From an uncultured virus (IMG/VR IMGVR_UViG_3300029914_000006) (taxonomy: Duplodnaviria; Heunggongvirae; Uroviricota; Caudoviricetes), in the IMG/VR virus record IMGVR_UViG_3300029914_000006: a stretch of 63,718 nt of DNA, one strand, 5' to 3'. Below are positions 1 to 63,718 of the stretch, one piece after another (position 1 is the first letter of the stretch; every line of letters starts with the position of its first letter). The notes beneath the pieces are model-generated. The model searched no databases and was not told where the DNA came from. It was given only the letters and a program-made list of their open reading frames with translations. The translations under genes were made by a program, and so were the position numbers.

Positions 1-1
1 A

Positions 2-352
2 GGTGGGGCCACGGTTCTCCCGTCAGGCGTGAACGTTGCCGGATCTACCGTGACCGGGCTGGCATCACCTACAGGACCGACTGACGCCATTTCGGCTGGT
101 CATGCACAGTCTCAGTACGGAGCGTCCGCAATCGGACCCGACTTAGACCTGGGCGGGTCTCATGCCCTCAAAGGTCTATCTTCGCTTCAGTTAAACCAGA
201 ACTCTCTAAGCGGGGCCTTGGCAGCAATTCAGGCAACACTGGCGACCGGGGTAAGCGGAACAGTGACTTTGATCAAACTCACCGGAGGCGGCGCGAACGG
301 ATCGCTTACCTTCGTCGGGGGATTGATTACGGCGTACGTCGCTCCGACCTAA
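2..352 (+). CDS. Virion/tail-associated protein, 5'-truncated by the window edge
   Basis: Frame open from position 2 to TAA at 350-352; Gly/Ser/Thr-rich, ends GSLTFVGGLIT as in phage tail proteins; upstream of tail module. Confidence 0.6.
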   Translation, partial: GGATVLPSGVNVAGSTVTGLASPTGPTDAISAGHAQSQYGASAIGPDLDLGGSHALKGLSSLQLNQNSLSGALAAIQATLATGVSGTVTLIKLTGGGANGSLTFVGGLITAYVAPT

Positions 353-406
353 ACGCTTGTGTAGAATGGAAGGCAAGGTCTCATATTCTGACTCTGGCAG
401 GGTGCA

Positions 407-3400
407 ATGTCACAAGACACCGACTACAAACCCGTATCGCTGGTATACAAGTCGCGCGGCCTGGTTGCAAGAAACGTGTACGATCAGTGCCCAGAATATA
501 CCTATATTGACTATCTCAATGTCTATGAACGAGAAGAAAATAGCACCAGCAGCAGGTATGGAACGCAGGTAGTGAATCGCGATGCCATAGGTGTTGGCAC
601 ATCTAACCACTACTTTTCGTCCCCAGTCACGTCTCTGTCCCGCATGAACTACCAGAGCAACGCATGGCGGTATGCTGGCCTCGGCGACGGATCTTTGTGG
701 CGCCGGGCCGGGAATGCGCAGGGCGCGTACACTGAGTTGACCCTTCCGAACACATGGTACGGAACGCCTGTGACTCTTTCCGGGCAACCGTTTGGATCCT
801 TAGTCAATAGCTGTTTTGAGACGAGCCAGCCATTTCTGTTCATGTACGATCAGAACGCCAGCATTAAGGACCAGGGAACAGGATCTCCCCAACTTACAGG
901 CATTGACCCGTCGCCGTACACTCTCAACGTTACGCCATATGCCCCTCTACTTATCATGATCGATAGTTTCGCGTCGTCGAACACCTACACTACAGCGAAT
1001 GTTACTGGGTGGGCGTGGAGCTCGTATGAGACTTTGACTGTAGTTGCTGGAAACATGGTCACTGATTTCAGCCAGTTCTATCCCTCGGCGGCTAGCGGAT
1101 CCACTTACAATCCATCGACTACCACGAATACGGCAACATCGTCACAGGGGGTGAAGGGTACAAAGGTAGTCACATCTCCTGCGAATTCTGGATTCCCGTC
1201 AATTGTACCGCCCCCGGGAGATGTGGTAACGCTCAACGTTGCCATAAATGGATCGATATCGATTACCGGAGGATCGGCAAACGGAGAAATAGATTTTCAG
1301 TACAGCATAGACTCTGGAGTCACATGGAACTATCTATATGAATTTGACTCTTATTCGAGCGCCGTTATACCTCCGCAGAACGCCTTCGTGGTAGTTTCTG
1401 TAGCTAACATCAATACCATACAGACCAGGATAGTTTGCACATCTTACGTAGTTTCCTCGGGCAGTTCGTCTACCACAACAGGAAACATAACAAATATATT
1501 CCTAACTGTAGCTCCTCCGTTTTTTAGCGCAGTTCAGAATGGAATGATTGCAATTCTGAACTCAAACACAAGCATCAGCATCCCGATAGTAAGCTCCGTA
1601 TCGTCCAGCCTTTCAGGTGGTAGGTATACGCAACTTCTGGTGACAACTCAGTCAGCGCATGGATTGTCTTCCGGAAGTATGATTTCGATATATTCCTCAT
1701 CGAATGACCTTATAGATGGATTCTATGCGGTCATAGCAACTCCTACATCCACTACGTTCACTGTGGCGTTTTTGTCAGTGGATCAAATTGGAGCTACGGG
1801 AGGATTTGTATATGGAGGAGCGGCGGCTCCATCGGCTTGCGTTCTTAGCGATCAGTATAATCTTCCGTACCCGCAGCAAGTTTCAGCATATGGGTTCTAT
1901 CAGTATGTCCCTCCGACAACGACTTCTTTACCTGTTTCATATCGCGGGGGAACCGTCGCGGCAAGTACTACGGGGACAGTTTCCAAAACCGTGTCGATGG
2001 ATCTAAACCAAAGCAATCAGGTGACAGACGCCGACCTCATTGTAATAACACTTCTTGTGTCCACCCCAGCAAACATCTCACAGATAGAATTGCAGTTCTT
2101 CGTCGGTTCTGGAACGAACAATTACTACCAAGCCCCTATATCTCCAGCCTATTACCAAGGCGCGGTGAGTGGCAACGTGTCAGCATACCAGGCGACTGAG
2201 AACCAGATTTTAGCCGATACGCTGGGCCTAATTACTGGCCAACCCCCAGGAACGACGTCGGCCCAATTGCAGCCGACAGTGCTTTCGACTGGATCTGGAT
2301 CATGGCGGTCATGCTATATACCGAGGGGGAATTTTCTCCCAGTGGGGCAGGCCGGGGAGCCTGGTCTCGACTGGTCGAACGTTACCGGGTGGCAGTTAGC
2401 TGTGACGACCAACTCGCTCGGGACGGTGACATTCCAAGTAAATGGGCTCTACCTTCAATGGGGGTACGGACCTTCGTCGTTCGCCGGAGTGGGCTACGAC
2501 TACCGTCAGACCTACTACAACGCGAATACTGGGACTGAATCCAATCCCACATCAATTCAGGCGTTCAATGAAGATTACGGGTACCTCTCATCTACAAAAG
2601 CTCCGATCTATCTTAGGCAGGCCGCTCAGATTGTGGGGCAATACTCGAATGATCCACAAGTTACACACCTCCGCATCTATCGGCGTGGTGGAATTCTATC
2701 TTCAAACTGGGTGCAGGTTATCCAGTCTCCGAACCTGACAGGTGGCGGTCAGTTCATACTGAAAGACGTGATTGCTGATTCGTATGTAGAGCAAGCGCAG
2801 CCGCTTATCTTGGACAATGACCCGCCTGTTACGTCCTCACTGGTGAACCCGATTCAAACAGCGCTACTGGCGGGGACTACGGCCGTAGGCCTGAATTCCA
2901 TCTACAGTACGTTTTACCCTCAGACTGTGACTGTGGTCCAGGCTAGTGCTGTGTTCGTGCCGAACCAAGTTGTCATTGTTGGTAACGCTTCGAACCTAGA
3001 AGAGATCTATGTCGTCACTGGAGGGGTCGGGACATTCACGGCCATTCTTCGCCTGCAACACAATCAAGGCGAACCTGTGAATGTGTATGCCGTGCCGCGG
3101 CAGGCGTGTAATCTGTGCGCTCTGGCCTATAACCAGACATGGCTGGCTGGCGACAAGAACAACCCGCACTACCTCTACTTCTCTAAGAAGGGCCAGCCGG
3201 AGAGTTTTGGCCCCCAGAATTACATTCCCGTCTCGACGCCGGACGATCCGATCAATGCGGTCATCAACTGGCGCGGCACGCTGATTGTCGGCACGCTGAA
3301 GTCGTGGTTCATCATTGTGGGCGGCGCCCAGCCCTACGCGCAGCCTACCGGATCGGTCCACGGCATCATTGCGCAGGGCGGCTGGTGCGTGGTCGAGGGA

Positions 3401-4471
3401 GCGGTGTCCTACCGCTCGACTGACGGATGGCGCGAGTTCACTGGAGCCGATGGCGTTTACAAGACCTTGATGGTCGAGTGGGTATTCCAGAATAATCCGC
3501 TCTGCATCGTTCCGCAGGCCGACATCTCCCAGGCTTCGCAGGACGTGATGTGCTACTACAACAACCAGATCATTGACTCGTACATCTCCCTCAGCGGCCA
3601 GCGTTACCGCATGGTCTGGGATTCTCGGTACGGTAGGTTCCGGTACGATGATGTGCCGGCCACCGCGATGCTCTGGGAGAAGGACATCAACACCCTCCTC
3701 GTTGGCAAGCAGATGGGCGTCGGTCAGTACGCTATCGTGCAGGACCAAGTGGGAGACTACGACGATGGTGGATGGGTATCCGGCGCGCTCGTGCAGACGC
3801 CGATCACCGTGACCATCCAGACGCCGTATCACGACCTCGGCAAACCGCACCTCCCAAAGCAGTGGAATGAGTTCGAGGTTGATGTGAATACGAAGGGACA
3901 GAATATGTCCTCGACCCTGTTATTTGAGGACGGAACAATATCCCTGCCGCTGAGTGTGGTCAACAACACGACACGCCAGAAGGTTGAACTGTTCGTCAAT
4001 AACGGCATGGGAGAACAGGCGTATCGCGCGTCCATTCAGCACTCCATATCCGTCACGACCGCCCCGATCTTATATCAGGACGACATCTACGCTGCACTCC
4101 TTGCGGAGTATAGCGCGAGTATCGATTCGTATTTTATTAAATTTGGTACGGATACTGACAAGTTCGTCAAGCAGGGGTGGTTCGATTACACATCAACCTA
4201 CCCAATAACGGGCAGTCTGTACGCAGACAATAGTCCTATTCCGTACTTCACGTTCGCTCTTCCTGCGCAGACACAGAGATACGTGATGCGCGTAAGGTTT
4301 GGAAACGTGAATAATGGGACCACCGCGTTTACTTGCAGAACGTGGAGGATCATCCTGAACACCTTGAATGATTCCGATGGCACTCAGTTTCAGATGTGGG
4401 AGAAGCCGCGTATCGAATGGAAGACGATAAACGCCGGCGACTCATACAAGATCAAAGAGTTGGAGGTTTGA
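407..4471 (+). CDS. Tail tube/nozzle-like (tubular protein B / stabilization-type) structural protein, 1354 aa
   Basis: Long ORF; C-terminal half has beta-propeller-like motifs (WLAGDKNNPHYLYFSKKGQPESF, VHGIIAQGGW) typical of podovirus tail nozzle proteins; lies before GNAT and ejection genes. Confidence 0.65.
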   Translation: MSQDTDYKPVSLVYKSRGLVARNVYDQCPEYTYIDYLNVYEREENSTSSRYGTQVVNRDAIGVGTSNHYFSSPVTSLSRMNYQSNAWRYAGLGDGSLWRRAGNAQGAYTELTLPNTWYGTPVTLSGQPFGSLVNSCFETSQPFLFMYDQNASIKDQGTGSPQLTGIDPSPYTLNVTPYAPLLIMIDSFASSNTYTTANVTGWAWSSYETLTVVAGNMVTDFSQFYPSAASGSTYNPSTTTNTATSSQGVKGTKVVTSPANSGFPSIVPPPGDVVTLNVAINGSISITGGSANGEIDFQYSIDSGVTWNYLYEFDSYSSAVIPPQNAFVVVSVANINTIQTRIVCTSYVVSSGSSSTTTGNITNIFLTVAPPFFSAVQNGMIAILNSNTSISIPIVSSVSSSLSGGRYTQLLVTTQSAHGLSSGSMISIYSSSNDLIDGFYAVIATPTSTTFTVAFLSVDQIGATGGFVYGGAAAPSACVLSDQYNLPYPQQVSAYGFYQYVPPTTTSLPVSYRGGTVAASTTGTVSKTVSMDLNQSNQVTDADLIVITLLVSTPANISQIELQFFVGSGTNNYYQAPISPAYYQGAVSGNVSAYQATENQILADTLGLITGQPPGTTSAQLQPTVLSTGSGSWRSCYIPRGNFLPVGQAGEPGLDWSNVTGWQLAVTTNSLGTVTFQVNGLYLQWGYGPSSFAGVGYDYRQTYYNANTGTESNPTSIQAFNEDYGYLSSTKAPIYLRQAAQIVGQYSNDPQVTHLRIYRRGGILSSNWVQVIQSPNLTGGGQFILKDVIADSYVEQAQPLILDNDPPVTSSLVNPIQTALLAGTTAVGLNSIYSTFYPQTVTVVQASAVFVPNQVVIVGNASNLEEIYVVTGGVGTFTAILRLQHNQGEPVNVYAVPRQACNLCALAYNQTWLAGDKNNPHYLYFSKKGQPESFGPQNYIPVSTPDDPINAVINWRGTLIVGTLKSWFIIVGGAQPYAQPTGSVHGIIAQGGWCVVEGAVSYRSTDGWREFTGADGVYKTLMVEWVFQNNPLCIVPQADISQASQDVMCYYNNQIIDSYISLSGQRYRMVWDSRYGRFRYDDVPATAMLWEKDINTLLVGKQMGVGQYAIVQDQVGDYDDGGWVSGALVQTPITVTIQTPYHDLGKPHLPKQWNEFEVDVNTKGQNMSSTLLFEDGTISLPLSVVNNTTRQKVELFVNNGMGEQAYRASIQHSISVTTAPILYQDDIYAALLAEYSASIDSYFIKFGTDTDKFVKQGWFDYTSTYPITGSLYADNSPIPYFTFALPAQTQRYVMRVRFGNVNNGTTAFTCRTWRIILNTLNDSDGTQFQMWEKPRIEWKTINAGDSYKIKELEV

Positions 4472-4695
4472 CGGTGGCTCTTAGGCTATGCGATGGGAGA
4501 GGGTGCAAAAGCAAGAAACGGGTTGCGGTGTATTTGGTGAACCAGCATCCCATGTGCTCCCGATGCCTGGAACTGTTTTTGGAGTTTCACGGCGAAGAGA
4601 ACTACACCATTCATCGCCTGTCGAGCCGAGACGAGGATTACAGCCCCAAGACCCACCTCCGTCCTGTTCGGGAAGCGCAGACCGCTGGAGCGTAA
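4468..4695 (+). CDS. Small Cys-rich hypothetical protein
   Basis: TTG start overlapping upstream stop, GGAGG RBS; CDGRGC and CSRC motifs. Confidence 0.5.
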   Translation: MTVALRLCDGRGCKSKKRVAVYLVNQHPMCSRCLELFLEFHGEENYTIHRLSSRDEDYSPKTHLRPVREAQTAGA

Positions 4696-4700
4696 AACGG

Positions 4701-4729
4701 TTGCAATATTATCTCTGCAAGCGTACAGT
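4701..4729 (+). promoter_or_regulatory. Sigma70-like promoter overlapped by three TGCAASCGT motifs
   Basis: TTGCAA(4701-4706)-17 nt-TACAGT(4724-4729); motif copies at 4696-4705 (reverse), 4716-4725, 4733-4742. Confidence 0.55.
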
Positions 4730-4767
4730 GGTTGCAAGCGTCACTACGCCAAGACGAGGAAGAAAAC

Positions 4768-5049
4768 ATGCAGGTTCAAGATTTGAAGTTGGAGGAAATC
4801 TCCTTCAATTCCGCTCCAACCAAGACGCAACTCACGAATTCACTTCGTTCAATCAGCCGCTTTCTTAGCCACGTCGGCGCTGCGCTGATCCTGGACGAGA
4901 GCTACACCGTGGCCGACCAGCCGCTCGGGCAGATGTTGAATGCCGCGATCACCCTCAAGGCGTGCGCCGACCAGTTCGATGCGGGGCCGTCTGCATCCGG
5001 CCTTGCCGTTCCGCAGCCCGCCGGGCCTCATGTTGTGCGGGGGCACTAA
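4768..5049 (+). CDS. Hypothetical protein
   Basis: ATG after GAGGA RBS; stop overlaps next start (TAATG). Confidence 0.65.
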   Translation: MQVQDLKLEEISFNSAPTKTQLTNSLRSISRFLSHVGAALILDESYTVADQPLGQMLNAAITLKACADQFDAGPSASGLAVPQPAGPHVVRGH

Positions 5050-5315
5050 TGCCGTACCCAGCCTACGGCGACATGAAGCAGGATGAGATCGTGGCGATGG
5101 TCTCCTCCCCGAAGTTCCCCGAATGGTGCGCCGAGATGGAACGCCGACTAGACGCGCAGATTGCTTCACTGGCGTCGATGGTGGGGAAAGTATCCCAACA
5201 CGACGCAGAGCGGGTTCACAAGAAGGCCCTGGAGACTCACCGGGGGATCGACATGCAGTTGATGCTGGCCACCGGGGATGACTTGGATGCCAGGAAAGAA
5301 AGAATGTCCCGATGA
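5049..5315 (+). CDS. Hypothetical protein
   Basis: Translationally coupled on both sides (TAATG, ATGA). Confidence 0.6.
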   Translation: MPYPAYGDMKQDEIVAMVSSPKFPEWCAEMERRLDAQIASLASMVGKVSQHDAERVHKKALETHRGIDMQLMLATGDDLDARKERMSR

Positions 5316-6118
5316 GCGAAGTAGACGTACTGGCGGCGCTTCGAGAAGACGGTTACCGCATGGGCGACCTCGCCGTAGTGCGCTACGACAAGACGCGCAC
5401 AGAACTGTTTCCCGACGACTATTTGGCGACCTTGTACCGCCGCTGCCGGGAATCGAAGCGCCGCTCCGGAGATGGGATTCTGACCGCAACATTCGGCGGG
5501 AATCCCGCCTCCGACTTCAACTCGATCATCACCTACCTCGCCAGCCGGGCCGTTCTGCTCATTCTCGGCAAGTGGGAGGGTGACAACTTCGTCGAGATGG
5601 GGTTCGCCTTCAATACGGTGACCGTGGGCACTGCGAACACCGAGCGTTCTATGATCGCTGGGTATGGGTTTTTCCGCGAATACTGGGGATCAGAAGAACA
5701 GAAGATCGTGACCATGCTCGGGCTGGCCTACCTGATCAAAGAGTTCGACCTTCAGGCCATCATCGGTAATCGATACGCCGACAACACGCTCACCGCGAAG
5801 TACATGGGGCGCTTTGGCTTCAAGGACTGTGGTGAGATTCCCCGCTTTCAGTTGCGTGGATCGAAGCTCGTGTCGATGGTGGTCTCCATCTTGACTCGCG
5901 AGGACTTCGAGAAGTGCGTCGAGGACTTCCTCCTGGAGCAGTGGCGCAGGGAGAACGCGGAGCCTGTCGAGGTGGAGCCGGAAGTGCCTACCGAGGCGAT
6001 CGACGACGACTTATGGGCCAAGAAGATGGCCGAGATCGACTGGGCCGCTGCAAAGGCGCGCACCGAAGAAGAAGCCAAGGACAAGCCGCAGCCGGAACTC
6101 CCTCTTTCTTGGTTGTAA
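5312..6118 (+). CDS. GNAT-like acetyltransferase (phage tail-module type)
   Basis: RimJ-like motifs: GYGFFREYWG, NTLTAKYMGRFGFKDCGEIP; typical position between tail tube and ejection genes. Confidence 0.6.
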   Translation: MSEVDVLAALREDGYRMGDLAVVRYDKTRTELFPDDYLATLYRRCRESKRRSGDGILTATFGGNPASDFNSIITYLASRAVLLILGKWEGDNFVEMGFAFNTVTVGTANTERSMIAGYGFFREYWGSEEQKIVTMLGLAYLIKEFDLQAIIGNRYADNTLTAKYMGRFGFKDCGEIPRFQLRGSKLVSMVVSILTREDFEKCVEDFLLEQWRRENAEPVEVEPEVPTEAIDDDLWAKKMAEIDWAAAKARTEEEAKDKPQPELPLSWL

Positions 6119-6185
6119 AAATCCCTCCCAAATCCCTGTAGTTTCCTCCGCTTGCTGATACCATGCCCGGTAGGAGTGTGGTGGC

Positions 6186-6746
6186 GTGGGAAAATCCAGC
6201 GGTTTGTCCAGCAGCGTGCAGCAACAAGAGGCCGACAATAGTAGCGCCCTTGTAGCCATTGCGCAGCAACAAAATCAAAACGCAAACACCCTCTTCAATG
6301 AGTCAAACCCTGGCTTCGTCGCTGCCGAGAATCAGTATCAAACGCTTGCTTCGGGCGACCCGTATGCTATCGCTCGTGCCGTTGCCCCGCAGGCGCAGCA
6401 GATTTCAGCAGCCACGGCTGGCGCCAAGCAGAACATCATGAATACTGCGCCGTCTGGAGGCGAGAAGAATCTCGCTCTGGAGCAGGCGGACGTGGCGCAA
6501 GGGGCGAAAATCGGGGATATCACGTCTGGCGCAGTAACGGGCAGCTACAATGCTCTCGCCCAACTCGCCGGTCAAGGAACAGGTGAATCAATCTCATCTG
6601 CCAGTACGGCCATTTCTGGGTATAACTCTGCGAATCAGGGACTCGGGCAACTAGGGAGCCAGCAAATCCAACAGAAAGGTGCTCAGTTGGGTGCGCTGAC
6701 CTCTCTCGGTAGCGATGCTGCTACCGTGGGAGCAGCGTTTGCTTGA
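6186..6746 (+). CDS. Small ejection/DNA-transfer (internal virion) protein
   Basis: MGKSSG start; Ala/Gln/Gly-rich with hydrophobic C-terminus, like P22 gp7/T7 gp14-type proteins; synteny. Confidence 0.6.
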   Translation: MGKSSGLSSSVQQQEADNSSALVAIAQQQNQNANTLFNESNPGFVAAENQYQTLASGDPYAIARAVAPQAQQISAATAGAKQNIMNTAPSGGEKNLALEQADVAQGAKIGDITSGAVTGSYNALAQLAGQGTGESISSASTAISGYNSANQGLGQLGSQQIQQKGAQLGALTSLGSDAATVGAAFA

Positions 6747-6879
6747 CAAGCCTAGCGGGGGCGGCATGGACCCATCCACGTTTTCCGGCCTTATGTCAGC
6801 GGGTACTGTTCAGCCTATGCAGTTGGATGTGAGTGGGGTTGGAGTATCTGACCTGAGTTTGTAGGAGAGGCGAAGCGCA

Positions 6880-9264
6880 ATGGCTACAGGGCAAGAAAAT
6901 CCCGGAAAGTTCCAAGCATACGACCCGTCGAACCCGGCACCGTATCAGGCCCCGGTCATGCCAGAACCTGTCCAGGCGATGCCGTCTCCACTCCCGCAGC
7001 AGGGTCCAGAGATCAATGGTGCGGTGAAGAAGTCGGGAGCGATCGCTACGGTCGCCGATGGCATTCTCCGCGGCTTCATGCAGGGCCGGGCCTATCACCA
7101 GGCGGCGCAGGTGATGAAGCTCAAAAAGAAGTCGGACGACCTCCAGAACTCCTACAACCAGGATGCGGTGCGGCTTTACCAGTTGACGCAGGCCGGGGTG
7201 GACCCCGGCTCGGATTCGTACAAAGCAGCCAAGTCCTCTGTGGATGGATCGTGGGGGGCTCTGCAAGACTTCTACGGCCAGCATATCGAGCAGATGAACG
7301 GCGAGAAGAAGGGCAAGGGGAAGAAGAATCAGCCCCAACTTCCTCCGCAGGCGGTTCTGACGAACCCGAACTCGACGCCCTACGAGAAGGCTCAGGCGTG
7401 GTATCAGGTAGCCAAGCAGGCTGGCCCTCCGGTATACGGACAGATCGCCATGCTGAATACTCCAGAGGCGCAACAGAGGCGCAAGGCGCAGCAGCAGGGA
7501 ACGCAGAACCAAGTAGCCGGCGCAGATCTTGAATCCGCAGAAATTTCCGTCAAGAAGGCCGTAACCGATGCTCAGGGCACGGTATACAAGTTGGGCGGGC
7601 AGGCTTCGGAATACGAGAAGATCCCGGAAGCGAACAGGACTCCGGCGCAGAAAGAAGTTGTCGACCAATACAATTCTGCGCGTCGGATTATGGACGAATC
7701 GCAGCGGCGCGGTACAGGGGCGGCTCATCTCTACCAGTCGCCAGACAGCAAAAGCCAGGAATACTACACTCCCGGCAATGAGCCGGAAGGTTGGCAGCCT
7801 GCGCAGAAAGCACCTACGCCAACGGAAGAAAAGCGTACTGACTACGATACGGCCGTCAAGGGTGGATACAAGGGATCATTCGAGCAGTGGACGGCTGAAG
7901 AGACCGCGCGCGGCCATCGTTTGGGTGCGCCTCCGAAGGCAGGCACGGGCGCTGGTGGCGGCAAAGGCATGGAGGGTTCGTATCAGAAGGCTCTTGCCTA
8001 TTACAAAGAAGAATACCCAGACATGCCGGAGGACGAGCGCGAGTCGTTGGCTCATCGCAAGGTGGAGGGCGCCGGGCAGCAGCAGGCCGGGGTCATTGCC
8101 CACAATGCCGTCTCTGATCCAAAGCAGTTCGACAACGACGTTCTGACGGCGGCGATCGACCGTCTGCGGGGATTGCCGCAGTACAAGACGATGCCCACCC
8201 TAGACGATGCGCTGGCGAATATCGTTGGCCAGGGCGATAACGGGTATCAGTATCACAATCGCGGGCAAGTCGGGAAGCCAGACAGCCATGGAAAATATTC
8301 TGGGGGTGTGACGGAAGACCAACTCAAGAACCTAGAGCGCGATCTTCAGACTCAAATCAGGGCCGTGGTAAGTGGTCCGAAAGAAACGGCGCTGACACCG
8401 GAATCGAGGCGCGCGGCAGCAAGCCGTATGGCCCCTCTGTTTGGACCGGCAGCCCCAACGGGAAGCGGCACTGCGCCTGTATCGCCACAGGCAGCCGCAA
8501 CGCCTGCTCCCCCGGCCTCGTCTCCGGGGGGTGCGGGTGCTTTGCCTCCTGAGGCGGTTAAACATCTCCGCGATGGCAATATAACGACCTTTGCTAATGG
8601 GCAGCAATGGACATTACGGAATGGAAAACCCGTGCAGGTCGGCCCGGAGAGGCAGGAAACAGACCGAAGGAGGTTCCCTAGCCATGAGAGTAAACAAGCT
8701 ATAAACCCTGTTTTACATGAAGTGCTTCAGGAATACCCTGGACTTGCCAAAAATTTCAACGCAGGTAACACGTCTGTTGTATTCGCCACTGGAAAGCGCG
8801 CCGAACGCGGCCTTAAAGAAAGAGGTGGGCTAGAGTTTTGGTCGCCAACCGAAGCGGGCATGAAGGATTTCCCTTCGCCTATACCGGGTAAGAATGTCCT
8901 TGAAATCTATGACGACAAACTAAAATCCAACCCATCGCTCTTAAAGCAGGCCATTTATGGCGATTTGATGCACGGCATGGGAAGCGATCCATATTGGAGT
9001 CGTTTACGCAACGAATTCATGCAGAATTTTACCCCTCAGGAACTTAAACGACAGGAGCGACACGATACATGGTGGGACGATGTGAACGGCTCCAAAGACC
9101 GGAACGGTCCAACCTATGACGCATATATCAGAGGGTGGATAACGAATGAAGGGGATGGCAAGAAAGGCCAAGCGGATTCTGGAAATACAATGTATTCTCC
9201 AAAACAGATCGGACTCTTGAAAAAGATGCAGGACTATTTGAAAACCGGAAAGGCTGAAAGGTAA
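6880..9264 (+). CDS. Internal virion/ejection protein, 794 aa
   Basis: GGAGAGG RBS; helical Ala/Gln/Lys-rich; GILRGFMQG motif; lies between small ejection protein and giant protein. Confidence 0.6.
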   Translation: MATGQENPGKFQAYDPSNPAPYQAPVMPEPVQAMPSPLPQQGPEINGAVKKSGAIATVADGILRGFMQGRAYHQAAQVMKLKKKSDDLQNSYNQDAVRLYQLTQAGVDPGSDSYKAAKSSVDGSWGALQDFYGQHIEQMNGEKKGKGKKNQPQLPPQAVLTNPNSTPYEKAQAWYQVAKQAGPPVYGQIAMLNTPEAQQRRKAQQQGTQNQVAGADLESAEISVKKAVTDAQGTVYKLGGQASEYEKIPEANRTPAQKEVVDQYNSARRIMDESQRRGTGAAHLYQSPDSKSQEYYTPGNEPEGWQPAQKAPTPTEEKRTDYDTAVKGGYKGSFEQWTAEETARGHRLGAPPKAGTGAGGGKGMEGSYQKALAYYKEEYPDMPEDERESLAHRKVEGAGQQQAGVIAHNAVSDPKQFDNDVLTAAIDRLRGLPQYKTMPTLDDALANIVGQGDNGYQYHNRGQVGKPDSHGKYSGGVTEDQLKNLERDLQTQIRAVVSGPKETALTPESRRAAASRMAPLFGPAAPTGSGTAPVSPQAAATPAPPASSPGGAGALPPEAVKHLRDGNITTFANGQQWTLRNGKPVQVGPERQETDRRRFPSHESKQAINPVLHEVLQEYPGLAKNFNAGNTSVVFATGKRAERGLKERGGLEFWSPTEAGMKDFPSPIPGKNVLEIYDDKLKSNPSLLKQAIYGDLMHGMGSDPYWSRLRNEFMQNFTPQELKRQERHDTWWDDVNGSKDRNGPTYDAYIRGWITNEGDGKKGQADSGNTMYSPKQIGLLKKMQDYLKTGKAER

Positions 9265-12200
9265 TGGCTCAGGATCCATGGGCAGTTGTCAGCACGACGC
9301 CAGCACCTCCGCCGACTGCCACTAAGCAGCCGCCGAGCGACCCTTGGGCAGTTGTCGATACGAAGCCGGCCGAAGCTCCCACTCCTCCTGTCGATCATCT
9401 CTCTACCGTCGAAGACAACCCCATCGACCCCAGCACCGGACAAGGCGAAGGCACCTACGCCATGCGCCGTGGCGACAAGACCTATCATGTCCCGTTCAGT
9501 AAGGTGCGCGGGTCTGGCATGGACTTCGCCAACAAGGATGACGCGCAGAAGTGGATCGACGACTTTCACGCGGCCCCATCGACCGTACACGAACCGTCGT
9601 GGTGGGAGAACGCGAAGGCAAACGCTCCTAAGCCCAACTGGAAGGACGCCAAAGATATCGTCAAGTCATTCCCTGGGTTCATGGGGGGATTGCTGTTCGG
9701 CGGCGGCACGGCAACTTCTGGAGTTCCGAATCCGGCAGACAAAGAAGTTCAAGATGTGGTGATGCAGGCCACTCAGGAGCAGGCCGCCAAGGGTGACAAG
9801 TACGCCAAGCAGGCCCTCGAAACGATAGAGTCGGCAGGCAAGGCGCGCTTGAACGTAACCGGAACGAAGGCTTTCCAGTCGCTATTTGATCCGAATAGCA
9901 AGAACTGGGGATCTCGTTTCGCCACTCACGCAGTCAAGGCCATCGAGAACCAGACAAGCATTGAGAACCTGTACACCCTCGCCACGATACCCCTCATGCC
10001 GGGCCAAATCGGCAAGGCGGTTGGCATGTCGTATCAGGGGCAGTTGATCTCTAGTGGTGTTTCTGGCGTGGCCGATGCGTCGGCGTCTTCGGCAACAGGA
10101 GAAGGTGACTCTGCGGAGAAGTGGGGCGATCTGTTCGGCAACGCTCTTGTCGTTGTAGGGATGCACTACGGGCACGCCGGGTCGGAAGCCGTCAAGGACC
10201 GCGTTCGCACCTGGGACTTCAATAAGCCTTCGGAAGACCTCTACAAGAAGCCGTTCGTAAAGTTGACCGATGAGCAGAAGGCAGATGTTCTGTATCGGTC
10301 GATGGAAGATGCCGATCCTGAATTCAAGAAGAAGGTGGATGCGGAAGTCAAGCGTATCAGGGCCAAGTATGGCAAGTCTCCGCTAGGCGAGAAGGTAAAG
10401 AAGAATACCGCCGGAGGGATAGAAATATCCCCAGATGAATCACCAGTAGATGCTGGACTCGGGACTCGCGTCACCGCGGAACGCCTTGAAGCAGCAAAGG
10501 CTCTTGTTCGGAAAACCCTTGTCGCCAAGGCGCGCCGCGCCGCCGCACAGCACGAAGCCATGCAGCGCGAGTCTGCCGCTCGGAAGGCCGCCGAAGACAA
10601 GGTGACTGCCTCCAAGGTACAGGGCGAGAAGGACCGCGCCGAGGCCGCCAAACAAGCCGCGGTAGAGGCTCCGGCAGTTCCCGTTGAAGAGGGTCGGTCG
10701 GGACAGACTACACGCGGTCTCAAGCAGACCACCGAGCGCGAACCCGGCCAGCGGTATGAGCCAGAGACGGCAGAGTCAACCGCCATTCCCGTAGTCGAGC
10801 GCCGCACTGCCGCCGGGGAGCCATTGCCTGCCCCAGCCCCGGAAGTTGCCGCCGCCGAGTCCAAGGTTCAGGAACTCACAGAAGATCGATTCAAGACCTC
10901 GTTCTCGATGCTTCCCCTCTCCCGGCAGACCGTCGCCGCGCGCTGGCTTGAGCGGTTCCATCCCGAAGCATGGCAGGCGTTCCGCGATACCCCCGCCTAT
11001 CAGGATCATGCCGACCGCGTGCGAGATGCAGCGATGGTCGATGCAGCGTCGAAGCGTTATCTGGAACGGCACTCTACCGGCAATGAGCAGCCATTGGCGC
11101 CCGGCGCGGACTTCCACTCTGGCCTGGCCAAGCTCATCATTGCTCGGACAAACATGGACTCCGCTCTCCAGGCAGACCCGGCCACGCACCGCGATCTGAA
11201 CGAACACACCGAGAAGTCCATGGGCAAGTCATGGGACTCGCTGGCGCCAGAAGACCGCAGCGCGGTGCTGGCCGACTACCTACGCGCCAAACCGGAGAAG
11301 TTGAAGGCATTCCTGACTCCAGACCTTTCGGAGCGCATTGCCTCTGGACAGCACATCGACCTCGCAAACATCGAGGACCAGTTGCGGAGCCGGCAGCAAG
11401 CCCAGATGCTGATGGAGTACCGCGACCAGATCCAGCGGGACATGGAAACTGATCTGGCTACCAATATGGCGGCTGACGCCGCAGCGAAGCACAGGGCAGA
11501 ACTGACAGGCTTGATGACTGAGGCGCAGTCGCCGGAGGGTCCGCAGAACCTTCGCCCGATTGTCGAGGCCACCGCCGGCTTGACTCAGGATGCCCGCGAC
11601 CTGGGCCTTGGTCCCGTTGACAGCATGGACGACCTGTTCAAAATCGAGAAGACCGTAAAGGACACACGCAACGATCTTCGCACGCCGAAGATGCGGGATT
11701 TTATTGGACGGATGCAGCGTGTCCGCGCCGCCGCATCTGAGCATGTTGCCCGGAAGATTGCCGACGACACCGCCGCGTCCTTCCATGTGGATATCGAGGG
11801 AGCGCGCGAGAAAGCCGCAAAGCAGGTGATCGAGTTTACCGATCAGGCGCACGACCTGCAAAACGCGGCAGAGAATTTAAGGGCTGGGGGAAACACGGCG
11901 CAAGCCGAAGCTGCTCAAGCAGCAGCAGATGAATCACAAAAGAAGGCGGATGCAGTGGTGGCTGGCGCTCAGTCGGTTATCAATCCGCCACCCCCTCCAC
12001 CAGCGGCCACCCCGGCGTACCCAATGTCGATCGGCGGCGCTACCCGTGTTGTGTCGCCTCAGAACAGGGAAGGTATCCCGTCACACTATGTTGTGATGGA
12101 GGCCACAGACGCGCAGACTTCGCACATGCCGATGACCTATGAGTACCGGGATGGATACAACCAGAATGGGCAACCGCGCGATTACAAGAGCGATAAGCAG

Positions 12201-15200
12201 GCTCAGACTGGCGTGGAGGAACGTGTCTCCAATCTCGATCTCGACCAGGTTCTCAGCAATGGCGTGACGACAATGGAGGGTCCTGGCATCATCGACCAGA
12301 GCGGCCACGTCATTTCCGGCAACGGGCGCACGCTCTCGATCCTGACCGCTCTCATCAAGAACCCCAAGGAATACGCGCGCTACCGCGATGAACTGTTGCG
12401 CCGCGCGCAGTCGCTCGGGATCGACCCAGCCGAGATTGAAAAGTACCGGAACCCTATCCTGATGAAGCGCATCGATGCGCCGGTAGACGAACACCAGTGG
12501 TCGATGCTTGGTCTGGACCTCAACCGCCCCCCTGCCTACGGAATCAATGAAGTGGAAATGGGCGCGGCTATGTCGCGGCTGCTCACGACGGACTACCTCG
12601 ACCGCCTGGATAACATCGTCAGCTCAATGCCCAGCACCGAAGTAGACAAGAAGACAGGCAAGACCCGCACACTCACAGCGCGGCAGGCGATGCGCGCGCG
12701 CTCCGCCGATATCGCTCAGTTGATGGTGGATTCCGGCATCATTGCGCCGAACCAATTGGCCGAGTACGTGATCCAGACAGGAGACGACAAGGGCGATCTG
12801 ACGGATAAGGCCAAGAGCCTTTTCGAGAACATGCTGGTCGGCCTCACAGTCAGCGACCCCACCTCACTCGAAGGGATCAGCCCGTCCACGAAGAACAGCC
12901 TGACGCGCGCCGGAATCTTCTTCGTCAAGATGCGGAACGCCGGGGAGAACTGGAATCTGGCGTCGATGAACTCCGACGCAGTGCGCATGTTGACCCGACT
13001 GGAAGACGCCGCGGCATCGTTGCATCATTTGCAGGGCAAGCCGGGAGAAGTCTCAAAGGGCTCCGGCAGGGATTCGCTGATCGAGAAGGGCCTGCACCCG
13101 GAGCGATACCAAGGGAAGAAGGATACTGGAGTCCAAGGTGACTTGGATATCACAGACTTCGATGGCCAGTCGCTCCACAAGCCAGTTCATGCCGGAGTTG
13201 AGGCGCTTGCCATGGCGCTCGAAGAGTCGCCGGCCAAGTACACCGAGATGCTGGCGAAATACGCCGACCGCGCTACTGGCGTCCAGGCTTCGATGTTTGG
13301 CGCGGAGCACCCGGCAGACGTATTCACCGACGAGATCGCTTCGAAGTACGGGTTGAACGTTATCCCCGAAGAGTGGGGTTCTGTTGCTGGCCTGTCCGAC
13401 GCCATGAAGACTGTTATTGAGGACGCGCGCGGCGAGTTGCCGGTTGAGGTTCCAGTCTCACATGAGACCGTGATAGCCGACACCGCGCCGGATTCGTCCA
13501 GCGTGGAAGTGGCATTGCCAGAGGGACCGCGCACCGTGCAGGACCTGCGCCGTGCGCTGGAGAGTCACCCGAACCTCTCCCCCGAAGAAGCGGCGGCGGT
13601 CGGCGACATGATGGAGCATATCTTGCCGCAGGCTCTTGGGATGAAGCTCGAAGAGTTGCTAGGCAATCGGCGTCTCACTATCGCTTTCGGCGGCAAGGAG
13701 AAGGGCGGCCAGCGCGGCTACACGCAGATTTTGGAAGATGGGCGGGCGATTATTCGCCTTTGCGACACTGCCGATACTTCCACCTTCATTCATGAGATGG
13801 CGCATTATGTTCGCCAATACCTCAGCCCGGCAGATCAGAGCGTGGCCAATGCTTTTGTCGGCGCAAAGCCAGGAGAAGAGTGGACGGAAAAACAGGAAGA
13901 GTTGTTTGCCCAGGCTTTTGAGCGGTATCACTACGATGGCGGCATTCGGCGCGGCAAACTGGAGAAGGTTTTCGCAACCCTCTCGCGTTCGATGCAGTCG
14001 GTCTACAATGCGGTCACCGGCAAGAAGTTGGCGCAAGGGTCCCCGGAACTCAAGGCCATGTTTGACAACTGGTACGACTGGACCCGCACCGAGCGCAAAC
14101 CACTCACTACCCGTCTGGACGTGGACGCGATCGAGAAGATGGGCAAGCAGGCCATGGATACCGGCAGCGTCGAGGTTCCGCGTGATGCCAAGGTGATCCG
14201 CTCCGGCCCGAAGCCAGGAGATAACTCGAAGGTAATCCACAAGCAGAACATGGCCGACGCTTTGGACGTGATCGAGGAGCGTGGTGCCGACATCAAGGGA
14301 TGGGAGATCCTGCAAGTCCGCGGTGAGCAGCAAGTCTACCTCCGCATTCAGATGAAGCGCGGCAAGAAACTGTTCCAGCCGAGCCTGAGCGAGATGGTCG
14401 ATCTGTCCCGCCGGGCGAAGTCTCTTGAGGATGAACTGAAGCGAGAGCAAGATCCCCGCCGCCAGGCTCTCTTGCGCGGCCAATTGAACGGCATTGAGGA
14501 CAAACTCCGCGGCGCAACAGGCATTATAGGGTCGAAGCCTGAACCGAAGGATACCAGCGTCATCCAACTCGTCCACGGACTGAGCGAGATGCCGACGCAG
14601 AACGAACCAACCACGCCAGCACAGGCCGCGACCGTCCAGCAGGTGATGGGCGACCCCACGGCGATTGCACTGGGAGGGGAAAATGCACGATCGAGAAGCG
14701 TATCTCATGGAACTTCTGGGGTTCGAGAACCGGGCGATGCTGGAGAAGTTCATGGCGGAGCCGGATCGGCCGACAGGGAACATGCGGCCCCCGGCGGTTC
14801 ACGAACTTCCGGACGAGGGGCCATTGCCAAACCGGCAGCAGACCCCCTCGCAAAAGTAAAGGCGGCAAAGCTCCAATCGCCGGAGCGACCACGCGGCACG
14901 CCGGTCGTCGATCCTGACAAGTGGCGTGGTCATGTGGAGGACCTTGGCTTGCCGAAGGGAACACCGCCGCCGACACAGCGCCTTGCTACCGACCTGCGCG
15001 ACTTGCTCATCTTCCCTGGGCAGCCGGAAGTTGCCGATGGCGTTATTTCGGCGTTGCAGCAGTACGACGCGACGATTCTTGCTAGCGGTGCGGGTACTGG
15101 AAAAACCTTTTTAGGATCAGCACTTTGCAGCCACCTTCTCGGAACGAGTGGCGACAAGGTTGGATTGTGGGTAACGCGCAGCCAAAACCTTATTCACGAA

Positions 15201-18200
15201 GCAGACGGACTCAAAGACGTTGCCCGGCGCTTTGGCGTGGACGTGAACGACCTCCCAAGCAATATGGAAGAGATGCAGACCGGCATGTACGCAGCGACCT
15301 ACGCAGGCATTCGCGGCAACCGCAGCGTCTTGTCAGTTCCATGGGACTTTGTTCTCTTTGATGAGAGTTCCGAGGCGCGCAAGTGGACGGATTCCGAGCA
15401 GGGTAAGGCTGTCATTATGCTGGGACACGCGGCGAAGAAGGTGATCTATTCGAGCGCCACGCCGTACAGCACCACTCTCGAAATCGGCTACATGCACAAG
15501 TTGGGACTCTGGCCGCATGGAGGGTTCACGGGATGGGCAAGCCAGTTTGGTCTGGTGGAGAGCGGTCCGAACAGCTACAGCGGCGGTTCCGCGCCGCGCA
15601 AGTTGGAGAAGTTGCGGCAGCAGCTTATCGAACGCGGGCAGTGGCAGCAACTTCACAAGGACATGGAAGGCACCGAGGCCCACGTCGTACTTGTTCCGCA
15701 GACTGAAGAGGTTCGCGCCGGGGTGCGCAGCATCCGCAAGGCGTTCACGATGGCGCGTGCCGCCTTCCAGCGCAACAAGATGTCGAGTCTGATCAAGGCT
15801 GCGGCCGGCCACGAGGCGATCTACCTGAAACGCTACCTTGAGGCGGCCAAGTTGCCACATGCGATCGAACTGGCGGCGAAGGCGATCAAGGATGGGTGGA
15901 GCCCGGTTCTCTTCACTGAGTACCGTTCTGCCGCGGAAGAAGGGATGGACTTCATCAACCGTCTGCCGGGCGACCTGGGCAAGCAGATCAATGCAATGCT
16001 CCCGCCATTGCCGGATATGGTGAAGGCGATGCGCGCGCAATTCGGCGACAAGATCGGCATCTTCGCCGGGGACGCGAACCAGTTGCGCGCTGAAGAGTTG
16101 GAAGGCTTCCAGAGCGGCGAGAAGGATGCGCTGTATGCGACCTATGCCGCTGGCGGCGTCGGCGCCAGCGCGCACGACAAGGTGGGCAACAAGCCGCGCA
16201 TGGGTATCTTCATCACTCCGCCGTGGAGTTCGATCATGCTGGAGCAGGCTACGAGCCGCACTGACCGCTATGGGCGCCAGTCGGGAGTTGCCAATATCTT
16301 CCTGACCACCGATGCCCTGCCGGAGATCAAGCTCTTGGGGACCAAGGTTCTGCCGCGCATGAGGGCACTCAAGGCGGCCGTCTATGGCGAACGCAACGAA
16401 ACCCAGTTGTCGAAGAACCTGCGCGAGGCGGCAGGCATCCCAGAAGAGATGCTTGAGTACGACCAGGGTAACGAATACGCCCCCGAAGCGGCAGACTTCG
16501 AGCGCACGACGGACGAGGCGAAGTTCACTCCGATCAGCGAGTTCGAGATCCCCGACGCTAAGAAGGCTATGCACCAGCCCATGAAGTACAAGGGGCAGGG
16601 CAAGAAACTCTATCAGGGGCCGAAGGATGAAGACCCCGAAGCGCACCTGAATTCTCTCGCTCAGTCTGCGTGGGAAGACATGATGGGACGTACCAAGAGC
16701 CTGCCAGCGGAGCAGTCCCAAGCCATTGCCGCTCATCAAGGAGCGTTTCAGGCTGAAGCACAGCACGCCGGGCGCGCCGCTAAGGCCGCCGGGGAGAATC
16801 CGAAGGAAGCCATCGACCGCCGGACCCGCGACCTTGAGAACGACGCTCTTCTATGGTTCGACGGCATGAAGGGCACTGGTCGCTCCGCCGCGCACCTCGT
16901 CAAGTCGAGCCTCTGGATGTTCGGAATGTCTGGTGACCGAGCCGTAGAGCAGATTTGCAGGGATGCTGGCCACGAAAAGATGGGTATGGAACTGAAGCGC
17001 CGCCTGATCGACTATGACATCCGATCTGGGAACTACCGAGGAGAGTTCGGCGGCATGGTCGAGGAGATTATCTCCAAGAACAAACTCACCCCGAATGATC
17101 TGAGGACGGTTTCCAAGGTGGTCGAGGGACAAGAGACAACGACCGACCCGCGTATCGATAAAGCCGTCACTGAATTCCGTAAGTTCACGGCTACCGTGCG
17201 CAAACGCCTGGCCGATGCCGGGATGGCCGTTGTTTTCTATGACGAGAAGGGCAAGCGTAGCGATGTGCCATACTCGAAGATCGCCGATGACCCGCGTTAC
17301 TGGCCGCGCATCTACAACTGGGAAGAGAAGTTCATCATCACGGACGCCAAAGGCGACAAGGTAGTTGCCTCTTTGGGTGACATCATGAGGATGCCCAAGG
17401 GCGATGAGCGCCGCGAAGCTCTGATCGAGAAGGTGGCCGAGCAGAAGGGTATTTCCAAGATCAAGGCGCAACTGTTCTTCGACAAGAACGCGCGCGGCAT
17501 TCGCCTCGCAGGCAACGTGGAGCGTGCCCGCGAGTTCGAGATCCCGATGTATGGCCGCGACCGCAAGGTTCTTGATCGCTACGTCAATGAAATCTCAGAG
17601 AAGTTGGCCTCCGCCGAAGTCCATGGACAGTTCCGCGAGAAGACAGACCCGCTGATCGACGCCTTGCCGGACAGCCGCACCCGCTCGATGGTGAACCATA
17701 TCATCACCTCCGACTTGGACCCGGCCCGGCTGCATGACTCGGACCGCATTGCCCTGCGCTGGGCGAACCGCTGGCTGATTCTGAGCAAGATGCACCTGAG
17801 CCCCATCAAACTCCCGCTTCACCTTGCCAAGACGGTATTGGCGACCAACACGCGCAGCCTGGCGGAGTCGTTCATTCGCTCTGCGATCAATCCGCGTGAG
17901 ATGCGCAAGAACGCGGTAGACTGTGGCGCCATGGTCAACTACATCAAGCAGGCTTGGATGCGGGAATACGGAATGAATGGCGGAGGGTGGGACCAGAAGA
18001 TGCTGGACTACAACGGTTTCACCGCCATCATGAACTGGAGCCGCGTGGTTGCGTCCGGGGCTGGCCGTCTGTGGTTTGAGAAGTACGCCTACCCGGAACT
18101 GGTCAAGGACCCCAAGAGCGCCGTACTGCGCCGCAAGCTCACCGACCTTTACGGATTCACTGACGAGCAAATGGACAACATGGCGACCAAGGGCTATGGA

Positions 18201-18983
18201 CCAGAGGACGTGCGCCGCATGGAACTGGCTGCGGCAAACTGGACCACCGGGAGCGGCAGGCCCTCCGAACTCCCCATGGCCGCGCGCAATCAGTTGAGTG
18301 ACCCTCCGATATTCCAGCGCCTGACGACCCTGATGCGCATTGCGCAGTCGCTTCACGGCTTCATGTTCAAGACGGCCAACCTCGTCAACCGGACGGTGTG
18401 GCAGGAACTCTACAAGTCCGATTACAAGAGCGCCGAGCCGTACAAACTGATCGGCAGGTTCAGCGCGAGCTTCGGCCTGGCCGGGTATGCGCTCTCGGAA
18501 CTGCTCCACCTGCGTCACCAGATGTCGGGATCTCCGGAAGCGGCCATGGAAGACCGGAAGAAGAAGTGGCTGGAAGAGCATCCCGTCTCGAAGGAAGCAC
18601 TCTTCAACGCGCTGCACTATATTTCGATGGGTATGGGCGTCGAGACTCTGACGCAACTCTTCAACGAACTGGCCACGCATGACCCCAAGGACGCGCAGAA
18701 GTTGGTCCAGCAGAGCCGCGTAACGAACTCGATGGTGCAGATTGTCGTAGGAGTAGCCGTTACGGATGCTTATAATGCGGTGAAGGCTGCCGGAGAGGTA
18801 GGGGCTACCTATATGGATACTGGCCACCACAAGCAGACCCCAGAAGAGCGCCGTGCGAACATCGTCAAGCAGACGGTGAACGAGGAAGTTCCAATCAGCC
18901 GCTACGTTCCCGGCCTGAAGCCGAAGAAGGTGGCACCGTCCTTCCCTGGGCGCAGGCATCGCATGACGAGCGTTCTGCAATAA
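9264..18983 (+). CDS. Giant polyvalent internal virion protein (3239 aa): ParB-like domain, zincin metallopeptidase motif, strawberry-notch-type SF2 helicase, helical C-terminal domain
   Basis: QPRDY...GPGIIDQSGHVISGNGRT (ParB-like), FIHEMAH (HExxH), ASGAGTGKT Walker A, FDESSE Walker B, YSSATP, AGGVGASAHD, EQATSRTDRYG (Sno-like helicase C). Confidence 0.8.
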   Translation: MAQDPWAVVSTTPAPPPTATKQPPSDPWAVVDTKPAEAPTPPVDHLSTVEDNPIDPSTGQGEGTYAMRRGDKTYHVPFSKVRGSGMDFANKDDAQKWIDDFHAAPSTVHEPSWWENAKANAPKPNWKDAKDIVKSFPGFMGGLLFGGGTATSGVPNPADKEVQDVVMQATQEQAAKGDKYAKQALETIESAGKARLNVTGTKAFQSLFDPNSKNWGSRFATHAVKAIENQTSIENLYTLATIPLMPGQIGKAVGMSYQGQLISSGVSGVADASASSATGEGDSAEKWGDLFGNALVVVGMHYGHAGSEAVKDRVRTWDFNKPSEDLYKKPFVKLTDEQKADVLYRSMEDADPEFKKKVDAEVKRIRAKYGKSPLGEKVKKNTAGGIEISPDESPVDAGLGTRVTAERLEAAKALVRKTLVAKARRAAAQHEAMQRESAARKAAEDKVTASKVQGEKDRAEAAKQAAVEAPAVPVEEGRSGQTTRGLKQTTEREPGQRYEPETAESTAIPVVERRTAAGEPLPAPAPEVAAAESKVQELTEDRFKTSFSMLPLSRQTVAARWLERFHPEAWQAFRDTPAYQDHADRVRDAAMVDAASKRYLERHSTGNEQPLAPGADFHSGLAKLIIARTNMDSALQADPATHRDLNEHTEKSMGKSWDSLAPEDRSAVLADYLRAKPEKLKAFLTPDLSERIASGQHIDLANIEDQLRSRQQAQMLMEYRDQIQRDMETDLATNMAADAAAKHRAELTGLMTEAQSPEGPQNLRPIVEATAGLTQDARDLGLGPVDSMDDLFKIEKTVKDTRNDLRTPKMRDFIGRMQRVRAAASEHVARKIADDTAASFHVDIEGAREKAAKQVIEFTDQAHDLQNAAENLRAGGNTAQAEAAQAAADESQKKADAVVAGAQSVINPPPPPPAATPAYPMSIGGATRVVSPQNREGIPSHYVVMEATDAQTSHMPMTYEYRDGYNQNGQPRDYKSDKQAQTGVEERVSNLDLDQVLSNGVTTMEGPGIIDQSGHVISGNGRTLSILTALIKNPKEYARYRDELLRRAQSLGIDPAEIEKYRNPILMKRIDAPVDEHQWSMLGLDLNRPPAYGINEVEMGAAMSRLLTTDYLDRLDNIVSSMPSTEVDKKTGKTRTLTARQAMRARSADIAQLMVDSGIIAPNQLAEYVIQTGDDKGDLTDKAKSLFENMLVGLTVSDPTSLEGISPSTKNSLTRAGIFFVKMRNAGENWNLASMNSDAVRMLTRLEDAAASLHHLQGKPGEVSKGSGRDSLIEKGLHPERYQGKKDTGVQGDLDITDFDGQSLHKPVHAGVEALAMALEESPAKYTEMLAKYADRATGVQASMFGAEHPADVFTDEIASKYGLNVIPEEWGSVAGLSDAMKTVIEDARGELPVEVPVSHETVIADTAPDSSSVEVALPEGPRTVQDLRRALESHPNLSPEEAAAVGDMMEHILPQALGMKLEELLGNRRLTIAFGGKEKGGQRGYTQILEDGRAIIRLCDTADTSTFIHEMAHYVRQYLSPADQSVANAFVGAKPGEEWTEKQEELFAQAFERYHYDGGIRRGKLEKVFATLSRSMQSVYNAVTGKKLAQGSPELKAMFDNWYDWTRTERKPLTTRLDVDAIEKMGKQAMDTGSVEVPRDAKVIRSGPKPGDNSKVIHKQNMADALDVIEERGADIKGWEILQVRGEQQVYLRIQMKRGKKLFQPSLSEMVDLSRRAKSLEDELKREQDPRRQALLRGQLNGIEDKLRGATGIIGSKPEPKDTSVIQLVHGLSEMPTQNEPTTPAQAATVQQVMGDPTAIALGGENARSRSVSHGTSGVREPGDAGEVHGGAGSADREHAAPGGSRTSGRGAIAKPAADPLAKVKAAKLQSPERPRGTPVVDPDKWRGHVEDLGLPKGTPPPTQRLATDLRDLLIFPGQPEVADGVISALQQYDATILASGAGTGKTFLGSALCSHLLGTSGDKVGLWVTRSQNLIHEADGLKDVARRFGVDVNDLPSNMEEMQTGMYAATYAGIRGNRSVLSVPWDFVLFDESSEARKWTDSEQGKAVIMLGHAAKKVIYSSATPYSTTLEIGYMHKLGLWPHGGFTGWASQFGLVESGPNSYSGGSAPRKLEKLRQQLIERGQWQQLHKDMEGTEAHVVLVPQTEEVRAGVRSIRKAFTMARAAFQRNKMSSLIKAAAGHEAIYLKRYLEAAKLPHAIELAAKAIKDGWSPVLFTEYRSAAEEGMDFINRLPGDLGKQINAMLPPLPDMVKAMRAQFGDKIGIFAGDANQLRAEELEGFQSGEKDALYATYAAGGVGASAHDKVGNKPRMGIFITPPWSSIMLEQATSRTDRYGRQSGVANIFLTTDALPEIKLLGTKVLPRMRALKAAVYGERNETQLSKNLREAAGIPEEMLEYDQGNEYAPEAADFERTTDEAKFTPISEFEIPDAKKAMHQPMKYKGQGKKLYQGPKDEDPEAHLNSLAQSAWEDMMGRTKSLPAEQSQAIAAHQGAFQAEAQHAGRAAKAAGENPKEAIDRRTRDLENDALLWFDGMKGTGRSAAHLVKSSLWMFGMSGDRAVEQICRDAGHEKMGMELKRRLIDYDIRSGNYRGEFGGMVEEIISKNKLTPNDLRTVSKVVEGQETTTDPRIDKAVTEFRKFTATVRKRLADAGMAVVFYDEKGKRSDVPYSKIADDPRYWPRIYNWEEKFIITDAKGDKVVASLGDIMRMPKGDERREALIEKVAEQKGISKIKAQLFFDKNARGIRLAGNVERAREFEIPMYGRDRKVLDRYVNEISEKLASAEVHGQFREKTDPLIDALPDSRTRSMVNHIITSDLDPARLHDSDRIALRWANRWLILSKMHLSPIKLPLHLAKTVLATNTRSLAESFIRSAINPREMRKNAVDCGAMVNYIKQAWMREYGMNGGGWDQKMLDYNGFTAIMNWSRVVASGAGRLWFEKYAYPELVKDPKSAVLRRKLTDLYGFTDEQMDNMATKGYGPEDVRRMELAAANWTTGSGRPSELPMAARNQLSDPPIFQRLTTLMRIAQSLHGFMFKTANLVNRTVWQELYKSDYKSAEPYKLIGRFSASFGLAGYALSELLHLRHQMSGSPEAAMEDRKKKWLEEHPVSKEALFNALHYISMGMGVETLTQLFNELATHDPKDAQKLVQQSRVTNSMVQIVVGVAVTDAYNAVKAAGEVGATYMDTGHHKQTPEERRANIVKQTVNEEVPISRYVPGLKPKKVAPSFPGRRHRMTSVLQ

Positions 18984-19010
18984 CTCTTGCATAAAAGGAG
19001 ATGTGGCGAT

Positions 19011-19268
19011 ATGCAGGTTTTCGTTGACAGTCGAACTTCCATCAGAGCCTCTCGAATCTCGAAGGTGGGCAAAGGCCCAGGGAGCTACATTTTTGAGGTG
19101 CAGGATAGGCCGGGAGCGGTGTATGCCTACACTTTTGAACAGGTGAAAGATGAACCGGAGCCGCGAGAAGGTATGTATTATGTGGTGCGTGGCCCTTACG
19201 ATTTCACTTTCATGACGGCGGAAGAGTTCGACAGCCGCTACATGCCGGAATTCTGTGAGGCGAGGTAG
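19011..19268 (+). CDS. Hypothetical protein
   Basis: AAGGAG upstream; ends FMTAEEFDSRY, a common phage small-protein motif. Confidence 0.55.
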   Translation: MQVFVDSRTSIRASRISKVGKGPGSYIFEVQDRPGAVYAYTFEQVKDEPEPREGMYYVVRGPYDFTFMTAEEFDSRYMPEFCEAR

Positions 19269-19342
19269 AATAGCTCACTCACCGGCGGGCGGGGGTGACC
19301 GAACCGTGAGCGCAACCCCCTGGCTTTAGACATGGGGAGCAG

Positions 19343-20179
19343 TCAGTCCTCGCTCGTCCAGTACCCCGACTTCTTCCTCGTCTTCGACTCGTACCGCTTC
19401 CCCCACCGCACCTTCTTCTTCGGCCTCGGCACCCATCCGGGCTTGTGCGTTCCCTTGTCCTTGCGCATCTTCGTGCGCTTTTTCCGTGGCGTGTCTCCCC
19501 ATTTGCGCTTCATCTCCGTCCACTTGAGGAGCAAGGCTACCTTTTTCTTCTGGCGCAGATCCCACGGCGTCAGTTCCCGCACAGTCCCCTCGTAGTCCTC
19601 CAGGCACTTGTAGACCGTCTCCGCGTCCCTGTAGGCCGTCCAGAAGGCCACGGCGCGCATGGTCCTGTCTGGCTCCTCCATGTGCGAGATGCGCATGATC
19701 TCCGCTTCGATCTTCTTGCTGTAGGCCGTGTATTTGGTTCTTCCAAGGACGGGATTCTTCTTGCACATCATGGCGAGCATGGTCTGCCGGTCGTAGCGCG
19801 TCACGCTGCGCTCGTCGTAGAGGGCCTGCTGGAAGGCGTACAGGGATGCTAGGGTTATCAGTTCGCCGAAGACCGGATCGTCGTAGACGGGGATGTTGTA
19901 GTGGATCGCGTAGGAGCGGAATGCAGCCGCCGACAACTGGAGGAAGGTCGCCACCTCCCCGGCAGGCAGCATAGGGCGCATCCGAAGGGGCACGAACATT
20001 GTGGACAGCCAAGCCATTGCCGCAGGGAGAGGCCGGGCGACGATGGTGGTCTCCAGAGTCTCGCCGGCGATCATAACGCGCAGGTAGCCCCGGTCGATCA
20101 GCGGCTGGATGCGGTCAGTCTCCACTCCAAGATCGGCGGCGATTTGCGCCACCGTGATCTGGTCAGGCGCTGGGACCAA
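19343..20179 (-). CDS. Putative DNA-binding protein with two HTH-like segments and basic C-terminus (start uncertain)
   Basis: VAQIAADLGVETDRIQPLIDRGYL and AGEVATFLQLSAAAF resemble MerR/excisionase HTH; frame open to 20368, TTG at 20179 chosen to limit overlap with upstream gene. Confidence 0.55.
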   Translation of the reverse strand: MVPAPDQITVAQIAADLGVETDRIQPLIDRGYLRVMIAGETLETTIVARPLPAAMAWLSTMFVPLRMRPMLPAGEVATFLQLSAAAFRSYAIHYNIPVYDDPVFGELITLASLYAFQQALYDERSVTRYDRQTMLAMMCKKNPVLGRTKYTAYSKKIEAEIMRISHMEEPDRTMRAVAFWTAYRDAETVYKCLEDYEGTVRELTPWDLRQKKKVALLLKWTEMKRKWGDTPRKKRTKMRKDKGTHKPGWVPRPKKKVRWGKRYESKTRKKSGYWTSED

Positions 20180-20420
20180 GCCTTTGCGCAGCAAGAGCTG
20201 CGGCACGGCGCTCTCGTCTGACTTGATGGGAACGGATAGCGAGACGGACGTAGTAGTCCGGCCCGTAATTGGCGAGGGTAGTGGTACCCCCCTCGGAGCC
20301 AATCTTAAGGAAGAAGGCTTTTCTCTCTTCGGCAGTAAGTCTTCCCAAGGTAACTTTTTTGGTTCCACGCGATTCGGCCTTCTTCTTGGGTGCTTTCGGT
20401 AGTGGCTTGGGTCTCGGCAT
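20163..20420 (-). CDS. Small basic protein with KGG-like stress motif
   Basis: IGSEGGTTTLANYGPDYY resembles KGG general stress repeat; ATG 7 nt after a TAGAAT -10 box. Confidence 0.55.
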   Translation of the reverse strand: MPRPKPLPKAPKKKAESRGTKKVTLGRLTAEERKAFFLKIGSEGGTTTLANYGPDYYVRLAIRSHQVRRERRAAALAAQRLGPSA

Positions 20421-20427
20421 AGTAGAG

Positions 20428-20492
20428 ATTCTACGACGGTCGCAAAAAAGTTGCAAGCGTTGTTGCAATTCGTGCAAGCGTTGGTGTATTGT
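20428..20492. promoter_or_regulatory. Divergent promoter pair with two TGCAAGCGTT boxes
   Basis: Leftward TTGCAA(20456-20451)-17-TAGAAT(20433-20428); rightward TTGCAA(20463-20468)-18-TATTGT(20487-20492); TGCAAGCGTT at 20452-20461 and 20473-20482. Confidence 0.6.
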
Positions 20493-20522
20493 TGGGTTGT
20501 TATTGAGGCAGTGGAGGAACGA

Positions 20523-21287
20523 ATGGAAATCAGAAAAATGCAGGCAGATGCGTGGGAAAACTCAGAGAAGCACGGCTTCCATAAGAGTATCCATATTCCT
20601 ACAGCACTGCTCCTGCTTATACAGGAAGCGACCGAAGCGTTTGACGAGATTCGCGACGGTAACGACCTGACGGTGAACCGCTACGAATTGAACGGAAAAC
20701 CTTCCGGTTTCCCTTCGGAGATTGCAGACATCGTGATTCGCGCAGGAGATATTGCCGGAACTGTCGGGTTTGATTTGGAAGCGGCGATCGCAGAGAAGAT
20801 GGCCTACAACCTGAAGCGTCCATTCATGCACGGACTAACCTGTAAAGGAAAGGATCAAATGCAGATTGAACTCAGCCCGGAAATGCGTGCGTCGGTGGAC
20901 TCTATCAAGGCGGAGTTGCGCAGCGGAGAAAGCCTCGTGACGCGCGGCAGGCAGACAGGAAAGACTCTCGCCCTTCTGGAATACATTCACGAGACGGTTG
21001 GCGGGGATGTAAACTTGATTGTATGTAACGGGATACAGGCTGATCTCATTGCGCGCAAATATAGAGAGATGTTTCCTGAAGACAAGCAGCCTCGCGTGCG
21101 CTCTATTTCCAACGCAGACGGAACGGATCTTATTGGCTCGGACAGAGGTTGGGCTACCGATGAAGTTTGGCCATCGGACGTAGTACGGAAGGCTTGGATT
21201 TACGAGACACAGACGTTCGTTGGCGGCGTCGGAACGCCGATGTGCGTGGATATGCACTCCACGAAGAATGAAGACTCTAACAGGTAA
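20523..21287 (+). CDS. MazG-like NTP pyrophosphohydrolase fused to a P-loop-like domain
   Basis: QEATEAFDE...SEIADIVIR...EKMAYNLKRPFMHG MazG-like pattern; second internal RBS+ATG at 20859 followed by RGRQTGKT. Confidence 0.7.
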   Translation: MEIRKMQADAWENSEKHGFHKSIHIPTALLLLIQEATEAFDEIRDGNDLTVNRYELNGKPSGFPSEIADIVIRAGDIAGTVGFDLEAAIAEKMAYNLKRPFMHGLTCKGKDQMQIELSPEMRASVDSIKAELRSGESLVTRGRQTGKTLALLEYIHETVGGDVNLIVCNGIQADLIARKYREMFPEDKQPRVRSISNADGTDLIGSDRGWATDEVWPSDVVRKAWIYETQTFVGGVGTPMCVDMHSTKNEDSNR

Positions 21288-21302
21288 GGAAGGAAAGCAA
21301 CA

Positions 21303-22259
21303 ATGGCAACAGCACTCCAGGTAGCACCGGCACGGCACGCGCTGATGACTCGATTTGCGGATAAGTTCGAGATCGACGCGGCCAATGTGATGTCCATCGT
21401 GGCATCGACCATCTTCAAGCAGGGAAAAGACGAGGCCCCGCTCACCGCAGACGAAGTTCACGCAGCAATCTTGGTTTGCAACCAGTACGATCTAAACCCT
21501 TTTCTCAAAGAGATTTACGCTTTCCGATCCAAGGGGAAGTTGCTGATCTATGTTTCCGTGGACGGATGGTGCAAGGTCATCAATCGGCAGGAAACGCTCG
21601 ACGGCATCGAGTTCGAGGAGCACTTCGACGACAAGGGAAAGATTTCGGGAGTGACCTGCAAGATCCACCGCAAGGACCGTCGCCTCCCCATCGTCGTCAC
21701 CGAGTATTGGTCGGAGTGCTCGCGTAACACAGACCCTTGGCAGAAGTCGCCGATCCGCATGACCCGGCACCGCGCTCTCGTTCAGTGTGCTCGCGTTGCG
21801 TTTTCGATTTCCGGCATCATGGACGAGGAAGAGGCGGAAAGCATCAAGGGCGGCACCGTGATGGCTGGTACGCCAAACGGCGCGCTGATCGAAGGCAACA
21901 CTCAGCAGGCACTCCCCGATCCAGAGCCTACCATCGGCAAGGAGAAGGCGACCGCCTGGTACAAAACGTACCGCTCGTCGGGCCACACCCCGGACGACTC
22001 GAAAGCCTACCTCAAGGCCGAGTTCGGAATCGAGGCGCCGCGCAATTCCGCAGACATTCCCGTCTCTGGCGAAGCCAAAGCCTTTGAGTGGGCCAACACG
22101 AAGGCTCCGGTCCGGCTGAAGGTGGACGAACTGTTCGAGTACCTTGGCTGGACGCATGAAGAGTGTGTTGCATTCGTGAACGAACACAAGGCGGATTGGG
22201 TGAAGATCGCGGAACTGGCGGGCGCGGAGTTGGACAAGCGCAATGCCGAAGAGAAATAA
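21303..22259 (+). CDS. bet: RecT/Bet-family single-strand annealing recombinase
   Basis: CNQYDLNPFLKEIYAF, VSVDGW, PWQKSPIRMTRHRALVQCARVAF are lambda Bet signature motifs. Confidence 0.88.
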   Translation: MATALQVAPARHALMTRFADKFEIDAANVMSIVASTIFKQGKDEAPLTADEVHAAILVCNQYDLNPFLKEIYAFRSKGKLLIYVSVDGWCKVINRQETLDGIEFEEHFDDKGKISGVTCKIHRKDRRLPIVVTEYWSECSRNTDPWQKSPIRMTRHRALVQCARVAFSISGIMDEEEAESIKGGTVMAGTPNGALIEGNTQQALPDPEPTIGKEKATAWYKTYRSSGHTPDDSKAYLKAEFGIEAPRNSADIPVSGEAKAFEWANTKAPVRLKVDELFEYLGWTHEECVAFVNEHKADWVKIAELAGAELDKRNAEEK

Positions 22260-22260
22260 C

Positions 22261-22404
22261 CAGTCTCGTTTGAGACTGTAGACATTCGCGCCTTCACCGG
22301 GGCGAATCAGCGCACGGGTCGGACTCCAGGGTTACGCCTTAGTTCGGGATTCTACTGCCGGCGGAGTCGGGAGCTAACAAGACCCCATCTCCGGCCCGAT
22401 GCGC
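22261..22404 (+). ncRNA. Candidate structured intergenic RNA / leader
   Basis: Hairpins CAGTCTC/GAGACTG and ATTCGC/GCGAAT, then long stem GCGCA-CGGGTCGGA/TCCGGCCCG-A-TGCGC enclosing GACTCC/GGAGTC. Confidence 0.4.
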
Positions 22405-22419
22405 GAGAAAGGGAAGAGC

Positions 22420-22623
22420 ATGAAAGCCTTCATTGTCGAAGTAATCCTTCCGGACTCATGGACCACAGTTGATACTATATGCGGAATAAACATCGGATTG
22501 CAGAAGCATTTCATCACGCAGAGTTTAGGCAGCGCACACGCAGAAGCGTTCCAGCGCAAACTGGATGACCCGCGCGGCATCAGAACGTCAACGACCGTCA
22601 TTGCGGAGTTGCCGCTAAGATGA
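22420..22623 (+). CDS. Hypothetical protein
   Basis: ATG after AAAGGGAAG. Confidence 0.45.
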   Translation: MKAFIVEVILPDSWTTVDTICGINIGLQKHFITQSLGSAHAEAFQRKLDDPRGIRTSTTVIAELPLR

Positions 22624-22713
22624 CCGCACCCGGCGCAATCGCAATCACCGTGATCATCATTGCTCTCGTCGGCTTCGGGCTGGCGGAGATACTGGAAAGG
22701 AAAGGTAAGAACC

Positions 22714-23028
22714 ATGGCAAAGACTCTAACAGTTGAAGCATTTGTCATCGAGGGCGCGGCAGGGCTGGACCCTGTGGCCGTGTTCTGGCAGGACGTTGAG
22801 CCCGGCAAGGGGCATGTGACCATTCACTGCTACGGCGAGGCTTGGACGGCCTGGTGGGGCGCGATGGGCGACCGGAGCATCAAGCAATTCTTCGCGCACG
22901 CCGACGACGGATATATCGTGAATCGTCTGACTGGCGCACAGTTCCAGAAGCACACTAAGGGGCACGAGCAGTACCTTACGCGCATCGTGCGTGCGATCAA
23001 GGATGATCTGAAGGCGGTGGCGGCATGA
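22714..23028 (+). CDS. Conserved phage hypothetical protein
   Basis: LDPVAVFWQD..GKGHVTIHCYGEAWTAWWGAMG, a recurrent phage early-gene family; RBS AAAGG. Confidence 0.65.
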   Translation: MAKTLTVEAFVIEGAAGLDPVAVFWQDVEPGKGHVTIHCYGEAWTAWWGAMGDRSIKQFFAHADDGYIVNRLTGAQFQKHTKGHEQYLTRIVRAIKDDLKAVAA

Positions 23029-23597
23029 GTGCAATCGAGCTCTGCAAACCAGATGGATCTACTAGCGGCGTGTTCTTCTGCGTCGAATGCCGTTGCGTCT
23101 ACGTGAGCAAGGAAATGGCGGAATGGTGCCATGGCGACCGACTGTGCGCTTGCGGGAAGAAAATTCAACGCGGATACCGTACCGAGCAGTGCGATCAGTG
23201 CAGTTCGGACGAGATGCACGCGGAAGAAGCAGTAAAAGAGGCTGCGCGGTTCGAGAAGGCCAAGAAGATCACCAATGCCGAGTACGACGACGGCATGGTG
23301 TATGACGGAGACAGGTACTTCACGGGAGTAGAAGATGCCCTGGAGCACTACGAGAGCAACGATGCGGACCCTCCGAAGTATCTGTGGGCCTGTACAAACG
23401 TCGGGCTACCGAAGGCGAGCGCAGAGAGCATCTACGATAACCTTCTCGAAGAGATGTGGGACGATGCCGACACTTCTGATCTGGATGGCGTGGAAGAGTT
23501 AGAAGCGGCGGTCGATGCGTTTAACAAGGCCAACGAGAGCGTAAGCCTGTGGCAGCCGGACTATAGTCTGGCAATCGTGATCGAGTCCAACGAATAG
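23025..23597 (+). CDS. Cys-rich/acidic hypothetical protein
   Basis: Coupled ATGA start; several CxxC motifs. Confidence 0.65.
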   Translation: MSAIELCKPDGSTSGVFFCVECRCVYVSKEMAEWCHGDRLCACGKKIQRGYRTEQCDQCSSDEMHAEEAVKEAARFEKAKKITNAEYDDGMVYDGDRYFTGVEDALEHYESNDADPPKYLWACTNVGLPKASAESIYDNLLEEMWDDADTSDLDGVEELEAAVDAFNKANESVSLWQPDYSLAIVIESNE

Positions 23598-23642
23598 CAA
23601 AAGTACCATTTTGGTGATTTTGGAGAGAAGGGGAGACGAGGA

Positions 23643-23933
23643 ATGAAGATCATCGGCAAAACAGCAAACGGCTATATCTTAGATGCGGACGGCAACGAAG
23701 TAGCCAACCTCTTGGGGTTCTACTCGAAGTACAACATGGACGACGCCCTGCGAATTGGAGACCGGATCAACGTCCATTCGATGTACGAGAGCCTGACGGC
23801 GATCGCCTCCAAAGAGAAGGAAATGGCAGAGGCGCGCAAGATCCTTCGTACTGTCGCCGACGCCCTCCAGTTGGTTGATCCTGTAATCCGCGAAGTGAGC
23901 GCGGCGGCTAGCGGAAAGGCGGTGGCGGAATGA
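23643..23933 (+). CDS. Hypothetical protein
   Basis: GAGGA RBS; coupled to next gene. Confidence 0.65.
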   Translation: MKIIGKTANGYILDADGNEVANLLGFYSKYNMDDALRIGDRINVHSMYESLTAIASKEKEMAEARKILRTVADALQLVDPVIREVSAAASGKAVAE

Positions 23934-24247
23934 GCGAAGCGAAACTGAAGCCCTGCCCGTTCTGCGGTCATGCAGCAAAGCATGACCTCTCTGATTTCGG
24001 GTCCGCGATGATCTACTGTGGCACACAGGACAGCGGAGAAGAGTGCCCAATTAACCCTGAGAGCGGATTCCATGACAGTATGGATACGGCGGCGTCCGCA
24101 TGGAATGCGCGCCCGGTCGAGGAAGCTCTGCTGGCCGCACTGAAGGCATGGAAAGAATACGAGTCAAGCATCGCGCCGTCTATGTCCTGGAATGAACTTG
24201 AGGCGCAGGTGGACGCGGCTATCGCCAAGGCGGAGGGCGACCAATGA
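23930..24247 (+). CDS. Lar-like restriction alleviation zinc-ribbon protein
   Basis: LKPCPFCG...C...CP...AASAWNAR Lar family pattern. Confidence 0.7.
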   Translation: MSEAKLKPCPFCGHAAKHDLSDFGSAMIYCGTQDSGEECPINPESGFHDSMDTAASAWNARPVEEALLAALKAWKEYESSIAPSMSWNELEAQVDAAIAKAEGDQ

Positions 24248-24639
24248 CCCCAGAGCAGCTACACATCCTCCAACACGCTCTCGGCTGCGACCAATACGGG
24301 CGCAACGATCATCCTGAAGTTCGCATCCCGAACCCGCCCTACTACCGCAACCACTTCTGCGCTGGCGGCAAGGACGAGGAGGTATGCAAGGAACTGGTGG
24401 CGCTCGGATATATGGAACGGCACGCGACGACCAAGTGGCTGCCCTACTTCAATTGCTCAGTGACCGACGCTGGCATCAAGGCTATGCGCGAAGCAAGCCT
24501 AGCGCCGCCGAAGCTATCCAAGGCCCAGCGCCGCTACCGCGAGTTCCTGAGCTCCAATGGATGTCTCGGAGAGACCTTCCGGGACTACCTGCGCACTATC
24601 CAGACGCCGTGGTACAAAGAGCATGGCGGTGTGCTGTGA
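24244..24639 (+). CDS. Phage hypothetical protein
   Basis: LHILQHALG..YRNHFCAG..LVALGYM family pattern; coupled overlaps. Confidence 0.65.
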   Translation: MTPEQLHILQHALGCDQYGRNDHPEVRIPNPPYYRNHFCAGGKDEEVCKELVALGYMERHATTKWLPYFNCSVTDAGIKAMREASLAPPKLSKAQRRYREFLSSNGCLGETFRDYLRTIQTPWYKEHGGVL

Positions 24640-25286
24640 GCAAGGTCAAGATCGACGGCGGTTGGTACGATGACGACAGGCACGAATATACGACCGATGC
24701 TGGCGTTCGAGTTCCGTCAATCACTCAGGTAATCAAGCTCGCCGGATTCTCCGATTTTAGTGGCATCGATCCGGCGGTACTTGAGAATGCGGCCCGGCGC
24801 GGCACAGAGGTTCACGCCCTAGCAGCAGCGTATAACCAGTTTGGCGAAGTTGATCCAGCATGGGTAAGTGAAGAGTGTGAGCCTTACTTCAACTCCTACA
24901 TGAAGTTCTTGGCGGAGAGCGGATACAAGCCGGATCCGCAGTGGACGGAAGTGCCGATTATCGCCAATGTATGCGGAATGCTGATAGGCGTCACGCCCGA
25001 CTCGCACGGCACCTTGGGGCGCTACAAGGCTGTCGTGGAACTGAAATGCACGGCGTCCAGGGAGCCTTACTGGTCGATCCAGACAGCGATTCAGGAGTGC
25101 GCCATCTACAAGTCGAATCGCTGTGGGCGAGTTCGGCGCCATGCCCTGATACTGAAGAAGGATGGCACGTACCGGCTGGGCGAGGAGTACACTGACCACG
25201 AGAACGATATGGCCGATGGCATCGCCGCGCTGCGGTGCGTGTGGTGGCGAATCAATCACGGTGAGAAAATTTGGGAGAAGGCATGA
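24636..25286 (+). CDS. PD-(D/E)XK exonuclease (likely partner of Bet)
   Basis: HEY..VPSITQVI, RGTEVH, GVTPD..VVELKCT, WSIQTAIQ; GTG start overlaps upstream stop. Confidence 0.75.
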   Translation: MSKVKIDGGWYDDDRHEYTTDAGVRVPSITQVIKLAGFSDFSGIDPAVLENAARRGTEVHALAAAYNQFGEVDPAWVSEECEPYFNSYMKFLAESGYKPDPQWTEVPIIANVCGMLIGVTPDSHGTLGRYKAVVELKCTASREPYWSIQTAIQECAIYKSNRCGRVRRHALILKKDGTYRLGEEYTDHENDMADGIAALRCVWWRINHGEKIWEKA

Positions 25287-25555
25287 GTATTGAACGACTC
25301 GAAAAATTAATGATCGACTCGACTGGACTCGGATACTACCAAGCCGATGACGCCTGTCCTAACGAAGCGGTATGCGAATACAGTAAGGCGCGTGCTCGTG
25401 AGGATTCTCTTCTGAATGCATTGATAGCTGCGTCTTCCGAAATAGAGATGCTGGTTGATTCCATAGAATCACTTTCTCCCGTGAGACTTATATCTTTCCG
25501 CAAATCAAATAATCGTCACATCGAAGTCATAAGCCAGATAAAGGCCACACGATGA
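25283..25555 (+). CDS. Hypothetical protein (lower GC)
   Basis: ATGA coupling on both sides. Confidence 0.5.
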   Translation: MSIERLEKLMIDSTGLGYYQADDACPNEAVCEYSKARAREDSLLNALIAASSEIEMLVDSIESLSPVRLISFRKSNNRHIEVISQIKATR

Positions 25556-25743
25556 TCATTCGCGACGGCAAGGATGCTGTCTGCCAGGAGTGCGGCTTGC
25601 TGATCAAGCGCACGCAGAGTGAGGACGGCAAGAGTTCGTTCATGCACCACATGCCGAACGTGCCTACGACACAGGCTGGCAAGGCCCAACTGGACGAGTT
25701 CTTCGGCAAGTGCCCGAATCTGGGCAAGGAGATGGAAGCGTGA
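25552..25743 (+). CDS. Small hypothetical protein
   Basis: Coupled; CQEC motif. Confidence 0.5.
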   Translation: MIIRDGKDAVCQECGLLIKRTQSEDGKSSFMHHMPNVPTTQAGKAQLDEFFGKCPNLGKEMEA

Positions 25744-26099
25744 GAACAACAGCAACTGAGGCAGAGATTAGCCGCAGCATCATGGATTATTTGGCGGCAG
25801 AACATGTGTTCGCGATCAGGATGAACTCGGGGACCCAGATTGTCGAGAGCCAGGGGAAGAAGAGGGCTATCCACATGCACGCGCCGGGGACTGCGGATAT
25901 CTTGGCGTTCGTGCGCGTAAATAAGCAGCACAGTAAGGAGAGTCAGTTCTGGCCAACCAAGGCTGTATGGCTAGAAGTGAAGACCGAAAAGGGCAAGCAG
26001 TCAAGCGTCCAGAAGTCATTTCAGGAGCAGGTCGAGTCCGAAGGGCATAAGTACGTCGTCGTCCGAAGCATCGACGATGTGATCGCGGCACTAAAATAG
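25740..26099 (+). CDS. VRR-NUC domain nuclease (Holliday junction resolvase-like)
   Basis: TEAEISRSIMDYL, PGTADI, WLEVKTEKGKQSSVQKSFQ, YVVVRSIDDV. Confidence 0.85.
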   Translation: MRTTATEAEISRSIMDYLAAEHVFAIRMNSGTQIVESQGKKRAIHMHAPGTADILAFVRVNKQHSKESQFWPTKAVWLEVKTEKGKQSSVQKSFQEQVESEGHKYVVVRSIDDVIAALK

Positions 26100-26100
26100 G

Positions 26101-26130
26101 TTGCACAACCCGCACTCGCAGAAGTACACT
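26101..26130 (+). promoter_or_regulatory. Putative sigma70 promoter
   Basis: TTGCAC-18 nt-TACACT upstream of RBS and ATG 26158. Confidence 0.4.
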
Positions 26131-26157
26131 GCAAGTGCAAGGAAAGGGAATCAAGGC

Positions 26158-27480
26158 ATGGAAAGCATATACTCCGCACTACAGCCCGTGACCAGCAGTA
26201 TGTTCAGTCGCTTCGGCTACCATGAAGAATCTTGGCAGCTCCTCTTCGAATTCAAGTCCACCAAAGAGATTCGGGCCTATCAGAACGTTTCGCCCGAAGT
26301 GGCAGACGAAGCAAAATTTGCAGAGTCTTTGGGGAAATTCTTTAACTCTCAGATCAAAGGCAATTCGGCGTGGACATTCGAAACCCTTGGTGCCGATCCG
26401 TCCGTGCTCCCGCCTGCGCCGAAGAAGGCCGAGGTCGAATGCGGACTGAGCGAAGAGGAGTTGGACTTCATCGCGCCGGTGGCAGAAACGCTCCTGACCA
26501 AGACCACCCTTACTGACGGCTCCAATTCTATGGAGAGGATGTCTCCCGAGTATGCCGCCGCCAAGTATCCGACCACCAAAGTTGTCATGGAGGACTCCGA
26601 CTGGCCAGAGGGGGAGAAAGATTACGTTGAGAAGGAATTGGATCGGCTCGCGCAGACAGCACTCACCACCCAGCCTGTCGGCGAAGTCATGGGCGCGTGG
26701 ACCGAGCCAGTGACAGCCGTTGATGCCCTGAGCCTCCTGCAAGAGCGCGAAGGCGAAATCAAGGCCATCATCGCTCAATGCAAGAACGACTCCGACAAGG
26801 CTCTCTCTATCAAGGTCACGACGCCGCAGACGCGCCTACAGGCCAGCGACGTACTCACCATCCTCACGGACCGCAAGGACACGACATTGGCCTTGCTGGA
26901 TCCGTTCCGCAAGATTTTGTACGATTCTTATACCTATGCCAATGACCTCAAGAAGAGCGCCATTGACCCCCTTGAGAACGCCGTGAAGAGCGTGAAGGCC
27001 CAGATCCTTACGTGGGACAGGGAGATGGAACGTCAGCGCCAGGAGGCGGTACGCAAGGCGCGGGAAGAGGCAGAGGCTGAATCGCGGCGACTGCAAGAAG
27101 AAGAGGCTGCGCGCATCAAGTTGGCTGATGTGAGTGACGCACTGGAAGATGGCGACACGGAGAAGGCGCAGACGCTATTCGATGCGCCTGTGGTCGTGCC
27201 TCACATTTACGTTCAGCCAACCTACATCGCCCCGTCCGCTCCGGTTATCGAGGGCCAGTCATCGCGCAGTAATTGGAAAGTCGTTGAGGATGAAATCTCG
27301 ATGATCGACTTTTTGCGCGCCGTGAAAAATGACAAGTTCCCCCTGGAGTCGGCGGCGCAACTTCTTAGCCCGAATCTGACGGAACTCAACCGGCTTGCCA
27401 AAGCCCTCAAGACCGCTTTCAACGTGCCCGGCATGAGGGCTGAAGATCAGGGCTCAATCTCGGTACGCCGCAAGAAATAA
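26158..27480 (+). CDS. KTSC domain fused to a coiled-coil phage protein
   Basis: N-term PVTSSMFSRFGY..LLFEFK..YQNVSPE..AESLGKFFNSQIKG (KTSC); C-term coiled coil ending LNRLAKALK..VPGMRA. Confidence 0.7.
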   Translation: MESIYSALQPVTSSMFSRFGYHEESWQLLFEFKSTKEIRAYQNVSPEVADEAKFAESLGKFFNSQIKGNSAWTFETLGADPSVLPPAPKKAEVECGLSEEELDFIAPVAETLLTKTTLTDGSNSMERMSPEYAAAKYPTTKVVMEDSDWPEGEKDYVEKELDRLAQTALTTQPVGEVMGAWTEPVTAVDALSLLQEREGEIKAIIAQCKNDSDKALSIKVTTPQTRLQASDVLTILTDRKDTTLALLDPFRKILYDSYTYANDLKKSAIDPLENAVKSVKAQILTWDREMERQRQEAVRKAREEAEAESRRLQEEEAARIKLADVSDALEDGDTEKAQTLFDAPVVVPHIYVQPTYIAPSAPVIEGQSSRSNWKVVEDEISMIDFLRAVKNDKFPLESAAQLLSPNLTELNRLAKALKTAFNVPGMRAEDQGSISVRRKK

Positions 27481-27501
27481 CTCAACAGGGAGAACGAATC
27501 A

Positions 27502-27747
27502 ATGCAAACAGGAACAGTCGTAACCTTTAGCCCAGAACGCGGGTTCGGATTTTTGGATGTAGGACCCGGCAAGCCCCAGATTTTCGTGCATTTCAGTTCT
27601 GTGAATTGCGAAGGGTACAAGAAGCTCGACAAGGGACAGCGCGTGCAGTTTGAAATGGGGATTGCTCCCAACGGCAAGCCGCAGGCAGTCAACGTGACAG
27701 TTATTGACCCAGAGAAAGCAGAGGATGAACAATGGAACAGGCTCTGA
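27502..27747 (+). CDS. Cold-shock domain protein
   Basis: TGTVVTFSPERGFGFL, IFVHFSSV, GQRVQFE, QAVNV (RNP1/RNP2). Confidence 0.9.
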   Translation: MQTGTVVTFSPERGFGFLDVGPGKPQIFVHFSSVNCEGYKKLDKGQRVQFEMGIAPNGKPQAVNVTVIDPEKAEDEQWNRL

Positions 27748-27947
27748 ATTTGAAAAGCAGCAGCAACATCAAGGGTGCAACATTCAACCCGGACGACCAG
27801 ACCATCACAATTTCCTTTCACAGTGGGCACCAAGGCCAATATTTGGGCTGCACGGAAGAGGACGCGCGGGACTTCGAGAACGCAGACAGCCCCGGCAAGC
27901 ACCTGCACGCGGTCATCAAGCCGCAGAGGCCGTACAAGCCGCTGTAA
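27732..27947 (+). CDS. KTSC domain protein
   Basis: SSNIKGATFNP..ITISFHSG..Y..FENADSPGKHLHAVIK. Confidence 0.8.
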   Translation: MEQALNLKSSSNIKGATFNPDDQTITISFHSGHQGQYLGCTEEDARDFENADSPGKHLHAVIKPQRPYKPL

Positions 27948-27973
27948 CGTCGTTGAATAGGCACTAGGGTGCC
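27943..27973 (+). repeat. Cassette L site, copy A
   Basis: TGTAACGT-CGTTGAATAGGCACT-AGGGTGCC; matches copies at 32283, 50838 (reverse), 63043. Confidence 0.8.
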
Positions 27974-27989
27974 TGATGGGAGGGATGAA

Positions 27990-28370
27990 ATGAGCAATTG
28001 TGGAGTTTGCCTGAGTTCAGGACATGACTTTGGCGACAACGATTTTGCGATGTATACAGCGACGTTCAAAACGCCGATGCAATGTTGTGAATGTGGTCGC
28101 ACCATTCCTGCGGGAGAACCGCATGAAAAAGCCCGTTTTCGAGAGGAAGCAGGAAGCTCAAAGTGGGCAACCAACCACACTTGCGCGGTCTGCGCTGAGA
28201 TTGCCTGGGCGTTCTTTTGCGACTCTCGGCGTTATGAATGCCTGTGGGATTACATCAACGATGATCTGTTCCCGAAGTTCTCGCAAAGCTGCTTGAACAA
28301 GTTGAAATCCCCAGAGGCAAAAGCGGAACTACAGCGCCGCTGGTTGTCCTGGAAAGGTCTCGCGGCGTAG
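27990..28370 (+). CDS. Cys-rich zinc-binding hypothetical protein (cassette A cargo)
   Basis: GGGAGGG RBS; CCECGRTIPAGEPHE..HTCAVC. Confidence 0.65.
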   Translation: MSNCGVCLSSGHDFGDNDFAMYTATFKTPMQCCECGRTIPAGEPHEKARFREEAGSSKWATNHTCAVCAEIAWAFFCDSRRYECLWDYINDDLFPKFSQSCLNKLKSPEAKAELQRRWLSWKGLAA

Positions 28371-28398
28371 GCACCGTAACGATACGGGCTACGACTCC
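28370..28398 (+). repeat. Cassette R site, copy A
   Basis: GGCACCGT-AACGATACGGGCT-ACGACTCC, overlapping last base of TAG stop. Confidence 0.7.
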
Positions 28399-28424
28399 AA
28401 CGCAAGAAAGAGAGGAACTAAGGA

Positions 28425-28550
28425 ATGGACTGGAAAGAGAAAACTGTTATTCGAATCCTGCTAGTGATAGCCCAATGGATCGCGCCGAATGAGTGGAAGA
28501 AGGACGTTGAAACGCTGGCCACACATATCAGCGTCAACACTCCGAAATAG
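28425..28550 (+). CDS. Small hypothetical protein (41 aa)
   Basis: AAGGA RBS; MDWKEKTVIRILLVIAQWIAP...TPK*. Confidence 0.4.
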   Translation: MDWKEKTVIRILLVIAQWIAPNEWKKDVETLATHISVNTPK

Positions 28551-28589
28551 AAGTCCAGGCGTGATCTACGATCTAAGGGAAGGTAAGCA

Positions 28590-31226
28590 TTGTCTGACAT
28601 CTCCGAATACCGCATCCCCGACCAGGCACCGGAGTACCCGGAAGAGAAGGAGCGTCCACGGCCCCAAACGGTGGAAGCAGTGGCTCCGTGCTCGATCGAT
28701 GGAGAACGAGTCCTACTCGGGGCTGTGCTCCTAGACCCGGCCTGCTTCAACGAGATTGCCGAGGCGCTGACGCCGGAGGACTTCTTCCTCGACAGCCATC
28801 GGCGCATCTTTCAGCGCATGGCCGACCTGATCGACGCGCAGCAAGCCGTAGACCTTGTGACCCTATGCGCGGAACTCGACCGCCACAAGGAGCGCGAGTC
28901 AGTCGGTGGCGCGGCGTTCATTTCCGGCCTTACGGATGGACTACCGCGGCGGCCCCAGATTGCCGACTACATTCGCATCGTCAAGGAGAAGTCCCAACTC
29001 CGCCGGCTGATGGCAATCTGCTCCTCTGTGCTGTCGCGCGCGGCCGACCAGAGCGAGACGGCGATGGCGGTTCTGGAAGACGCGGAATCGCAGTTGCTGG
29101 AGGTGGCCCAGGAGTCGAATACCAGCAAGTTGCGAGACTTCGGATCTTCTGTAACTCAAGCGGGAGGGCCAGATCAATATATTCGCCAGTACACCGAACC
29201 GAACCTCAAGGTGGGACTTCCGACGGGTTTTATTGATTACGATCGGCTTACTGGAGGTCTTCAGAAGGGAGAGTTGACGATCATTGCAGCCAGGCCAGCG
29301 CAAGGAAAAACTAGCATTTCAATGAATATTCTCGAAAACGTATGCTGCGGAACAGATATGGTAGCAGCGTTCTTTTCTTTGGAGATGTCGAGGCCCTCGG
29401 TGGAGCGTCGGTTCATGGCATCTAGGGCTCGCGTGGACATCAAGAGGGCCATGGAGGGAGAATTCCTTAGCTCGGAGGAAAAAAGAAAGCTACAGAAGGC
29501 ACTAAATGACTTGGTGGAGTCTCGCATATTTATCGACGACTGCTCCAATATGACCCCGATTCAGATGAGAGCAAAGGGTCGCCGGCTAAAGCAGCGCGAG
29601 GGGCGCCTTGATCTTGTGGTGATCGATTACATCAGTCTCGTATCGGGAGACAAAAAAACCCAAAACAGGGAACAAGAAGTGGCGCTTGTGTCTCGATCCC
29701 TGAAGGCAATGTCAAAAGAACTCGATTGCCCCGTGATCGCTCTTGCCCAACTCAATAGGAATAACGAACAGCGCCAAGATAAGCGTCCCGTATTGTCAGA
29801 TCTGCGGGAATGCTTGTCAGAAAAAGACACTTTTCTGTTTACTTCTGGTGGTGTTCAATCTAATATGGAATCTCCTATGAACACGTATAGTTTAAGCAAT
29901 GAAAAAATCAAACCTGTCCCTTCCTTCAACGTTCCGAAGGGGGTATCGCAAGCGATTAGAGTCAGGACGAGATCGGGGCGCGAAATTGTATGCACTCCAA
30001 ATCACTCCATACTCACGGATGTTGGCTGGGTCAAGGCCAAAGACCTAACTCCAGATCACGCTATTGCTGCGGCGAGAAAGATCGACAGCCTGCCTGGGCG
30101 TATTTCTATACCGGAATCTCGGTGGATTGGGAGAATGCTCGGAAATGGATCAATGCTAGGGTATTCATCCCCATCCTTCATTTGTTCTTGCGCGGATGTT
30201 GCCAAGGATTTCTGTGAGGACACTGAAAGGCTATTCGGTCTTATCCCTAGATATCACAAGCACTCAAGCGATAAGGTTTTCCAGTACGACATAACAACGC
30301 GATCGAAGAGGACAAGGGAAGGAAACCCCGTAAAAAATTGGCTAATGTGCCACGACTTGTGGGGTAAAAAAGCCCACGAGAAAAGCATCCCGGAGTGGTT
30401 TATGGAGCAGGCCGATGACGAGTCTATCGCCAACATGATAGCTGGCCTAGTAGAGACAGATGGATCGGTATTTACCACCTCTGTTCCGATGGTAAAGTAC
30501 AGCACCACAAGCAAAAAAATGGCATGGCAATTTATGTGGTGCTTGAGCCGCCTTGGAGTATTTGCAAAGATTGATGAGGGGGATCTTAGTCCCAAGGCTA
30601 ATTTTGTTTGCTATAGTGTATTGATCCAAGAGGGGAAAGAGGTAGATTTATTTCGGTCAAAGATTAATTTGGTAGGGAGAAAAGGAAGAACTCTTCTTGG
30701 CTTGAACCCTAGTTTGCACGGCAGCAATCATGGAGACCGTTTGGGAGTGTGGGTAAGTTCAAAGCTGAGGGAAATTTCTCTTGCGAATGGGATGTCATAT
30801 GGCGACTTGGGATACAGGAGCCAGGGAAAGCGCATAAGCCAAGTAGATTTGTCCAAGGCCCTCTCTGTATTCTCTAGGCGTGGCATCAAGGTCCCAGAGT
30901 TGTCTGTCCTAATTAACTCGTACATTTTTTGGGATCGGCTCAAGAGGATAGACGCGGCAGGAGACGTTAAGGTATTTGATCGTATCGTGCCAGGTCCTAA
31001 TAATTTCATAGCGAACGGCATAGTGGTTCACAACAGCGGGCAAATTGAACAAGACGCAGATGTTCTCAACTTTGTCCATAGGCCAGAATACTATGACCGA
31101 GATAATGACGAGTTGAAGGGGATTGCAGAGCTTATTTGCGCGAAGCACCGTAATGGTGCTACTCGCACCATTCACCTTGCATTTGAAGGTTCCCTCACTC
31201 GTTTCGACAATATCGCAAGGAGATAG
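28590..31226 (+). CDS. dnaB: Replicative DNA helicase DnaB containing an intein
   Basis: ERVLLGAVLL N-domain, IIAARPAQGKT, FFSLEM, VVIDYISL, LAQLNR, RPVLSDLRE|intein|SGQIEQDAD, AKHRNG. Confidence 0.95.
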   Translation: MSDISEYRIPDQAPEYPEEKERPRPQTVEAVAPCSIDGERVLLGAVLLDPACFNEIAEALTPEDFFLDSHRRIFQRMADLIDAQQAVDLVTLCAELDRHKERESVGGAAFISGLTDGLPRRPQIADYIRIVKEKSQLRRLMAICSSVLSRAADQSETAMAVLEDAESQLLEVAQESNTSKLRDFGSSVTQAGGPDQYIRQYTEPNLKVGLPTGFIDYDRLTGGLQKGELTIIAARPAQGKTSISMNILENVCCGTDMVAAFFSLEMSRPSVERRFMASRARVDIKRAMEGEFLSSEEKRKLQKALNDLVESRIFIDDCSNMTPIQMRAKGRRLKQREGRLDLVVIDYISLVSGDKKTQNREQEVALVSRSLKAMSKELDCPVIALAQLNRNNEQRQDKRPVLSDLRECLSEKDTFLFTSGGVQSNMESPMNTYSLSNEKIKPVPSFNVPKGVSQAIRVRTRSGREIVCTPNHSILTDVGWVKAKDLTPDHAIAAARKIDSLPGRISIPESRWIGRMLGNGSMLGYSSPSFICSCADVAKDFCEDTERLFGLIPRYHKHSSDKVFQYDITTRSKRTREGNPVKNWLMCHDLWGKKAHEKSIPEWFMEQADDESIANMIAGLVETDGSVFTTSVPMVKYSTTSKKMAWQFMWCLSRLGVFAKIDEGDLSPKANFVCYSVLIQEGKEVDLFRSKINLVGRKGRTLLGLNPSLHGSNHGDRLGVWVSSKLREISLANGMSYGDLGYRSQGKRISQVDLSKALSVFSRRGIKVPELSVLINSYIFWDRLKRIDAAGDVKVFDRIVPGPNNFIANGIVVHNSGQIEQDADVLNFVHRPEYYDRDNDELKGIAELICAKHRNGATRTIHLAFEGSLTRFDNIARR
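29811..31034 (+). mobile_element. Intein with LAGLIDADG homing endonuclease (408 aa)
   Basis: Starts Cys (CLSEK), block B CTPNHSILT, WIGRMLGNGS and MIAGLVETDGS motifs, ends NFIANGIVVHN followed by Ser; lower GC than exteins. Confidence 0.92.
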
Positions 31227-31229
31227 ACC

Positions 31230-31460
31230 ATGAACGCAGCACCGAAGATCAAGCAGATTCTTGCCGATGTGTCTGGATATGACTTGATCGACATAACCGA
31301 CGAGAGTACACTGACGTTGGATCTTGACTTGGACTCTTTAGACATTGTGCATCTAGCGCAAGAACTAGAGTCCGAGTTCGGAGTAGGCATACCAGATACA
31401 GACATAACGGCGACAATGACTGTCCGTGATCTGGTAGAGACGATCAACAAGATGATTTAG
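31230..31460 (+). CDS. acpP: Acyl carrier protein
   Basis: 76 aa, acidic; DLDLDSLDIVHLAQELESEFGVGIPD..TVRDLV with the phosphopantetheine Ser in DSL. Confidence 0.85.
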   Translation: MNAAPKIKQILADVSGYDLIDITDESTLTLDLDLDSLDIVHLAQELESEFGVGIPDTDITATMTVRDLVETINKMI

Positions 31461-31489
31461 AAATCAGCACAACCACGAAAGAAGGAACC

Positions 31490-31750
31490 ATGGACTTTGT
31501 GATCGAAAAAGGGGTTTATATCCCCGAGAAGATTTCTCCATTCAGCCAGCGCGTACCCGTCGAGTCGAAGTATCCTATTTTTGCGCAGATGGAAGTCGGC
31601 GACAGCTTTGCGGCCCCCAACGTTGACAAGAAGATGCTCGGCAACCTGGGCGGCGCACGCGCGGCATACCAGAAGAAGCACCCCGGCGTGAAGTTCACCT
31701 CGCGCACCATCAAGGAAGAGGGCGTCATCCGCATCTGGCGCATCAGCTAG
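31490..31750 (+). CDS. Small phage DNA-binding-like protein
   Basis: IEKGVYIP..SKYPIFAQMEVGDSF..FTSRT..GVIRIWRI family pattern. Confidence 0.7.
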   Translation: MDFVIEKGVYIPEKISPFSQRVPVESKYPIFAQMEVGDSFAAPNVDKKMLGNLGGARAAYQKKHPGVKFTSRTIKEEGVIRIWRIS

Positions 31751-31804
31751 TCGCCGGCAGGGGCAGTCGTTGGCGAATCACGGCTGCCCTGAAGGACACG
31801 ACCC

Positions 31805-32242
31805 ATGCCAAAGTCAGGACCGCGGGAATTGGAAGCATACCATCAACGAGTTTTAGACGAGGAGCGGCAGAAATCTAGTCGCCCGATGAAAGGAAATATG
31901 GCAAGCACAGATTTCAACACAGAGAAGCTGGACGCGGAATCAGTTGATGCCGCGTCCAAGAGAGTGGCGGCAATGTTCGCTGTCGAGCACCCCGCAGTTA
32001 CAAACCTCCCCTTGGATCAGGCGCTTGGCGTGAGCCCTGCTCCTGCATCCGAGCCCACCGAGAAGAAGCAGAGGACCACTGTGGCGAAATTGGCGCAGCG
32101 GTACCAAGAGCGCGAGGCTGAACTCGCCAAGAATATCGACGAGATCAAGCGCATCATCGGCACGTACCAGCGGACCTTGGCGGAGGCGGAATTTAAGCTC
32201 TCCGTCTGGCGTGAGGCTCTGGCCGAGATTGGCGCCGACTGA
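31805..32242 (+). CDS. Hypothetical coiled-coil protein (alternative start 31898)
   Basis: ORF with C-terminal heptads. Confidence 0.55.
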   Translation: MPKSGPRELEAYHQRVLDEERQKSSRPMKGNMASTDFNTEKLDAESVDAASKRVAAMFAVEHPAVTNLPLDQALGVSPAPASEPTEKKQRTTVAKLAQRYQEREAELAKNIDEIKRIIGTYQRTLAEAEFKLSVWREALAEIGAD

Positions 32243-32282
32243 CTCAATATGTGGGCGGCTTCTCATTTGATCTGCCGCCCAC

Positions 32283-32313
32283 GCAGTCGTCGCTGAATAG
32301 GCGCCACGGTGCC
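32283..32313 (+). repeat. Cassette L site, copy B
   Basis: GCAGTCGT-CGCTGAATAGGCGCC-ACGGTGCC; preceded by hairpin GTGGGCGGC/GCCGCCCAC (32251-32282). Confidence 0.75.
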
Positions 32314-32332
32314 AAGAGAAAGAAGGATCTTG

Positions 32333-32740
32333 ATGAAAGCTTTGAGCGTAAGAGCGCCGTGGTGGTGGGCGATCATCCATGGAAAGCCCGTCGAGAACCG
32401 GGATTGGTCTACGAAGTTCCGGGGGCGATTTCTACTCCACGCAAGCAAATGGTGGAATCGGACGGAGATCGACTTTGACTACGAGAGCATCAGGGCGATG
32501 GTTAGGAAAGACGGGTTGGACTGGCCTGATCCGAGCTTTTCTCTTCTTCGCGAGACGGGCGGATTGATTGTCGGCTCTGTTGAGATCGTGGACTGTGTGA
32601 CCGAACATCCGAGTGCATTCTTTGTCGGTAAGTTCGGATTTGTGCTCCGTGATCCTATCTTGTTCGATCTGGAACACAGGATTCCGTTCAAGGGCGCTCC
32701 TGGCTTCTTCGATGTGCCGGATGAGCTTTTAGGTAGGTAA
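32333..32740 (+). CDS. ASCH domain protein (cassette B cargo)
   Basis: MKALSVRAPWWWAIIHGKPVENRDW..RGRFLLHAS..GLIVGSVEIVDCV..PFKGAPGFF. Confidence 0.88.
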   Translation: MKALSVRAPWWWAIIHGKPVENRDWSTKFRGRFLLHASKWWNRTEIDFDYESIRAMVRKDGLDWPDPSFSLLRETGGLIVGSVEIVDCVTEHPSAFFVGKFGFVLRDPILFDLEHRIPFKGAPGFFDVPDELLGR

Positions 32741-32764
32741 CGTAGCGATATACGCTACGTCACC
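32736..32764 (+). repeat. Cassette R site, copy B
   Basis: GGTAACGT-AGCGATATACGCT-ACGTCACC, palindromic, contains the TAA stop. Confidence 0.8.
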
Positions 32765-32770
32765 TGCTTT

Positions 32771-32805
32771 AACGCTTGCAAAATGTCTCATCCTCCGTGT
32801 ATTGT
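32771..32805 (+). promoter_or_regulatory. Integrase promoter with operator-like box
   Basis: AACGCTTGCA (32771-32780) overlapping TTGCAA-18-TATTGT. Confidence 0.55.
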
Positions 32806-32829
32806 GATTCGTGAAAGGAAAGGTAAGCG

Positions 32830-33984
32830 ATGCCCAAAAACAGCTATCAGCACGGCTCAGTAACCCTCATATCCCTCAAGTCGGGTCCGGTATGGAGGTT
32901 GCGCTACCGGCGCGACGGGAAGCAGTTCTCCGACTTCATCGGGACGCAGCGCCAGTACCCCGACAAAGCCGACGCGATACGGGCCGCCGAGCGCATGATG
33001 TCGATCATCAACGGGCCGACCTCCGAGTGCGTGACGATGGCCGACCTGGTGGACCGCTTCCTGCGCGAAGCGATGCCTGATCGGAAGTCCACCGCCAACT
33101 CCTACAAGTCCATCCTGTCGCGCATCCGAGAAGCCTGGGGTAGTACGCGCATCGACAAGTTCACGCTGGATATGGTTCAGGTCCAGAACTGGCTGGAGGG
33201 CCTGACCACGGTCAGACAGCGCCCGAAGCGTGCGCCCGCGAAGCCTCTGTCTGGACTCTACAAGGCCCAGGTGAAGGCCCTGCTCCACCTCCTGATAGAG
33301 AAGGCAATGCTCTGGAAGGTGATCCAGATGCAGCGCAACCCGGTGGAGGTGGTGAAGCTCAAGGGATCGAGCGCACGCGCCAAGGAGATTGTCATCCTGA
33401 CCATCCCGCGGTACCAAGCATTGCTCGACGATCCAGAACTTCCGGAACTGGTCAAGGTCATCATTCAGGTGACCGCTGCGCTCGGACTGCGCATCTCGGA
33501 GACGCTGGGGCTCCAGTGGAAGGATCTCGACTTCGAGGCCAACACTATCTCCATCGAGCGCGGCGTGATCGGCGGGGAGACAAACAACGTGAAGACGGAG
33601 GGCTCCCGGCAGGTGTTACCTCTGCATCAGAATCTGGTGGACCTCCTGCGCGAGTGGCGCGCTTACCGGCCGGTTATCGGCGACTGGATCTTCGGCTCGG
33701 AGCGGACGGGGAGGCCCTACGACAGAGATCCGTTGAGGGAAGAGTACCTGAAGCCAGCCGGGGCGAGGATTGGCGCTTCGGGGCTTGGATGGCATTCCTT
33801 GAGGCATCTGAACCGCGCTATTCAGAAGCAAATAGGCCTACCGATGGAGACTCAGCGCAATTTAATGCGCCACTCCCGCATCGCGACGACCATCGACACT
33901 TACGGCGGCAACGACAACCTGGAACAGACGAGGCCCGCAAACGAGCAGATCGTGCGCGTGCTTCCGTGGAGAAAGGTATCTTGA
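32830..33984 (+). CDS. int: Tyrosine recombinase / phage integrase
   Basis: N-terminal arm-binding-like WRLRYR; catalytic LGLRISE (R), VKTEGS (K), HSLRH, MRHS, DTYG (Y). Confidence 0.92.
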   Translation: MPKNSYQHGSVTLISLKSGPVWRLRYRRDGKQFSDFIGTQRQYPDKADAIRAAERMMSIINGPTSECVTMADLVDRFLREAMPDRKSTANSYKSILSRIREAWGSTRIDKFTLDMVQVQNWLEGLTTVRQRPKRAPAKPLSGLYKAQVKALLHLLIEKAMLWKVIQMQRNPVEVVKLKGSSARAKEIVILTIPRYQALLDDPELPELVKVIIQVTAALGLRISETLGLQWKDLDFEANTISIERGVIGGETNNVKTEGSRQVLPLHQNLVDLLREWRAYRPVIGDWIFGSERTGRPYDRDPLREEYLKPAGARIGASGLGWHSLRHLNRAIQKQIGLPMETQRNLMRHSRIATTIDTYGGNDNLEQTRPANEQIVRVLPWRKVS

Positions 33985-34292
33985 GCGAACCGAAACCAGC
34001 GATGCACAACTTCCCGCAGGCAATCAACATGCTGCGCTTGACGAAAATGACGGATGGGGCGTTCAACTTCGATCCCCTCTCCGTGGAGATAGTTTACCCG
34101 GTCGTCACGACTCGTGTCTGGTACACCAGTCAGCACCGCATCCACGGATACTTCTACCTTGAAAAGAATGGCGTGGGATACTTCGTTGGATACAAGTGCA
34201 ATGAGTGTCAGGAAGTCTTCCTCGTGCCGGATACTGTCGAGGAAAACGGAGAATTTCACAGCGCAATGATGCACAAGTACATGGAGGCATAA
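33981..34292 (+). CDS. Hypothetical protein
   Basis: TTG start overlapping integrase stop; YKCNEC motif. Confidence 0.55.
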   Translation: MSEPKPAMHNFPQAINMLRLTKMTDGAFNFDPLSVEIVYPVVTTRVWYTSQHRIHGYFYLEKNGVGYFVGYKCNECQEVFLVPDTVEENGEFHSAMMHKYMEA

Positions 34293-34573
34293 TGAGCGAA
34301 AAACAAGATGTCTGTGTTCATCCGAAGGTTTATCGGAAATACGAAGTCGATGGCGTAAGCTGGAGCGGCGAGTGGGCGTGTGGAACTTGCAACGCGAAGT
34401 TCTACCACATGGAAGACATGGTATTCCCTGCCGGCGGTAAGTTAACCGTCATGGATCCGCAAGCGACCCTCCGCGACCAGTTCGCGATGGCGGCGCTATC
34501 AGGAATGATGTATGCGGAATCTAGCATGACCGCAAATAATGTCGCCAAGCTCGGCATTCCGGAGGCGGAATGA
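34292..34573 (+). CDS. Hypothetical protein
   Basis: GGAGG RBS; TLRDQFAMAALSG motif common in phage early proteins. Confidence 0.6.
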   Translation: MSEKQDVCVHPKVYRKYEVDGVSWSGEWACGTCNAKFYHMEDMVFPAGGKLTVMDPQATLRDQFAMAALSGMMYAESSMTANNVAKLGIPEAE

Positions 34574-34866
34574 AATCCATCGAAGTGAAGAAAAGCGCCA
34601 CCGTAGACTGGATGTATCCGAACATCTACAAAGAGGAGCCGCTGGATTGCCTGACCATCGCCCTCATGCACGTCCGCGCGGCCAACGACATCGAGATTGA
34701 GTTCAGCGGAGAGCGCAACGGCTGGGTGATCTACATGACGGTAACCGTTGGCTACAGGCCCAGCGGCAAAGGGCACGATGAACCCATCGAGGAGCGCCGC
34801 GAGAAGGCGTTCATCCCCGCCTGGGACGAAGACGAGTGGGACGAAAATCAGGAGGAGGCGGAATGA
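34570..34866 (+). CDS. Hypothetical protein
   Basis: GGAGG RBS, ATGA coupling. Confidence 0.6.
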   Translation: MKSIEVKKSATVDWMYPNIYKEEPLDCLTIALMHVRAANDIEIEFSGERNGWVIYMTVTVGYRPSGKGHDEPIEERREKAFIPAWDEDEWDENQEEAE

Positions 34867-35072
34867 GCATAGTCCACATTCTGATCAAGCGGTACTATGA
34901 CGGCAACGGATTTTTCATCCTCGGCGCGACCGAGAAAGACGAGGTGGCGCAGGCGTTCTGCATGGGCGGCGGCGATTCCGATTGCGCTACTGAGTCCTAC
35001 GAAGTGGAAACGGAAGCGCCGGTTCTATCGAAGCAGTGCTCCGTTAAGCCAACAGACTGGGAGGCGGAATGA
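34863..35072 (+). CDS. Hypothetical protein
   Basis: GGAGG RBS, ATGA coupling. Confidence 0.55.
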   Translation: MSIVHILIKRYYDGNGFFILGATEKDEVAQAFCMGGGDSDCATESYEVETEAPVLSKQCSVKPTDWEAE

Positions 35073-35680
35073 TCGTCGAGTGCGGAGTGTGCCACGTAGC
35101 CTATGAGGAGTCCATCCGAAGCACGCACTGCCCACACGAGCAGAGCGCCGGAACAACAGTGCGGTCACCTTCCGCTAAGTGCATTTGCGGCCACGGATAC
35201 GACCGTCACATGCACAATAGCGACATATGCGCTGAAGATTGCGGATGCCGTGGCTACCAGATGGCCAGCAAGGAGGAGGCGGAGTACGTCAGCCCCTACT
35301 TCCACGGTAAGCCGCCGGTGGTGAATATCCCCGCCTCCGCCTTCAACATGATGGATTGGATCAACGATTCAATCGACCGCATGACTGGAGCGCAGCCAAT
35401 TTGGGCGATGAACGCTCCGCAATCCAACCCCTTTGACGCAACCTGCGACGGTAGCTACCCAAATAACGGCGGCGATATCACGCTGAAGAGCTTGCAGGCG
35501 GCCTACGCATCGGCAAAGTTCGGCGGCCAAGAGGTCCGCGTCAACCCCTACATTCCGAAGAACGAACTCTGGATGGTCAGCAGCAAGGGCGACATCCTCA
35601 AGATAGTCAACATCGGCAATCATCCGACTCCGATCAGCGACGAGGATGAGCCGAGTCTGTGCAGAGGAGAATCCAAATGA
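35069..35680 (+). CDS. Cys/His-rich hypothetical protein
   Basis: GGAGG RBS; CGVC, CICGH, CGC motifs. Confidence 0.55.
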   Translation: MIVECGVCHVAYEESIRSTHCPHEQSAGTTVRSPSAKCICGHGYDRHMHNSDICAEDCGCRGYQMASKEEAEYVSPYFHGKPPVVNIPASAFNMMDWINDSIDRMTGAQPIWAMNAPQSNPFDATCDGSYPNNGGDITLKSLQAAYASAKFGGQEVRVNPYIPKNELWMVSSKGDILKIVNIGNHPTPISDEDEPSLCRGESK

Positions 35681-35835
35681 ACTGGATGACGGCGAAGTTC
35701 AACGGCGAATGTGTCAGTTGCACATGCAATATTTATGAGGGCGAACGCATCCTGTTCGACTTCGAGGAACGCGAAACCTATTGCAGCAAGTGCGGAGAGC
35801 GGATCAAGCCAGACCCGAAGAAGGAGGCAAAGTAG
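35677..35835 (+). CDS. Small zinc-ribbon protein (52 aa)
   Basis: MNWMTAKFNGECVSC..IYEGE..YCSKCG; coupled on both sides. Confidence 0.55.
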   Translation: MNWMTAKFNGECVSCTCNIYEGERILFDFEERETYCSKCGERIKPDPKKEAK

Positions 35836-36042
35836 ATGGCAGACATTAAGCAGGCCGCAAAGTGGATCGAGCAGGGAAGAACCGTAACTCGCCACGACGG
35901 GTATCTTTATCAGGGTAATGAAATAGAAGAAGGCTTGAACATGTTTCAAATCGTTTGTCTCGATGAAGATACCCGTGAGAACTTGATAGGCACAATGTTT
36001 ACTGACGATATTCTAGCCGAAGACTGGGAGATTGCCGAATGA
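35836..36042 (+). CDS. Small phage protein (DUF2829-like ending)
   Basis: AAGGAGG RBS; ends DDILAEDWEI. Confidence 0.6.
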   Translation: MADIKQAAKWIEQGRTVTRHDGYLYQGNEIEEGLNMFQIVCLDEDTRENLIGTMFTDDILAEDWEIAE

Positions 36043-36416
36043 TAAGCCGCATCGAAGTGCAATTTGCTGTCCCGGTTGAACTAACAGACCGCGAGATGCA
36101 GGACATTCACCGCATCGTCAACAACGCCGCGCGGCGCTCTCAGACGCCTGAGCTTATTCATTGGGCGGCGGGGACTGGCTCAAAGCCGATCTGGAGGAAG
36201 CCGCAGGAACCTGAATGGGACGATTCGGTTTTCTTCATCGAGTGCTGCGCCCGCGAGAGATACGAGACGGAGAAGTTCGTCCCGTTCACCGACCTCCGCA
36301 CCAAGCTCCTACAGGAAGCCGATTTCCTTGGCAGGAAAGATGGCGGCAATATCTCCGAGTTCGAGATGAAGCAGGCTATCGCCAGAATTTGCGATAGCAG
36401 TCAGGATGCCAAATGA
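36039..36416 (+). CDS. Hypothetical protein
   Basis: Coupled ORF. Confidence 0.55.
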   Translation: MISRIEVQFAVPVELTDREMQDIHRIVNNAARRSQTPELIHWAAGTGSKPIWRKPQEPEWDDSVFFIECCARERYETEKFVPFTDLRTKLLQEADFLGRKDGGNISEFEMKQAIARICDSSQDAK

Positions 36417-36625
36417 TCCACTCCCTAAATTTCAATGTAGGCCAGCGCGACGGAAAATGGTTTGCCCTTTGGGATGATGCGGAGACCAACAACCACATGG
36501 AAGGCCCTGCAAGGGACACCGAAGCGGAGGCCATTGCCGACAGGGATCATGCTGCACAGTTGGCGGTGATGGTGCTTCGGCAGCGTATGCCGGGAGCAGT
36601 AATTACGAAGGAGAGTATCCAATGA
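36413..36625 (+). CDS. Hypothetical protein
   Basis: Coupled ORF. Confidence 0.55.
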   Translation: MIHSLNFNVGQRDGKWFALWDDAETNNHMEGPARDTEAEAIADRDHAAQLAVMVLRQRMPGAVITKESIQ

Positions 36626-37296
36626 CCGACCTCTTCGACGCGCCCGCCGAGTTCCCCGAATCCGTTCTGCTGTCCATCTACAACGCCTACCCGCGCAAGA
36701 CCGGCCGCCCAGCCGCTCTAAAGAGCATCAACAAGGCACTGTGGCGCATCTGCGGCGGCGAGATCGACGGCCAGCCGCGCACCCAGGCAGAAGCCATCGA
36801 CTTTCTGCGGATCAAGACCGAAGAGGCCCGGCGCCAGATGTACGGCCGACTCAGCGCACGCATCCCGCACATGACTACATGGCTGAACCAATCGAGGTAC
36901 CTGCGCCCCGAACTCAAGGACTGCGAACTGCCGGCGCAGATGAGCGCCTGCATCGAGATCCTGGCCGAGTACCCCAACCAGCCGCCGGCAGACGCGATCG
37001 GATCCGACCCGGCATCCTTCGCGCTGCACCTCTGCGCGATCGACAAGGCGCTGGAGTATATGGAGCGGTCCCAACCCGGCCTGCGGCGCGAGAACCACGA
37101 GCGGCGACTCAAGGCGCGCACGCAGTTGTACGCTATGGCCGTCAGTGACTGGCCGGTATCCGATATGCAGTACGTTCCGAGTCCGAGGAGATTCTTCGAT
37201 GAGCACAGGTTTGAGCAAGACCCCGCAATCTGGCGGCGCAAACTCGTCAACGGATATGACCAAGAGCGCGCCCAGGCCCAGCGACTCGTCCAATAA
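36622..37296 (+). CDS. Replication initiator C-terminal-like protein (two tandem domains)
   Basis: YNAYPRKTGRPAALK..IPHMTTWLNQSRY and second copy LAEYP..YVPSPRRFFDEHRF. Confidence 0.6.
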   Translation: MTDLFDAPAEFPESVLLSIYNAYPRKTGRPAALKSINKALWRICGGEIDGQPRTQAEAIDFLRIKTEEARRQMYGRLSARIPHMTTWLNQSRYLRPELKDCELPAQMSACIEILAEYPNQPPADAIGSDPASFALHLCAIDKALEYMERSQPGLRRENHERRLKARTQLYAMAVSDWPVSDMQYVPSPRRFFDEHRFEQDPAIWRRKLVNGYDQERAQAQRLVQ

Positions 37297-37834
37297 GCGA
37301 ACGGCGGCAGTCGGCATGGTCATGGTGAAAGAGATGTTTCCGGTCAACCAGCAGGAGTCCGATGCCGCGGCGAAGTTGCGAGTCGAGTTGCTAGCCGAGG
37401 TCGTGGATGCTGTCGGCCCGGAAGCCTTCTTGGCGGCAGTGAAGAAGGCAATCAGTATCAGCAAGGGACGTTACGATTGTACCGTCAGCAGGATCAGAGA
37501 TTGCGCCGGCCTTCAGCACGTCCCTGATCCGTCTCCGGCGATGAAGGCGTGGGCAACCGTGACCGAGATCGTCCAGCGGCACGTCAGGGAAGCGCCAGAG
37601 GGCGGCATTCGGCTTGAGCCCTATGTGTACCGGCGCGGAGATGAAGTGCTAGAGGTGCCTGTCCCGGCCATTCCTGAGCCTATGGCGCGCGCGTTGCGCA
37701 GCCTGGGAGGGTGGAAGGCCCTGATGGATACTGAACCGGCCTACTGGAGCCAGCGGATGCGGGACTTCTGCGGGGCGTATCAGGAAGAATCCAGTCTCAA
37801 ACGAGACTGCGACGAGAGGAGATTGACGGCATGA
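37199..37834 (+). CDS. Putative helicase loader-like protein (start uncertain)
   Basis: AMKAWATV..ARALRSLGGWKAL..RDFCGAY pattern typical of genes following phage initiators. Confidence 0.5.
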   Translation: MSTGLSKTPQSGGANSSTDMTKSAPRPSDSSNKRTAAVGMVMVKEMFPVNQQESDAAAKLRVELLAEVVDAVGPEAFLAAVKKAISISKGRYDCTVSRIRDCAGLQHVPDPSPAMKAWATVTEIVQRHVREAPEGGIRLEPYVYRRGDEVLEVPVPAIPEPMARALRSLGGWKALMDTEPAYWSQRMRDFCGAYQEESSLKRDCDERRLTA

Positions 37835-38799
37835 ACACAGTGGTAAGGATTGAATTTGGCTCACATTTGTACGGGACCAACACAGAAACCAGCGATCACG
37901 ATTACAAATCGGTGTACATACCATGCGGTTCTGACATCCTTCTTCAGAGGGTAAAGGGATCTACTGGCCACGAAGTCAAGCGGTACGAGGGAATGAAGAA
38001 CTCGCCTCAAGATACAGACGATGAGGCGTATTCCCTTCAGAGATATTTGGGACTTCTAGCCGAGGGGCAGACTGTCAGCATTGACATGCTGTTCGCTCCC
38101 AGTCCTCTAATCTCCACGCCGCTATGGGAAGAGATTCGCGCCAACAAGGACCGTCTACTCACAAAGAAATCTGCGGCGTTCGTTGGATATTGCCGGACCC
38201 AGGCGAACAAGTACGGCATCAAGGGGAGCCGGGTGGCGGCGGCGAAGCGGGCCGCTGAGTTCTTTTTAGATCATCATCGGTCAAGCGGAGCAACCGCCAA
38301 GGTAGGAGAACTTGAGCCTCTTCTGTCGGGACTGTTCGATGAGCATACGCGAGTCATCACAAAGGAGACAGCGCCTGGAAAGTTTGAAACCTACTTCGAG
38401 TGCTGTAACCGAATGGTAGGTTTCAAGAACACGCTCAAAGAGGCTGCGTCGATCTATACTCGCATCTACGACGAGTACGGCCACCGGGCGCGGCTTGCAC
38501 AGACCAATGAAGGAATCGACTGGAAGGCCCTTTCGCACGCTGTCCGAGTAGCGAATGAGGCTATGGAGCTTCTGATGACCGCGAACGTCACCTTTCCGCT
38601 TCCGAACAGGGATCATATTCTCGCAATCAAGAAAGGGCTTCTTCCTTACGGTAAGGTCGCCGAGGAAATCGAGGGGCTTCTTTTGGATGTCGAACGAGCT
38701 TCGGAAGTTTCCACGCTACGCAATGATCCTGACACGAAATTCATCGATGCTCTAGTGAAGAAGGTATACCGGGAATCTGTATTGATGGAGGCGTCATGA
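37831..38799 (+). CDS. DNA polymerase beta-superfamily nucleotidyltransferase (RlaP/YcgL-like)
   Basis: FGSHLYGTNTETSDHDYK, GYCRTQANKYGIKG, DWKALSHAVR, ILAIKKG. Confidence 0.85.
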   Translation: MNTVVRIEFGSHLYGTNTETSDHDYKSVYIPCGSDILLQRVKGSTGHEVKRYEGMKNSPQDTDDEAYSLQRYLGLLAEGQTVSIDMLFAPSPLISTPLWEEIRANKDRLLTKKSAAFVGYCRTQANKYGIKGSRVAAAKRAAEFFLDHHRSSGATAKVGELEPLLSGLFDEHTRVITKETAPGKFETYFECCNRMVGFKNTLKEAASIYTRIYDEYGHRARLAQTNEGIDWKALSHAVRVANEAMELLMTANVTFPLPNRDHILAIKKGLLPYGKVAEEIEGLLLDVERASEVSTLRNDPDTKFIDALVKKVYRESVLMEAS

Positions 38800-39035
38800 G
38801 CAACATCTACGGAGTGAATAAATGGATCAGCGTCAAAGACAAGATGCCAGATACACGCGGGGAAGTGGGCCATTCCATTTCGGTGCTCATCTGGAACCCC
38901 TTCAACCAATGCGTTTTCATGGCCATATGGCGCGATGGAGAAGGATGGGAAGATTGGACTAACGGGCAGCATAAGCACTGCGAAGACGAGATCACCTATT
39001 GGATGCATCTACCCGAGCCACCGGAGGCATCATGA
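38796..39035 (+). CDS. DUF551-like protein
   Basis: WISVKDKMP..ITYWMHLPEPP. Confidence 0.8.
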   Translation: MSNIYGVNKWISVKDKMPDTRGEVGHSISVLIWNPFNQCVFMAIWRDGEGWEDWTNGQHKHCEDEITYWMHLPEPPEAS

Positions 39036-39373
39036 ATAACATCTACGGCATCTCTTACATCTCCCGAGAAGTCCTTGAAATGCAGCGCATCGAGAACGGA
39101 GTCATCAATGCCACTCTATACATTCTCTGGAACTCCCCAAGCGGCCTATTACGCCCCGGAGACTTCATGCGCTCAATTCTCAGGCAGGCGCATAAGTGCT
39201 TTGCCGGAACGGATCAAGACGGGGGATTCTACGTGCGGCATGACAAGGGACACTTCTTTCTCTATCCAAAAGAGTTCTGCATTAAGGAGAACCGCGGAGG
39301 ATGGGGGCGGCACTGGTACCACTGCCGCATCGACCCGGATCTTGCCTGCTGGATATTCGAGGTGATGCCATGA
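39032..39373 (+). CDS. Hypothetical protein
   Basis: GGAGG RBS, coupled; begins MNNIYG like upstream gene's MSNIYG. Confidence 0.5.
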   Translation: MNNIYGISYISREVLEMQRIENGVINATLYILWNSPSGLLRPGDFMRSILRQAHKCFAGTDQDGGFYVRHDKGHFFLYPKEFCIKENRGGWGRHWYHCRIDPDLACWIFEVMP

Positions 39374-39555
39374 CCGACACCTGTACCTTGCCAATGCTGG
39401 GTTCGCCGACGTTCTCCTGCGACGTCGAGATGTACATTTACCTGCTTCGCCACGAGGGCGATCCTCTCATTGATGCGTGGTGGATTGGATGGGAGTTTGC
39501 GCAGAAGGGGCGCACCCTGGAGCGAGCACTTTGGAAAGTGAGATACGGAATATGA
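39370..39555 (+). CDS. Hypothetical protein
   Basis: GAGGTG RBS, coupled. Confidence 0.45.
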   Translation: MTDTCTLPMLGSPTFSCDVEMYIYLLRHEGDPLIDAWWIGWEFAQKGRTLERALWKVRYGI

Positions 39556-39698
39556 CCGACCAGAAACTAATCGGCTACGCCATCGGAGCCATAATCTTCA
39601 CCTTCATCGCGTCCGTCTTCTGCGCGGTAAACTGGACGATAGACTGGTTCGACGACCGTCGCCAGGCGAGGGCAGATGCGGAAGAACAGACACAGTGA
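39552..39698 (+). CDS. Small single-TM membrane protein
   Basis: LIGYAIGAIIFTFIASVFCAV hydrophobic stretch. Confidence 0.5.
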   Translation: MTDQKLIGYAIGAIIFTFIASVFCAVNWTIDWFDDRRQARADAEEQTQ

Positions 39699-39817
39699 CA
39701 CCGTTTGCAGCGCATGTAATCACGGCAAGCATGGGCGATGCAGTGGGCGGCGGCAGTTGGCGACCGGTGGATACGGGCCTTGCGAGTGCGAATGCGCCAA
39801 AACAGAAAGGAAAGAGG

Positions 39818-40093
39818 ATGGACCAGTGGAAGCCCAAGAAGCAGTTCGCCCCGGAGGAGGTCGAAGCGGCGATGGCTCGAAAGGGAGGATTCTCCCGCGA
39901 ATCGCTGGCGAAGTTGGGCGTTCCATGGCCACCTCCGAGCGGTTGGCGCCGGGCCATCACGAAGAGACCAGAAATCCCATCCGCCATAATGGATGACGCG
40001 CGCACTCGAACTCCTGAAGAGTGGTATGCGCTGATTCCAAAGTTAGCTCATTGGGCCTTCAAGGGGAGAACCATTTGCCCCGAAGCAGAATGA
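39818..40093 (+). CDS. Hypothetical protein
   Basis: GAGG RBS; KGGFSRESLAKLGVPWPPPSGW family motif. Confidence 0.6.
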   Translation: MDQWKPKKQFAPEEVEAAMARKGGFSRESLAKLGVPWPPPSGWRRAITKRPEIPSAIMDDARTRTPEEWYALIPKLAHWAFKGRTICPEAE

Positions 40094-40768
40094 AGTTGGC
40101 GGAATTACCACTATTTTGTCGGGTGAAAGATATTTATGCTTGCGCGGAATCTTTATCTTCTTTGCGGCTTCCCGTATATCCCAAACTACTCGACCAAGGT
40201 TCTTTTTCACATCTTGGTTTGTGAATCGAATAACGGTCCACCCCAACTTCCTGATGGATTCAGTACGAATCGCGTCAAGGGTCTGCTGCTCAGGAGTGAA
40301 ATGGTATCCACCATCGACTTCGACCGCCAACTTCCCAGGAAGTATCTGGAAGTCTACAAAATAGGACCCCACCGACACTTGCGCATCGAAGGATATAGCC
40401 TGCTTCAGAAGCTCTCCCGCAAGCAGCATTTCAGATGGAGTTTGACGATTAATAAGGTCTTCGCGCTTTTCTTTGAGAGACAAGCTTTTCCAGTAGGACT
40501 CTTGGGTGCTTGATGCAGGTATTACGCTGACAACCTTGCCTTTCTTTATCTTTTTAGGATTGGCAGAATGAGCTTTCGCGATCTTCATTCGTTTCGTGAC
40601 GGCCCCTAGTCTCTCAAGGGCTGCTTCTCTGGTGTTAGTCCTTTCCGCCTGATCCATTTTTCCGCAGAGTAAACACCTTACGAAGTGGCAGTGGATGCGG
40701 GCGTGGAGGTAATCTTCAGGCTTGAAGCATGGCTCTGGTAAATCTTCACGGCAAACAGAGCAGAGCAT
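40043..40768 (-). CDS. DUF559 / very-short-patch-repair-like endonuclease
   Basis: TPSEMLL, YFVDF, LAVEVDGGYH, DAIRTESIRKLGWTVIRFTN; lower GC, antisense to neighbours. Confidence 0.85.
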   Translation of the reverse strand: MLCSVCREDLPEPCFKPEDYLHARIHCHFVRCLLCGKMDQAERTNTREAALERLGAVTKRMKIAKAHSANPKKIKKGKVVSVIPASSTQESYWKSLSLKEKREDLINRQTPSEMLLAGELLKQAISFDAQVSVGSYFVDFQILPGKLAVEVDGGYHFTPEQQTLDAIRTESIRKLGWTVIRFTNQDVKKNLGRVVWDIREAAKKIKIPRKHKYLSPDKIVVIPPTSFCFGANGSPLEGPMS

Positions 40769-40806
40769 TACTCCACCGCCTGTGCGAGTACGGTAAACTT
40801 GGATTG

Positions 40807-40868
40807 GGGTGTCATGGTCGGACTTTCCTCCGATTAGGGTTTGCGCCGGGGTTCCAGCCCCGACACCC
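40807..40868 (-). ncRNA. Structured 5' leader upstream of DUF559 gene
   Basis: Minus strand: TATAAT, then GGGTGTC...GACACCC closing stem enclosing CGGGG/CCCCG and TCGGA/TCCGA hairpins. Confidence 0.4.
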
Positions 40869-40947
40869 TTCCATTATATCAACTTTTCCCTAAAATCAAC
40901 CTCCCAAATGCAACCGTTCATCAACTTCTGGCGCTACAATACCCGCG

Positions 40948-41757
40948 ATGGGCACCCAAATTGTTGTCGCAAATCCGTCGCATATCCCGCAGCCCGAGTA
41001 CCTTGCGCCCCAAGAAATTGACGTTGAGGAGTACAACTGCGAGATCCACGCAGCCGCCAAGTCGCTGCGCGTCAGTTCCATGCGGATAGCCTTTTACGGC
41101 TTCAGGATGAAGATGGCGGATGGATGGACAGCTTGGGGGTTCGAGTCAGGCCCCCGAGGCGAAGAGGCGTACATCGAGTCCGTGGGCATCCCGCGCTCGA
41201 CCTGGTTCCGGCTGGTGCGCGTCGGCCAGGCTATGCACCAACTCCCTTTGGCGGAGCTCGAAAAGATCAGCGTCACGAACGCCGAGATCCTGCTGTCGGT
41301 AAGCCCGACCATCCTCTACGACCACAACTGGGTATTCGAGGCCAAGACCCTTCCCTCTACCAAGCTGGCCGCACTCGTGGCGGAACGCAACAAGGTGGCC
41401 GGCGACGACCGCGAGCCTCTTACGATCCTGCATTTCAAGGTCCCGGTACTGGCCAAGCAATCCATCGACGAGATGCTGGACGTATTTAAAGACAAGAACA
41501 TGCTGTCCAGCCGGGGGCAGGCTATCGAGTTTATGGTGGCCGACCTGCACGACCGGACGAACCTACTGGCATCGGTAGACAAGGCGCTCAAACTGATCAA
41601 GGGGGCCTACGTCGGGTTGTCGTCCAAAAAGATATCGGCACCGGACGAGATGTACTGGATTGAACTGGCGATGGAGGCACTCAGTGAGGCTCGTGAGAAA
41701 GCGGTTCAAGCCGCCCGATCGAAACCCGACCGCGGTAAAGAAGGTAGGGGGGCGTGA
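40948..41757 (+). CDS. Hypothetical protein (possibly leaderless)
   Basis: 269-aa ORF; TACAAT 7 nt before ATG; TGCAACCGTT box at 40909-40918. Confidence 0.7.
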   Translation: MGTQIVVANPSHIPQPEYLAPQEIDVEEYNCEIHAAAKSLRVSSMRIAFYGFRMKMADGWTAWGFESGPRGEEAYIESVGIPRSTWFRLVRVGQAMHQLPLAELEKISVTNAEILLSVSPTILYDHNWVFEAKTLPSTKLAALVAERNKVAGDDREPLTILHFKVPVLAKQSIDEMLDVFKDKNMLSSRGQAIEFMVADLHDRTNLLASVDKALKLIKGAYVGLSSKKISAPDEMYWIELAMEALSEAREKAVQAARSKPDRGKEGRGA

Positions 41758-42052
41758 AATCTGCCTCAACAACGACGCAGGGCGAGCCGCTTATAAGCAG
41801 CGGAAAATGCTCATGTGGCAACGTCAGTCAGGTTTTTGTAGCCTCTGCGGAAAACCAGTATCGCTTAGTGAATGCACCTTTGAGCACGCTCAAGGTCGGA
41901 CTTCAGGGAGAAGAGATGATCGCGTTATCGACGAGAACGGACAGCCAATCAACTCAATATGCCACCCTCGGTGCAACCAGGACAAAGGGTCTCGGCATTT
42001 TCAACCGGATATTCCTCGCGGCTTCGATCCTGATCCTAGCTTCGGCGAGTAG
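41684..42052 (+). CDS. HNH endonuclease
   Basis: RQSGFCSLCG..TFEH..NSICHPRCNQDKG; GGAGG RBS before GTG. Confidence 0.75.
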   Translation: MRLVRKRFKPPDRNPTAVKKVGGREICLNNDAGRAAYKQRKMLMWQRQSGFCSLCGKPVSLSECTFEHAQGRTSGRRDDRVIDENGQPINSICHPRCNQDKGSRHFQPDIPRGFDPDPSFGE

Positions 42053-44507
42053 CGCCTTCGCGCAAGTCGGCGCGGCCATCAGCGGCCAGTGGGTGACGAC
42101 CAGCGGAACTCCAGCGGCCAACGCGCGCCTCACGGTCTGCCCGTACACTGCCAGCGGCATCCCCTGCTATCCGCAGGCGACCATCTACGCCGATCCTGGG
42201 CTTACTGTACCACTATCGCAGCCCTACGCGACAAACAGTTACGGGAACGCCACGGTCTACGTCGCGACGGGAGCATACATAGTCCAAGTCGCCATCAACG
42301 GAACAATCACATACTCATATGGATGGACAGCATCCACGGGTTCTGGAAGCATATCGGGAACAGGTGCGCCTACAGGCTTAACCTGCAATGCGAACAACGC
42401 AGGACAGATTTACGTCAACAAAGTGACAGGCGAGATTTACACATGCAACGGCGCAGCGTGGACATTGCCGCCAGCAGCCGGAGGGCCGTACTTGCCGTTG
42501 GCGGGTGGCACACTCGCAGGCCCCCTCAACGGCACGAGTGCTACTTTCTCAGGCACCGTCGTGGCTCCCACGACAAATGGTATCCACTATTCAGGAGAGT
42601 ATGCGGGAAACGATTGGGTTTCAAAATTGCAAGCTTGTTTACTTTCGAACACAACAGGAACTTGCACGGTGGACGGTTCTAATGGTTTCAGTCAAACTGG
42701 AACTACCGTTCTAACTACATCAGGATTAGGACAATCAATTCAGTTTATTCAGTCAGGAATATACACTGTCTTAAAAGGTATTATTTTAACTGGAGGCGAT
42801 ACAGTTATAGGAATGTCGCCTAGTTACGGTCATAATCCTGTAAGTATAGAGGCTGCAAATAATGCTGCAATAAATACGCCGCTTATAACGGTTGGGAGCG
42901 GTGTAGTAATTGCTTGGATAGATATCGATGGAAATACATGCGGTGTTGGTTGGGGACTTTGCCATACAAATAACGGCATGAGTGGAGCAAATCCTGTTGT
43001 TTCTATTTCTGGGGGAGGTAACCAAAGGCTAACGAGTATAGGCATATGGAATGGAACGGACGCAGGAATTATTAGCACTGGCGTCAATAATTTGTATTTA
43101 GAAAATGTTCTTGTAGCTGGTAACTCTAAGCAAGGATATCTATGTTCTGGTAGCGGCGATATATGGATTCAAGGTGGTTCGCAATTTGAAGCCAATGGCT
43201 ACTCGGGAATAGAATTAGCGGGTTGCGGTTCTGTTAGGATGACAGGCGGCGATATCTCTGTAACAGGTTCTCTCGGTGCTGGTGCGACCAGCACTAAATG
43301 TAGTCTCTATGTGCACGGTTTGAGTGGAAGTCAATTAGCTACAACTAATATTTTCGACTCGGTGCAATTTGGTTCGGCGGGTAGTTCTGCTATATGTGAT
43401 GTAAATAATAGTACTAATCCGTCTATCCCATTTAATTTACAAAATATATATCAAGGTATTCAGTCTATTTCGCCTAGTTCTTCTTATCCTAATATCTATG
43501 TTTATAACGGACAAAATGATTTTTTCTCTGGGACAGTATATTCTTATGGTTCGCAATATGGAATACAATTTTCTGAGTCAGGCTCAGGGTTCGCATTACC
43601 TTCTTCTGTTAGATTAGTTTTTGCGAACGGTACAACGCTTTCAAACGCATGGAATGACACAACTGTTTACAAAAATGATTTTTCTGGTTCTATAGTTGGC
43701 AATACACAGACTTATTTTAGCGAAGGACCATTTGAACAATGTACAAAGACTTCAAATGGATTAGATTCTTGTACCGAAACATTCAATGAGGCATTTAGTA
43801 ATTCGAATCCAGTAAAAAGCATTTATATGCCCAATCTGAATGGTGGTGGGTATCAAAACTATGAATCTATCGGTGTAAATTCAGCGCCTTATAATTCGAC
43901 AGCACTAGGATTCACTTATAGCAGTTCCGGTTCTACATCTAATAAAGCATTTTGGGGAGTAGCTGGAGGTGTCAATGCGGCGTTTATTGACGGATTAGGA
44001 AATGTGACAAATCTTAATTCAGTAACTTCCGGTCATGTTACTATCGGCACTGGATCATCGTTGAATATATACTCTGGGAATTATGCCTCCGGATCTCAAT
44101 TTGGACCGACTATAAGATCATCAGCCGGAAATAATCTGATTCTTAATTCTTATGGTGGAACGTCATCTGTTTTTCTCAACAACGATAATGGTAGCGGAAC
44201 CGGAGGAACTAATTTCGGAAATGGCGCTGGAACAATTGTTGCTGTTATTGATGGTTCTGGGAATATATCCGGAAATACAGCTACAGTGTCCTCAGCCCGT
44301 CGCGGAACGTTCACCTGCACTGCTGGTGGAAATATTCTTATTTCAAACACTAACTTTATCACTGGATCAGATGTTTTAGTCACAATGGAAACAAGCGGAG
44401 GAACACCTGCGCAACCATATATGAATACACCATCAAGCGGTGCAAGTTTCAAAGAACAATGCGGTGCCTCCGACACGAGCGTGTATCGATATACGATCTG
44501 GAACTGA
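41916..44507 (+). CDS. Tailspike/receptor-binding-like protein with beta-helix region
   Basis: ATIYADPGLTVPLSQPYATNSYGNATVYVATGAY head-binding-like N-domain; Gly/Asn/Ser-rich beta-helix-like repeats; AT-rich from about 42590; start uncertain (frame open from 41754). Confidence 0.7.
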   Translation: MIALSTRTDSQSTQYATLGATRTKGLGIFNRIFLAASILILASASSAFAQVGAAISGQWVTTSGTPAANARLTVCPYTASGIPCYPQATIYADPGLTVPLSQPYATNSYGNATVYVATGAYIVQVAINGTITYSYGWTASTGSGSISGTGAPTGLTCNANNAGQIYVNKVTGEIYTCNGAAWTLPPAAGGPYLPLAGGTLAGPLNGTSATFSGTVVAPTTNGIHYSGEYAGNDWVSKLQACLLSNTTGTCTVDGSNGFSQTGTTVLTTSGLGQSIQFIQSGIYTVLKGIILTGGDTVIGMSPSYGHNPVSIEAANNAAINTPLITVGSGVVIAWIDIDGNTCGVGWGLCHTNNGMSGANPVVSISGGGNQRLTSIGIWNGTDAGIISTGVNNLYLENVLVAGNSKQGYLCSGSGDIWIQGGSQFEANGYSGIELAGCGSVRMTGGDISVTGSLGAGATSTKCSLYVHGLSGSQLATTNIFDSVQFGSAGSSAICDVNNSTNPSIPFNLQNIYQGIQSISPSSSYPNIYVYNGQNDFFSGTVYSYGSQYGIQFSESGSGFALPSSVRLVFANGTTLSNAWNDTTVYKNDFSGSIVGNTQTYFSEGPFEQCTKTSNGLDSCTETFNEAFSNSNPVKSIYMPNLNGGGYQNYESIGVNSAPYNSTALGFTYSSSGSTSNKAFWGVAGGVNAAFIDGLGNVTNLNSVTSGHVTIGTGSSLNIYSGNYASGSQFGPTIRSSAGNNLILNSYGGTSSVFLNNDNGSGTGGTNFGNGAGTIVAVIDGSGNISGNTATVSSARRGTFTCTAGGNILISNTNFITGSDVLVTMETSGGTPAQPYMNTPSSGASFKEQCGASDTSVYRYTIWN

Positions 44508-44567
44508 AGCTAGATAACCGCTACGGTGCCTGACGTTTTGTAGTAATTTTCTTTTAAGGGGATTCGG

Positions 44568-44984
44568 ATGCCATCGAGAATAGGCGATCCAGAGCACGAC
44601 GAACACGGGCGAATCAGGGAGCTAGAGAAGGGGATGGCGACCGTAACTTCAGATGTGAGGGCATTGACCGATTGGAGGGTGGAAGTGGCAGACCCTAAAT
44701 TGGACAAGATCCACAGAATCCTTATCGATGGAGACGGCGATAATCCCTCGCTCGTGACCCTGGTTGCCCTGATTCTACAGAAGTTCGACCTGATCCTCGA
44801 CACAGTTAAGTGGACAGGGAAGGCTCTTGTTGCCCTCGCCTCGCTTATCGTTGCCATGATCGGGATCAATGCGGTCTGGGGTCCTGCAATCCGCCATTAT
44901 TTCGGCTTGCCAGTTGCCTATATCGCATCACCCACAACGGGAGTATCATCGCAGCATCAGGTATACCAGAAAGCATCGGAGTGA
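44568..44984 (+). CDS. Holin-like membrane protein
   Basis: N-terminal coiled coil plus one TM segment (LVALASLIVAMIGINAVW). Confidence 0.5.
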   Translation: MPSRIGDPEHDEHGRIRELEKGMATVTSDVRALTDWRVEVADPKLDKIHRILIDGDGDNPSLVTLVALILQKFDLILDTVKWTGKALVALASLIVAMIGINAVWGPAIRHYFGLPVAYIASPTTGVSSQHQVYQKASE

Positions 44985-44986
44985 AC

Positions 44987-45118
44987 ATGGCAGACGAAAC
45001 ACCTTTGATCCCATCTCCTGAACCAGAAGCGCCACTTCCCGCGCCAGAACCCACCCCAGAAATGCGCCCGTGGGTGCCCGGAGATCCACCTCCGGGGAGT
45101 GGCCCGGTAAACTGCTAG
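44987..45118 (+). CDS. Small Pro-rich peptide
   Basis: GGAG RBS; MADETPLIPSPEPEAP..GPVNC. Confidence 0.4.
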   Translation: MADETPLIPSPEPEAPLPAPEPTPEMRPWVPGDPPPGSGPVNC

Positions 45119-45134
45119 ACGAAGAAGAAAGCGA

Positions 45135-45410
45135 GTGACTATGAACGAGGATCTGTCTGATGCCGTCGCTATTTGCAAGGGCCTTTGGCTCTCTATTCGG
45201 AGCAACCGTTACTTCGTCGCTTTTGAAGGCGGGGCAATCGCCGCAGCCGGTAATGCCGTCGTCGCAGCCTACAACAACAACGGGCAACTCGACTTCAGCG
45301 CCCCAGCCATCCACAAGCTTATTGGAGTCGCTATCGTCGGAGGCATCGTCGCAGTCCGCATGCTCAATCGTCCGTCCCCCGGAACCAACTCACCCAGCAA
45401 CCAGCAATAA
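45135..45410 (+). CDS. Holin-like two-TM protein
   Basis: Two hydrophobic segments, basic/polar tail. Confidence 0.5.
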   Translation: MTMNEDLSDAVAICKGLWLSIRSNRYFVAFEGGAIAAAGNAVVAAYNNNGQLDFSAPAIHKLIGVAIVGGIVAVRMLNRPSPGTNSPSNQQ

Positions 45411-45420
45411 GGAGCAAACC

Positions 45421-45765
45421 GTGAACCTCACTCAGCCATTCAAGTCCCTTGGGCACTTCTTCGCGACAGCCGTGCAGCGGATTCTCGCCGACACGCCGAA
45501 GATCGAAGCCTCCGCCACCGCCGCAGAAGGTAGCGCCGAAGTAGTGGAAACCGTTTCTGCCGCCCTCCCCGTCTATGGTCCCTTGGCCGTAACCGTGGAG
45601 AAGGCAGGATACGCACTGATCGGTGAACTGATTGCCGTTCTCCATGCTGGCGATGCGGCAGCCGAAGCCAAACTGGCTGATGCCGGATTGGATATCAATG
45701 TCATCAATACCGTCAAGGCTATTGCGGCCGATCCTTCGATCAAGGCCGTTGCGAAGATGATCTGA
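45421..45765 (+). CDS. Hypothetical Ala-rich protein
   Basis: TAAGGAG RBS, GTG start. Confidence 0.6.
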   Translation: MNLTQPFKSLGHFFATAVQRILADTPKIEASATAAEGSAEVVETVSAALPVYGPLAVTVEKAGYALIGELIAVLHAGDAAAEAKLADAGLDINVINTVKAIAADPSIKAVAKMI

Positions 45766-46430
45766 TGGCGCGCGCGATACAGATCGCAACACTTGTCCTA
45801 GTCCTCACCGTCACTTTGGCGGTGGGGATTGGCGTTTGGGGGTGCTTTGGCATGGCCTCTCACCTCATCGCGGCCGCGGATCGCGTTTCGGATGCGACGA
45901 GACAGTTCTCAGGCATGAACGGGACAATAGCCGAGACAGACAAGTTGCTCCTCGCTCTCAAGTCCACTACCGTTCATGCTGATATGGTGATTGCCCATGA
46001 AGACAAGCAACTTGCAAAGTATGACGGATATGCTCGAAATCTTGACGCAGAGATTTCTCGATTGGCAGGTCATAGCGATACAACGCTCAACGGCGTGGAT
46101 AGGGTACTTGCTGCGACTACGGGAACGGCCAATGCCGCGACGCAAGCCATCGGTACAGCCCAATCAACCATCGCCTCCGCCCAGCCTCTCCTGGGCCAAC
46201 TGACGGCCACGGCGAAGGATGCAGACATTGTAATCAGCAACCCTCAGATCGGTTTGACCTTGGCAGATATCCAAAAGTCGATGGCCAGCACCGCCAGCGT
46301 CACCGCGGACACGGCCAAGGTCACGCATCACTTCGAGCAGATCATCGACACCCCAAAGAAGCGCACCTTCTGGGGTACAGTAAAGCAAGGATGGCAGGTA
46401 ATCTGGCAGTTAGGGATGCTGGCAAAGTAG
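45765..46430 (+). CDS. Membrane-anchored coiled-coil protein (spanin/MlaD-like)
   Basis: N-terminal TM followed by long Ala/Thr heptads; in putative lysis cluster. Confidence 0.5.
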   Translation: MARAIQIATLVLVLTVTLAVGIGVWGCFGMASHLIAAADRVSDATRQFSGMNGTIAETDKLLLALKSTTVHADMVIAHEDKQLAKYDGYARNLDAEISRLAGHSDTTLNGVDRVLAATTGTANAATQAIGTAQSTIASAQPLLGQLTATAKDADIVISNPQIGLTLADIQKSMASTASVTADTAKVTHHFEQIIDTPKKRTFWGTVKQGWQVIWQLGMLAK

Positions 46431-46446
46431 ACTCCGGAGGCCGACA

Positions 46447-46671
46447 ATGCCAATGAAGCCGGGCAGTGACAGAGAAACGATCAGCGCGAATATCCGCGAG
46501 GCGCACACAGGTCCGCAGTACGCCAGGACCAAGCGGAAGTTCGGCAAGAAGACCGCGCAGCGCCAGGCGGTAGCCGCCGCGCTCAACACAGCACGCAAGT
46601 CCAAGAAGAGGAAACCATGGCGAAAAGCAGCAACGAAGCGCAAACCAGTCCGGCGCCGGAGCAGCCGGTAG
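46447..46671 (+). CDS. Small basic phage protein
   Basis: MPMKPGSDRETISANIRE..QAVAAALNTAR, common phage family; GGAGG RBS. Confidence 0.7.
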   Translation: MPMKPGSDRETISANIREAHTGPQYARTKRKFGKKTAQRQAVAAALNTARKSKKRKPWRKAATKRKPVRRRSSR

Positions 46672-47060
46672 TCGTCGGAGACGAAGCAATGACGGTCTAC
46701 GGCATGACCGTAGGCGAACTCATCTCAACCACCCAACAGGACGTGGACCGCCTCTTGGGCCAGATCAAGGACGGCGTAGAGACGATTGCCGCGCGCGATG
46801 CCGAGATCTTGCGTCTCACCGCCGCGCTCGATGAAGCCAAGAAGCCGAAGGTGTTCACCGATGCCGAGGTGCAGGCGGCCGTCAAGCTGGGACCCCAAGG
46901 GCTCAAGAAGTTGCCCAACGGGGATATCTCCGTGCGCGTGACCGTGCCCGAAGAAGCGGCCCTGCCGTTACTGTCCTGGGCGGATAGCGCAGGGGAGGAT
47001 GCGGAGATGTATATCCAGAAGACTCTCGCGGAAGCCTTGGTGGCTTACACTTGCTCGTAA
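46617..47060 (+). CDS. Hypothetical protein
   Basis: GAGGA RBS; coiled coil. Confidence 0.6.
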   Translation: MAKSSNEAQTSPAPEQPVVVGDEAMTVYGMTVGELISTTQQDVDRLLGQIKDGVETIAARDAEILRLTAALDEAKKPKVFTDAEVQAAVKLGPQGLKKLPNGDISVRVTVPEEAALPLLSWADSAGEDAEMYIQKTLAEALVAYTCS

Positions 47061-47070
47061 AGAGGGGTGA

Positions 47071-47412
47071 TTGATGACTCAGGCAAATCGATGGTCCATT
47101 GGGACGCTCTACCCGTCGCCGGGAGGTCGCGGCGGGTTCTGGACTCAGGCTGTTCCGGGAGGCATTGTCGAGCCGCAACAGGCTACAGGAGTCGATTATT
47201 TCTCAACACACCCTTTTAGCGAACTCAGCGGCGTTATGAGCAGTCCGTGCGGCCATAGCTTGAATGCGCCGCTGATTCAGAGAGAGTATGACTACACTAC
47301 CAATGAGTCAGTGGCGCTCGTTTGTTGTGAGCTATGTGGCTATGTGGCGTGGTCAATCAGCCCCTTCGAGGCAGCTCTAAACACGGTTCAGCTTCCGTAT
47401 TTGGTGGTTTGA
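47071..47412 (+). CDS. Hypothetical protein
   Basis: GAGGGG RBS; PCGH, CELC motifs. Confidence 0.6.
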   Translation: MMTQANRWSIGTLYPSPGGRGGFWTQAVPGGIVEPQQATGVDYFSTHPFSELSGVMSSPCGHSLNAPLIQREYDYTTNESVALVCCELCGYVAWSISPFEAALNTVQLPYLVV

Positions 47413-47502
47413 TCCTAGTGTGCCTTCCTGTGCTTGACCTACCTAATTTGTTTTTCCTTAGAACGGCATACACGCGCCACTGAGTCACCCCCATAATGTC
47501 AG

Positions 47503-47838
47503 CTATGTCTGGTCGAGCACTATAATGCGTTCGGACAGCTTTTGCCACTCCTCTTCTGTGAGAAGGTGGATGTTGTCAACGCAGGCGGCATCCGATGCAG
47601 GTACGTATAGACACTCGGCTGTACAGACCGTTTCTCCTACGCCACAAGTGTTGGCGCAGTGCCCTGCTGTGGCTTCCCTGTGCTTATATTTACTGCACAC
47701 CGTAGGAGTAGTCGGTGGTCCAGATGCTGTAGAGAGCGCGCTTTGTTGTGTCCATTGCGCCGGCATATCAGGCTTGACCGTCTGCCCCGTTGCGATACTG
47801 GCCATTGCCAGTGCAAAAACTGCGACTGCTAACTTCAT
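47503..47838 (-). CDS. Secreted Cys-rich protein
   Basis: Signal-peptide-like MKLAVAVFALAMASIATG; six Cys. Confidence 0.55.
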   Translation of the reverse strand: MKLAVAVFALAMASIATGQTVKPDMPAQWTQQSALSTASGPPTTPTVCSKYKHREATAGHCANTCGVGETVCTAECLYVPASDAACVDNIHLLTEEEWQKLSERIIVLDQT

Positions 47839-47855
47839 GGATTCCTCTCTCCCTT

Positions 47856-48113
47856 TTACACTTCCTCAAATTGGTTGGGCGCATACTCGCGCATGACGTA
47901 CCAAGTGCCGTTATAGCACGACTCCACGTGGCACGGGCAGCCGGTGACGCGCTCGGTTAATTCCGAAACCGCGTTCGCCAAGACCTCGGACCGGATCCCC
48001 TTGTTCCTCTCCCTGAAAGGTTCTCGCCTCACTTCTTCCTCCATAGATCCCAAGTTACGCGGGTGAGGCTCACGAGTCCGATCAGGATCGGCAGCCAGAT
48101 CAAGTCCGACCAT
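47856..48113 (-). CDS. Hypothetical protein
   Basis: ORF within leftward gene run. Confidence 0.4.
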   Translation of the reverse strand: MVGLDLAADPDRTREPHPRNLGSMEEEVRREPFRERNKGIRSEVLANAVSELTERVTGCPCHVESCYNGTWYVMREYAPNQFEEV

Positions 48114-48119
48114 GAAAGG

Positions 48120-48365
48120 CTAGTCATGGGGGCCGCCATTCAGAGTACTCCCGAGCCTCTTCTCCAGATCCAAGGCGACTATGACCGTCTGCCCGGTATT
48201 GAGTCTGGCGCACTCGATTTCAATCTCGCCAATCTTCAGTGTTCCCTCGTGCGTGGCGTAGGGTAGCCCTCCGGCCTTGTACGCATCTTCGCGTGTGCTG
48301 ATTTCGTCGGGAGAAAGTTCTTTCCAGTCAACTGATTCAAGCGCAGTTTCAATTGGTGTTGGCAT
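48120..48365 (-). CDS. Small protein resembling the N-terminal part of P63C-domain proteins
   Basis: ATHEGTLKIGEIEIECARLNTGQTVI; GGAGGG RBS. Confidence 0.55.
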   Translation of the reverse strand: MPTPIETALESVDWKELSPDEISTREDAYKAGGLPYATHEGTLKIGEIEIECARLNTGQTVIVALDLEKRLGSTLNGGPHD

Positions 48366-48900
48366 TGCCGCCCTCCAGTTTCTTAGTCTCAAATGAGACT
48401 GGTTTTCCACCCAACTCCTTGACCTGCTGAGTAAGCGCCTTGATCTCTCGCGTCTGGTGCGTGGCGAAGTAGAGCGCCTTGCGCGCGCATCCGGGGCAGG
48501 AGGCGATGAAGTAGGTGTGCCCACAGGCCGGACCCTGCGCAACAAGATTCTTGACCGTCTGGCCCACAAACCTCTGGTCGTTGCGGTCCATGCCGGGAGT
48601 GGCCCGGCCGAGGTACACGAGATCCATGGCAGAGTAGACGGCCGGCGGCATTGGGTGGTGTTTCATCCACGTCTTATGGCGAAGATGCTTCTTCCATGGC
48701 CAGTGCCAGGCGATATCTATGCCGGTTTGATACGTGTTCGGCCATGCCTTAAAGTCCATCGGGCAGAAGTACCAGAAAAGGCATACAACCACCCATGGGC
48801 AAGCACAGCGCACCTTCAGATGCGGGATATCGACGGACTTCTCAAACCGGAACTGTGACCGGAACCCGTACCACCACCACTTCAAACTGCTAGTTCTCAT
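48349..48900 (-). CDS. Hypothetical Trp-rich protein
   Basis: GAAGGGAAG RBS; 183-aa ORF. Confidence 0.5.
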   Translation of the reverse strand: MRTSSLKWWWYGFRSQFRFEKSVDIPHLKVRCACPWVVVCLFWYFCPMDFKAWPNTYQTGIDIAWHWPWKKHLRHKTWMKHHPMPPAVYSAMDLVYLGRATPGMDRNDQRFVGQTVKNLVAQGPACGHTYFIASCPGCARKALYFATHQTREIKALTQQVKELGGKPVSFETKKLEGGNANTN

Positions 48901-48928
48901 GCTTCCCTTCCTGATCTACAATTGAGTC

Positions 48929-49537
48929 GTGCTCAACCTGAACGCATTCCGCGTCCTCTCGGACAAAGACCGGCTATCGCCTGGAGCCCTACGCCTGTTT
49001 ATGGGGCTGATGCTGCATTTTGATCTGACCCACTTTCGCTCCCTGCCGCGGCATCGGATTGATAGGGTCGCGGGTAATCCGAGGATGAATCTGGAGTGGC
49101 TTGACCAGATTCTGGAAGCTGGACTGCTGGTGGAGGGTCCGGTCGTGAAAGAAAGGCTGACAGACGTAGACTATGGGCCGGTGATGAAGATGCTTCCGAC
49201 ATACAAGCTGAATCCAGATCACATTCTAAACAGAGAGCAACATCGGCAGTGGTATCAAGAGGTTGAGGATGAGCGCCAGCGGCAGGGAATAATGCCGATG
49301 ATGAACATGCAGAAGTTGGCGGAACTGACTCAGGCGGACATTCGGAAGCGGAAGGCGCGGAGGAGGAAAGCGGTTCTTTATGAGAAAAAAAGGTATCTAG
49401 AAGAACGTGCGCGTGCGCTCGGCCGCACACCGGAAGAACATCTTCGTCTTCTCGCGCAATCTCGTCGTTCCATCCGCGAAGACTGTATTCGGCGACTCCA
49501 GAAGCCGCCAGAACCCAGACCAGATACCAGCCATTGA
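48929..49537 (+). CDS. Putative winged-helix protein, antisense-overlapping
   Basis: LSPGALRLFMGLMLHFD..LDQILEAGLLVEGP; TACAAT 6 nt before GTG. Confidence 0.5.
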   Translation: MLNLNAFRVLSDKDRLSPGALRLFMGLMLHFDLTHFRSLPRHRIDRVAGNPRMNLEWLDQILEAGLLVEGPVVKERLTDVDYGPVMKMLPTYKLNPDHILNREQHRQWYQEVEDERQRQGIMPMMNMQKLAELTQADIRKRKARRRKAVLYEKKRYLEERARALGRTPEEHLRLLAQSRRSIREDCIRRLQKPPEPRPDTSH

Positions 49538-49592
49538 CGGCCTTTTTCTCGATCTCACAAACAGCACAGTTGTAGGTGATTTTCCCGGCCAT
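48999..49592 (-). CDS. Zinc-binding hypothetical protein with low-complexity tail
   Basis: GGAGAGAGG RBS; ITYNCAVCEIEKKAVNGWY..RGWN..VCGRAHAHVLLDTF. Confidence 0.55.
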   Translation of the reverse strand: MAGKITYNCAVCEIEKKAVNGWYLVWVLAASGVAEYSLRGWNDEIAREDEDVLPVCGRAHAHVLLDTFFSHKEPLSSSAPSASECPPESVPPTSACSSSALFPAAGAHPQPLDTTADVALCLECDLDSACMSEASSSPAHSLRLSAFLSRPDPPPAVQLPESGQATPDSSSDYPRPYQSDAAAGSESGSDQNAASAP

Positions 49593-49739
49593 GGTTAGCC
49601 TCTCTCCGAGCAGCGGGCCTTAGCCCTGCGCTGCGCTCTGCGGACACGGGCCTGTGATCGGCGTCGGTCACTGCGCGTATAGTCGTTGCGGAACTTCGGG
49701 AAATGGGTCTTGAGCATCTTGCCTTACCTTTCAGTGCAG

Positions 49740-49768
49740 ATTATACCTCAACGCTTGCAGAAATCTAA
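49740..49768 (-). promoter_or_regulatory. Leftward promoter with TGCAAGCGTT box
   Basis: Minus strand TTAGAT-17-TATAAT; box at 49750-49759; precedes a 40-aa ORF 49717-49595. Confidence 0.5.
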
Positions 49769-49780
49769 TCCCAATTGAGA

Positions 49781-50032
49781 CTAGGTATTCCCGCCGAGTT
49801 TGCCAGCGGCCCACAACTGCCGGAGCTTGTAGAATTTCTCTTCCATCTGTTCGTCACTGGCTCCGAGCTTAACGGCCCAGGCGCGCGACACATAGGCGTC
49901 ACCGATCGCGCCGCGGCCTTGCAGGGCCAATCGGTAATCGATCATGCTGACCCTGATAGCCGTGTGGAGCTGGAGCGGGTTGGATTCCATCTCTGCTACC
50001 ACCCTCTTGGCAATTTCTCGAACGTGTTCCAT
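49781..50032 (-). CDS. Hypothetical protein
   Basis: TAAGGCGG RBS; coupled TGATG. Confidence 0.55.
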   Translation of the reverse strand: MEHVREIAKRVVAEMESNPLQLHTAIRVSMIDYRLALQGRGAIGDAYVSRAWAVKLGASDEQMEEKFYKLRQLWAAGKLGGNT

Positions 50033-50232
50033 CAGCGCACCGCCTTATCGAAGCATCCGGCTTCGTAGAGGCAACAGAGAACGCCCACGACAATCACAAC
50101 GATCAAAAGGCAATTGCCTGCGATGAACACCCAGCGATTGGGGCGCGGTTCCTCCTGGTGGATGGTGACCGGCTCCTGATTCTCTTCGGCGTCTCCCGGT
50201 CGGCGGCGCCATGATGCATTCGGTGTGGTCAT
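50032..50232 (-). CDS. Small single-TM protein
   Basis: WVFIAGNCLLIVVIVVGVLCCLY. Confidence 0.5.
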   Translation of the reverse strand: MTTPNASWRRRPGDAEENQEPVTIHQEEPRPNRWVFIAGNCLLIVVIVVGVLCCLYEAGCFDKAVR

Positions 50233-50358
50233 AGTACCCTCGTACCAAAAAACAGGTTGTAGGTGTAGACGACAACGACGGCGGCGAGAAAGATCAGTTC
50301 AGGGGCGGATAGAGCCAAAAGCAACTTCACGGTGTTCCCTTTCTGGTGGTTCGGTGTT

Positions 50359-50388
50359 GGTACCGTAGCGGTGAATCGCGACGTTACC
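50359..50388 (-). repeat. Cassette R site, copy C
   Basis: Minus strand GGTAACGT-CGCGATTCACCGCT-ACGGTACC, contains the TAA stop. Confidence 0.8.
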
Positions 50389-50788
50389 TACCTAAAAGCT
50401 CATCAGGAACATTGAAGAAACCGAGAGCACCCTTGAATGGGATAGGATTCTCGAATATCACTGGATCGCGCAAGACAAAGCCCCACTCGCCGACAAAGAA
50501 CGAGCTCGGATGGCTGCGCACACAGTCCACAATTGTGACCTTGCCAACGATGCATCCAGACTTCTCTTGCATCTCTTCTTTCGGCCAATCGCTAGGGAAA
50601 TCAAGCCCATCGTCTTCGGCCCTGTCCAGGACATCGTTCCAGTCGCCAAGAACATCTACATCCTTCCAGAACTTGCTTGCATGGAGGAGTACAGGTCCAC
50701 GGAAGTTGGTGTACCAATCTCGGTTTTCAATAGGTTTCCCGTGGAGTATTGCCCACCACCACGGCGCTCTTACGCTCAAAGCTTTCAT
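50384..50788 (-). CDS. ASCH domain protein, paralog of 32333-32740 (cassette C cargo)
   Basis: MKALSVRAPWWWAILHGKPIENRDW..PFKGALGFFNVPDELLGR. Confidence 0.88.
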   Translation of the reverse strand: MKALSVRAPWWWAILHGKPIENRDWYTNFRGPVLLHASKFWKDVDVLGDWNDVLDRAEDDGLDFPSDWPKEEMQEKSGCIVGKVTIVDCVRSHPSSFFVGEWGFVLRDPVIFENPIPFKGALGFFNVPDELLGR

Positions 50789-50807
50789 CAAGATCCTTCT
50801 TTCTCTT

Positions 50808-50838
50808 GGCACCGTAGTGCCTATTCAACGACGGTGCC
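50808..50838 (-). repeat. Cassette L site, copy C
   Basis: Minus strand GGCACCGT-CGTTGAATAGGCACT-ACGGTGCC with perfect 8-bp inverted arms. Confidence 0.85.
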
Positions 50839-50854
50839 GCCGGTTGAAATCATT

Positions 50855-51082
50855 TTAGTACCTCAAGAACTGCGCAGACATAAAATCTTCATCCTGCCGC
50901 GCTGCCCTAAACTCTCGCGCCGACTGTGCGCCGCACGTCTCTCCCGAACAATCCATAGATCGACTAGCGGGCCAGTACCAGGCCGTTTCGCCGACTGCAA
51001 TAGGCCGGAGGCACACGCCGCATTTGCAAGCATACTTGACCGTTACGTAATGCGGGTCAACGCTATAGCTTCGTTTGCGCAT
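50855..51082 (-). CDS. Small zinc-ribbon protein
   Basis: AAGGAG RBS; VKYACKCGVCLRPIAVGE. Confidence 0.6.
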   Translation of the reverse strand: MRKRSYSVDPHYVTVKYACKCGVCLRPIAVGETAWYWPASRSMDCSGETCGAQSAREFRAARQDEDFMSAQFLRY

Positions 51083-51139
51083 GAAATCTCCTTTCGAGGC
51101 GGCGCCGGAGCGCGTAACGGATGAGGTAAAACATCCGGG

Positions 51140-51388
51140 CTAGCAAATCCCGTGCCGTCTCTTTGCGTCTTCCTTCGACGTGCCGAAAATGGTGATGGTC
51201 TTCGCCGGCAGAACCTGGCCGACCAGCACCGGCTTACGGAGACCAATTGCGACCTCGTATGTGGTTGGGATATCGGCCACGCGGATCTGATAGGCGTTTA
51301 ACCCGGCCTGCGTTGGCTGTGGGGCTTCCCCAGCCCGTTTGGCTGCCCAGCGTTCCCGGTTGCGTTCGATGGCGGCTTGTAGGCTCAT
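51140..51388 (-). CDS. Hypothetical protein
   Basis: AAGGAG RBS. Confidence 0.55.
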   Translation of the reverse strand: MSLQAAIERNRERWAAKRAGEAPQPTQAGLNAYQIRVADIPTTYEVAIGLRKPVLVGQVLPAKTITIFGTSKEDAKRRHGIC

Positions 51389-51682
51389 TGGTTTCTCTCC
51401 TTGGGTAATTTGTAAATTCCTCGGTCGCGCCATGCTTATCAAGCTGAGGGCTTACCCTTGCGGCCTTGTGGCAGGTTTCCGGCCTGCCCTGAGCGGCTTT
51501 CCCGCTCCCGTTCCATAACTCCTCCCGTGGGATGTGTCCCGGTTTGGTTCTCGTTCTCGTGTACTCGTGCCCGGTCCAGGGGTGCTACTTCTGCCTTTCG
51601 GCTACCGCCTATTTTGGTTGGGTTTATCCGCCCTCGCGGTGGCTGGGCGGGGCTCGTGCGTGTTGCGTCATGGTTGCCTCTT

Positions 51683-51919
51683 CTATAAGCCGTAGCCGGA
51701 GCCGTCGCCGGAGCCGTCGCCGCCGTCGCCGTCGCCGTAGCCGGAGCCGTCGCCGGAGCCGTCGCCGCCGTCGCCGTAGCCGGAGCCGTCGCCGGAGCCG
51801 TAGCCGGGGCCGTAGCCGTAGCCGTAGCCGTAGCCGTAGCCGGAGCCGTCGCCGGAGCCGTCGCCGCCGTCGCCGTCGCCGTAGCCGGAGCCGTCAAGGG
51901 TTAAAGTTTTGAATTCCAT
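51683..51919 (-). CDS. Gly/Asp/Tyr/Ser low-complexity repeat protein
   Basis: GDG/GSG/GYG repeats (DNA repeats at 51688-51895); GAGGGGG RBS. Confidence 0.65.
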   Translation of the reverse strand: MEFKTLTLDGSGYGDGDGGDGSGDGSGYGYGYGYGYGPGYGSGDGSGYGDGGDGSGDGSGYGDGDGGDGSGDGSGYGL

Positions 51920-52245
51920 GCTTCCCCCTCAACCTCCACCAGCGCGATGAGGGCCTTGCGGCTGATCTTGATGTTCCCTGTTGCGTCTGTCTTGGTGCTG
52001 GCAAGCGGACCTTTTACGAGTTCGCCTAGGCCCTTGGTTGTTCCCCATACGCGCAGGTTTAGGGCATCGCGCACATAGACCCATTCCGAGTCGGTCTTGA
52101 CGCGGCCAACGTAGACGAAACCACGATCAGCAATCACTATCTGAATGCCGTGATCGACTACGGGCGATGCTGGGGCGGTCGCCACGCTGCCAAACATGGC
52201 CGCGAGTTGCTTGGCTTCGCCAATGGTCAATTCTTCGATGTTCAC
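51901..52245 (-). CDS. DUF6948-like phage protein
   Basis: IVIADRGFVYVG..RVWGTTKGLGELVKGP; family usually followed by a Gly-rich protein. Confidence 0.7.
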   Translation of the reverse strand: MNIEELTIGEAKQLAAMFGSVATAPASPVVDHGIQIVIADRGFVYVGRVKTDSEWVYVRDALNLRVWGTTKGLGELVKGPLASTKTDATGNIKISRKALIALVEVEGEAWNSKL

Positions 52246-52303
52246 GGTTTTTCCCTTCGGCTAGATTTCCGCTCTAGCCTGCGGCTGGTGGTGTGAATTC
52301 TGA

Positions 52304-52582
52304 TCAGTTGGCCCGGTCAGAGGCGGCGAATTCCCGGTTGAGCCTGGCGGCCTCTTTCTGCCACGCGCTGATTGACTTTTCGCCTATCGAGACCGAACCG
52401 CCTTCAGGTGTCGGCAGTTCCCCAACGTAGCCGCGCATATTAAACCAGAGCTGTCCCCGGTCGCCCGGTATCCGCACATCGTAGAAAATCACGTCATAGC
52501 GCGGTGTGGTCTCGCAGCACGCGCAACCGCGGCGCGTCTCAACCAGTTCCAGGGCCTTGCCTTTTCGCTTGGTGATGGTCAT
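52304..52582 (-). CDS. Hypothetical protein
   Basis: AAGGG RBS; GQLWFNMRGYVGELPTP. Confidence 0.6.
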   Translation of the reverse strand: MTITKRKGKALELVETRRGCACCETTPRYDVIFYDVRIPGDRGQLWFNMRGYVGELPTPEGGSVSIGEKSISAWQKEAARLNREFAASDRAN

Positions 52583-52634
52583 CCCTTGCCGTTCCTTTCT
52601 GGTGGTTCGGCCGGATTCCGCCGGCCTCGGGAAG

Positions 52635-54671
52635 CTATTTGTTGATGACGACGAGGCGCGTGCTTACGCCAGTCCCGCTGGCCTTGAAAGATCCATCGGG
52701 AAGTTTTTCCCGTGTGGCGTTTACCTCTTCAAGCCATGCGCGAAAGTCGGCGCTCTTGCGGTCTGAGCGGAATTCGAAGCTAGGGCTCAAGACAGAAACG
52801 AGAATGCCGCGCGGGGCTAGTAGGCTGTATGCGTGGCGGATGTGGTCTAGGTCTTGCTGCCGCTCAAACGGCGGGTTCATGACGATGCGGTCATACTGGC
52901 CCAACTCGGAGCGTGAAAGCTGCATGAAGTCTTGTCCTACCAACTTGTATCCCTTCAGCTCCAGGAGTTCACGCAACTTAAAAACAGGCTCGATTACTTC
53001 CAAGATGACGCCTGGGACCGCCGCTCTCACGCCGTCGGCAATGTGCCCGCTGCCGGCTTCGGGCTCCAGTACCGTCAAGCCGTCCTCTAGCCGCGCCCGG
53101 TCAAGCATGACAGCGACAACGGCGGCAGGCGTGGGGAAGTATCCGGGAAAATCGGATAGTTTGATTTCTGCTTCCAGTGTGGCAATCTTCCGCAGGCGTT
53201 CGCGCTCTGCCCTCTGTTCTGGGTCGCCTTCAATCATTCCTTGCAGCACCCGCGCCGCTGGCGTCTTCTCGGCGTAGTCGTCGGACTCGATGCAAGAATA
53301 AAATCCTCCCTTGCTGCCGTCGATGGATTTACGAACCATTGCGCCGATCTGGTCCCGCGTCTTCAATCCTGCCAGTTCTGCGGGAATCTTCCCGGATTCG
53401 TGGGCATCGGCCAGCACTCGCAGGGCTTTCTGTGTCCGCTCCATGTTCCGGCAATCGTGCAGACGGCTCTGATATTCCTTATTGCGCTTGGGTGTGGGAT
53501 TCTGGGTCATCTCCCGGCCTGCGTGGTCAATCTTCGGCTGTAGAGCGTCGGCCAGGGTGCGAAACTTGGCAGCAATGGAAGCCGCCGGAGAAAAGACAGG
53601 CGCGGCGGGTTTCTCTCCCGCCTCCTGCCCGCCTTCCGTGCTGGCCCCGCCGAGGGACTGTGTAAACTGCCGCGCCGATTCGCTGCGCTTGGCGTACCAG
53701 CACGACGAGAACCGCGACCAGCGCCAGCCGTTCGCCTTCAGGGAGTCCAGAACCTCGGCAGAAGGCTTCGAGGAGAAACGAATTTCTATGCCGTTCTTCT
53801 CGTCGTTCTCGGTGACGGTCACGCCTTCGACCTGTACCGTCTTGCGCGTGTCTGGTGGCGTCTGGTCCTGTCCGTAACCCTTAAACGTGTCCAGCGTCTT
53901 TGCGTCATGGTAGGGGTGCTCGAAAGTGATTTCCCAGTGTGCGCGCTGTGCGTTCGCGCGGATCCCCTGAAGGTCGGCCGGAAGTTCGAAGCCTTCCGTG
54001 GCCTCCAGGTAGTTTCCATGGCCCATGCTGTATTTTTCAGTGTGCCATCCAAATTCCACATCTGCCAGCAATTCAGCGCCACGGCGCGCCAGGCGTTCGG
54101 TTTCTGCCTGCTTCGGGACAACCAGCAACGCGAACGATTGAGACAGACTCGCGTGCCGGTCGAAATAATCGCTCATCGTGTCGGAATTGTCGAAGCAAAC
54201 TCGCGCAACAACGGCCATCTGTCCAGGCTGTACGGTGATTTTCTCGCCGCTGCCGTAGTGGGCCACAAAAGCGGCCGAAGCCTGCGCAGCCTTGAGCTTT
54301 CCTTCTTCTTGCCTGCGCTGTTGTTCGGCCCTGCGTACTGCTTCGGCGTCTGGGGTGGTGCGCTCGTCATGTACGGGGCGATTCTGTTGCAAAATGATCG
54401 TCTCAGCCTTTACGGCTTCGATAATCTCGTTTACATTCTTCGCGGTGACCGTCCACCCGAAACGCGCGCCGATGGCCTCTTGTGCCGCTGTAACGTCCGC
54501 GCGCTTTGCGTTACTGCCGCACAGAACTGACAGCACGGAGGAACGCTCAGACTGACCGGCAACGCCGGTTAGTTCAACAAAGGTATTGTGCTCCCAGTTA
54601 AGCGCGTTCCACGCTTCGTTAAACCGCTTGCACTGGATCTTTCCCGCGCTGGTGTTTTCCCATTTTTGCAT
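52635..54671 (-). CDS. Multidomain protein with C-terminal N6-adenine (amino) DNA methyltransferase
   Basis: YFPTP, VLEPEAGSGHI (motif I), YDRIVMNPPF (motif IV), GSFKASGTGV; central GIEIRFSSKP..LKANGWRWSRFSSCWYAK domain. Confidence 0.85.
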   Translation of the reverse strand: MQKWENTSAGKIQCKRFNEAWNALNWEHNTFVELTGVAGQSERSSVLSVLCGSNAKRADVTAAQEAIGARFGWTVTAKNVNEIIEAVKAETIILQQNRPVHDERTTPDAEAVRRAEQQRRQEEGKLKAAQASAAFVAHYGSGEKITVQPGQMAVVARVCFDNSDTMSDYFDRHASLSQSFALLVVPKQAETERLARRGAELLADVEFGWHTEKYSMGHGNYLEATEGFELPADLQGIRANAQRAHWEITFEHPYHDAKTLDTFKGYGQDQTPPDTRKTVQVEGVTVTENDEKNGIEIRFSSKPSAEVLDSLKANGWRWSRFSSCWYAKRSESARQFTQSLGGASTEGGQEAGEKPAAPVFSPAASIAAKFRTLADALQPKIDHAGREMTQNPTPKRNKEYQSRLHDCRNMERTQKALRVLADAHESGKIPAELAGLKTRDQIGAMVRKSIDGSKGGFYSCIESDDYAEKTPAARVLQGMIEGDPEQRAERERLRKIATLEAEIKLSDFPGYFPTPAAVVAVMLDRARLEDGLTVLEPEAGSGHIADGVRAAVPGVILEVIEPVFKLRELLELKGYKLVGQDFMQLSRSELGQYDRIVMNPPFERQQDLDHIRHAYSLLAPRGILVSVLSPSFEFRSDRKSADFRAWLEEVNATREKLPDGSFKASGTGVSTRLVVINK

Positions 54672-54705
54672 GGTGGTTCGTCCCTTTCCTTGCCTTGCAT
54701 CTCCA

Positions 54706-54734
54706 TATATACAAAATTGGAGGCGAATTGTCAA
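54706..54734 (-). promoter_or_regulatory. Sigma70-like promoter for the methyltransferase
   Basis: Minus strand TTGACA-17-TATATA. Confidence 0.6.
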
Positions 54735-54780
54735 CCGTTAAATTGAAAATCAGAGAACAAAATCCCAGTCTCATATGAGA

Positions 54781-54978
54781 CTAGAACAGGACCAGCATAG
54801 AGAGGGCAACGGCAAAGGCGAACCAGATGAGGCGGGAACGGTCGGCGCGTGCGTCTGGTGTGTCACTGGTGGCGCTCGCCTTGCCTGTGACGATGGCGAA
54901 CGGGTAAGGGTGAGCGCGTTCGAACTCTACTTGCTCGATATCTGGGCGATGCTGCCAAGCTGCCTCTTGATGTGTCAC
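54781..54978 (-). CDS. Small protein with C-terminal TM
   Basis: LIWFAFAVALSMLVLF. Confidence 0.45.
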   Translation of the reverse strand: MTHQEAAWQHRPDIEQVEFERAHPYPFAIVTGKASATSDTPDARADRSRLIWFAFAVALSMLVLF

Positions 54979-55113
54979 GCTCGCCCCCTGCTAAACCTCG
55001 TAAAGATTCCGGCGACTACGACGAGAGGAAAAAGCACAACCGCGCAAGTAACGATAGCGGCGCAGAAGTAAAGGCGAGCGGCCAGCCCGGCCAGGTGCAA
55101 AAGAGTTTTCATT

Positions 55114-55389
55114 TTAGAACGCTCCCGCTGTGGTTGGGAATCCGTAACCACTATAGCCTAGTTCCTGCTTGGCGTCTCGTGGAGTTTTGCCGGCCTCGCG
55201 CTGCTCCCGGATCCACTCTCGGGCGGCGAAGGCGGCCGCGCGCCGGTCGGACCCGTCCTTGTAGCCCTCGGACACATCGCCTTGTAGTGTGGGCGTGCGG
55301 TAAACTTCTCCCAGGTTGCCGTAAAAGACGCAGGCGAAGGCGCCGCGCTGGCCTCTCTGATACGTGCGAATCTTGTAACCGTGTCTCAT
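55114..55389 (-). CDS. Hypothetical protein
   Basis: AGGAAAG RBS. Confidence 0.5.
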   Translation of the reverse strand: MRHGYKIRTYQRGQRGAFACVFYGNLGEVYRTPTLQGDVSEGYKDGSDRRAAAFAAREWIREQREAGKTPRDAKQELGYSGYGFPTTAGAF

Positions 55390-55475
55390 GCTTTCCTGTC
55401 CTTTCCGGCCCGAATGGCGCCGCCAAAACCCCCGTCACAGACTAGAGGCTTTGGCGGAGTCACCCCCGCCCGCTG

Positions 55476-55658
55476 TTATTCGTCGATGCTCCAGTGTCCA
55501 ACCTTGTTCCCGTTGGCGTCGTAGATTCTCCCCGCGTTGTCTTCTACCTCCTCGTGCGTGCGCGCAAAGGCGGAGAAGATGCGCCGTACAGAAGAGGCGA
55601 TATCTGCATAGGAAAGCATTGCCTCGTTCCCCATTTCGATCTCTAGCGTGAACTTCAT
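55476..55658 (-). CDS. Small phage protein
   Basis: MKFTLEIEMGNEA..GRIYDANGNKVGHW family. Confidence 0.7.
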   Translation of the reverse strand: MKFTLEIEMGNEAMLSYADIASSVRRIFSAFARTHEEVEDNAGRIYDANGNKVGHWSIDE

Positions 55659-55696
55659 TTTTTGCCGTGCCTTTCTGCCGGAAAATCCGGCTGGTG

Positions 55697-55963
55697 CTAA
55701 AACAGTGTGGGATTGTCGCCTTGACCGAAAAACAGAGGCGAACTCCGTTCCATCCGGCCCGCCTTGGCGCTTACATCGGCTTTTGGCGTGCGCATGAGTG
55801 CCGTCAGATCCTCCGCCAGGGCGAGCCCAGCAGCCGCGGCCCGGTCATCGTCTACCGTTTCGCAGCCTGCCAAGGTCAGGACGTGCGCAACGTCGCCCGC
55901 GTGCCGATCGCATAGGACGCAGCGCCCGGTTACAGCGGAGATCGCGAAAGAGTGGGATTTCAT
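55697..55963 (-). CDS. Hypothetical protein
   Basis: AAAGG RBS. Confidence 0.5.
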   Translation of the reverse strand: MKSHSFAISAVTGRCVLCDRHAGDVAHVLTLAGCETVDDDRAAAAGLALAEDLTALMRTPKADVSAKAGRMERSSPLFFGQGDNPTLF

Positions 55964-55975
55964 CGTGATAGCCTT

Positions 55976-56179
55976 TCAGTATTGGCGAATGGTTGGATCA
56001 AGCAGCGAAAGAGCGCACGTTAAAGCGTGGATACCGCACTTTGATTGTGGCACCTTGCGCCCTGTGGCCAACTGCATGATAGTTTGACGGTGAGCGGCCA
56101 TTGATGGACCAGTAAGGCCAAAAATGCGCTTCTGACCGTCTTTAAATGCCTGAACGGCTAAATTTTGCTCGTGTGTCAT
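55976..56179 (-). CDS. Hypothetical protein
   Basis: Coupled ATGA. Confidence 0.55.
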   Translation of the reverse strand: MTHEQNLAVQAFKDGQKRIFGLTGPSMAAHRQTIMQLATGRKVPQSKCGIHALTCALSLLDPTIRQY

Positions 56180-56394
56180 CCCTTGCCGCCTTTCTCCGCC
56201 TCTTCCCGCATATCTGCCCGAATCCCGTCCATTAGGTCAATCGCAGCCAAGTCCCCGCGACGGCTGGCGATAGTGTCTACCAGATGTAGCGTGTGGTAAA
56301 GATGATCAGCCGCCCGCATGAGCACAACCCGCGCGGCCTCTCCGTTCTGGTGCCGCTCCAACAGTTCAACGCTGTACGGCAATCCCATCTTCAT
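56176..56394 (-). CDS. Hypothetical protein
   Basis: Coupled ATGA, GAGG RBS. Confidence 0.55.
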   Translation of the reverse strand: MKMGLPYSVELLERHQNGEAARVVLMRAADHLYHTLHLVDTIASRRGDLAAIDLMDGIRADMREEAEKGGKG

Positions 56395-56615
56395 ACCTCT
56401 TCCCCCTCGGTCACCTGCTCAAAGCAAAAATCTCCGACGGAGCAATCACAGACTGACCACTGTGCCCCGCTCGGAAGGTGCTCAGCCCACCACTGACCAT
56501 GCTCAAAGAAAGTCGTGAACTCCGCAATGCGGCGCGCGCGATTCACGAGTTGTGCGCGGATCGCCTTGAATATAAGGGCTTCAACTGCGCTCGTGTTCGT
56601 CTCAGTCTTCAACAT
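56391..56615 (-). CDS. Hypothetical protein
   Basis: GAGGGG RBS; FFEHGQWW..GAQWSVCD. Confidence 0.6.
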   Translation of the reverse strand: MLKTETNTSAVEALIFKAIRAQLVNRARRIAEFTTFFEHGQWWAEHLPSGAQWSVCDCSVGDFCFEQVTEGEEV

Positions 56616-56624
56616 ACAACCCCC

Positions 56625-56876
56625 TCAGAATAACGAAAGCTGTGCACGCTCAACCGCACACACAGGCTCAACCTCGGCCACTTCCACAACGGCAACCGGC
56701 CGAACCGCGCCACCGTCAAACAAAACCCGATTGTTCCGGCTCCACTCCATCCGCTCACAATGCGCGCACAGAAACCGAAACGATCCGTCAGAATTGAACG
56801 CCGACGCCAGAACAAACCGCTCTCGCCGCCCGCACCGCTGGCAAATCCCTCTCGTATTATTTGAGCACGCTTGCAT
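56625..56876 (-). CDS. Cys-rich hypothetical protein
   Basis: CQRC, CAHC; ends QLSLF. Confidence 0.5.
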   Translation of the reverse strand: MQACSNNTRGICQRCGRRERFVLASAFNSDGSFRFLCAHCERMEWSRNNRVLFDGGAVRPVAVVEVAEVEPVCAVERAQLSLF

Positions 56877-56917
56877 AAGGGTTTTCCGTTCTGACCGCCT
56901 GTTGTCTCGGTGAACCG

Positions 56918-57223
56918 CTATCTAACCCACCAAGCGGAGTACAGGTATCCGTCTCCAGGAGCAACACCCCAAGCCCACCGCACTTTATTCTCTGCGGTGT
57001 CCTTAATTGTCCTGTGTCCATGGTGGCCATTATTTATCCGAAGGGCCTTCAGTCGGGGAGAGCGAGCCGACAAAGTAGCTGCCGCGTCCATCCTCATCCA
57101 CTGATCAGCGCGATCCGATTGATACTGAAACACCTCTATACCAATCGCAAACGTTGCCAATATAGACACCGCCGCGAAGTTAAACAGCCGCAAAGTCTTC
57201 TCTTGTGTGGGAGTCTTATCCAT
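56918..57223 (-). CDS. Hypothetical protein, first gene of leftward operon
   Basis: AAGGA RBS; upstream promoter. Confidence 0.5.
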   Translation of the reverse strand: MDKTPTQEKTLRLFNFAAVSILATFAIGIEVFQYQSDRADQWMRMDAAATLSARSPRLKALRINNGHHGHRTIKDTAENKVRWAWGVAPGDGYLYSAWWVR

Positions 57224-57275
57224 TTCCTTGCCTTGCCTTTCTGTGTTGCGCTAAATCCTTAAATGATGTTGTCTA

Positions 57276-57305
57276 CTTATAGCCTGCGACATAATAGCGT
57301 GTCAA
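57276..57305 (-). promoter_or_regulatory. Sigma70-like early promoter
   Basis: Minus strand TTGACA-18-TATAAG. Confidence 0.55.
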
Positions 57306-57573
57306 CTACTTTCTCAACTATTTTTAGTACACCCCTCGCAACCTCACACACCACGACTACCGCGCACAGCACACACTCTATGCGCCAACCACTCGCCCGA
57401 CAACGATCCTTATATATGCCAGCCACACCGCAAGCCCAGGGAGCCACAACGCGAAACCGGGGAGAAAACTAAAAGCGCAACGGCAACGCGCTATCTGTGC
57501 GAGAAAATACCCAAACGTGCAATAAAAACGCGCGGCTTAGTGATATACCGCCTAAACCGCGCCCACAGCAAGG

Positions 57574-58050
57574 TTATTCCTCTCCAGGGACATTGCCCGT
57601 GTCTGGGTCGCGCAGCATCATCCGCTCACGATGCCAAGCCGGGCAGCAATCACACGGCCCAGGATTCTCCCGGATGTATGCCTGAACCCGCTCGATGCAC
57701 GCCTTGCATGTGCAGATAGCAGGCTCCAGCACAAGGTTTCCTACCTGCATGATGATCGGGCCAACATGGAAAGCCTTGTGAATCTCCTCCAGGGTCAGGT
57801 CAAACCACTCTCCATGAACGCGCCGAGACTTGAATAATTCATGCAGCCGCTCTTCAAAGAACCATCCAAGCCCCCGCTTACACATCATAAGCGCAATAAA
57901 ATCTAGCGGGTAAGGGCTTTGTCTTGCCAGCGTACTGACTCTCGCGCTAGGGTTATCAGTTGTGCCGATCTTGGCGCGGCCGCACTCGGACCATATGACA
58001 TAGACATAGCTGCGGTTACGCGCGTGGAAGTCAGTCGTTAAACGGCTCAT
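57574..58050 (-). CDS. GIY-YIG nuclease (T5orf172/MUG113-like)
   Basis: YVYVI..AKIGTTDNPSARV..EERLHELF..RVHGEWF. Confidence 0.85.
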   Translation of the reverse strand: MSRLTTDFHARNRSYVYVIWSECGRAKIGTTDNPSARVSTLARQSPYPLDFIALMMCKRGLGWFFEERLHELFKSRRVHGEWFDLTLEEIHKAFHVGPIIMQVGNLVLEPAICTCKACIERVQAYIRENPGPCDCCPAWHRERMMLRDPDTGNVPGEE

Positions 58051-58264
58051 ACGTTGTTTCCTTTCGTGGCCTGTTGATGATGTCGAGGATTGTACCTGTG
58101 AGCCGTGGAGGATCGGCGATAGGCTTAGGCGTAGGCGGCTTCGTAGAGCGTAGGCGTGGCCTATCCCAGGCGGCAGAATGACACACTGGGCATTGGCGCG
58201 GCTTTCCCTCTACTCTCTTTGTCCATGTAGCGGAGCAACGGAGGCAAACACAATCATGATTCAT
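58031..58264 (-). CDS. Zinc-ribbon putative DNA-binding protein
   Basis: CLRCSATW..KPRQCPVCHSAAWDRPR; TATGAT 6 nt before ATG. Confidence 0.65.
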   Translation of the reverse strand: MNHDCVCLRCSATWTKRVEGKPRQCPVCHSAAWDRPRLRSTKPPTPKPIADPPRLTGTILDIINRPRKETTYEPFND

Positions 58265-59016
58265 ATATTCATCATAACGCCGCCCTCGCCGCGTGGAGGC
58301 TGTTTTTTGCCATAAAGGCCCCTCTAGGAGCCTCTAGGACGCATCGGCAGGACCTCGGAGGTACTACGGCATGGCAGTTTTGGCCTTGAGCCCCGGACTC
58401 GTCGCCCGTCCCATCCATTCGTACCAGCGAGCGTGCCTACCCGGTAACCCGGCCAGCCCTCGACCCGTCGCCCGTCCTGCCGGTGAGCGTGCAGGCCGAG
58501 GACGCAGCCGCTCGTCTGCTGGCCGTCCTGTCATCCCCTCGCCCTCGACCCGGTGAGAAGTGCCCCCACGGTTGGGCAAGCTGGCTGCAATGCCCTGAGT
58601 GCAATCCCAAGCGGTAAGTGCGCAACGCAATGCGCCACGATGCAGGGCGTTTGCGTGGGTCAACCTCCATCCTCTTTGTATGGTCTGAACTAATAGGATG
58701 CTCTGAATCGTTGCAACCTATTGATTACACAGCAGATGCGCCACTATATATGATGCGGCGCCCTGCGAAGTGTTTTCCGACCTCCGTCGCCTTGCTGCGC
58801 AGCCATCGCCGACCGTCGCCAGCCCTGCCCGCCGGACTCGACCCCTCTCCGGCCACCCTCCCGTCCTTGCCCCGGCCAGGTCTTCCCCCTCTCGCCGCGC
58901 CCTCTCTGCGGGGAACGCGACCTCAAGGGGGTGGGCTCGCCCATAGTCGGGCTTCGCCCGACCAACTCTTCATGCATAATTTTCTCAATTTCAAAAAATA
59001 TCATCCGTTTCATATG

Positions 59017-59039
59017 TTACAATATTTACAGAGGTTACA
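59017..59039 (+). promoter_or_regulatory. Three TTACA direct repeats at 9-bp period (candidate autoregulatory operator)
   Basis: TTACA at 59017, 59026, 59035 immediately before ATG 59041. Confidence 0.45.
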
Positions 59040-59040
59040 G

Positions 59041-59220
59041 ATGAGTGATTTGAATATTCGGAAAGTCCCGGATGATTTGATCCGTGCTTTGAAAATCGAG
59101 GCTGCTGAAAATGGGAAGACTCTTCGCGATGTTTGTATTGAGCGCCTTGAGCGTGTTTTTCAACGTGGCCCATCCGGCAAGGTTTCCACGCCATCGCAGA
59201 AGGGTGGCTCGAAGTGCTGA
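59041..59220 (+). CDS. Ribbon-helix-helix (Arc/FitA-like) regulator
   Basis: DLNIRKVPDDLIRALKIEAAENGKTLRDVCIERL. Confidence 0.75.
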   Translation: MSDLNIRKVPDDLIRALKIEAAENGKTLRDVCIERLERVFQRGPSGKVSTPSQKGGSKC

Positions 59221-59228
59221 AGGGAGTC

Positions 59229-59606
59229 ATGAGCAAGCGAATAGTGGCGCCTGACGAGATGGTCCATGCGGCGTGGGTTGCGTGGGGGGAACCAGACTGC
59301 GCGGGGGTACGAGACGTTGTGGAGGCTGCGCTCTTGTGGTTGTCGGAGAATCCGACTTCTCCCAATGAAGATCAGACGGAGGCAATCAGGGGTTCTTTCC
59401 TTGCGCAACAAGACGTGACAGAGTTGATTGAGTTCACTGTTCTGGAGTGGCAGCGCCGGATGTTCCTCGCGCCCGAGCCGGAAGTTCTGGAGCCAATCAA
59501 GGATTTGCTTTGCGGTGGCGGAGATGCGGAAGCATACTTCCGTCCTGACATCTACAATGATCGGATTGTTGAGGCGTACCGCCGTGGGAGGTCCGATGCT
59601 AAGTGA
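59229..59606 (+). CDS. Hypothetical protein
   Basis: AGGGAG RBS. Confidence 0.6.
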   Translation: MSKRIVAPDEMVHAAWVAWGEPDCAGVRDVVEAALLWLSENPTSPNEDQTEAIRGSFLAQQDVTELIEFTVLEWQRRMFLAPEPEVLEPIKDLLCGGGDAEAYFRPDIYNDRIVEAYRRGRSDAK

Positions 59607-59769
59607 AGGCGAGCATATCTGCCCGGTGTGCGGTTTGGTTGTAGAGGGGCTGGAGGCATACGAGGAGCATATGGGCAAGCGGCATGTTCCAGGTACGCGC
59701 TGGTCGGAGTTAAAACATAAAGGTTCGGATGATCTGCGAGAGTCGATGCAGAAGGGAGTGAATTCATGA
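59596..59769 (+). CDS. Small C2H2 zinc-finger-like protein
   Basis: CPVC..YEEHMGKRH; GGAGG RBS. Confidence 0.55.
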   Translation: MLSEGEHICPVCGLVVEGLEAYEEHMGKRHVPGTRWSELKHKGSDDLRESMQKGVNS

Positions 59770-59951
59770 ATAAATCGTATTTGGGGTATCTTCCGTTTAT
59801 TGGGTTTCGGGTATCGGTGGTGGCTATAGTGGTGGGTATTTTCTTGCCGCCTGATTCTCAGAATCCGCACGTGTTGGCTGATCTTTTTCTTTGTGCTTCT
59901 GGAGGGATACTATGGGCGATGTCGGACTTGTTTCTGAAGGAGATCAAGTGA
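59766..59951 (+). CDS. Small two-TM membrane protein
   Basis: Two hydrophobic segments; coupled. Confidence 0.5.
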   Translation: MNKSYLGYLPFIGFRVSVVAIVVGIFLPPDSQNPHVLADLFLCASGGILWAMSDLFLKEIK

Positions 59952-60505
59952 CCGACTTCGCCTCGATGATCAGCGGTATGGACGCGGAAGCCCGTCAGGA
60001 GATGATCGATTCCGCTCAGAAGTTTATGGAACACCGCGGGGATTATGAGACGTGCTTGTTCTGCGGGAAGAACCTGACGGATTTGGTTTGCGATGCGCCG
60101 ATTGGTTTTGAGATGGCGGGGTACAAGGATCCGGTACTGAAGACCCCGTTCACGAAGGCGGTTGATGGCTATCGATACCTGGATAGCAAGTCGGAGATGT
60201 TCACTTGCGATTTGCCGGTGTGCTTGAGTTGCAGGACAACTGGTGAGCCTATTTTCTTTTGCGGAGGCACTGAGGAACGATGGTTCCGTGAGTCTTTAGG
60301 CGAGGGCTCCCATTTTGATCCATCGGGCGTGTTTGTTCCAGACCTGTGCCCGCTGCATAGAAAGTCATCTAGCCTCGGACCTACTCAACAACGGAACAGA
60401 GTCATAACGCGGGACGAGGCAGAAGCATGGAGGAGGCAGGCGCGCATGATGATTGAGGGTGGAAAGATGGAGAAGGTATTGCCGTACCCGCAGGTGGCCG
60501 AATGA
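59948..60505 (+). CDS. Cys-rich hypothetical protein
   Basis: AAGGAG RBS, GTG start; CLFCG, LVCD, TCDLPVCLSC, DLCPLH. Confidence 0.6.
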   Translation: MTDFASMISGMDAEARQEMIDSAQKFMEHRGDYETCLFCGKNLTDLVCDAPIGFEMAGYKDPVLKTPFTKAVDGYRYLDSKSEMFTCDLPVCLSCRTTGEPIFFCGGTEERWFRESLGEGSHFDPSGVFVPDLCPLHRKSSSLGPTQQRNRVITRDEAEAWRRQARMMIEGGKMEKVLPYPQVAE

Positions 60506-60945
60506 CGGTGCAAGAGGAGATCGACGACTTGCTGAAGGCGCACGGGGCGGTTCTGGACCGAACGAAGAAGCACCACGTTTGGAAGTTCCCTGACGGGCGG
60601 ACGTTTGTGGCGGCGAGCTCGGCGTCTGATGTGCGGGCGGAGCGGAACCAGTTGGCGACGTTGCGGCAGATGCTCGGGGTGAAGCGGGTGGTGCGGAAGA
60701 ATCCTGGGCGGTTGGAGAAGAAGGGCGTTGGGCACGCGGCGTATGCGGGGGCTATCCCGGTTCGGCCGGACTGGAAGCAGGTTCTGATGGCGGCGATTGG
60801 GCTGGCGGAGCCGGTGGTGGAGAAGTTTGTGCCGGCGCGGTGTTGCTGCGCGGTGGATGTGCGGGTTGTGCCGATGACGCCGGTGTGGTGCATACTGCGG
60901 AATTTGGTTGGGTATGGAGGAGACATTCCGCACGACCGCAGATAA
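60502..60945 (+). CDS. Protein with HicA-like N-terminal domain
   Basis: LLKAHGAVLDRTKKHHVWKFPDGRTFVAASSASDVRAERN. Confidence 0.55.
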   Translation: MTVQEEIDDLLKAHGAVLDRTKKHHVWKFPDGRTFVAASSASDVRAERNQLATLRQMLGVKRVVRKNPGRLEKKGVGHAAYAGAIPVRPDWKQVLMAAIGLAEPVVEKFVPARCCCAVDVRVVPMTPVWCILRNLVGYGGDIPHDRR

Positions 60946-60997
60946 TTCTCTCGACATTTCAACGGAATCGTGGAACTATATGGGAAGGAGGTACCTG

Positions 60998-61186
60998 ATG
61001 AAGACGATAGTGTTCTATGAAGTCCCGAAGTTTCCCGAGTTGAAGTTCTCTGGATGGCGCACGCTTGACGCGCAGGTGCCTCCGGAGCAGGTGCATCGTT
61101 TCGTGGATATCCGTCGTGCGTGCCATGTTGGTTGTGGGCAGTGCGGGTTCACGGAGGACTATCCAGTGCATGAGAAGGTGGCATGA
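60998..61186 (+). CDS. Hypothetical protein
   Basis: AAGGAGG RBS. Confidence 0.5.
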   Translation: MKTIVFYEVPKFPELKFSGWRTLDAQVPPEQVHRFVDIRRACHVGCGQCGFTEDYPVHEKVA

Positions 61187-61293
61187 TGAAGGATCTCAAG
61201 TGGTACCGCACACTGGAATCTGTCTGTTTAGCTATTCTGATGGCACTCGGTCTCGTCTGTGTTTTTGGCGGAATACTGGGTCACTCGAAGTAG
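61183..61293 (+). CDS. Small single-TM peptide (36 aa)
   Basis: MMKDLKWYRTLESVCLAILMALGLVCVFGGILGHSK; coupled ATGA. Confidence 0.45.
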   Translation: MMKDLKWYRTLESVCLAILMALGLVCVFGGILGHSK

Positions 61294-61297
61294 AGTT

Positions 61298-61563
61298 TGA
61301 GTTCCCCGCAAGGGGAAATACGCAGTGAGCCCTTCGAGGCTAAATCGTTCATCTCTGAGTCCAAAGGATCGTGGCACGGCCGATCACGGAGATGAGGGAC
61401 GGGTACCAGTCCTAGATTCCGGTGAGACTCCGGCACTGCGTAGATGAGTTCCCTACGGGGAAGATGCGCGGCGTAGCGATACGTCATGTAGACATAGCCG
61501 GGGTGGAGTCAGATAGGGTCTACACGTGAGACTCTGGACGGAATCGAGACCGGACCGCGCATC
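61298..61563 (+). ncRNA. Candidate tandem two-unit structured RNA
   Basis: Two units, each TGAGTTCCC..GGGGAA hairpin + 9-bp closing stem + multibranch interior + shared GTGAGACTCYGG. Confidence 0.55.
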
Positions 61564-61583
61564 AGCAACACCAAGGAGTTCTA

Positions 61584-61811
61584 GTGAGCAAGTTTACAGA
61601 AGGCAAGCAGCCATGCAGCGACTTCAAACCGCAACGAGACGGCAACGGATATGCGACTTGGGATAACGTGCATGAGTGCTTCGGCCCCTTCGATGATTCA
61701 GGACGGCATCGCTGCGGAGGAACCGTTTCGTTCTGTGAGAACTGCTACTTGGACCATCATTCAAATGGGTGGGGTAGATGCCCCGAACCGCTTCAGAAAG
61801 ATATCGAATGA
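61584..61811 (+). CDS. Cys/His-rich hypothetical protein
   Basis: AAGGAG RBS; FCENCYLDHH. Confidence 0.6.
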   Translation: MSKFTEGKQPCSDFKPQRDGNGYATWDNVHECFGPFDDSGRHRCGGTVSFCENCYLDHHSNGWGRCPEPLQKDIE

Positions 61812-62092
61812 CACTTCTCTACCAAAAGTCGATCGCAGACATCGCGGCCCAGCCGTTGACGCGGGACCAGGAGATGTACGAGCCTACCGAGAGCGAGCGC
61901 GAACAGGGCATGTGGGCGGTCGTGGCGGACAAGGTAGACGAGGATGGCGATCCTGAGCCTGGCACGCGGTATCACATCATCCCGACGCATGGGGTCAGCC
62001 ACCAGATATCGGAGATGTGCTGGTGCGAACCGACACGTCACGAGCACAGCAACGGGCAGCCGTATTCGGTGGTCCATTCAATTTCGCAGTAG
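61808..62092 (+). CDS. Hypothetical protein
   Basis: Coupled; HIIP..H..CWCEP..VVH. Confidence 0.6.
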   Translation: MTLLYQKSIADIAAQPLTRDQEMYEPTESEREQGMWAVVADKVDEDGDPEPGTRYHIIPTHGVSHQISEMCWCEPTRHEHSNGQPYSVVHSISQ

Positions 62093-62108
62093 ACAAGAGG
62101 AGAAGTAA

Positions 62109-62306
62109 ATGGCGATTATCGTAAGGCCGTCCGCAAGTCCGACATGCAGTACTTGTGGGTATAAATTATGGACGGAAGTAAAGATGGGGAAAGAAGTAGC
62201 AACCCACCCTTTCAGTCCATCATGTCCTGATAGCCACAAGGCGTTTGAAATACCATCCTTCGAGTGCAAGCCTCTCGACGATATTTACGCAAGCGACCAA
62301 GTGTAG
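62109..62306 (+). CDS. Small zinc-binding protein
   Basis: GAGGAG RBS; CSTC..H..C. Confidence 0.55.
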   Translation: MAIIVRPSASPTCSTCGYKLWTEVKMGKEVATHPFSPSCPDSHKAFEIPSFECKPLDDIYASDQV

Positions 62307-62316
62307 ACGAGGAATC

Positions 62317-62730
62317 ATGGCGAGACGCACGGCACTAATCAAGGCGGCGGCGCGGCAGAACACGCCGTTTGAGGAAGTTGAAATCACGGATGCTATGCGG
62401 GCTGCTTATCCGCTTCTCAAGGGATGCACGTACCTGTACAGAAACAGTCGCTGTGAGGTGCAAATCTTCTCGATGGAAACGCCCATCGGCGGTGTGAACA
62501 TGGTGACGATCATCCGCCACGGCGATGTGGCTACACTGTCCTGGGAGGAAATTCAAAAATCGATTCACGACCTCTTCGGCGACGACGTGACCGCGGTGGA
62601 GATTTTCCCGGCGCTCAAGCACGAGTGGCACACGAAGATTGGTCTGCGTGTTCTCTGGATCCTGCCGGCTGGATACGAACTACCCTTCGGCCTTCACGTC
62701 AAGGGAGCTTTCGGGAGGAACGATGGCTAA
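62317..62730 (+). CDS. Phage hypothetical protein
   Basis: IIRH..SWEEIQ..LFGDDVTAVEIFP..LWILP..LPFGL family. Confidence 0.65.
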   Translation: MARRTALIKAAARQNTPFEEVEITDAMRAAYPLLKGCTYLYRNSRCEVQIFSMETPIGGVNMVTIIRHGDVATLSWEEIQKSIHDLFGDDVTAVEIFPALKHEWHTKIGLRVLWILPAGYELPFGLHVKGAFGRNDG

Positions 62731-62956
62731 GGGACCAACACCGTACACGGCAGAGGAACTGGTGGCGATGCTGAAGGATCGGCAGGGGAATCTTACCCAG
62801 CAGGCGTTTGCGAAGGAACTTCAAATCAGTTTTCAGCTTCTGTCCCAAATCTATAAGGGCGACAGGAGCATTGGGAACGAGAAGATCCTCAGCTACCTGG
62901 CGCCGAAAGGTTCCAAGTTCTCGCACCAGGACGTTTGGAACTTGATTAAGGGGTAG
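62723..62956 (+). CDS. XRE/Cro-like helix-turn-helix protein
   Basis: LTQQAFAKELQISFQLLSQIYKGDR; GGAGG RBS. Confidence 0.75.
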   Translation: MAKGPTPYTAEELVAMLKDRQGNLTQQAFAKELQISFQLLSQIYKGDRSIGNEKILSYLAPKGSKFSHQDVWNLIKG

Positions 62957-62974
62957 ACTGTCTGCTTCCTAAGT

Positions 62975-63035
62975 TTGGGTGGTCGGCTGGCCGGGAAACC
63001 GGAGGAAGCCCCGCTATTAAACGGGGACCACCCAA
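62975..63035 (+). ncRNA. Candidate three-way-junction RNA element
   Basis: TTGGGTGGTC/GACCACCCAA 10-bp stem enclosing CCGG-GAAA-CCGG and CCCG/CGGG hairpins. Confidence 0.4.
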
Positions 63036-63042
63036 TTCAATT

Positions 63043-63073
63043 AACAACCACGTTGAATAGACACTACAGTGCC
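63043..63073 (+). repeat. Cassette L site, copy D
   Basis: AACAACCA-CGTTGAATAGACACT-ACAGTGCC. Confidence 0.75.
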
Positions 63074-63087
63074 CGAAGGGAAGCACC

Positions 63088-63561
63088 ATGAAAGTTGTCT
63101 TTCTTGATTTCGATGGCCCGATTATCCCGATGGCCTCGCACCAACCGCCTTACAGGATTCCGGGTAGCGGAGCACAGGCGTTGCCTTGTTGTGTGGACCA
63201 ACTCAACAAGATCACAGACGCAACGGGAGCCGTCATAGTCGTGAGCAGCACATGGCGTGCAGATGGCCTGATGAAGACCCGAGAACGCTTGCATAAATGG
63301 GGAATAAAGGCCGATTGCATAGCGATTACTCCACATATGGACGAGCGCGACCCAAAGAGCGGCCTATGGATTTCGCACCCTCGTGGGCAGGAAATCCAGA
63401 AATGGCTCGATGAATACGACCGCGAGGAAGTTGAGGCATTCGTGATTCTCGATGACGATTCAGACATGGAGCATCTGATGCCATATCTCGTGCAGACTCC
63501 GTTTGAAACGGGGATTACCGAGGACCACACTGCTCAGGCGGTTGCACTTCTGAACAGGTAA
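63088..63561 (+). CDS. HAD-superfamily protein (Swiss Army knife RNA-repair-like HAD domain; cassette D cargo)
   Basis: VVFLDFDGPI, IVVSSTWR, RGQEIQKWL, FVILDDDSDM, GIT. Confidence 0.85.
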   Translation: MKVVFLDFDGPIIPMASHQPPYRIPGSGAQALPCCVDQLNKITDATGAVIVVSSTWRADGLMKTRERLHKWGIKADCIAITPHMDERDPKSGLWISHPRGQEIQKWLDEYDREEVEAFVILDDDSDMEHLMPYLVQTPFETGITEDHTAQAVALLNR

Positions 63562-63585
63562 CGTCGCGACACGTGCTACGTTACC
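63557..63585 (+). repeat. Cassette R site, copy D
   Basis: GGTAACGT-CGCGACACGTGCT-ACGTTACC with perfect arms (extends to CAGGTAACGT/ACGTTACCTG), contains the TAA stop. Confidence 0.85.
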
Positions 63586-63615
63586 TGTGAACTAGAATCA
63601 GAACAGGAGAAATAG

Positions 63616-63718
63616 ATGATCCAAATCAAGAAGAGTCCCACGGCTGATACACGCACCTGCGACTTTGCAAACACAAGCAAAGACACTTTGCTATCCAGTA
63701 GTTTCCAGCACATTGAGG
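63616..63718 (+). CDS. Hypothetical protein, truncated by the window end
   Basis: AGGAG RBS; MIQIKKSPTADTRTCDF open to the end. Confidence 0.55.
   Translation, partial: MIQIKKSPTADTRTCDFANTSKDTLLSSSFQHIE

What the first reader, a model, noticed from the sequence alone, without database searches (positions are those of the whole stretch)
27943..63585. Dispersed single-gene cassettes bracketed by a conserved pair of palindromic L and R sites: candidate gene-cassette mobility system
Seen: four separate loci share the architecture L site - RBS - one ~400-480 bp gene - R site. Spans: A 27943-28398 (Zn-binding protein), B 32283-32764 (ASCH), C 50838-50359 on the minus strand (ASCH), D 63043-63585 (HAD). 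L sites (31 bp): TGTAACGT-CGTTGAATAGGCACT-AGGGTGCC; GCAGTCGT-CGCTGAATAGGCGCC-ACGGTGCC; GGCACCGT-CGTTGAATAGGCACT-ACGGTGCC; AACAACCA-CGTTGAATAGACACT-ACAGTGCC. R sites (29-30 bp): GGCACCGT-AACGATACGGGCT-ACGACTCC; GGTAACGT-AGCGATATACGCT-ACGTCACC; GGTAACGT-CGCGATTCACCGCT-ACGGTACC; GGTAACGT-CGCGACACGTGCT-ACGTTACC. L and R share the 8-bp inverted arm GGYAMCGT/ACGKTRCC but have site-specific spacers. R always overlaps the cargo stop codon, L ends 14-19 bp before the ATG, and three unrelated cargo families are carried. Each cassette is co-oriented with its host operon and has no room for its own promoter. Established: tyrosine-recombinase sites (loxP, dif/pdif) are ~28-34 bp inverted arms around an asymmetric spacer; integron cassettes are promoterless single genes whose stop often lies in the att site; three L sites contain GTTGAAT, which fits the integron core GTTRRRY. 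Inference: these are mobile one-gene modules moved by a site-specific recombinase, analogous to but distinct in sequence from pdif modules and attC cassettes, and dispersed rather than arrayed. I do not recognise this site family.
Basis: partly seen in the sequence, partly recalled or inferred. Interest (0 to 1): 0.9.

Follow-up and report, generated by a model that had tools for sequence, protein, structure and literature searches.

The report
Swappable gene cassettes in peat phages
Four small accessory genes in this peat phage sit between conserved ~30-base boundary sequences that also mark where genes have been swapped between unrelated phages, most likely by ordinary recombination at shared expression signals and not by a dedicated cassette recombinase.

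Summary
All four L and four R sites are at the stated coordinates. A fifth, unpaired site lies at 44511-44530.

The window is a phage from peat metagenomes. A prophage in the acidobacterium Telmatobacter bradus carries the same sites.

The same L core, TGAATAGGCACTNCGGTGCC, occurs 1-6 times per genome in otherwise unrelated phages. Relatives show:
- Cassette replacement between identical L and R sites.
- A 96-99% identical ASCH cargo in a different phage with unrelated flanks.
- A no-L / L-only / L-plus-insert series at one gene junction.
- Arrays with one junction site per gene.

So cassette-like modularity is real. The integron/pdif-type reading is not supported:
- L's left arm is not conserved.
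- Exchange end points vary.
- One complete phage with two cassettes has no detected integrase but does have ERF and YqaJ.
- The window's integrase is generic.

L is a sense-strand hairpin, mostly with a UNCG loop, at a fixed distance from the ribosome-binding site.

Best reading: these are expression-adaptor boundary elements that double as short homology for recombinational gene shuffling. The closest known analogue is the PeSL cassettes of T4-type phages. This is a new variant of a known kind.

The parts
27943..27973 (+). L site of cassette A. The stop TAA of the upstream KTSC gene lies in GTAAC, followed by TGAATAG and the hairpin GGCAC-TAGG-GTGCC.
   Evidence: E 6.6e-9
27990..28370 (+). 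Cargo A: a 126-aa Cys-rich ORFan. A zinc-binding role is inferred only from its CxxC motifs.
   Evidence: no family match and no relatives
28368..28398 (+). R site of cassette A (TAGGCACCGTAACGATACGGGCTACGACTCC). It is degenerate and a weak palindrome.
32283..32313 (+). L site of cassette B (hairpin GGCGC-CACG-GTGCC, with a G.U pair).
   Evidence: E 2.8e-8
32333..32740 (+). Cargo B: an ASCH-like protein of 135 aa.
   Evidence: phrog_3193; ASC-1 ASCH domain, E 9e-5
32735..32765 (+). R site of cassette B: a 12/13-bp palindrome around ATATA that contains the stop TAA.
   Evidence: z -4.69
50808..50838 (-). L site of cassette C. This is the only L in the window with a complete 8-bp outer inverted repeat (GGCACCGT...ACGGTGCC).
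   Evidence: E 8e-10
50384..50788 (-). Cargo C: an ASCH-like protein of 134 aa. It is 98% identical in protein and 96% identical over 448 nt to a copy in the unrelated phage record G007.
50359..50389 (-). R site of cassette C (AGGTAACGTCGCGATTCACCGCTACGGTACC).
63043..63073 (+). L site of cassette D (hairpin GACAC-TACA-GTGCC, weakened).
   Evidence: E 6.6e-8
63088..63561 (+). Cargo D: a HAD_SAK_2 phosphatase-like protein of 157 aa.
   Evidence: E 3.3e-25
63554..63588 (+). R site of cassette D: a 13/14-bp palindrome that contains the stop TAA.
   Evidence: z -4.21
44511..44530 (+). A fifth, unpaired junction site (TAGATAACCGCTACGGTGCC). It lies 4 nt after the stop of the 917-aa tailspike-like gene and in front of the gene at 44568. 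It marks the left edge of a mosaic patch shared with G007.
   Evidence: E 1.2e-4
32830..33984 (+). A tyrosine integrase next to cassette B. It is a generic phage integrase, not an integron integrase, and no link to the sites was found.
21303..22259 (+). A RecT/Bet-type single-strand annealing protein, with exonuclease-like genes at 24384-25286 and 26101-27480. This is the phage's own homologous-recombination module and the candidate engine of cassette shuffling.

Best explanation
L and R are two variants of one family of ~30-nt junction elements found in phages of peat Acidobacteria.

**Anatomy (shown)**
- An element begins at the stop codon of the upstream gene, as TAG-GCACCGT or AGG-TAA-CGT.
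- The L variant continues with (C)TGAATAG and a 5-bp sense-strand hairpin, GGCRC-UNCG-GUGCC. It ends about 10-21 nt before the next start codon, just ahead of that gene's Shine-Dalgarno sequence.
- The R variant keeps the 5' part (GGYAMCGTCGCGA) but replaces TGAATAG with CGAYACG. Its hairpin half is degenerate.

**What the elements do for expression (inferred)**
- They act on the mRNA as expression adaptors. They end upstream translation and give the cargo a stable 5' stem-loop with its own RBS. In the window, a 3' stem-loop follows the cargo.
- This would let an imported gene work in any operon without its own promoter.

**How they drive mobility**
- The same 20-25 nt are shared by otherwise unrelated phages. 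They therefore serve as short patches of homology.
- The phages' own recombination systems (RecT/ERF annealing proteins with exonucleases) could replace, insert or delete the gene between them.
- Exchange at the sites is shown. The recombination route is inferred.
- No dedicated site-specific recombinase is needed.
For: **Gene exchange at the sites**
1. G001 and G005 are about 97% identical up to 2 nt past L. They are about 93% identical again from the start of R. The cargo between is unrelated, 100 aa versus 129 aa.
2. Window cassette C and record G007 are near-identical from about the start codon to ...GATGAGCTTTTAG. BLAST gives 96.2% over 448 nt from the L hairpin. The 14-nt hairpin is identical, the 5' UTR is about 70% identical, and the flanks are unrelated. 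In G007 the R-like sequence is read through as coding.
3. The YqaJ-to-gene-X junction exists in three states. G001 has no L. L047, L051, L080, L132, L137, L142 and L143 have L only. L065, L129, L131 and L141 have L plus a 532-bp, two-ORF insert with no R.
4. Arrays exist with one junction per gene: four genes in G003 at 14205-15720 and two genes in G007. One junction is an R-5'/L hybrid.
5. The site at 44511 is the left edge of a mosaic patch shared with G007.

**End points vary**
- Left edges fall at the hairpin, 2 nt after it, or 65 nt into the coding region (B versus C, and the chimeric N-terminus in L065).
- Right edges fall before R, inside R, or have no R at all.

**Action on the sense strand and at the RNA level**
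- 95.8% of hairpin cells are paired.
- One pair alternates A-U and G-U 10:9, which would be C.A on the other strand.
- The 3' arm GTGCC is invariant in 19 of 19 sites.
- Loops are UACG, UGCG or UUCG in 13 of 19 sites.
- 18 of 21 distinct L sites are followed by an ORF with a Shine-Dalgarno sequence within 10-68 nt, mostly 10-21 nt. For 13 of those 18, the stop codon lies in an R- or L-type junction.

**No recombinase is consistently linked**
- G001 is 100% complete and has two cassettes. It encodes ERF, YqaJ and RusA, but none of the 36 ORFs scanned is an integrase.
- G002 is also complete. It encodes YqaJ, and none of its 40 scanned ORFs is an integrase.
- The window encodes RecT.

**The sites belong to phages, not the host**
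- The 5.1-Mb T. bradus genome has L only at its two prophage sites.
- There are 1-6 sites per phage genome.
Against: - No transcript data exist. The processing, stabilising or translational role of L and R is inferred from anatomy only.
- The hairpin shows no double compensatory changes. Sequence-specific recognition by a protein is therefore equally possible.
- Homology of 14-25 nt is short for efficient annealing-protein recombination. That statement rests on recalled knowledge of Red/RecET, not on a call.
- L and R differ consistently in their central 7-8 nt while sharing arms. Heterospecific recombinase sites would look the same.
- In the window R is a good palindrome in B and D, which an mRNA 3' stem-loop does not strictly need.
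- No circular or empty-site reads were seen, so ongoing mobility was not observed.
- The set of independent examples is small: about 20 L sites from one habitat type.
Confidence: 0.55

Rival explanations
1. A true site-specific cassette system. L and R would be heterospecific recombination sites with shared arms and different central regions. A tyrosine recombinase (the phage integrase, host XerC/D or an unidentified enzyme) would recognise them, so that L x L and R x R exchanges swap cassettes between co-infecting phages. This would be a natural form of recombinase-mediated cassette exchange.
For: - R, and L of cassette C, have 8-12-bp inverted arms around a 5-15-nt centre.
- The arm variants GGTAACGT/ACGTTACC and GGCACCGT/ACGGTGCC change on both sides together.
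- The replacement in G001 versus G005 lies exactly between L and R.
- Arrays carry one site per gene.
- An integrase lies 65 nt downstream of R_B.
Against: - The left arm of L is not conserved: 58.6% of cells paired, at shuffle level.
- Most L sites are half-sites plus a hairpin at a fixed distance from the RBS.
- Crossover end points vary.
- G001 and G002 carry sites but no integrase was detected.
- The window's integrase is far below the integron and Xer cut-offs.
- Some inserts lack R.
- No joints were found in four runs.
Confidence: 0.15
2. Purely regulatory signals with no causal role in mobility. L and R would be an operator or an RNA-processing/translation signal and a 3' stem-loop used by a few accessory genes. 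Mosaic boundaries would coincide with them only because recombinants that break inside genes are lost.
For: - L has a fixed position relative to the RBS, a sense-strand hairpin and UNCG loops.
- L stands unpaired before ordinary genes.
- Most homologues of the cargo families lack the sites: 33 of 35 ASCH loci and 15 of 16 HAD loci.
Against: - The 20-nt core is identical across phages that share almost no genes. These are a P22-like portal phage, a T7-like portal phage and the window's phage (88-kb contig).
- The core is absent from the rest of the host genome. This is hard to explain without co-transfer.
- Homology between relatives starts and stops at the sites in four independent comparisons.
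Confidence: 0.2
3. Single-strand hairpin transposition of the IS200/IS605 type. L and R would be subterminal hairpins of non-autonomous elements moved in trans by an HUH (Y1) transposase.
For: - The hairpins at both ends are strand-specific, and the G.T-tolerant strand is always the sense strand.
- The cassettes have no terminal inverted repeats and no clear target duplication.
Against: - No Y1 transposase or TnpB was found among the 18 + 75 window ORFs scanned or the 76 G001/G002 ORFs.
- The L and R hairpins are unlike each other.
- Cassette ends coincide with stop codons and RBS spacing, which transposition would not maintain.
- The end points vary.
Confidence: 0.05

Closest known systems
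PeSL (promoter-early stem-loop) mobile regulatory cassettes of T4-type phages (Arbiol et al. 2010, PMC2839356: abstract and section 13 read; Comeau et al. 2014, PMC4122927: abstract read)
   Same: - Short conserved intergenic motifs run from the upstream stop codon to the downstream Shine-Dalgarno sequence and contain a stem-loop.
- They sit mostly in front of small ORFan or accessory genes.
- Insertions, deletions and replacements between related phages end at the motifs.
- Exchange is attributed to homologous recombination between motifs.
   Different: - No sigma-70 promoter is present, so this is not a promoter/terminator composite.
- There are two site variants (L and R), not one.
- The elements overlap the stop codon precisely.
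- They occur at 1-6 copies per genome, against about 50 for PeSLs.
- They are shared across unrelated phage lineages of Acidobacteria, not within one phage family.
- No mini-circles were observed.
Start-associated sequences (SAS/ESAS) of Cluster K mycobacteriophages (Pope et al. 2011, PMC3203893: passages read)
   Same: - Conserved asymmetric repeats lie just upstream of the start codons of a subset of non-structural genes.
- They have a single orientation, sometimes contain the upstream stop codon, and are absent from the host genome.
- Some have an upstream inverted repeat (ESAS).
- A role in translation initiation has been proposed.
   Different: - SAS includes the Shine-Dalgarno sequence itself and lies 3-7 bp from the start. 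L lies upstream of the SD.
- SAS was not linked to cassette exchange in the passages read.
- There is no paired downstream R element.
Integron gene cassettes (attC/IntI)
   Same: - Promoterless single genes.
- The site overlaps or follows the stop codon.
- Arrays have one site per gene (G003, G007).
- Cargo is diverse and mostly accessory.
   Different: - There is no IntI, attI or Pc.
- The sites are about 30 nt, not 57-141 nt.
- They have no attC-type imperfect palindrome with extrahelical bases.
- The sites supply a hairpin at a fixed distance from the next RBS.
- The end points vary.
Morons of lambdoid phages
   Same: Single accessory genes inserted between two genes of a phage operon, flanked by expression signals.
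   Different: Morons carry their own promoter and a factor-independent terminator, and their flanks are not a conserved sequence family. Here no promoter or canonical terminator is detected, and the flanks are conserved across phages.
pdif modules (XerC/D-flanked modules on Acinetobacter plasmids; recalled)
   Same: Small modules bracketed by ~28-30-bp sites with inverted arms, and dispersed, not arrayed.
   Different: - There is no sequence likeness to dif.
- L lacks one arm.
- The sites are tied to stop codons and RBS spacing and to one strand.

Membership tests
Integron cassette / attC | An IntI-type integrase with the integron-specific insertion, next to attI and Pc | tested here: not met
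   The integrase at 32830 scores 20.9 bits against TIGR02249, whose cut-off is 265, and 17.9 bits against PRK15417, whose cut-off is 435. G001 and G002 have sites but no detected integrase.
Integron cassette / attC | An attC site of 57-141 nt with R''-L''/L'-R' boxes folding on the bottom strand | tested here: not met
   The sites are about 30 nt. GTTGAAT fits GTTRRRY in 3 L sites, but no inverse core lies at attC distance (read directly). The pairing-competent strand is the sense strand.
Integron cassette / attC | Arrays of promoterless cassettes, one site per cassette | tested here: inconclusive
   Arrays of 4 genes (G003) and 2 genes (G007) exist in relatives. The window's four cassettes are dispersed.
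dif/pdif (Xer) sites | Two conserved inverted 11-bp arms around a 6-bp spacer, bound by XerC and XerD | tested here: not met
   The outer arms of L pair in 58.6% of cells, at shuffle level. R_B and R_D are palindromic, but R sites in relatives are not. The host's dif sequence was not compared.
PeSL mobile regulatory cassettes | A composite of a sigma-70-like early promoter and a stem-loop terminator | tested here: not met
   No promoter-like or terminator-like site falls on any L or R within 27000-34000. A stem-loop is present.
PeSL mobile regulatory cassettes | Indels and replacements between related phages end at the motifs | tested here: met
PeSL mobile regulatory cassettes | Mini-circles formed by exchange between neighbouring motifs | tested here: inconclusive
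   No joints were found in four peat runs laid on 27000-46999. These runs are assembled contigs at depth about 2-8, which drop rare forms.
SAS/ESAS | A conserved asymmetric motif containing the Shine-Dalgarno sequence, 3-8 bp from the start codon | tested here: not met
   L ends 10-21 nt from the start in most cases, and the SD lies in the variable stretch after it.
IS200/IS605-type hairpin elements | A Y1 HUH transposase (TnpA) and similar subterminal hairpins at both ends | tested here: not met
   No such Pfam family was found among the 18 + 75 window ORFs or the 76 G001/G002 ORFs. The L and R hairpins differ from each other.
Moron | Its own promoter and terminator around an inserted gene | tested here: inconclusive
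   Insertion between operon genes is shown. No sigma-70-type promoter or U-tract terminator was found. The promoter types of Acidobacteria are not covered by the scan.

The most novel reading that the evidence does not exclude
The junction elements may form a dedicated plug-and-play cassette system of Acidobacteria phages. The L-type and R-type sites would be heterospecific targets of a recombinase or nuclease not yet identified, encoded by the host or by a small phage ORFan. That enzyme would catalyse directional cassette exchange between unrelated co-infecting phages. The same element would carry an RNA insulator (stop codon, UNCG hairpin, RBS spacing) that makes any imported gene expressible. 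This would be an integron-like solution evolved independently in viruses.
Probability: 0.15. Interest if true: 0.85.

Novelty: new variant of a known kind. Interest (0 to 1): 0.6.

Why it matters
**What it would show if confirmed**
- Phages of a poorly studied soil phylum trade single accessory genes through a shared ~30-nt adaptor.
- Many of these genes look like counter-defence or RNA-repair functions: Lar, a C5 methylase, an RNA ligase, HAD_SAK_2 and ASCH.
- The adaptor is conserved far better than any protein among these phages.
- It would extend the PeSL idea beyond T4-type phages to elements without promoters, and across unrelated virion lineages.

**Practical uses**
- A searchable 20-nt marker for finding freshly exchanged phage genes in peat metagenomes.
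- A natural design for context-independent expression of inserted genes.

Tried and rejected
**Searches that found nothing**
- BLASTN of 27000-34000 against the phage and plasmid collections gave no match.
- No Rfam family reached its gathering score in the window, and no tRNA was found.
- The window's integrase and cargo A have no close relatives in viral contigs apart from the window's own record. No empty-site allele of the window's own cassettes could therefore be found.

**Resources that were not available**
- No whole genome is held for the window.
- The records behind L130, L133, L134 and L140 are not held, so the rest of the window's larger contig could not be scanned.

**Expression and reads**
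- The look-up of sequencing runs listed no RNA holder. All 24 holders are peat DNA runs, so expression could not be examined.
- Read laying of four runs (X14-X17) on 27000-46999 showed no joints, no cover missing over cassettes A or B, and no empty sites.
- The loose ends at 32288 and 32749 are contigs of cassette C laid on its paralogue B.

**Ideas considered and dropped**
- A sigma-54 reading of GGCAC-N5-TGC was rejected on spacing: GG-N9-GC, not N10. This rests on direct reading and a recalled consensus.
- A sigma-70 promoter or intrinsic terminator at L or R was not found.
- An N4-type or T7-type phage RNA-polymerase promoter was dropped. No phage RNA polymerase was detected, and L is shared by unrelated phage types.
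- My idea that the junction carries stop codons in all three frames failed. TGAATAG gives stops in two frames in 17 of 19 sites, and all three frames are stopped in only 3 of 19.

- The loose L pattern in viral contigs gave mostly chance hits, 104 stretches in all.
Full report
**1. What is in the window**

- The L pattern has four exact matches and the R pattern four.
- A covariance model of L finds the four L sites at E 8e-10 to 7e-8. The model was built from 19 distinct sites, four of them from the window.
- Its only other significant hit in 63.7 kb is at 44499-44534, E 1e-4. That is a fifth, unpaired junction-like site 4 nt after the tailspike-like gene.
- L ends 16, 19, 19 and 14 nt before the ATG of cargo A-D. 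Each R contains the cargo stop codon.

The cargo types are unrelated to each other.
- A is a Cys-rich ORFan.
- B and C are two ASCH-like paralogues.
- D is a HAD_SAK_2 protein.

R_B and R_D are strong palindromes, with z -4.7 and -4.2 as RNA. R_A and R_C are weak.

**2. What the genome is**

The window is phage DNA. Its recognisable genes are:
- a RecT/Bet annealing protein;
- exonuclease-like genes;
- a DnaB-like helicase;
- a tyrosine integrase;
- a Lar-like protein;
- an RlaP nucleotidyltransferase;
- a 3239-aa protein with ddrB-ParB and AAA_34 domains;
- a tailspike-like protein.

It has no nucleotide match in the phage or plasmid collections. It is held by 24 peat-metagenome DNA runs.

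It corresponds to a 61.6-kb IMG/VR record. Cassette C's L and adjoining sequence also match an 88-kb metagenome contig.

The L core also occurs twice in a prophage of Telmatobacter bradus DSM 23630 (Acidobacteriota) and nowhere else in that 5.1-Mb genome. The hosts are therefore probably Acidobacteria, and the motif belongs to phages, not to the host.

**3. The sites in other phages**

The L core TGAATAGGCRCTNCGGTGCC and near variants were found in records G001-G005 and G007, in several small contigs and in the T. bradus prophage.
- There are 1-6 model hits per genome.
- These phages share almost no genes with the window or with each other.
- G001 has a P22-like portal and G002 a T7-like portal. 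Both are complete genomes.
- So a 20-nt motif is conserved far better than any protein across unrelated backbones.

Of 21 distinct L-type sites:
- 18 are followed, on the same strand, by an ORF with a Shine-Dalgarno sequence 10-68 nt downstream, mostly 10-21 nt;
- 13 of those 18 ORFs end with their stop codon inside an R-type or L-type junction;
- 5 do not.

Where cargo can be named, it is accessory or counter-defence-like: Lar, a C5 DNA methylase, an RNA ligase and a ParB-like protein. The rest are ORFans.

**4. L and R are variants of one junction element**

In arrays a single site sits between consecutive genes.
- G003 at 14205-15720 has four small genes.
- G007 at about 30320-29700 has two.
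- The junction reads stop-GGCRCYGT-CG-TTGAATAG-GCACTNCGGTGCC. That is the 5' part of R joined to L.
- One G003 junction is an explicit hybrid, GATAACGTCGCGA followed by TTGAATAGGCGCAC.

R-type sites keep TAGGCACCGTCGCGA or AGGTAACGTCGCGA. They replace TTGAATAG with YACG(C/G), and the hairpin half is degenerate.

**5. Evidence for gene exchange at the sites**

(a) *G001 versus G005.* They are about 97% identical up to 2 nt past L. The cargo is unrelated. They are about 93% identical again from the start of R. This is a clean replacement between the same L and R.

(b) *Window cassette C versus G007.*
- The 14-nt hairpin is identical and the 5' UTR is about 70% identical.
- The ORF is near-identical to ...TTTTAG: BLAST gives 96.2% over 448 nt including hairpin and UTR, and the protein is 98% identical.
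- The flanks are unrelated.
- G007 lacks TGAATAG, and its R-like sequence is read through as coding.
- This is a recent transfer between different phages.

(c) *One junction, three states.* The YqaJ-to-gene-X junction has no L in G001, L only in seven contigs, and L plus a 532-bp two-ORF insert without R in four contigs.

(d) *The site at 44511.* It is the left edge of a mosaic patch shared with G007.

(e) *Patchy identity within the window.* B and C are 100% identical for 65 nt from the L 3' arm into the coding region, and for the last 24 nt, while their bodies have diverged. L065 carries the same first ~15 codons fused to a different protein.

(f) *Cargo without sites.* Most homologues of the cargo families sit in ordinary overlapping operons without sites: 33 of 35 ASCH loci and 15 of 16 HAD loci. 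Homologues of relatives' cargo occur site-free in the window at 22660-23028 and 24244-24639.

**6. How it most likely works**

*Shown.* Genes between these elements are replaced, inserted and transferred, and the boundaries of homology coincide with the elements.

*Inferred, part 1: the elements act on the sense strand, probably as RNA.*
- The 5-bp hairpin is paired in 95.8% of cells.
- One pair alternates A-U and G-U 10:9. The 3' arm is invariant.
- 13 of 19 loops are UACG, UGCG or UUCG, closed by C-G. This is the UNCG tetraloop class; the class name is recalled knowledge.
- The hairpin keeps a fixed distance to the RBS.
- TGAATAG supplies stop codons in two frames in 17 of 19 sites.
- I read L as an expression adaptor: a translation stop, a stable 5' stem-loop or processing site, and an RBS context. 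I read R, in the window, as a 3' stem-loop.

*Inferred, part 2: exchange is driven by homology.*
- End points vary: at the hairpin, just after it, 65 nt into the gene, before R, inside R, or with no R.
- The left arm of L is not conserved.
- G001 and G002 carry sites, annealing-protein and/or exonuclease genes, and no detected integrase.
- The window encodes RecT, and its integrase is generic.

*Weaknesses.*
- There are no RNA data.
- There is no compensatory covariation.
- The homology is short.
- The consistent L/R difference in the centre is also what heterospecific recombinase sites would show.

**7. Comparison with known systems**

- *PeSLs.* The closest known kind is the PeSL "mobile regulatory cassettes" of T4-type phages (PMC2839356, abstract and section 13 read; PMC4122927, abstract read). 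They share intergenic motifs running from the stop codon to the SD with a stem-loop, a position in front of ORFans, mosaic end points at the motifs, and homologous recombination as the proposed mechanism.
- *How this case differs from PeSLs.* There is no sigma-70 promoter. There are two site variants. The stop codon is overlapped precisely. Copy number is low. The elements are shared across unrelated phage lineages.
- *SAS/ESAS.* These Cluster K mycobacteriophage repeats (PMC3203893, passages read) share the start-associated, one-orientation, host-absent character. They contain the SD itself, and the passages read did not tie them to cassette exchange.
- *Tested and not met.* Membership of integron attC/IntI, Xer/pdif and IS200/IS605 was tested and not met (see Membership tests).
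- *Literature search.* Two full-text searches found no description of this motif family: with terms on Acidobacteria phage intergenic repeat cassettes and on morons. Supplements were not consulted.

**8. Verdict**

The cassette idea is supported. The site-specific recombinase mechanism is not.

I rate this a new variant of a known kind: recombinational shuffling at conserved regulatory junctions. It is of moderate to high interest because of its reach across unrelated phages, the clean comparative evidence, and a cultured host with a prophage in which it can be tested.

Noticed in passing
window 9264-18983 (+): A 3239-aa ORF with a ddrB-like ParB domain (residues 935-1070) and an AAA_34 P-loop domain (1938-2086). 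It also matches large PHROG families of unknown function. It may be a giant injected or anti-restriction-type protein.
   Followed up: partly
window 28590-31226 (+): A DnaB-like helicase of 878 aa, about twice the 452 aa of G001's DnaB. The helicase match covers residues 25-422, and other PHROG matches fall at 450-666 and 840-874. This could be an intein or a fused extra domain.
   Followed up: no
window 51665-51917 (ORF 51439-51897, minus strand): A tandem array of 9-15-nt units (mostly 12 nt), GCCGTCGCCGGA-like, with 15 overlapping copies inside a 152-aa ORF. It encodes a Gly/Asp/Tyr-rich repeat protein.
   Followed up: no
window 37831-38799, 63088-63561, 32333-32740, 50384-50788, 23930-24247: Several genes point to RNA repair or counter-defence. 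They are the RlaP nucleotidyltransferase, HAD_SAK_2 (cargo D), two ASCH-like genes (cargo B and C) and a Lar-like restriction-alleviation protein. An RNA ligase and a C5 methylase are cassette cargo in relatives.
   Followed up: partly
window 31230-31460 (+): A 76-aa acyl-carrier-protein-like ORF (PP-binding, E 8e-15) in the phage early region.
   Followed up: no
window 40043-40768 (-) and 57574-58050 (-): A DUF559/Vsr-like endonuclease gene lies on the strand opposite to its neighbours. There is also a T5orf172/MUG113 (GIY-YIG-like) gene. Both may be free-standing nuclease genes.
   Followed up: no
window 27502-27947 (+): A cold-shock-domain protein and a KTSC-domain protein lie directly upstream of cassette A. 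A KTSC domain also occurs at the N-terminus of the 459-aa exonuclease-like protein (26101-27480) and in G002. To my eye, gene X behind the L-only site in L047 looks CSD-like, but it had no Pfam hit.
   Followed up: partly
L128 1277-1321; G003 (L114) 249-300 and 556-600; G002 (L118) 11247-11290: Some L-type sites stand in tandem (L128). Others have their 3' half extended into a longer hairpin with downstream sequence (GCGCTGCGGT...ACCGCAGCGC) in front of a convergent gene. That arrangement looks like a bidirectional terminator.
   Followed up: partly
L112 16120-16190 (G003): Short direct repeats (GGACAAAAGG, four copies in a row) lie inside the gene downstream of the cassette array. They look iteron-like. 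This gene has a homologue in the T. bradus prophage locus.
   Followed up: no
window 63617-63718 vs L116 3025-3127 (G001): The first 100 nt of the gene after cassette D are 97% identical to a G001 gene. In G001 that gene follows a virion adaptor-like gene, with no cassette or site in between. This is another sharp mosaic boundary, cut off by the end of the window.
   Followed up: partly

Follow-up and report, generated by a model that had tools for sequence, protein, structure and literature searches.

Two related, structured RNA-like units in tandem in an intergenic gap of a phage-like peat contig

The question raised by this locus is what a gap of 290 bp (61294-61583), flanked by small genes of one orientation on a phage-like contig from peat, may contain. 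The window, i.e. the whole stretch of DNA that was analysed, comprises 63,718 nucleotides of an uncultured virus (IMG/VR record IMGVR_UViG_3300029914_000006; Caudoviricetes). A preliminary description of this DNA had placed a tandem pair of structurally similar, sequence-diverged RNA units in the gap and had considered a novel non-coding RNA or a ribozyme. All of the stems and motifs that it listed are present at their positions in the 290-bp gap between co-oriented genes, and the gap indeed holds a tandem pair of related, structured, RNA-like units on the + strand (Table 1). Their sequence features, a non-random layout, a strand bias and the lack of a known family are observed directly and are presented in the following, before we weigh what the units may be.

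The gap belongs to a block of small genes on the + strand (58.6-63.7 kb). The hairpin of unit 1 begins 8 nt past the stop of a 36-aa ORF, for which no PHROG family was found, and 9 nt separate the end of the unit 2 clamp from the AAGGAG of the downstream gene. GGAGTT (61575-80) inside the region of this ribosome-binding site (RBS) repeats the GAGTT of the boxes of both units. The 75-aa Cys-rich product of the downstream gene has six relatives with 59-82% identity on short contigs (754-1633 bp), and it gave no match to Pfam or PHROG families. A coding function of the gap was rejected, because neither Pfam nor PHROG gave a family for any of its four ORFs (68, 49, 46 and 40 aa) at E up to 1, and a comparison of the 68-aa ORF with 5.8 billion proteins revealed no homologue. 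A scan for promoter-like and terminator-like sites in 60500-62300 returned a single site, at 62090; neither a sigma-70 promoter nor an intrinsic terminator was found in or beside the gap. Hence, if the gap is transcribed, it should be part of an operon message, and the lone site at 62090 fits such co-transcription.

Functional assignments elsewhere on the contig are also given in Table 1, and a giant ParB/helicase protein is encoded by the phage as well. Pfam and PHROG scans recognised no RNA-binding or RNA-processing protein beside the gap. None of the 79 ORFs scanned with Pfam (26 + 53) was recognised as a reverse transcriptase, as Ro/Rsr or RtcB, or as a Cas6-like protein. The public runs that contain the stretch are peat and soil metagenomes, and no RNA runs are among those listed for it. 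With RecT as the sole criterion, the closest phages in isolation (39-51% identity) are those of Proteobacteria.

Table 1. Positions of the two units, their elements, the bordering genes and other annotated genes in the window.
Feature	Position	Strand	Basis
RecT	21303-22259		
Lar (anti-restriction-type)	23930-24247		
DnaB helicase, split by intein	28590-31226		
Integrase	32830-33984		
RlaP-type nucleotidyltransferase	37831-38799		
Tailspike-like protein	41754-44507		
36-aa ORF, hydrophobic (left border of gap)	61183..61293	+	read from sequence; stop 61291-93
Unit 1 box: TGAG flank, 6-bp stem TTCCCC/GGGGAA, GCAA (GNRA) loop	61298..61317, hairpin 61302-61317	+	sequence
Unit 1 core, 124 nt, perfect 9-bp clamp TACGCAGTG/CACTGCGTA	61319..61442	+	stem search
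Unit 1 clamp strands	61319-27/61434-42	+	perfect 9 bp
Unit 1 arms inside clamp (n=4)	61328-41, 61349-95, 61397-412, 61419-33	+	fold
GAGTC in unit 1 middle arm, complementary to GACTC of the 12-mer, 58 nt past box GAGTT	61357..61361	+	
12-mer copy 1 GTGAGACTCCGG: loop and 3' strand of unit 1 last arm	61422..61433	+	
Unit 2 box: TGAG flank, 5-bp stem TTCCC/GGGAA, TACG (UNCG) loop	61445..61462, hairpin 61449-61462	+	sequence
Unit 2 core, 101 nt, perfect 9-bp clamp GATGCGCGG/CCGCGCATC	61463..61563	+	stem search
Unit 2 clamp strands	61463-71/61555-63	+	perfect 9 bp
Unit 2 hairpin with GCGA loop, abutting clamp 5' strand	61472-83	+	fold
GAGTC in unit 2, complementary to GACTC of the 12-mer, 60 nt past box GAGTT	61506..61510	+	
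12-mer copy 2 GTGAGACTCTGG	61526..61537	+	
RBS AAGGAG (61573-78) and 75-aa Cys-rich gene, GTG 61584 (right border of gap)	61573..61811	+	sequence
HAD_SAK_2 phosphatase-like protein	63088-63561		

Both units are built on a common frame, namely a box hairpin (TGAGTTCCC..GGGGAA), a 9-bp clamp that starts 0-1 nt later (1 nt after the box in unit 1, 0 nt in unit 2) and a small hairpin abutting the clamp. In both of them a hairpin adjoins each clamp end without a spacer. The short sequence elements that the units have in common are the box, the 12-mer and a GAGTC situated 58-60 nt past the box. This layout is not expected by chance. The 12-mer GTGAGACTCYGG occurs in two exact copies in the window (61422, 61526), four matches are found when one mismatch is allowed (0.56 expected), and the box pattern GAGTTCCCN{3,6}GGGAA occurs twice (0.02 expected). 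Both strands of the window were scanned for tetraloop hairpins behind which, at a distance of 0-3 nt, a perfect stem of 8 bp or more begins that spans 80-160 nt, and only these two sites were returned. The background rate of anchored 9-bp stems is 122 in 127,096 positions, i.e. approximately 1e-3 per anchor, so that two homologous boxes which each precede a 9-bp clamp are far beyond chance.

The folding analysis permits a more differentiated view of the claimed structural similarity. The fold drawn for unit 1 in the preliminary description is the minimum free energy (MFE) fold (-58.1 kcal/mol), whereas the one drawn for unit 2 reaches -42.8 compared to an MFE of -48.5. The drawn arms TGTAGAC/GTCTACA and TCTGG/CCGGA of unit 2 have a pair probability of 0.00; its favoured inner fold is a long arm with an alternative hairpin (61514-21/61529-36; pair probability 0.88-0.98). 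The 12-mer differs in position, lying in a 7-nt hairpin loop in unit 1 and in a stem strand in the best fold of unit 2. A covariance model built from unit 2 in its drawn structure gave unit 1 only 2.7 bits even with filters switched off, and this match was restricted to the 5' box hairpin. Likewise, RNAalifold on the sequence alignment returned the box hairpin and three clamp pairs as the only shared long-range structure. The two units are thus similar in the outer frame of box, clamp and abutting hairpin, but not in their inner arms.

The predicted stability of these helices depends on the context in which they are folded. In the context of the gap, clamp probabilities are 0.97-0.99 and those of the unit 1 core helices 0.94-0.99; in a context of 550 nt, the clamps fall to 0.32 (unit 1) and 0.62 (unit 2) and the core helices of unit 1 to 0.31-0.84. 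The box hairpin of unit 1 has a pair probability of 0.71 in the 550-nt context and of 0.22 in the gap alone. The latter value was also obtained for the box hairpin of unit 2, because the two hairpins can swap strands with each other.

It had further been proposed that stem sequences changed while pairing was retained. The clamps bear this out, as two compensatory A-U/G-C exchanges distinguish the units in the sequence register and five of nine pairs differ in the structural register with none of them broken, but this covariation comes from two paralogues only, with each structure read from its own sequence. The suggested pseudoknot between GAGTC and GACTC can form with 5 bp in both units. However, the letters are identical in both, so this pairing does not represent covariation.

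Folding energies beat those of dinucleotide shuffles only moderately, which agrees in direction with what had been anticipated. Relative to such shuffles, z-scores on the + strand are -2.56 for unit 1, -3.13 for unit 2 and -2.46 for the whole gap, compared with -1.76, -2.42 and -2.16, respectively, on the - strand. Furthermore, the 4-nt loops GCAA, UACG and GCGA are all of the GNRA or UNCG type on the + strand and none of them is on the - strand. The window contains 144 hairpins with a tetraloop and a perfect stem of 5 bp or more; 13 of them carry such loops, two of these 13 being the boxes. The stable tetraloops, which are specific for the + strand, and the better z-scores of that strand favour an RNA that is read in gene direction.

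Searches against known families support the view that the units belong to none of those in Rfam. No match at the gathering threshold was obtained with Rfam 15 across the whole window. At E up to 10, the units gave partial matches to CRISPR-DR57/18/36, sR44, whalefall-1 and msiK with 9-18 bits versus 33-50, the best of these sub-threshold matches being CRISPR repeat models over 13-15 nt of the unit 1 hairpin; unit 2 gave no Rfam match at E up to 10. A limited literature search returned no published description of such a two-unit element. The statement that the units are not a canonical tRNA is confirmed as well, since ARAGORN reported no tRNA gene in the window, neither at default settings nor with thresholds at 80%.

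The search for relatives mainly returned identical copies. In IMG/VR, three motif patterns led to a single contig, IMGVR_UViG_3300030011_000011, which is identical over 421 aligned bases, and in JGI metagenomes one pattern led only to Ga0302283_1000023, again identical. Two matches to one pattern in GTDB genomes (L011, L012) have no clamps and were rejected as chance. Phage and plasmid records contained no blastn match to queries of 701 and 286 bases. IMG/VR relatives of the flanking proteins of 62, 75 and 161 aa are located on the same contig IMGVR_UViG_3300030011_000011 and at five remote loci, and relatives of the HAD protein at 16 loci. A covariance model (R1), applied to 216,053 bases comprising the window and 20 loci, found only unit 2. 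The layout scan gave matches at L002/L003, L007 and, twice, L015; three of them, including one of the two at L015, were rejected, as they lie in long ORFs and fold no better than shuffles (z-scores of -0.58 to -1.48). The best HAD relative (L014) is preceded by a gap that shows no relation to ours (z -0.61). Hence, these searches yielded no homologues beyond identical copies and no independent covariation.

One metagenome run contains a soil relative that is approximately 4% diverged and whose contig covers 61477-61836. Of unit 2 it covers 87 nt, in which a single base is changed (61549 A>C, a position that neither model pairs). Another change lies 3 nt past the unit 2 clamp, and for the next gene 10 changes are listed in 253 nt. 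The direction of this lower rate in unit 2 fits constraint, though it is not significant (Fisher p 0.30).

Taking these data together, we tentatively favour, with a probability of roughly 0.4, that the gap encodes either two small structured RNAs or a pair of processing modules, which would form part of the operon transcript. It would consist of two adjacent modules, duplicated and then diverged, on the + strand polycistronic message of the 58.6-63.7 kb block. Each module would start with the conserved box (UGAGUUCCC, stable tetraloop, GGGGAA), followed by a multi-branched core of approximately 100-125 nt with its ends clamped by a 9-bp helix. The box hairpin may stack on the clamp and thereby mark the module. 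RNases of host or phage could then release the cores as small stable RNAs; alternatively, the modules may help them to define the ends of the neighbouring messages and to shield these ends. A tertiary or intermolecular contact between the GUGAGACUC element and GAGUC, its partner, might carry the activity. Transcription, processing, stability and any activity of the modules are what we infer from the DNA. In favour of RNA modules we count that the boxes are alike in sequence, while the clamps differ and nevertheless pair perfectly. Against them we count the unlike inner folds, the different structural roles of the 12-mer, the moderate z-scores and the drop of the clamps to 0.32 and 0.62 in the longer context; moreover, clamps of 9 bp are short for RNase III substrates.

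Such modules would belong to a known kind of element, a descriptive kind rather than a curated family, in which a gene-free gap between co-oriented phage genes has a self-contained fold closed by paired ends; the gap described here shows this arrangement in its predicted fold. They would be an unnamed orphan RNA family of this kind, to which no sequence relation was found. Large phages produce small stable RNAs of unknown function, such as species 1 and 2 of T4 and the "stable RNAs" of T5 beside its tRNA genes. Like these, the units are predicted to be adjacent structured RNAs of approximately 100-150 nt with clamped 5' and 3' ends among small phage genes; unlike them, they are accompanied by no tRNA genes in the window according to ARAGORN, and they show neither a sequence nor an Rfam relation. 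A second comparison concerns processing stems, known as RNase III hairpins between the early genes of T7 and from rRNA operons. Similar to these, the units are structured elements between co-oriented genes in which a helix is formed from the two ends of a module, but they differ from the T7 hairpins by clamps of only 9 bp and by cores that are multi-branched instead of forming a single irregular hairpin. An RNase III site of the T7 early type extends over about two turns of the double helix. A helix of approximately 14-20 bp would result here only on the assumption that the clamp stacks coaxially on both the box hairpin (5-6 bp) and an inner arm (4-5 bp).

If the units are real RNAs, the clamped phage RNAs between small early or accessory genes, a growing set, would gain an unnamed family. 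To our knowledge, little has been established about what such RNAs do; roles as processing signals, stable RNAs and decoys come into question. Provided that the modules are real, their conserved box, which precedes two different cores, could be used to search for its recognition factor. As an orphan of a single lineage, the pair carries modest weight.

The main rival to RNA modules is a gap devoid of function, which would be the leftover of a local duplication of approximately 130-150 bp, e.g. of a gene start, in a fast-changing accessory block; its stems would be fortuitous or tolerated, or the repeats would bind proteins at the DNA level. We regard this as a serious though rather unlikely explanation. 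The orphan status of the units, with nothing but identical copies found in IMG/VR, JGI metagenomes and GTDB genomes, speaks for it, as do the differing inner folds and the non-significant conservation in the soil relative. Nevertheless, two perfect 9-bp clamps right behind homologous hairpins are very unlikely by chance at the background rate given above, and the sequences of these clamps diverged while their pairing is still perfect. The boxes open with TTG/ATG AGT TCC like duplicated gene starts, and the RBS of the downstream gene repeats GAGTT; however, the short ORFs have 33 and 10 codons and lack ribosome-binding sites. Further points in its favour are the repeat spacings of 147 and 104 bp, which are close to whole helical turns, and six GANTC sites in 270 bp, a number of at least six being reached in only 0.36% of windows of equal size. 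But GANTC is not avoided elsewhere (275 sites in the window versus 241 expected), and three RNA-stabilising tetraloops on one strand only are predicted neither by a DNA site nor by a decaying ORF. In short, leftover or DNA repeats are hard to reconcile with anchored perfect clamps and strand-specific tetraloops. A cluster of GANTC methylation sites serving as a DNA signal was rejected separately, as the window shows no depletion of the motif and has seven sites at another place.

Alternatively, the gap could act in cis as a leader of the 75-aa gene, either as a tandem sensor or as a protein-binding domain, where GACUC of the 12-mer would pair with the internal GAGUC or with the GGAGUU of the RBS and thereby set translation. 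This is improbable in our judgement, even though the unit 2 clamp stops 9 nt short of AAGGAG and GACUC(Y) can form six pairs with GGAGUU, wobble included. GAGTY occurs five times on the + strand in 290 nt, compared with approximately 0.6 expected from its rate in the whole window (Poisson 4e-4, noticed post hoc). Tandem aptamers are a general class among riboswitches, and the arrangement found here is reminiscent of them, since two structured domains lie in tandem directly upstream of an RBS. However, these domains have no common fold and hence are not two copies of one aptamer, no riboswitch family matched them at E up to 10, and an expression platform is missing: no terminator-like site was found, and both the MFE and the centroid fold of 61443-61615 leave the RBS free of pairing to the core.

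Another explanation takes the box hairpins as mimics of type I-E CRISPR repeats. The gap would then encode an RNA anti-CRISPR or a crRNA-like decoy, in which a Cas6-type nuclease of the host binds or cuts the boxes and the cores block normal effector assembly. According to PMC10651486, solitary repeat units of phages match a known CRISPR repeat along 90% or more of that repeat at a bit score of at least 41.1, they are often situated right behind their own promoter, and the host has the matching CRISPR-Cas subtype. In the list of that study, two I-E solitary repeat units (PMC10651486, rows 1743 and 1853) start with the same 12 letters as the box of unit 1 (TGAGTTCCCCGC), and TTCCCCGC is found in other I-E entries (23 occurrences, 10 of them listed). 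The likeness to these units consists in intergenic phage hairpins with the same start. Against it, the stem of the box is shorter than in the I-E entries seen, its 3' part is unmatched, and the CCCCGCAAGGGG hairpin is also present in I-C and III-A repeats (13 occurrences), which marks it as a generic stable hairpin. Our contig has no occurrence among the IMG/VR entries in the list of PMC10651486, and unlike the units described there, it shows no full-length repeat match and has two boxes that are 147 nt apart, each preceding a structured core of 100-125 nt and neither having its own promoter.

Further evidence on this I-E mimicry is likewise divided. CRISPR-DR families are the only Rfam matches to the boxes, but these matches span 13-15 of 36-37 model positions and score 10.9-18.2 bits, compared with gathering thresholds of 38-50. 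Flank and stem base are kept between the boxes while the loops differ, and the phage has other genes of the anti-restriction type (Lar and the giant ParB/helicase protein). In contrast, the spacing of 147 nt is not array-like, and there is no promoter-like site before the boxes in 60500-62300. We therefore assign a slim chance to such mimicry. The same slim chance is given to a broader proposal, in which the boxes are tags for an RNA-processing or defence nuclease of the host (e.g. of Cas6e type) and deliver two different clamped "cargo" domains; the GUGAGACUC/GAGUC elements of the decoy might then pair within or between molecules. If that were true, a new class of phage counter-defence RNA would emerge, with a repeat-like tag fused to a structured decoy.

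Least probable, with hardly any chance of being correct, is a catalytic or tRNA-like RNA, i.e. a new pair of self-cleaving ribozymes or tRNA mimics for the RNA-repair-type enzymes RlaP and HAD_SAK_2; neither of the two variants has positive support. The multi-branched clamped fold and the hairpins that abut both clamp ends without spacer, like tRNA arms, were the attraction of this explanation, as was the 7-nt loop in the last arm of unit 1, which the preliminary description compared to a T-loop. This loop (TGAGACT) is without the usual T-loop letters, and in unit 2 the same letters lie outside any 7-nt loop, so the proposed T-loop arm could not be substantiated. ARAGORN calls appear only with thresholds at 60-80% and introns of 86-167 nt allowed. 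The proposed ribozyme fared no better, as ribozyme families (hammerhead, twister, pistol, hatchet and HDV-like ones included), like Y-RNA, tRNA-like and riboswitch families, did not match the units at E up to 10. RlaP and HAD_SAK_2 are both encoded by the phage, but RlaP is 22 kb away from the gap, and neither Ro/Rsr nor RtcB nor a reverse transcriptase is among the 79 scanned ORFs.

Several further candidates were dismissed. A retron was rejected, as none of the 79 scanned ORFs gave an RT domain and the neighbours are small proteins without families. Type III antitoxin repeats were set aside in view of a missing toxin gene and a missing Rfam match. The units do not resemble a MITE either: their clamp ends differ while their flanks are alike, and a mobile element would show the opposite pattern. 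Integron attC sites, phi29 pRNA and HK022 put RNA were set aside by comparison with what is known of them and in view of the missing Rfam match. As a side observation outside the units, a hammerhead-like match is located at 61696-61766 on the - strand, with 19.4 bits versus 34.

The two box hairpins, i.e. the 5' tetraloop hairpins of unit 1 (61302-61317) and unit 2 (61449-61462), can exchange strands, because the letters of their stems are identical. In the predicted minimum free energy fold of the whole gap (-108.8 kcal/mol), the strands of both hairpins are paired with each other in a long-range helix around unit 1. Furthermore, six GANTC sites are found inside 270 bp at the element (61357-61545). 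Only 0.36% of the windows of this size hold at least six such sites, and the motif is not depleted overall (275 sites compared to 241 expected across the window).

Genes for small Cys-rich proteins flank the gap (see table). Among six relatives of the 75-aa protein, 28 columns are invariant, eight of which are invariant Cys/His. A weak match to the type I hammerhead ribozyme was obtained within the 75-aa gene on its antisense strand (61696-61766, minus strand; 19.4 bits compared to the gathering score of 34, E 0.084). This match is probably due to chance, because its core letters are imperfect.

Regarding the other genes, it should be mentioned that the phage encodes both RlaP and HAD_SAK_2, two RNA-repair-associated families. 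A ligase or kinase partner for them was not recognised among the window ORFs scanned for families. Near the 3239-aa ORF, the 1354-aa ORF (407-4471) and the 794-aa ORF (6880-9264) remained without any family in the family scan.

Selected protein-coding features of the window
Feature	Coordinates	Strand	Remark
ORF of 3239 aa (single), ddrB-like ParB domain and AAA_34 helicase-type domain	9264-18983		
Lar restriction-alleviation protein	23930-24247		
DnaB-type helicase split by intein with LAGLIDADG homing-endonuclease domain	28590-31226		
RlaP nucleotidyltransferase	37831-38799		phrog_388, E 1.6e-76
DUF559/MTES_1575 endonuclease-like protein	40043-40768	-	
T5orf172/GIY-YIG-like protein	57574-58050	-	
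Cys-rich, zinc-ribbon-like small protein, 62 aa	60998-61186		one side of gap
Cys-rich, zinc-ribbon-like small protein, 75 aa	61584-61811		other side of gap
HAD_SAK_2 protein	63088-63561		family match

Identical copies of the element occur on L008 and L010, two independently assembled metagenomic contigs. Their ends and that of the window (63718) all fall within approximately 370 bp, in a shared zone approximately 2.1-2.5 kb downstream of the element, and this clustering of ends may correspond to the terminus of the genome or to the edge of a repeat.
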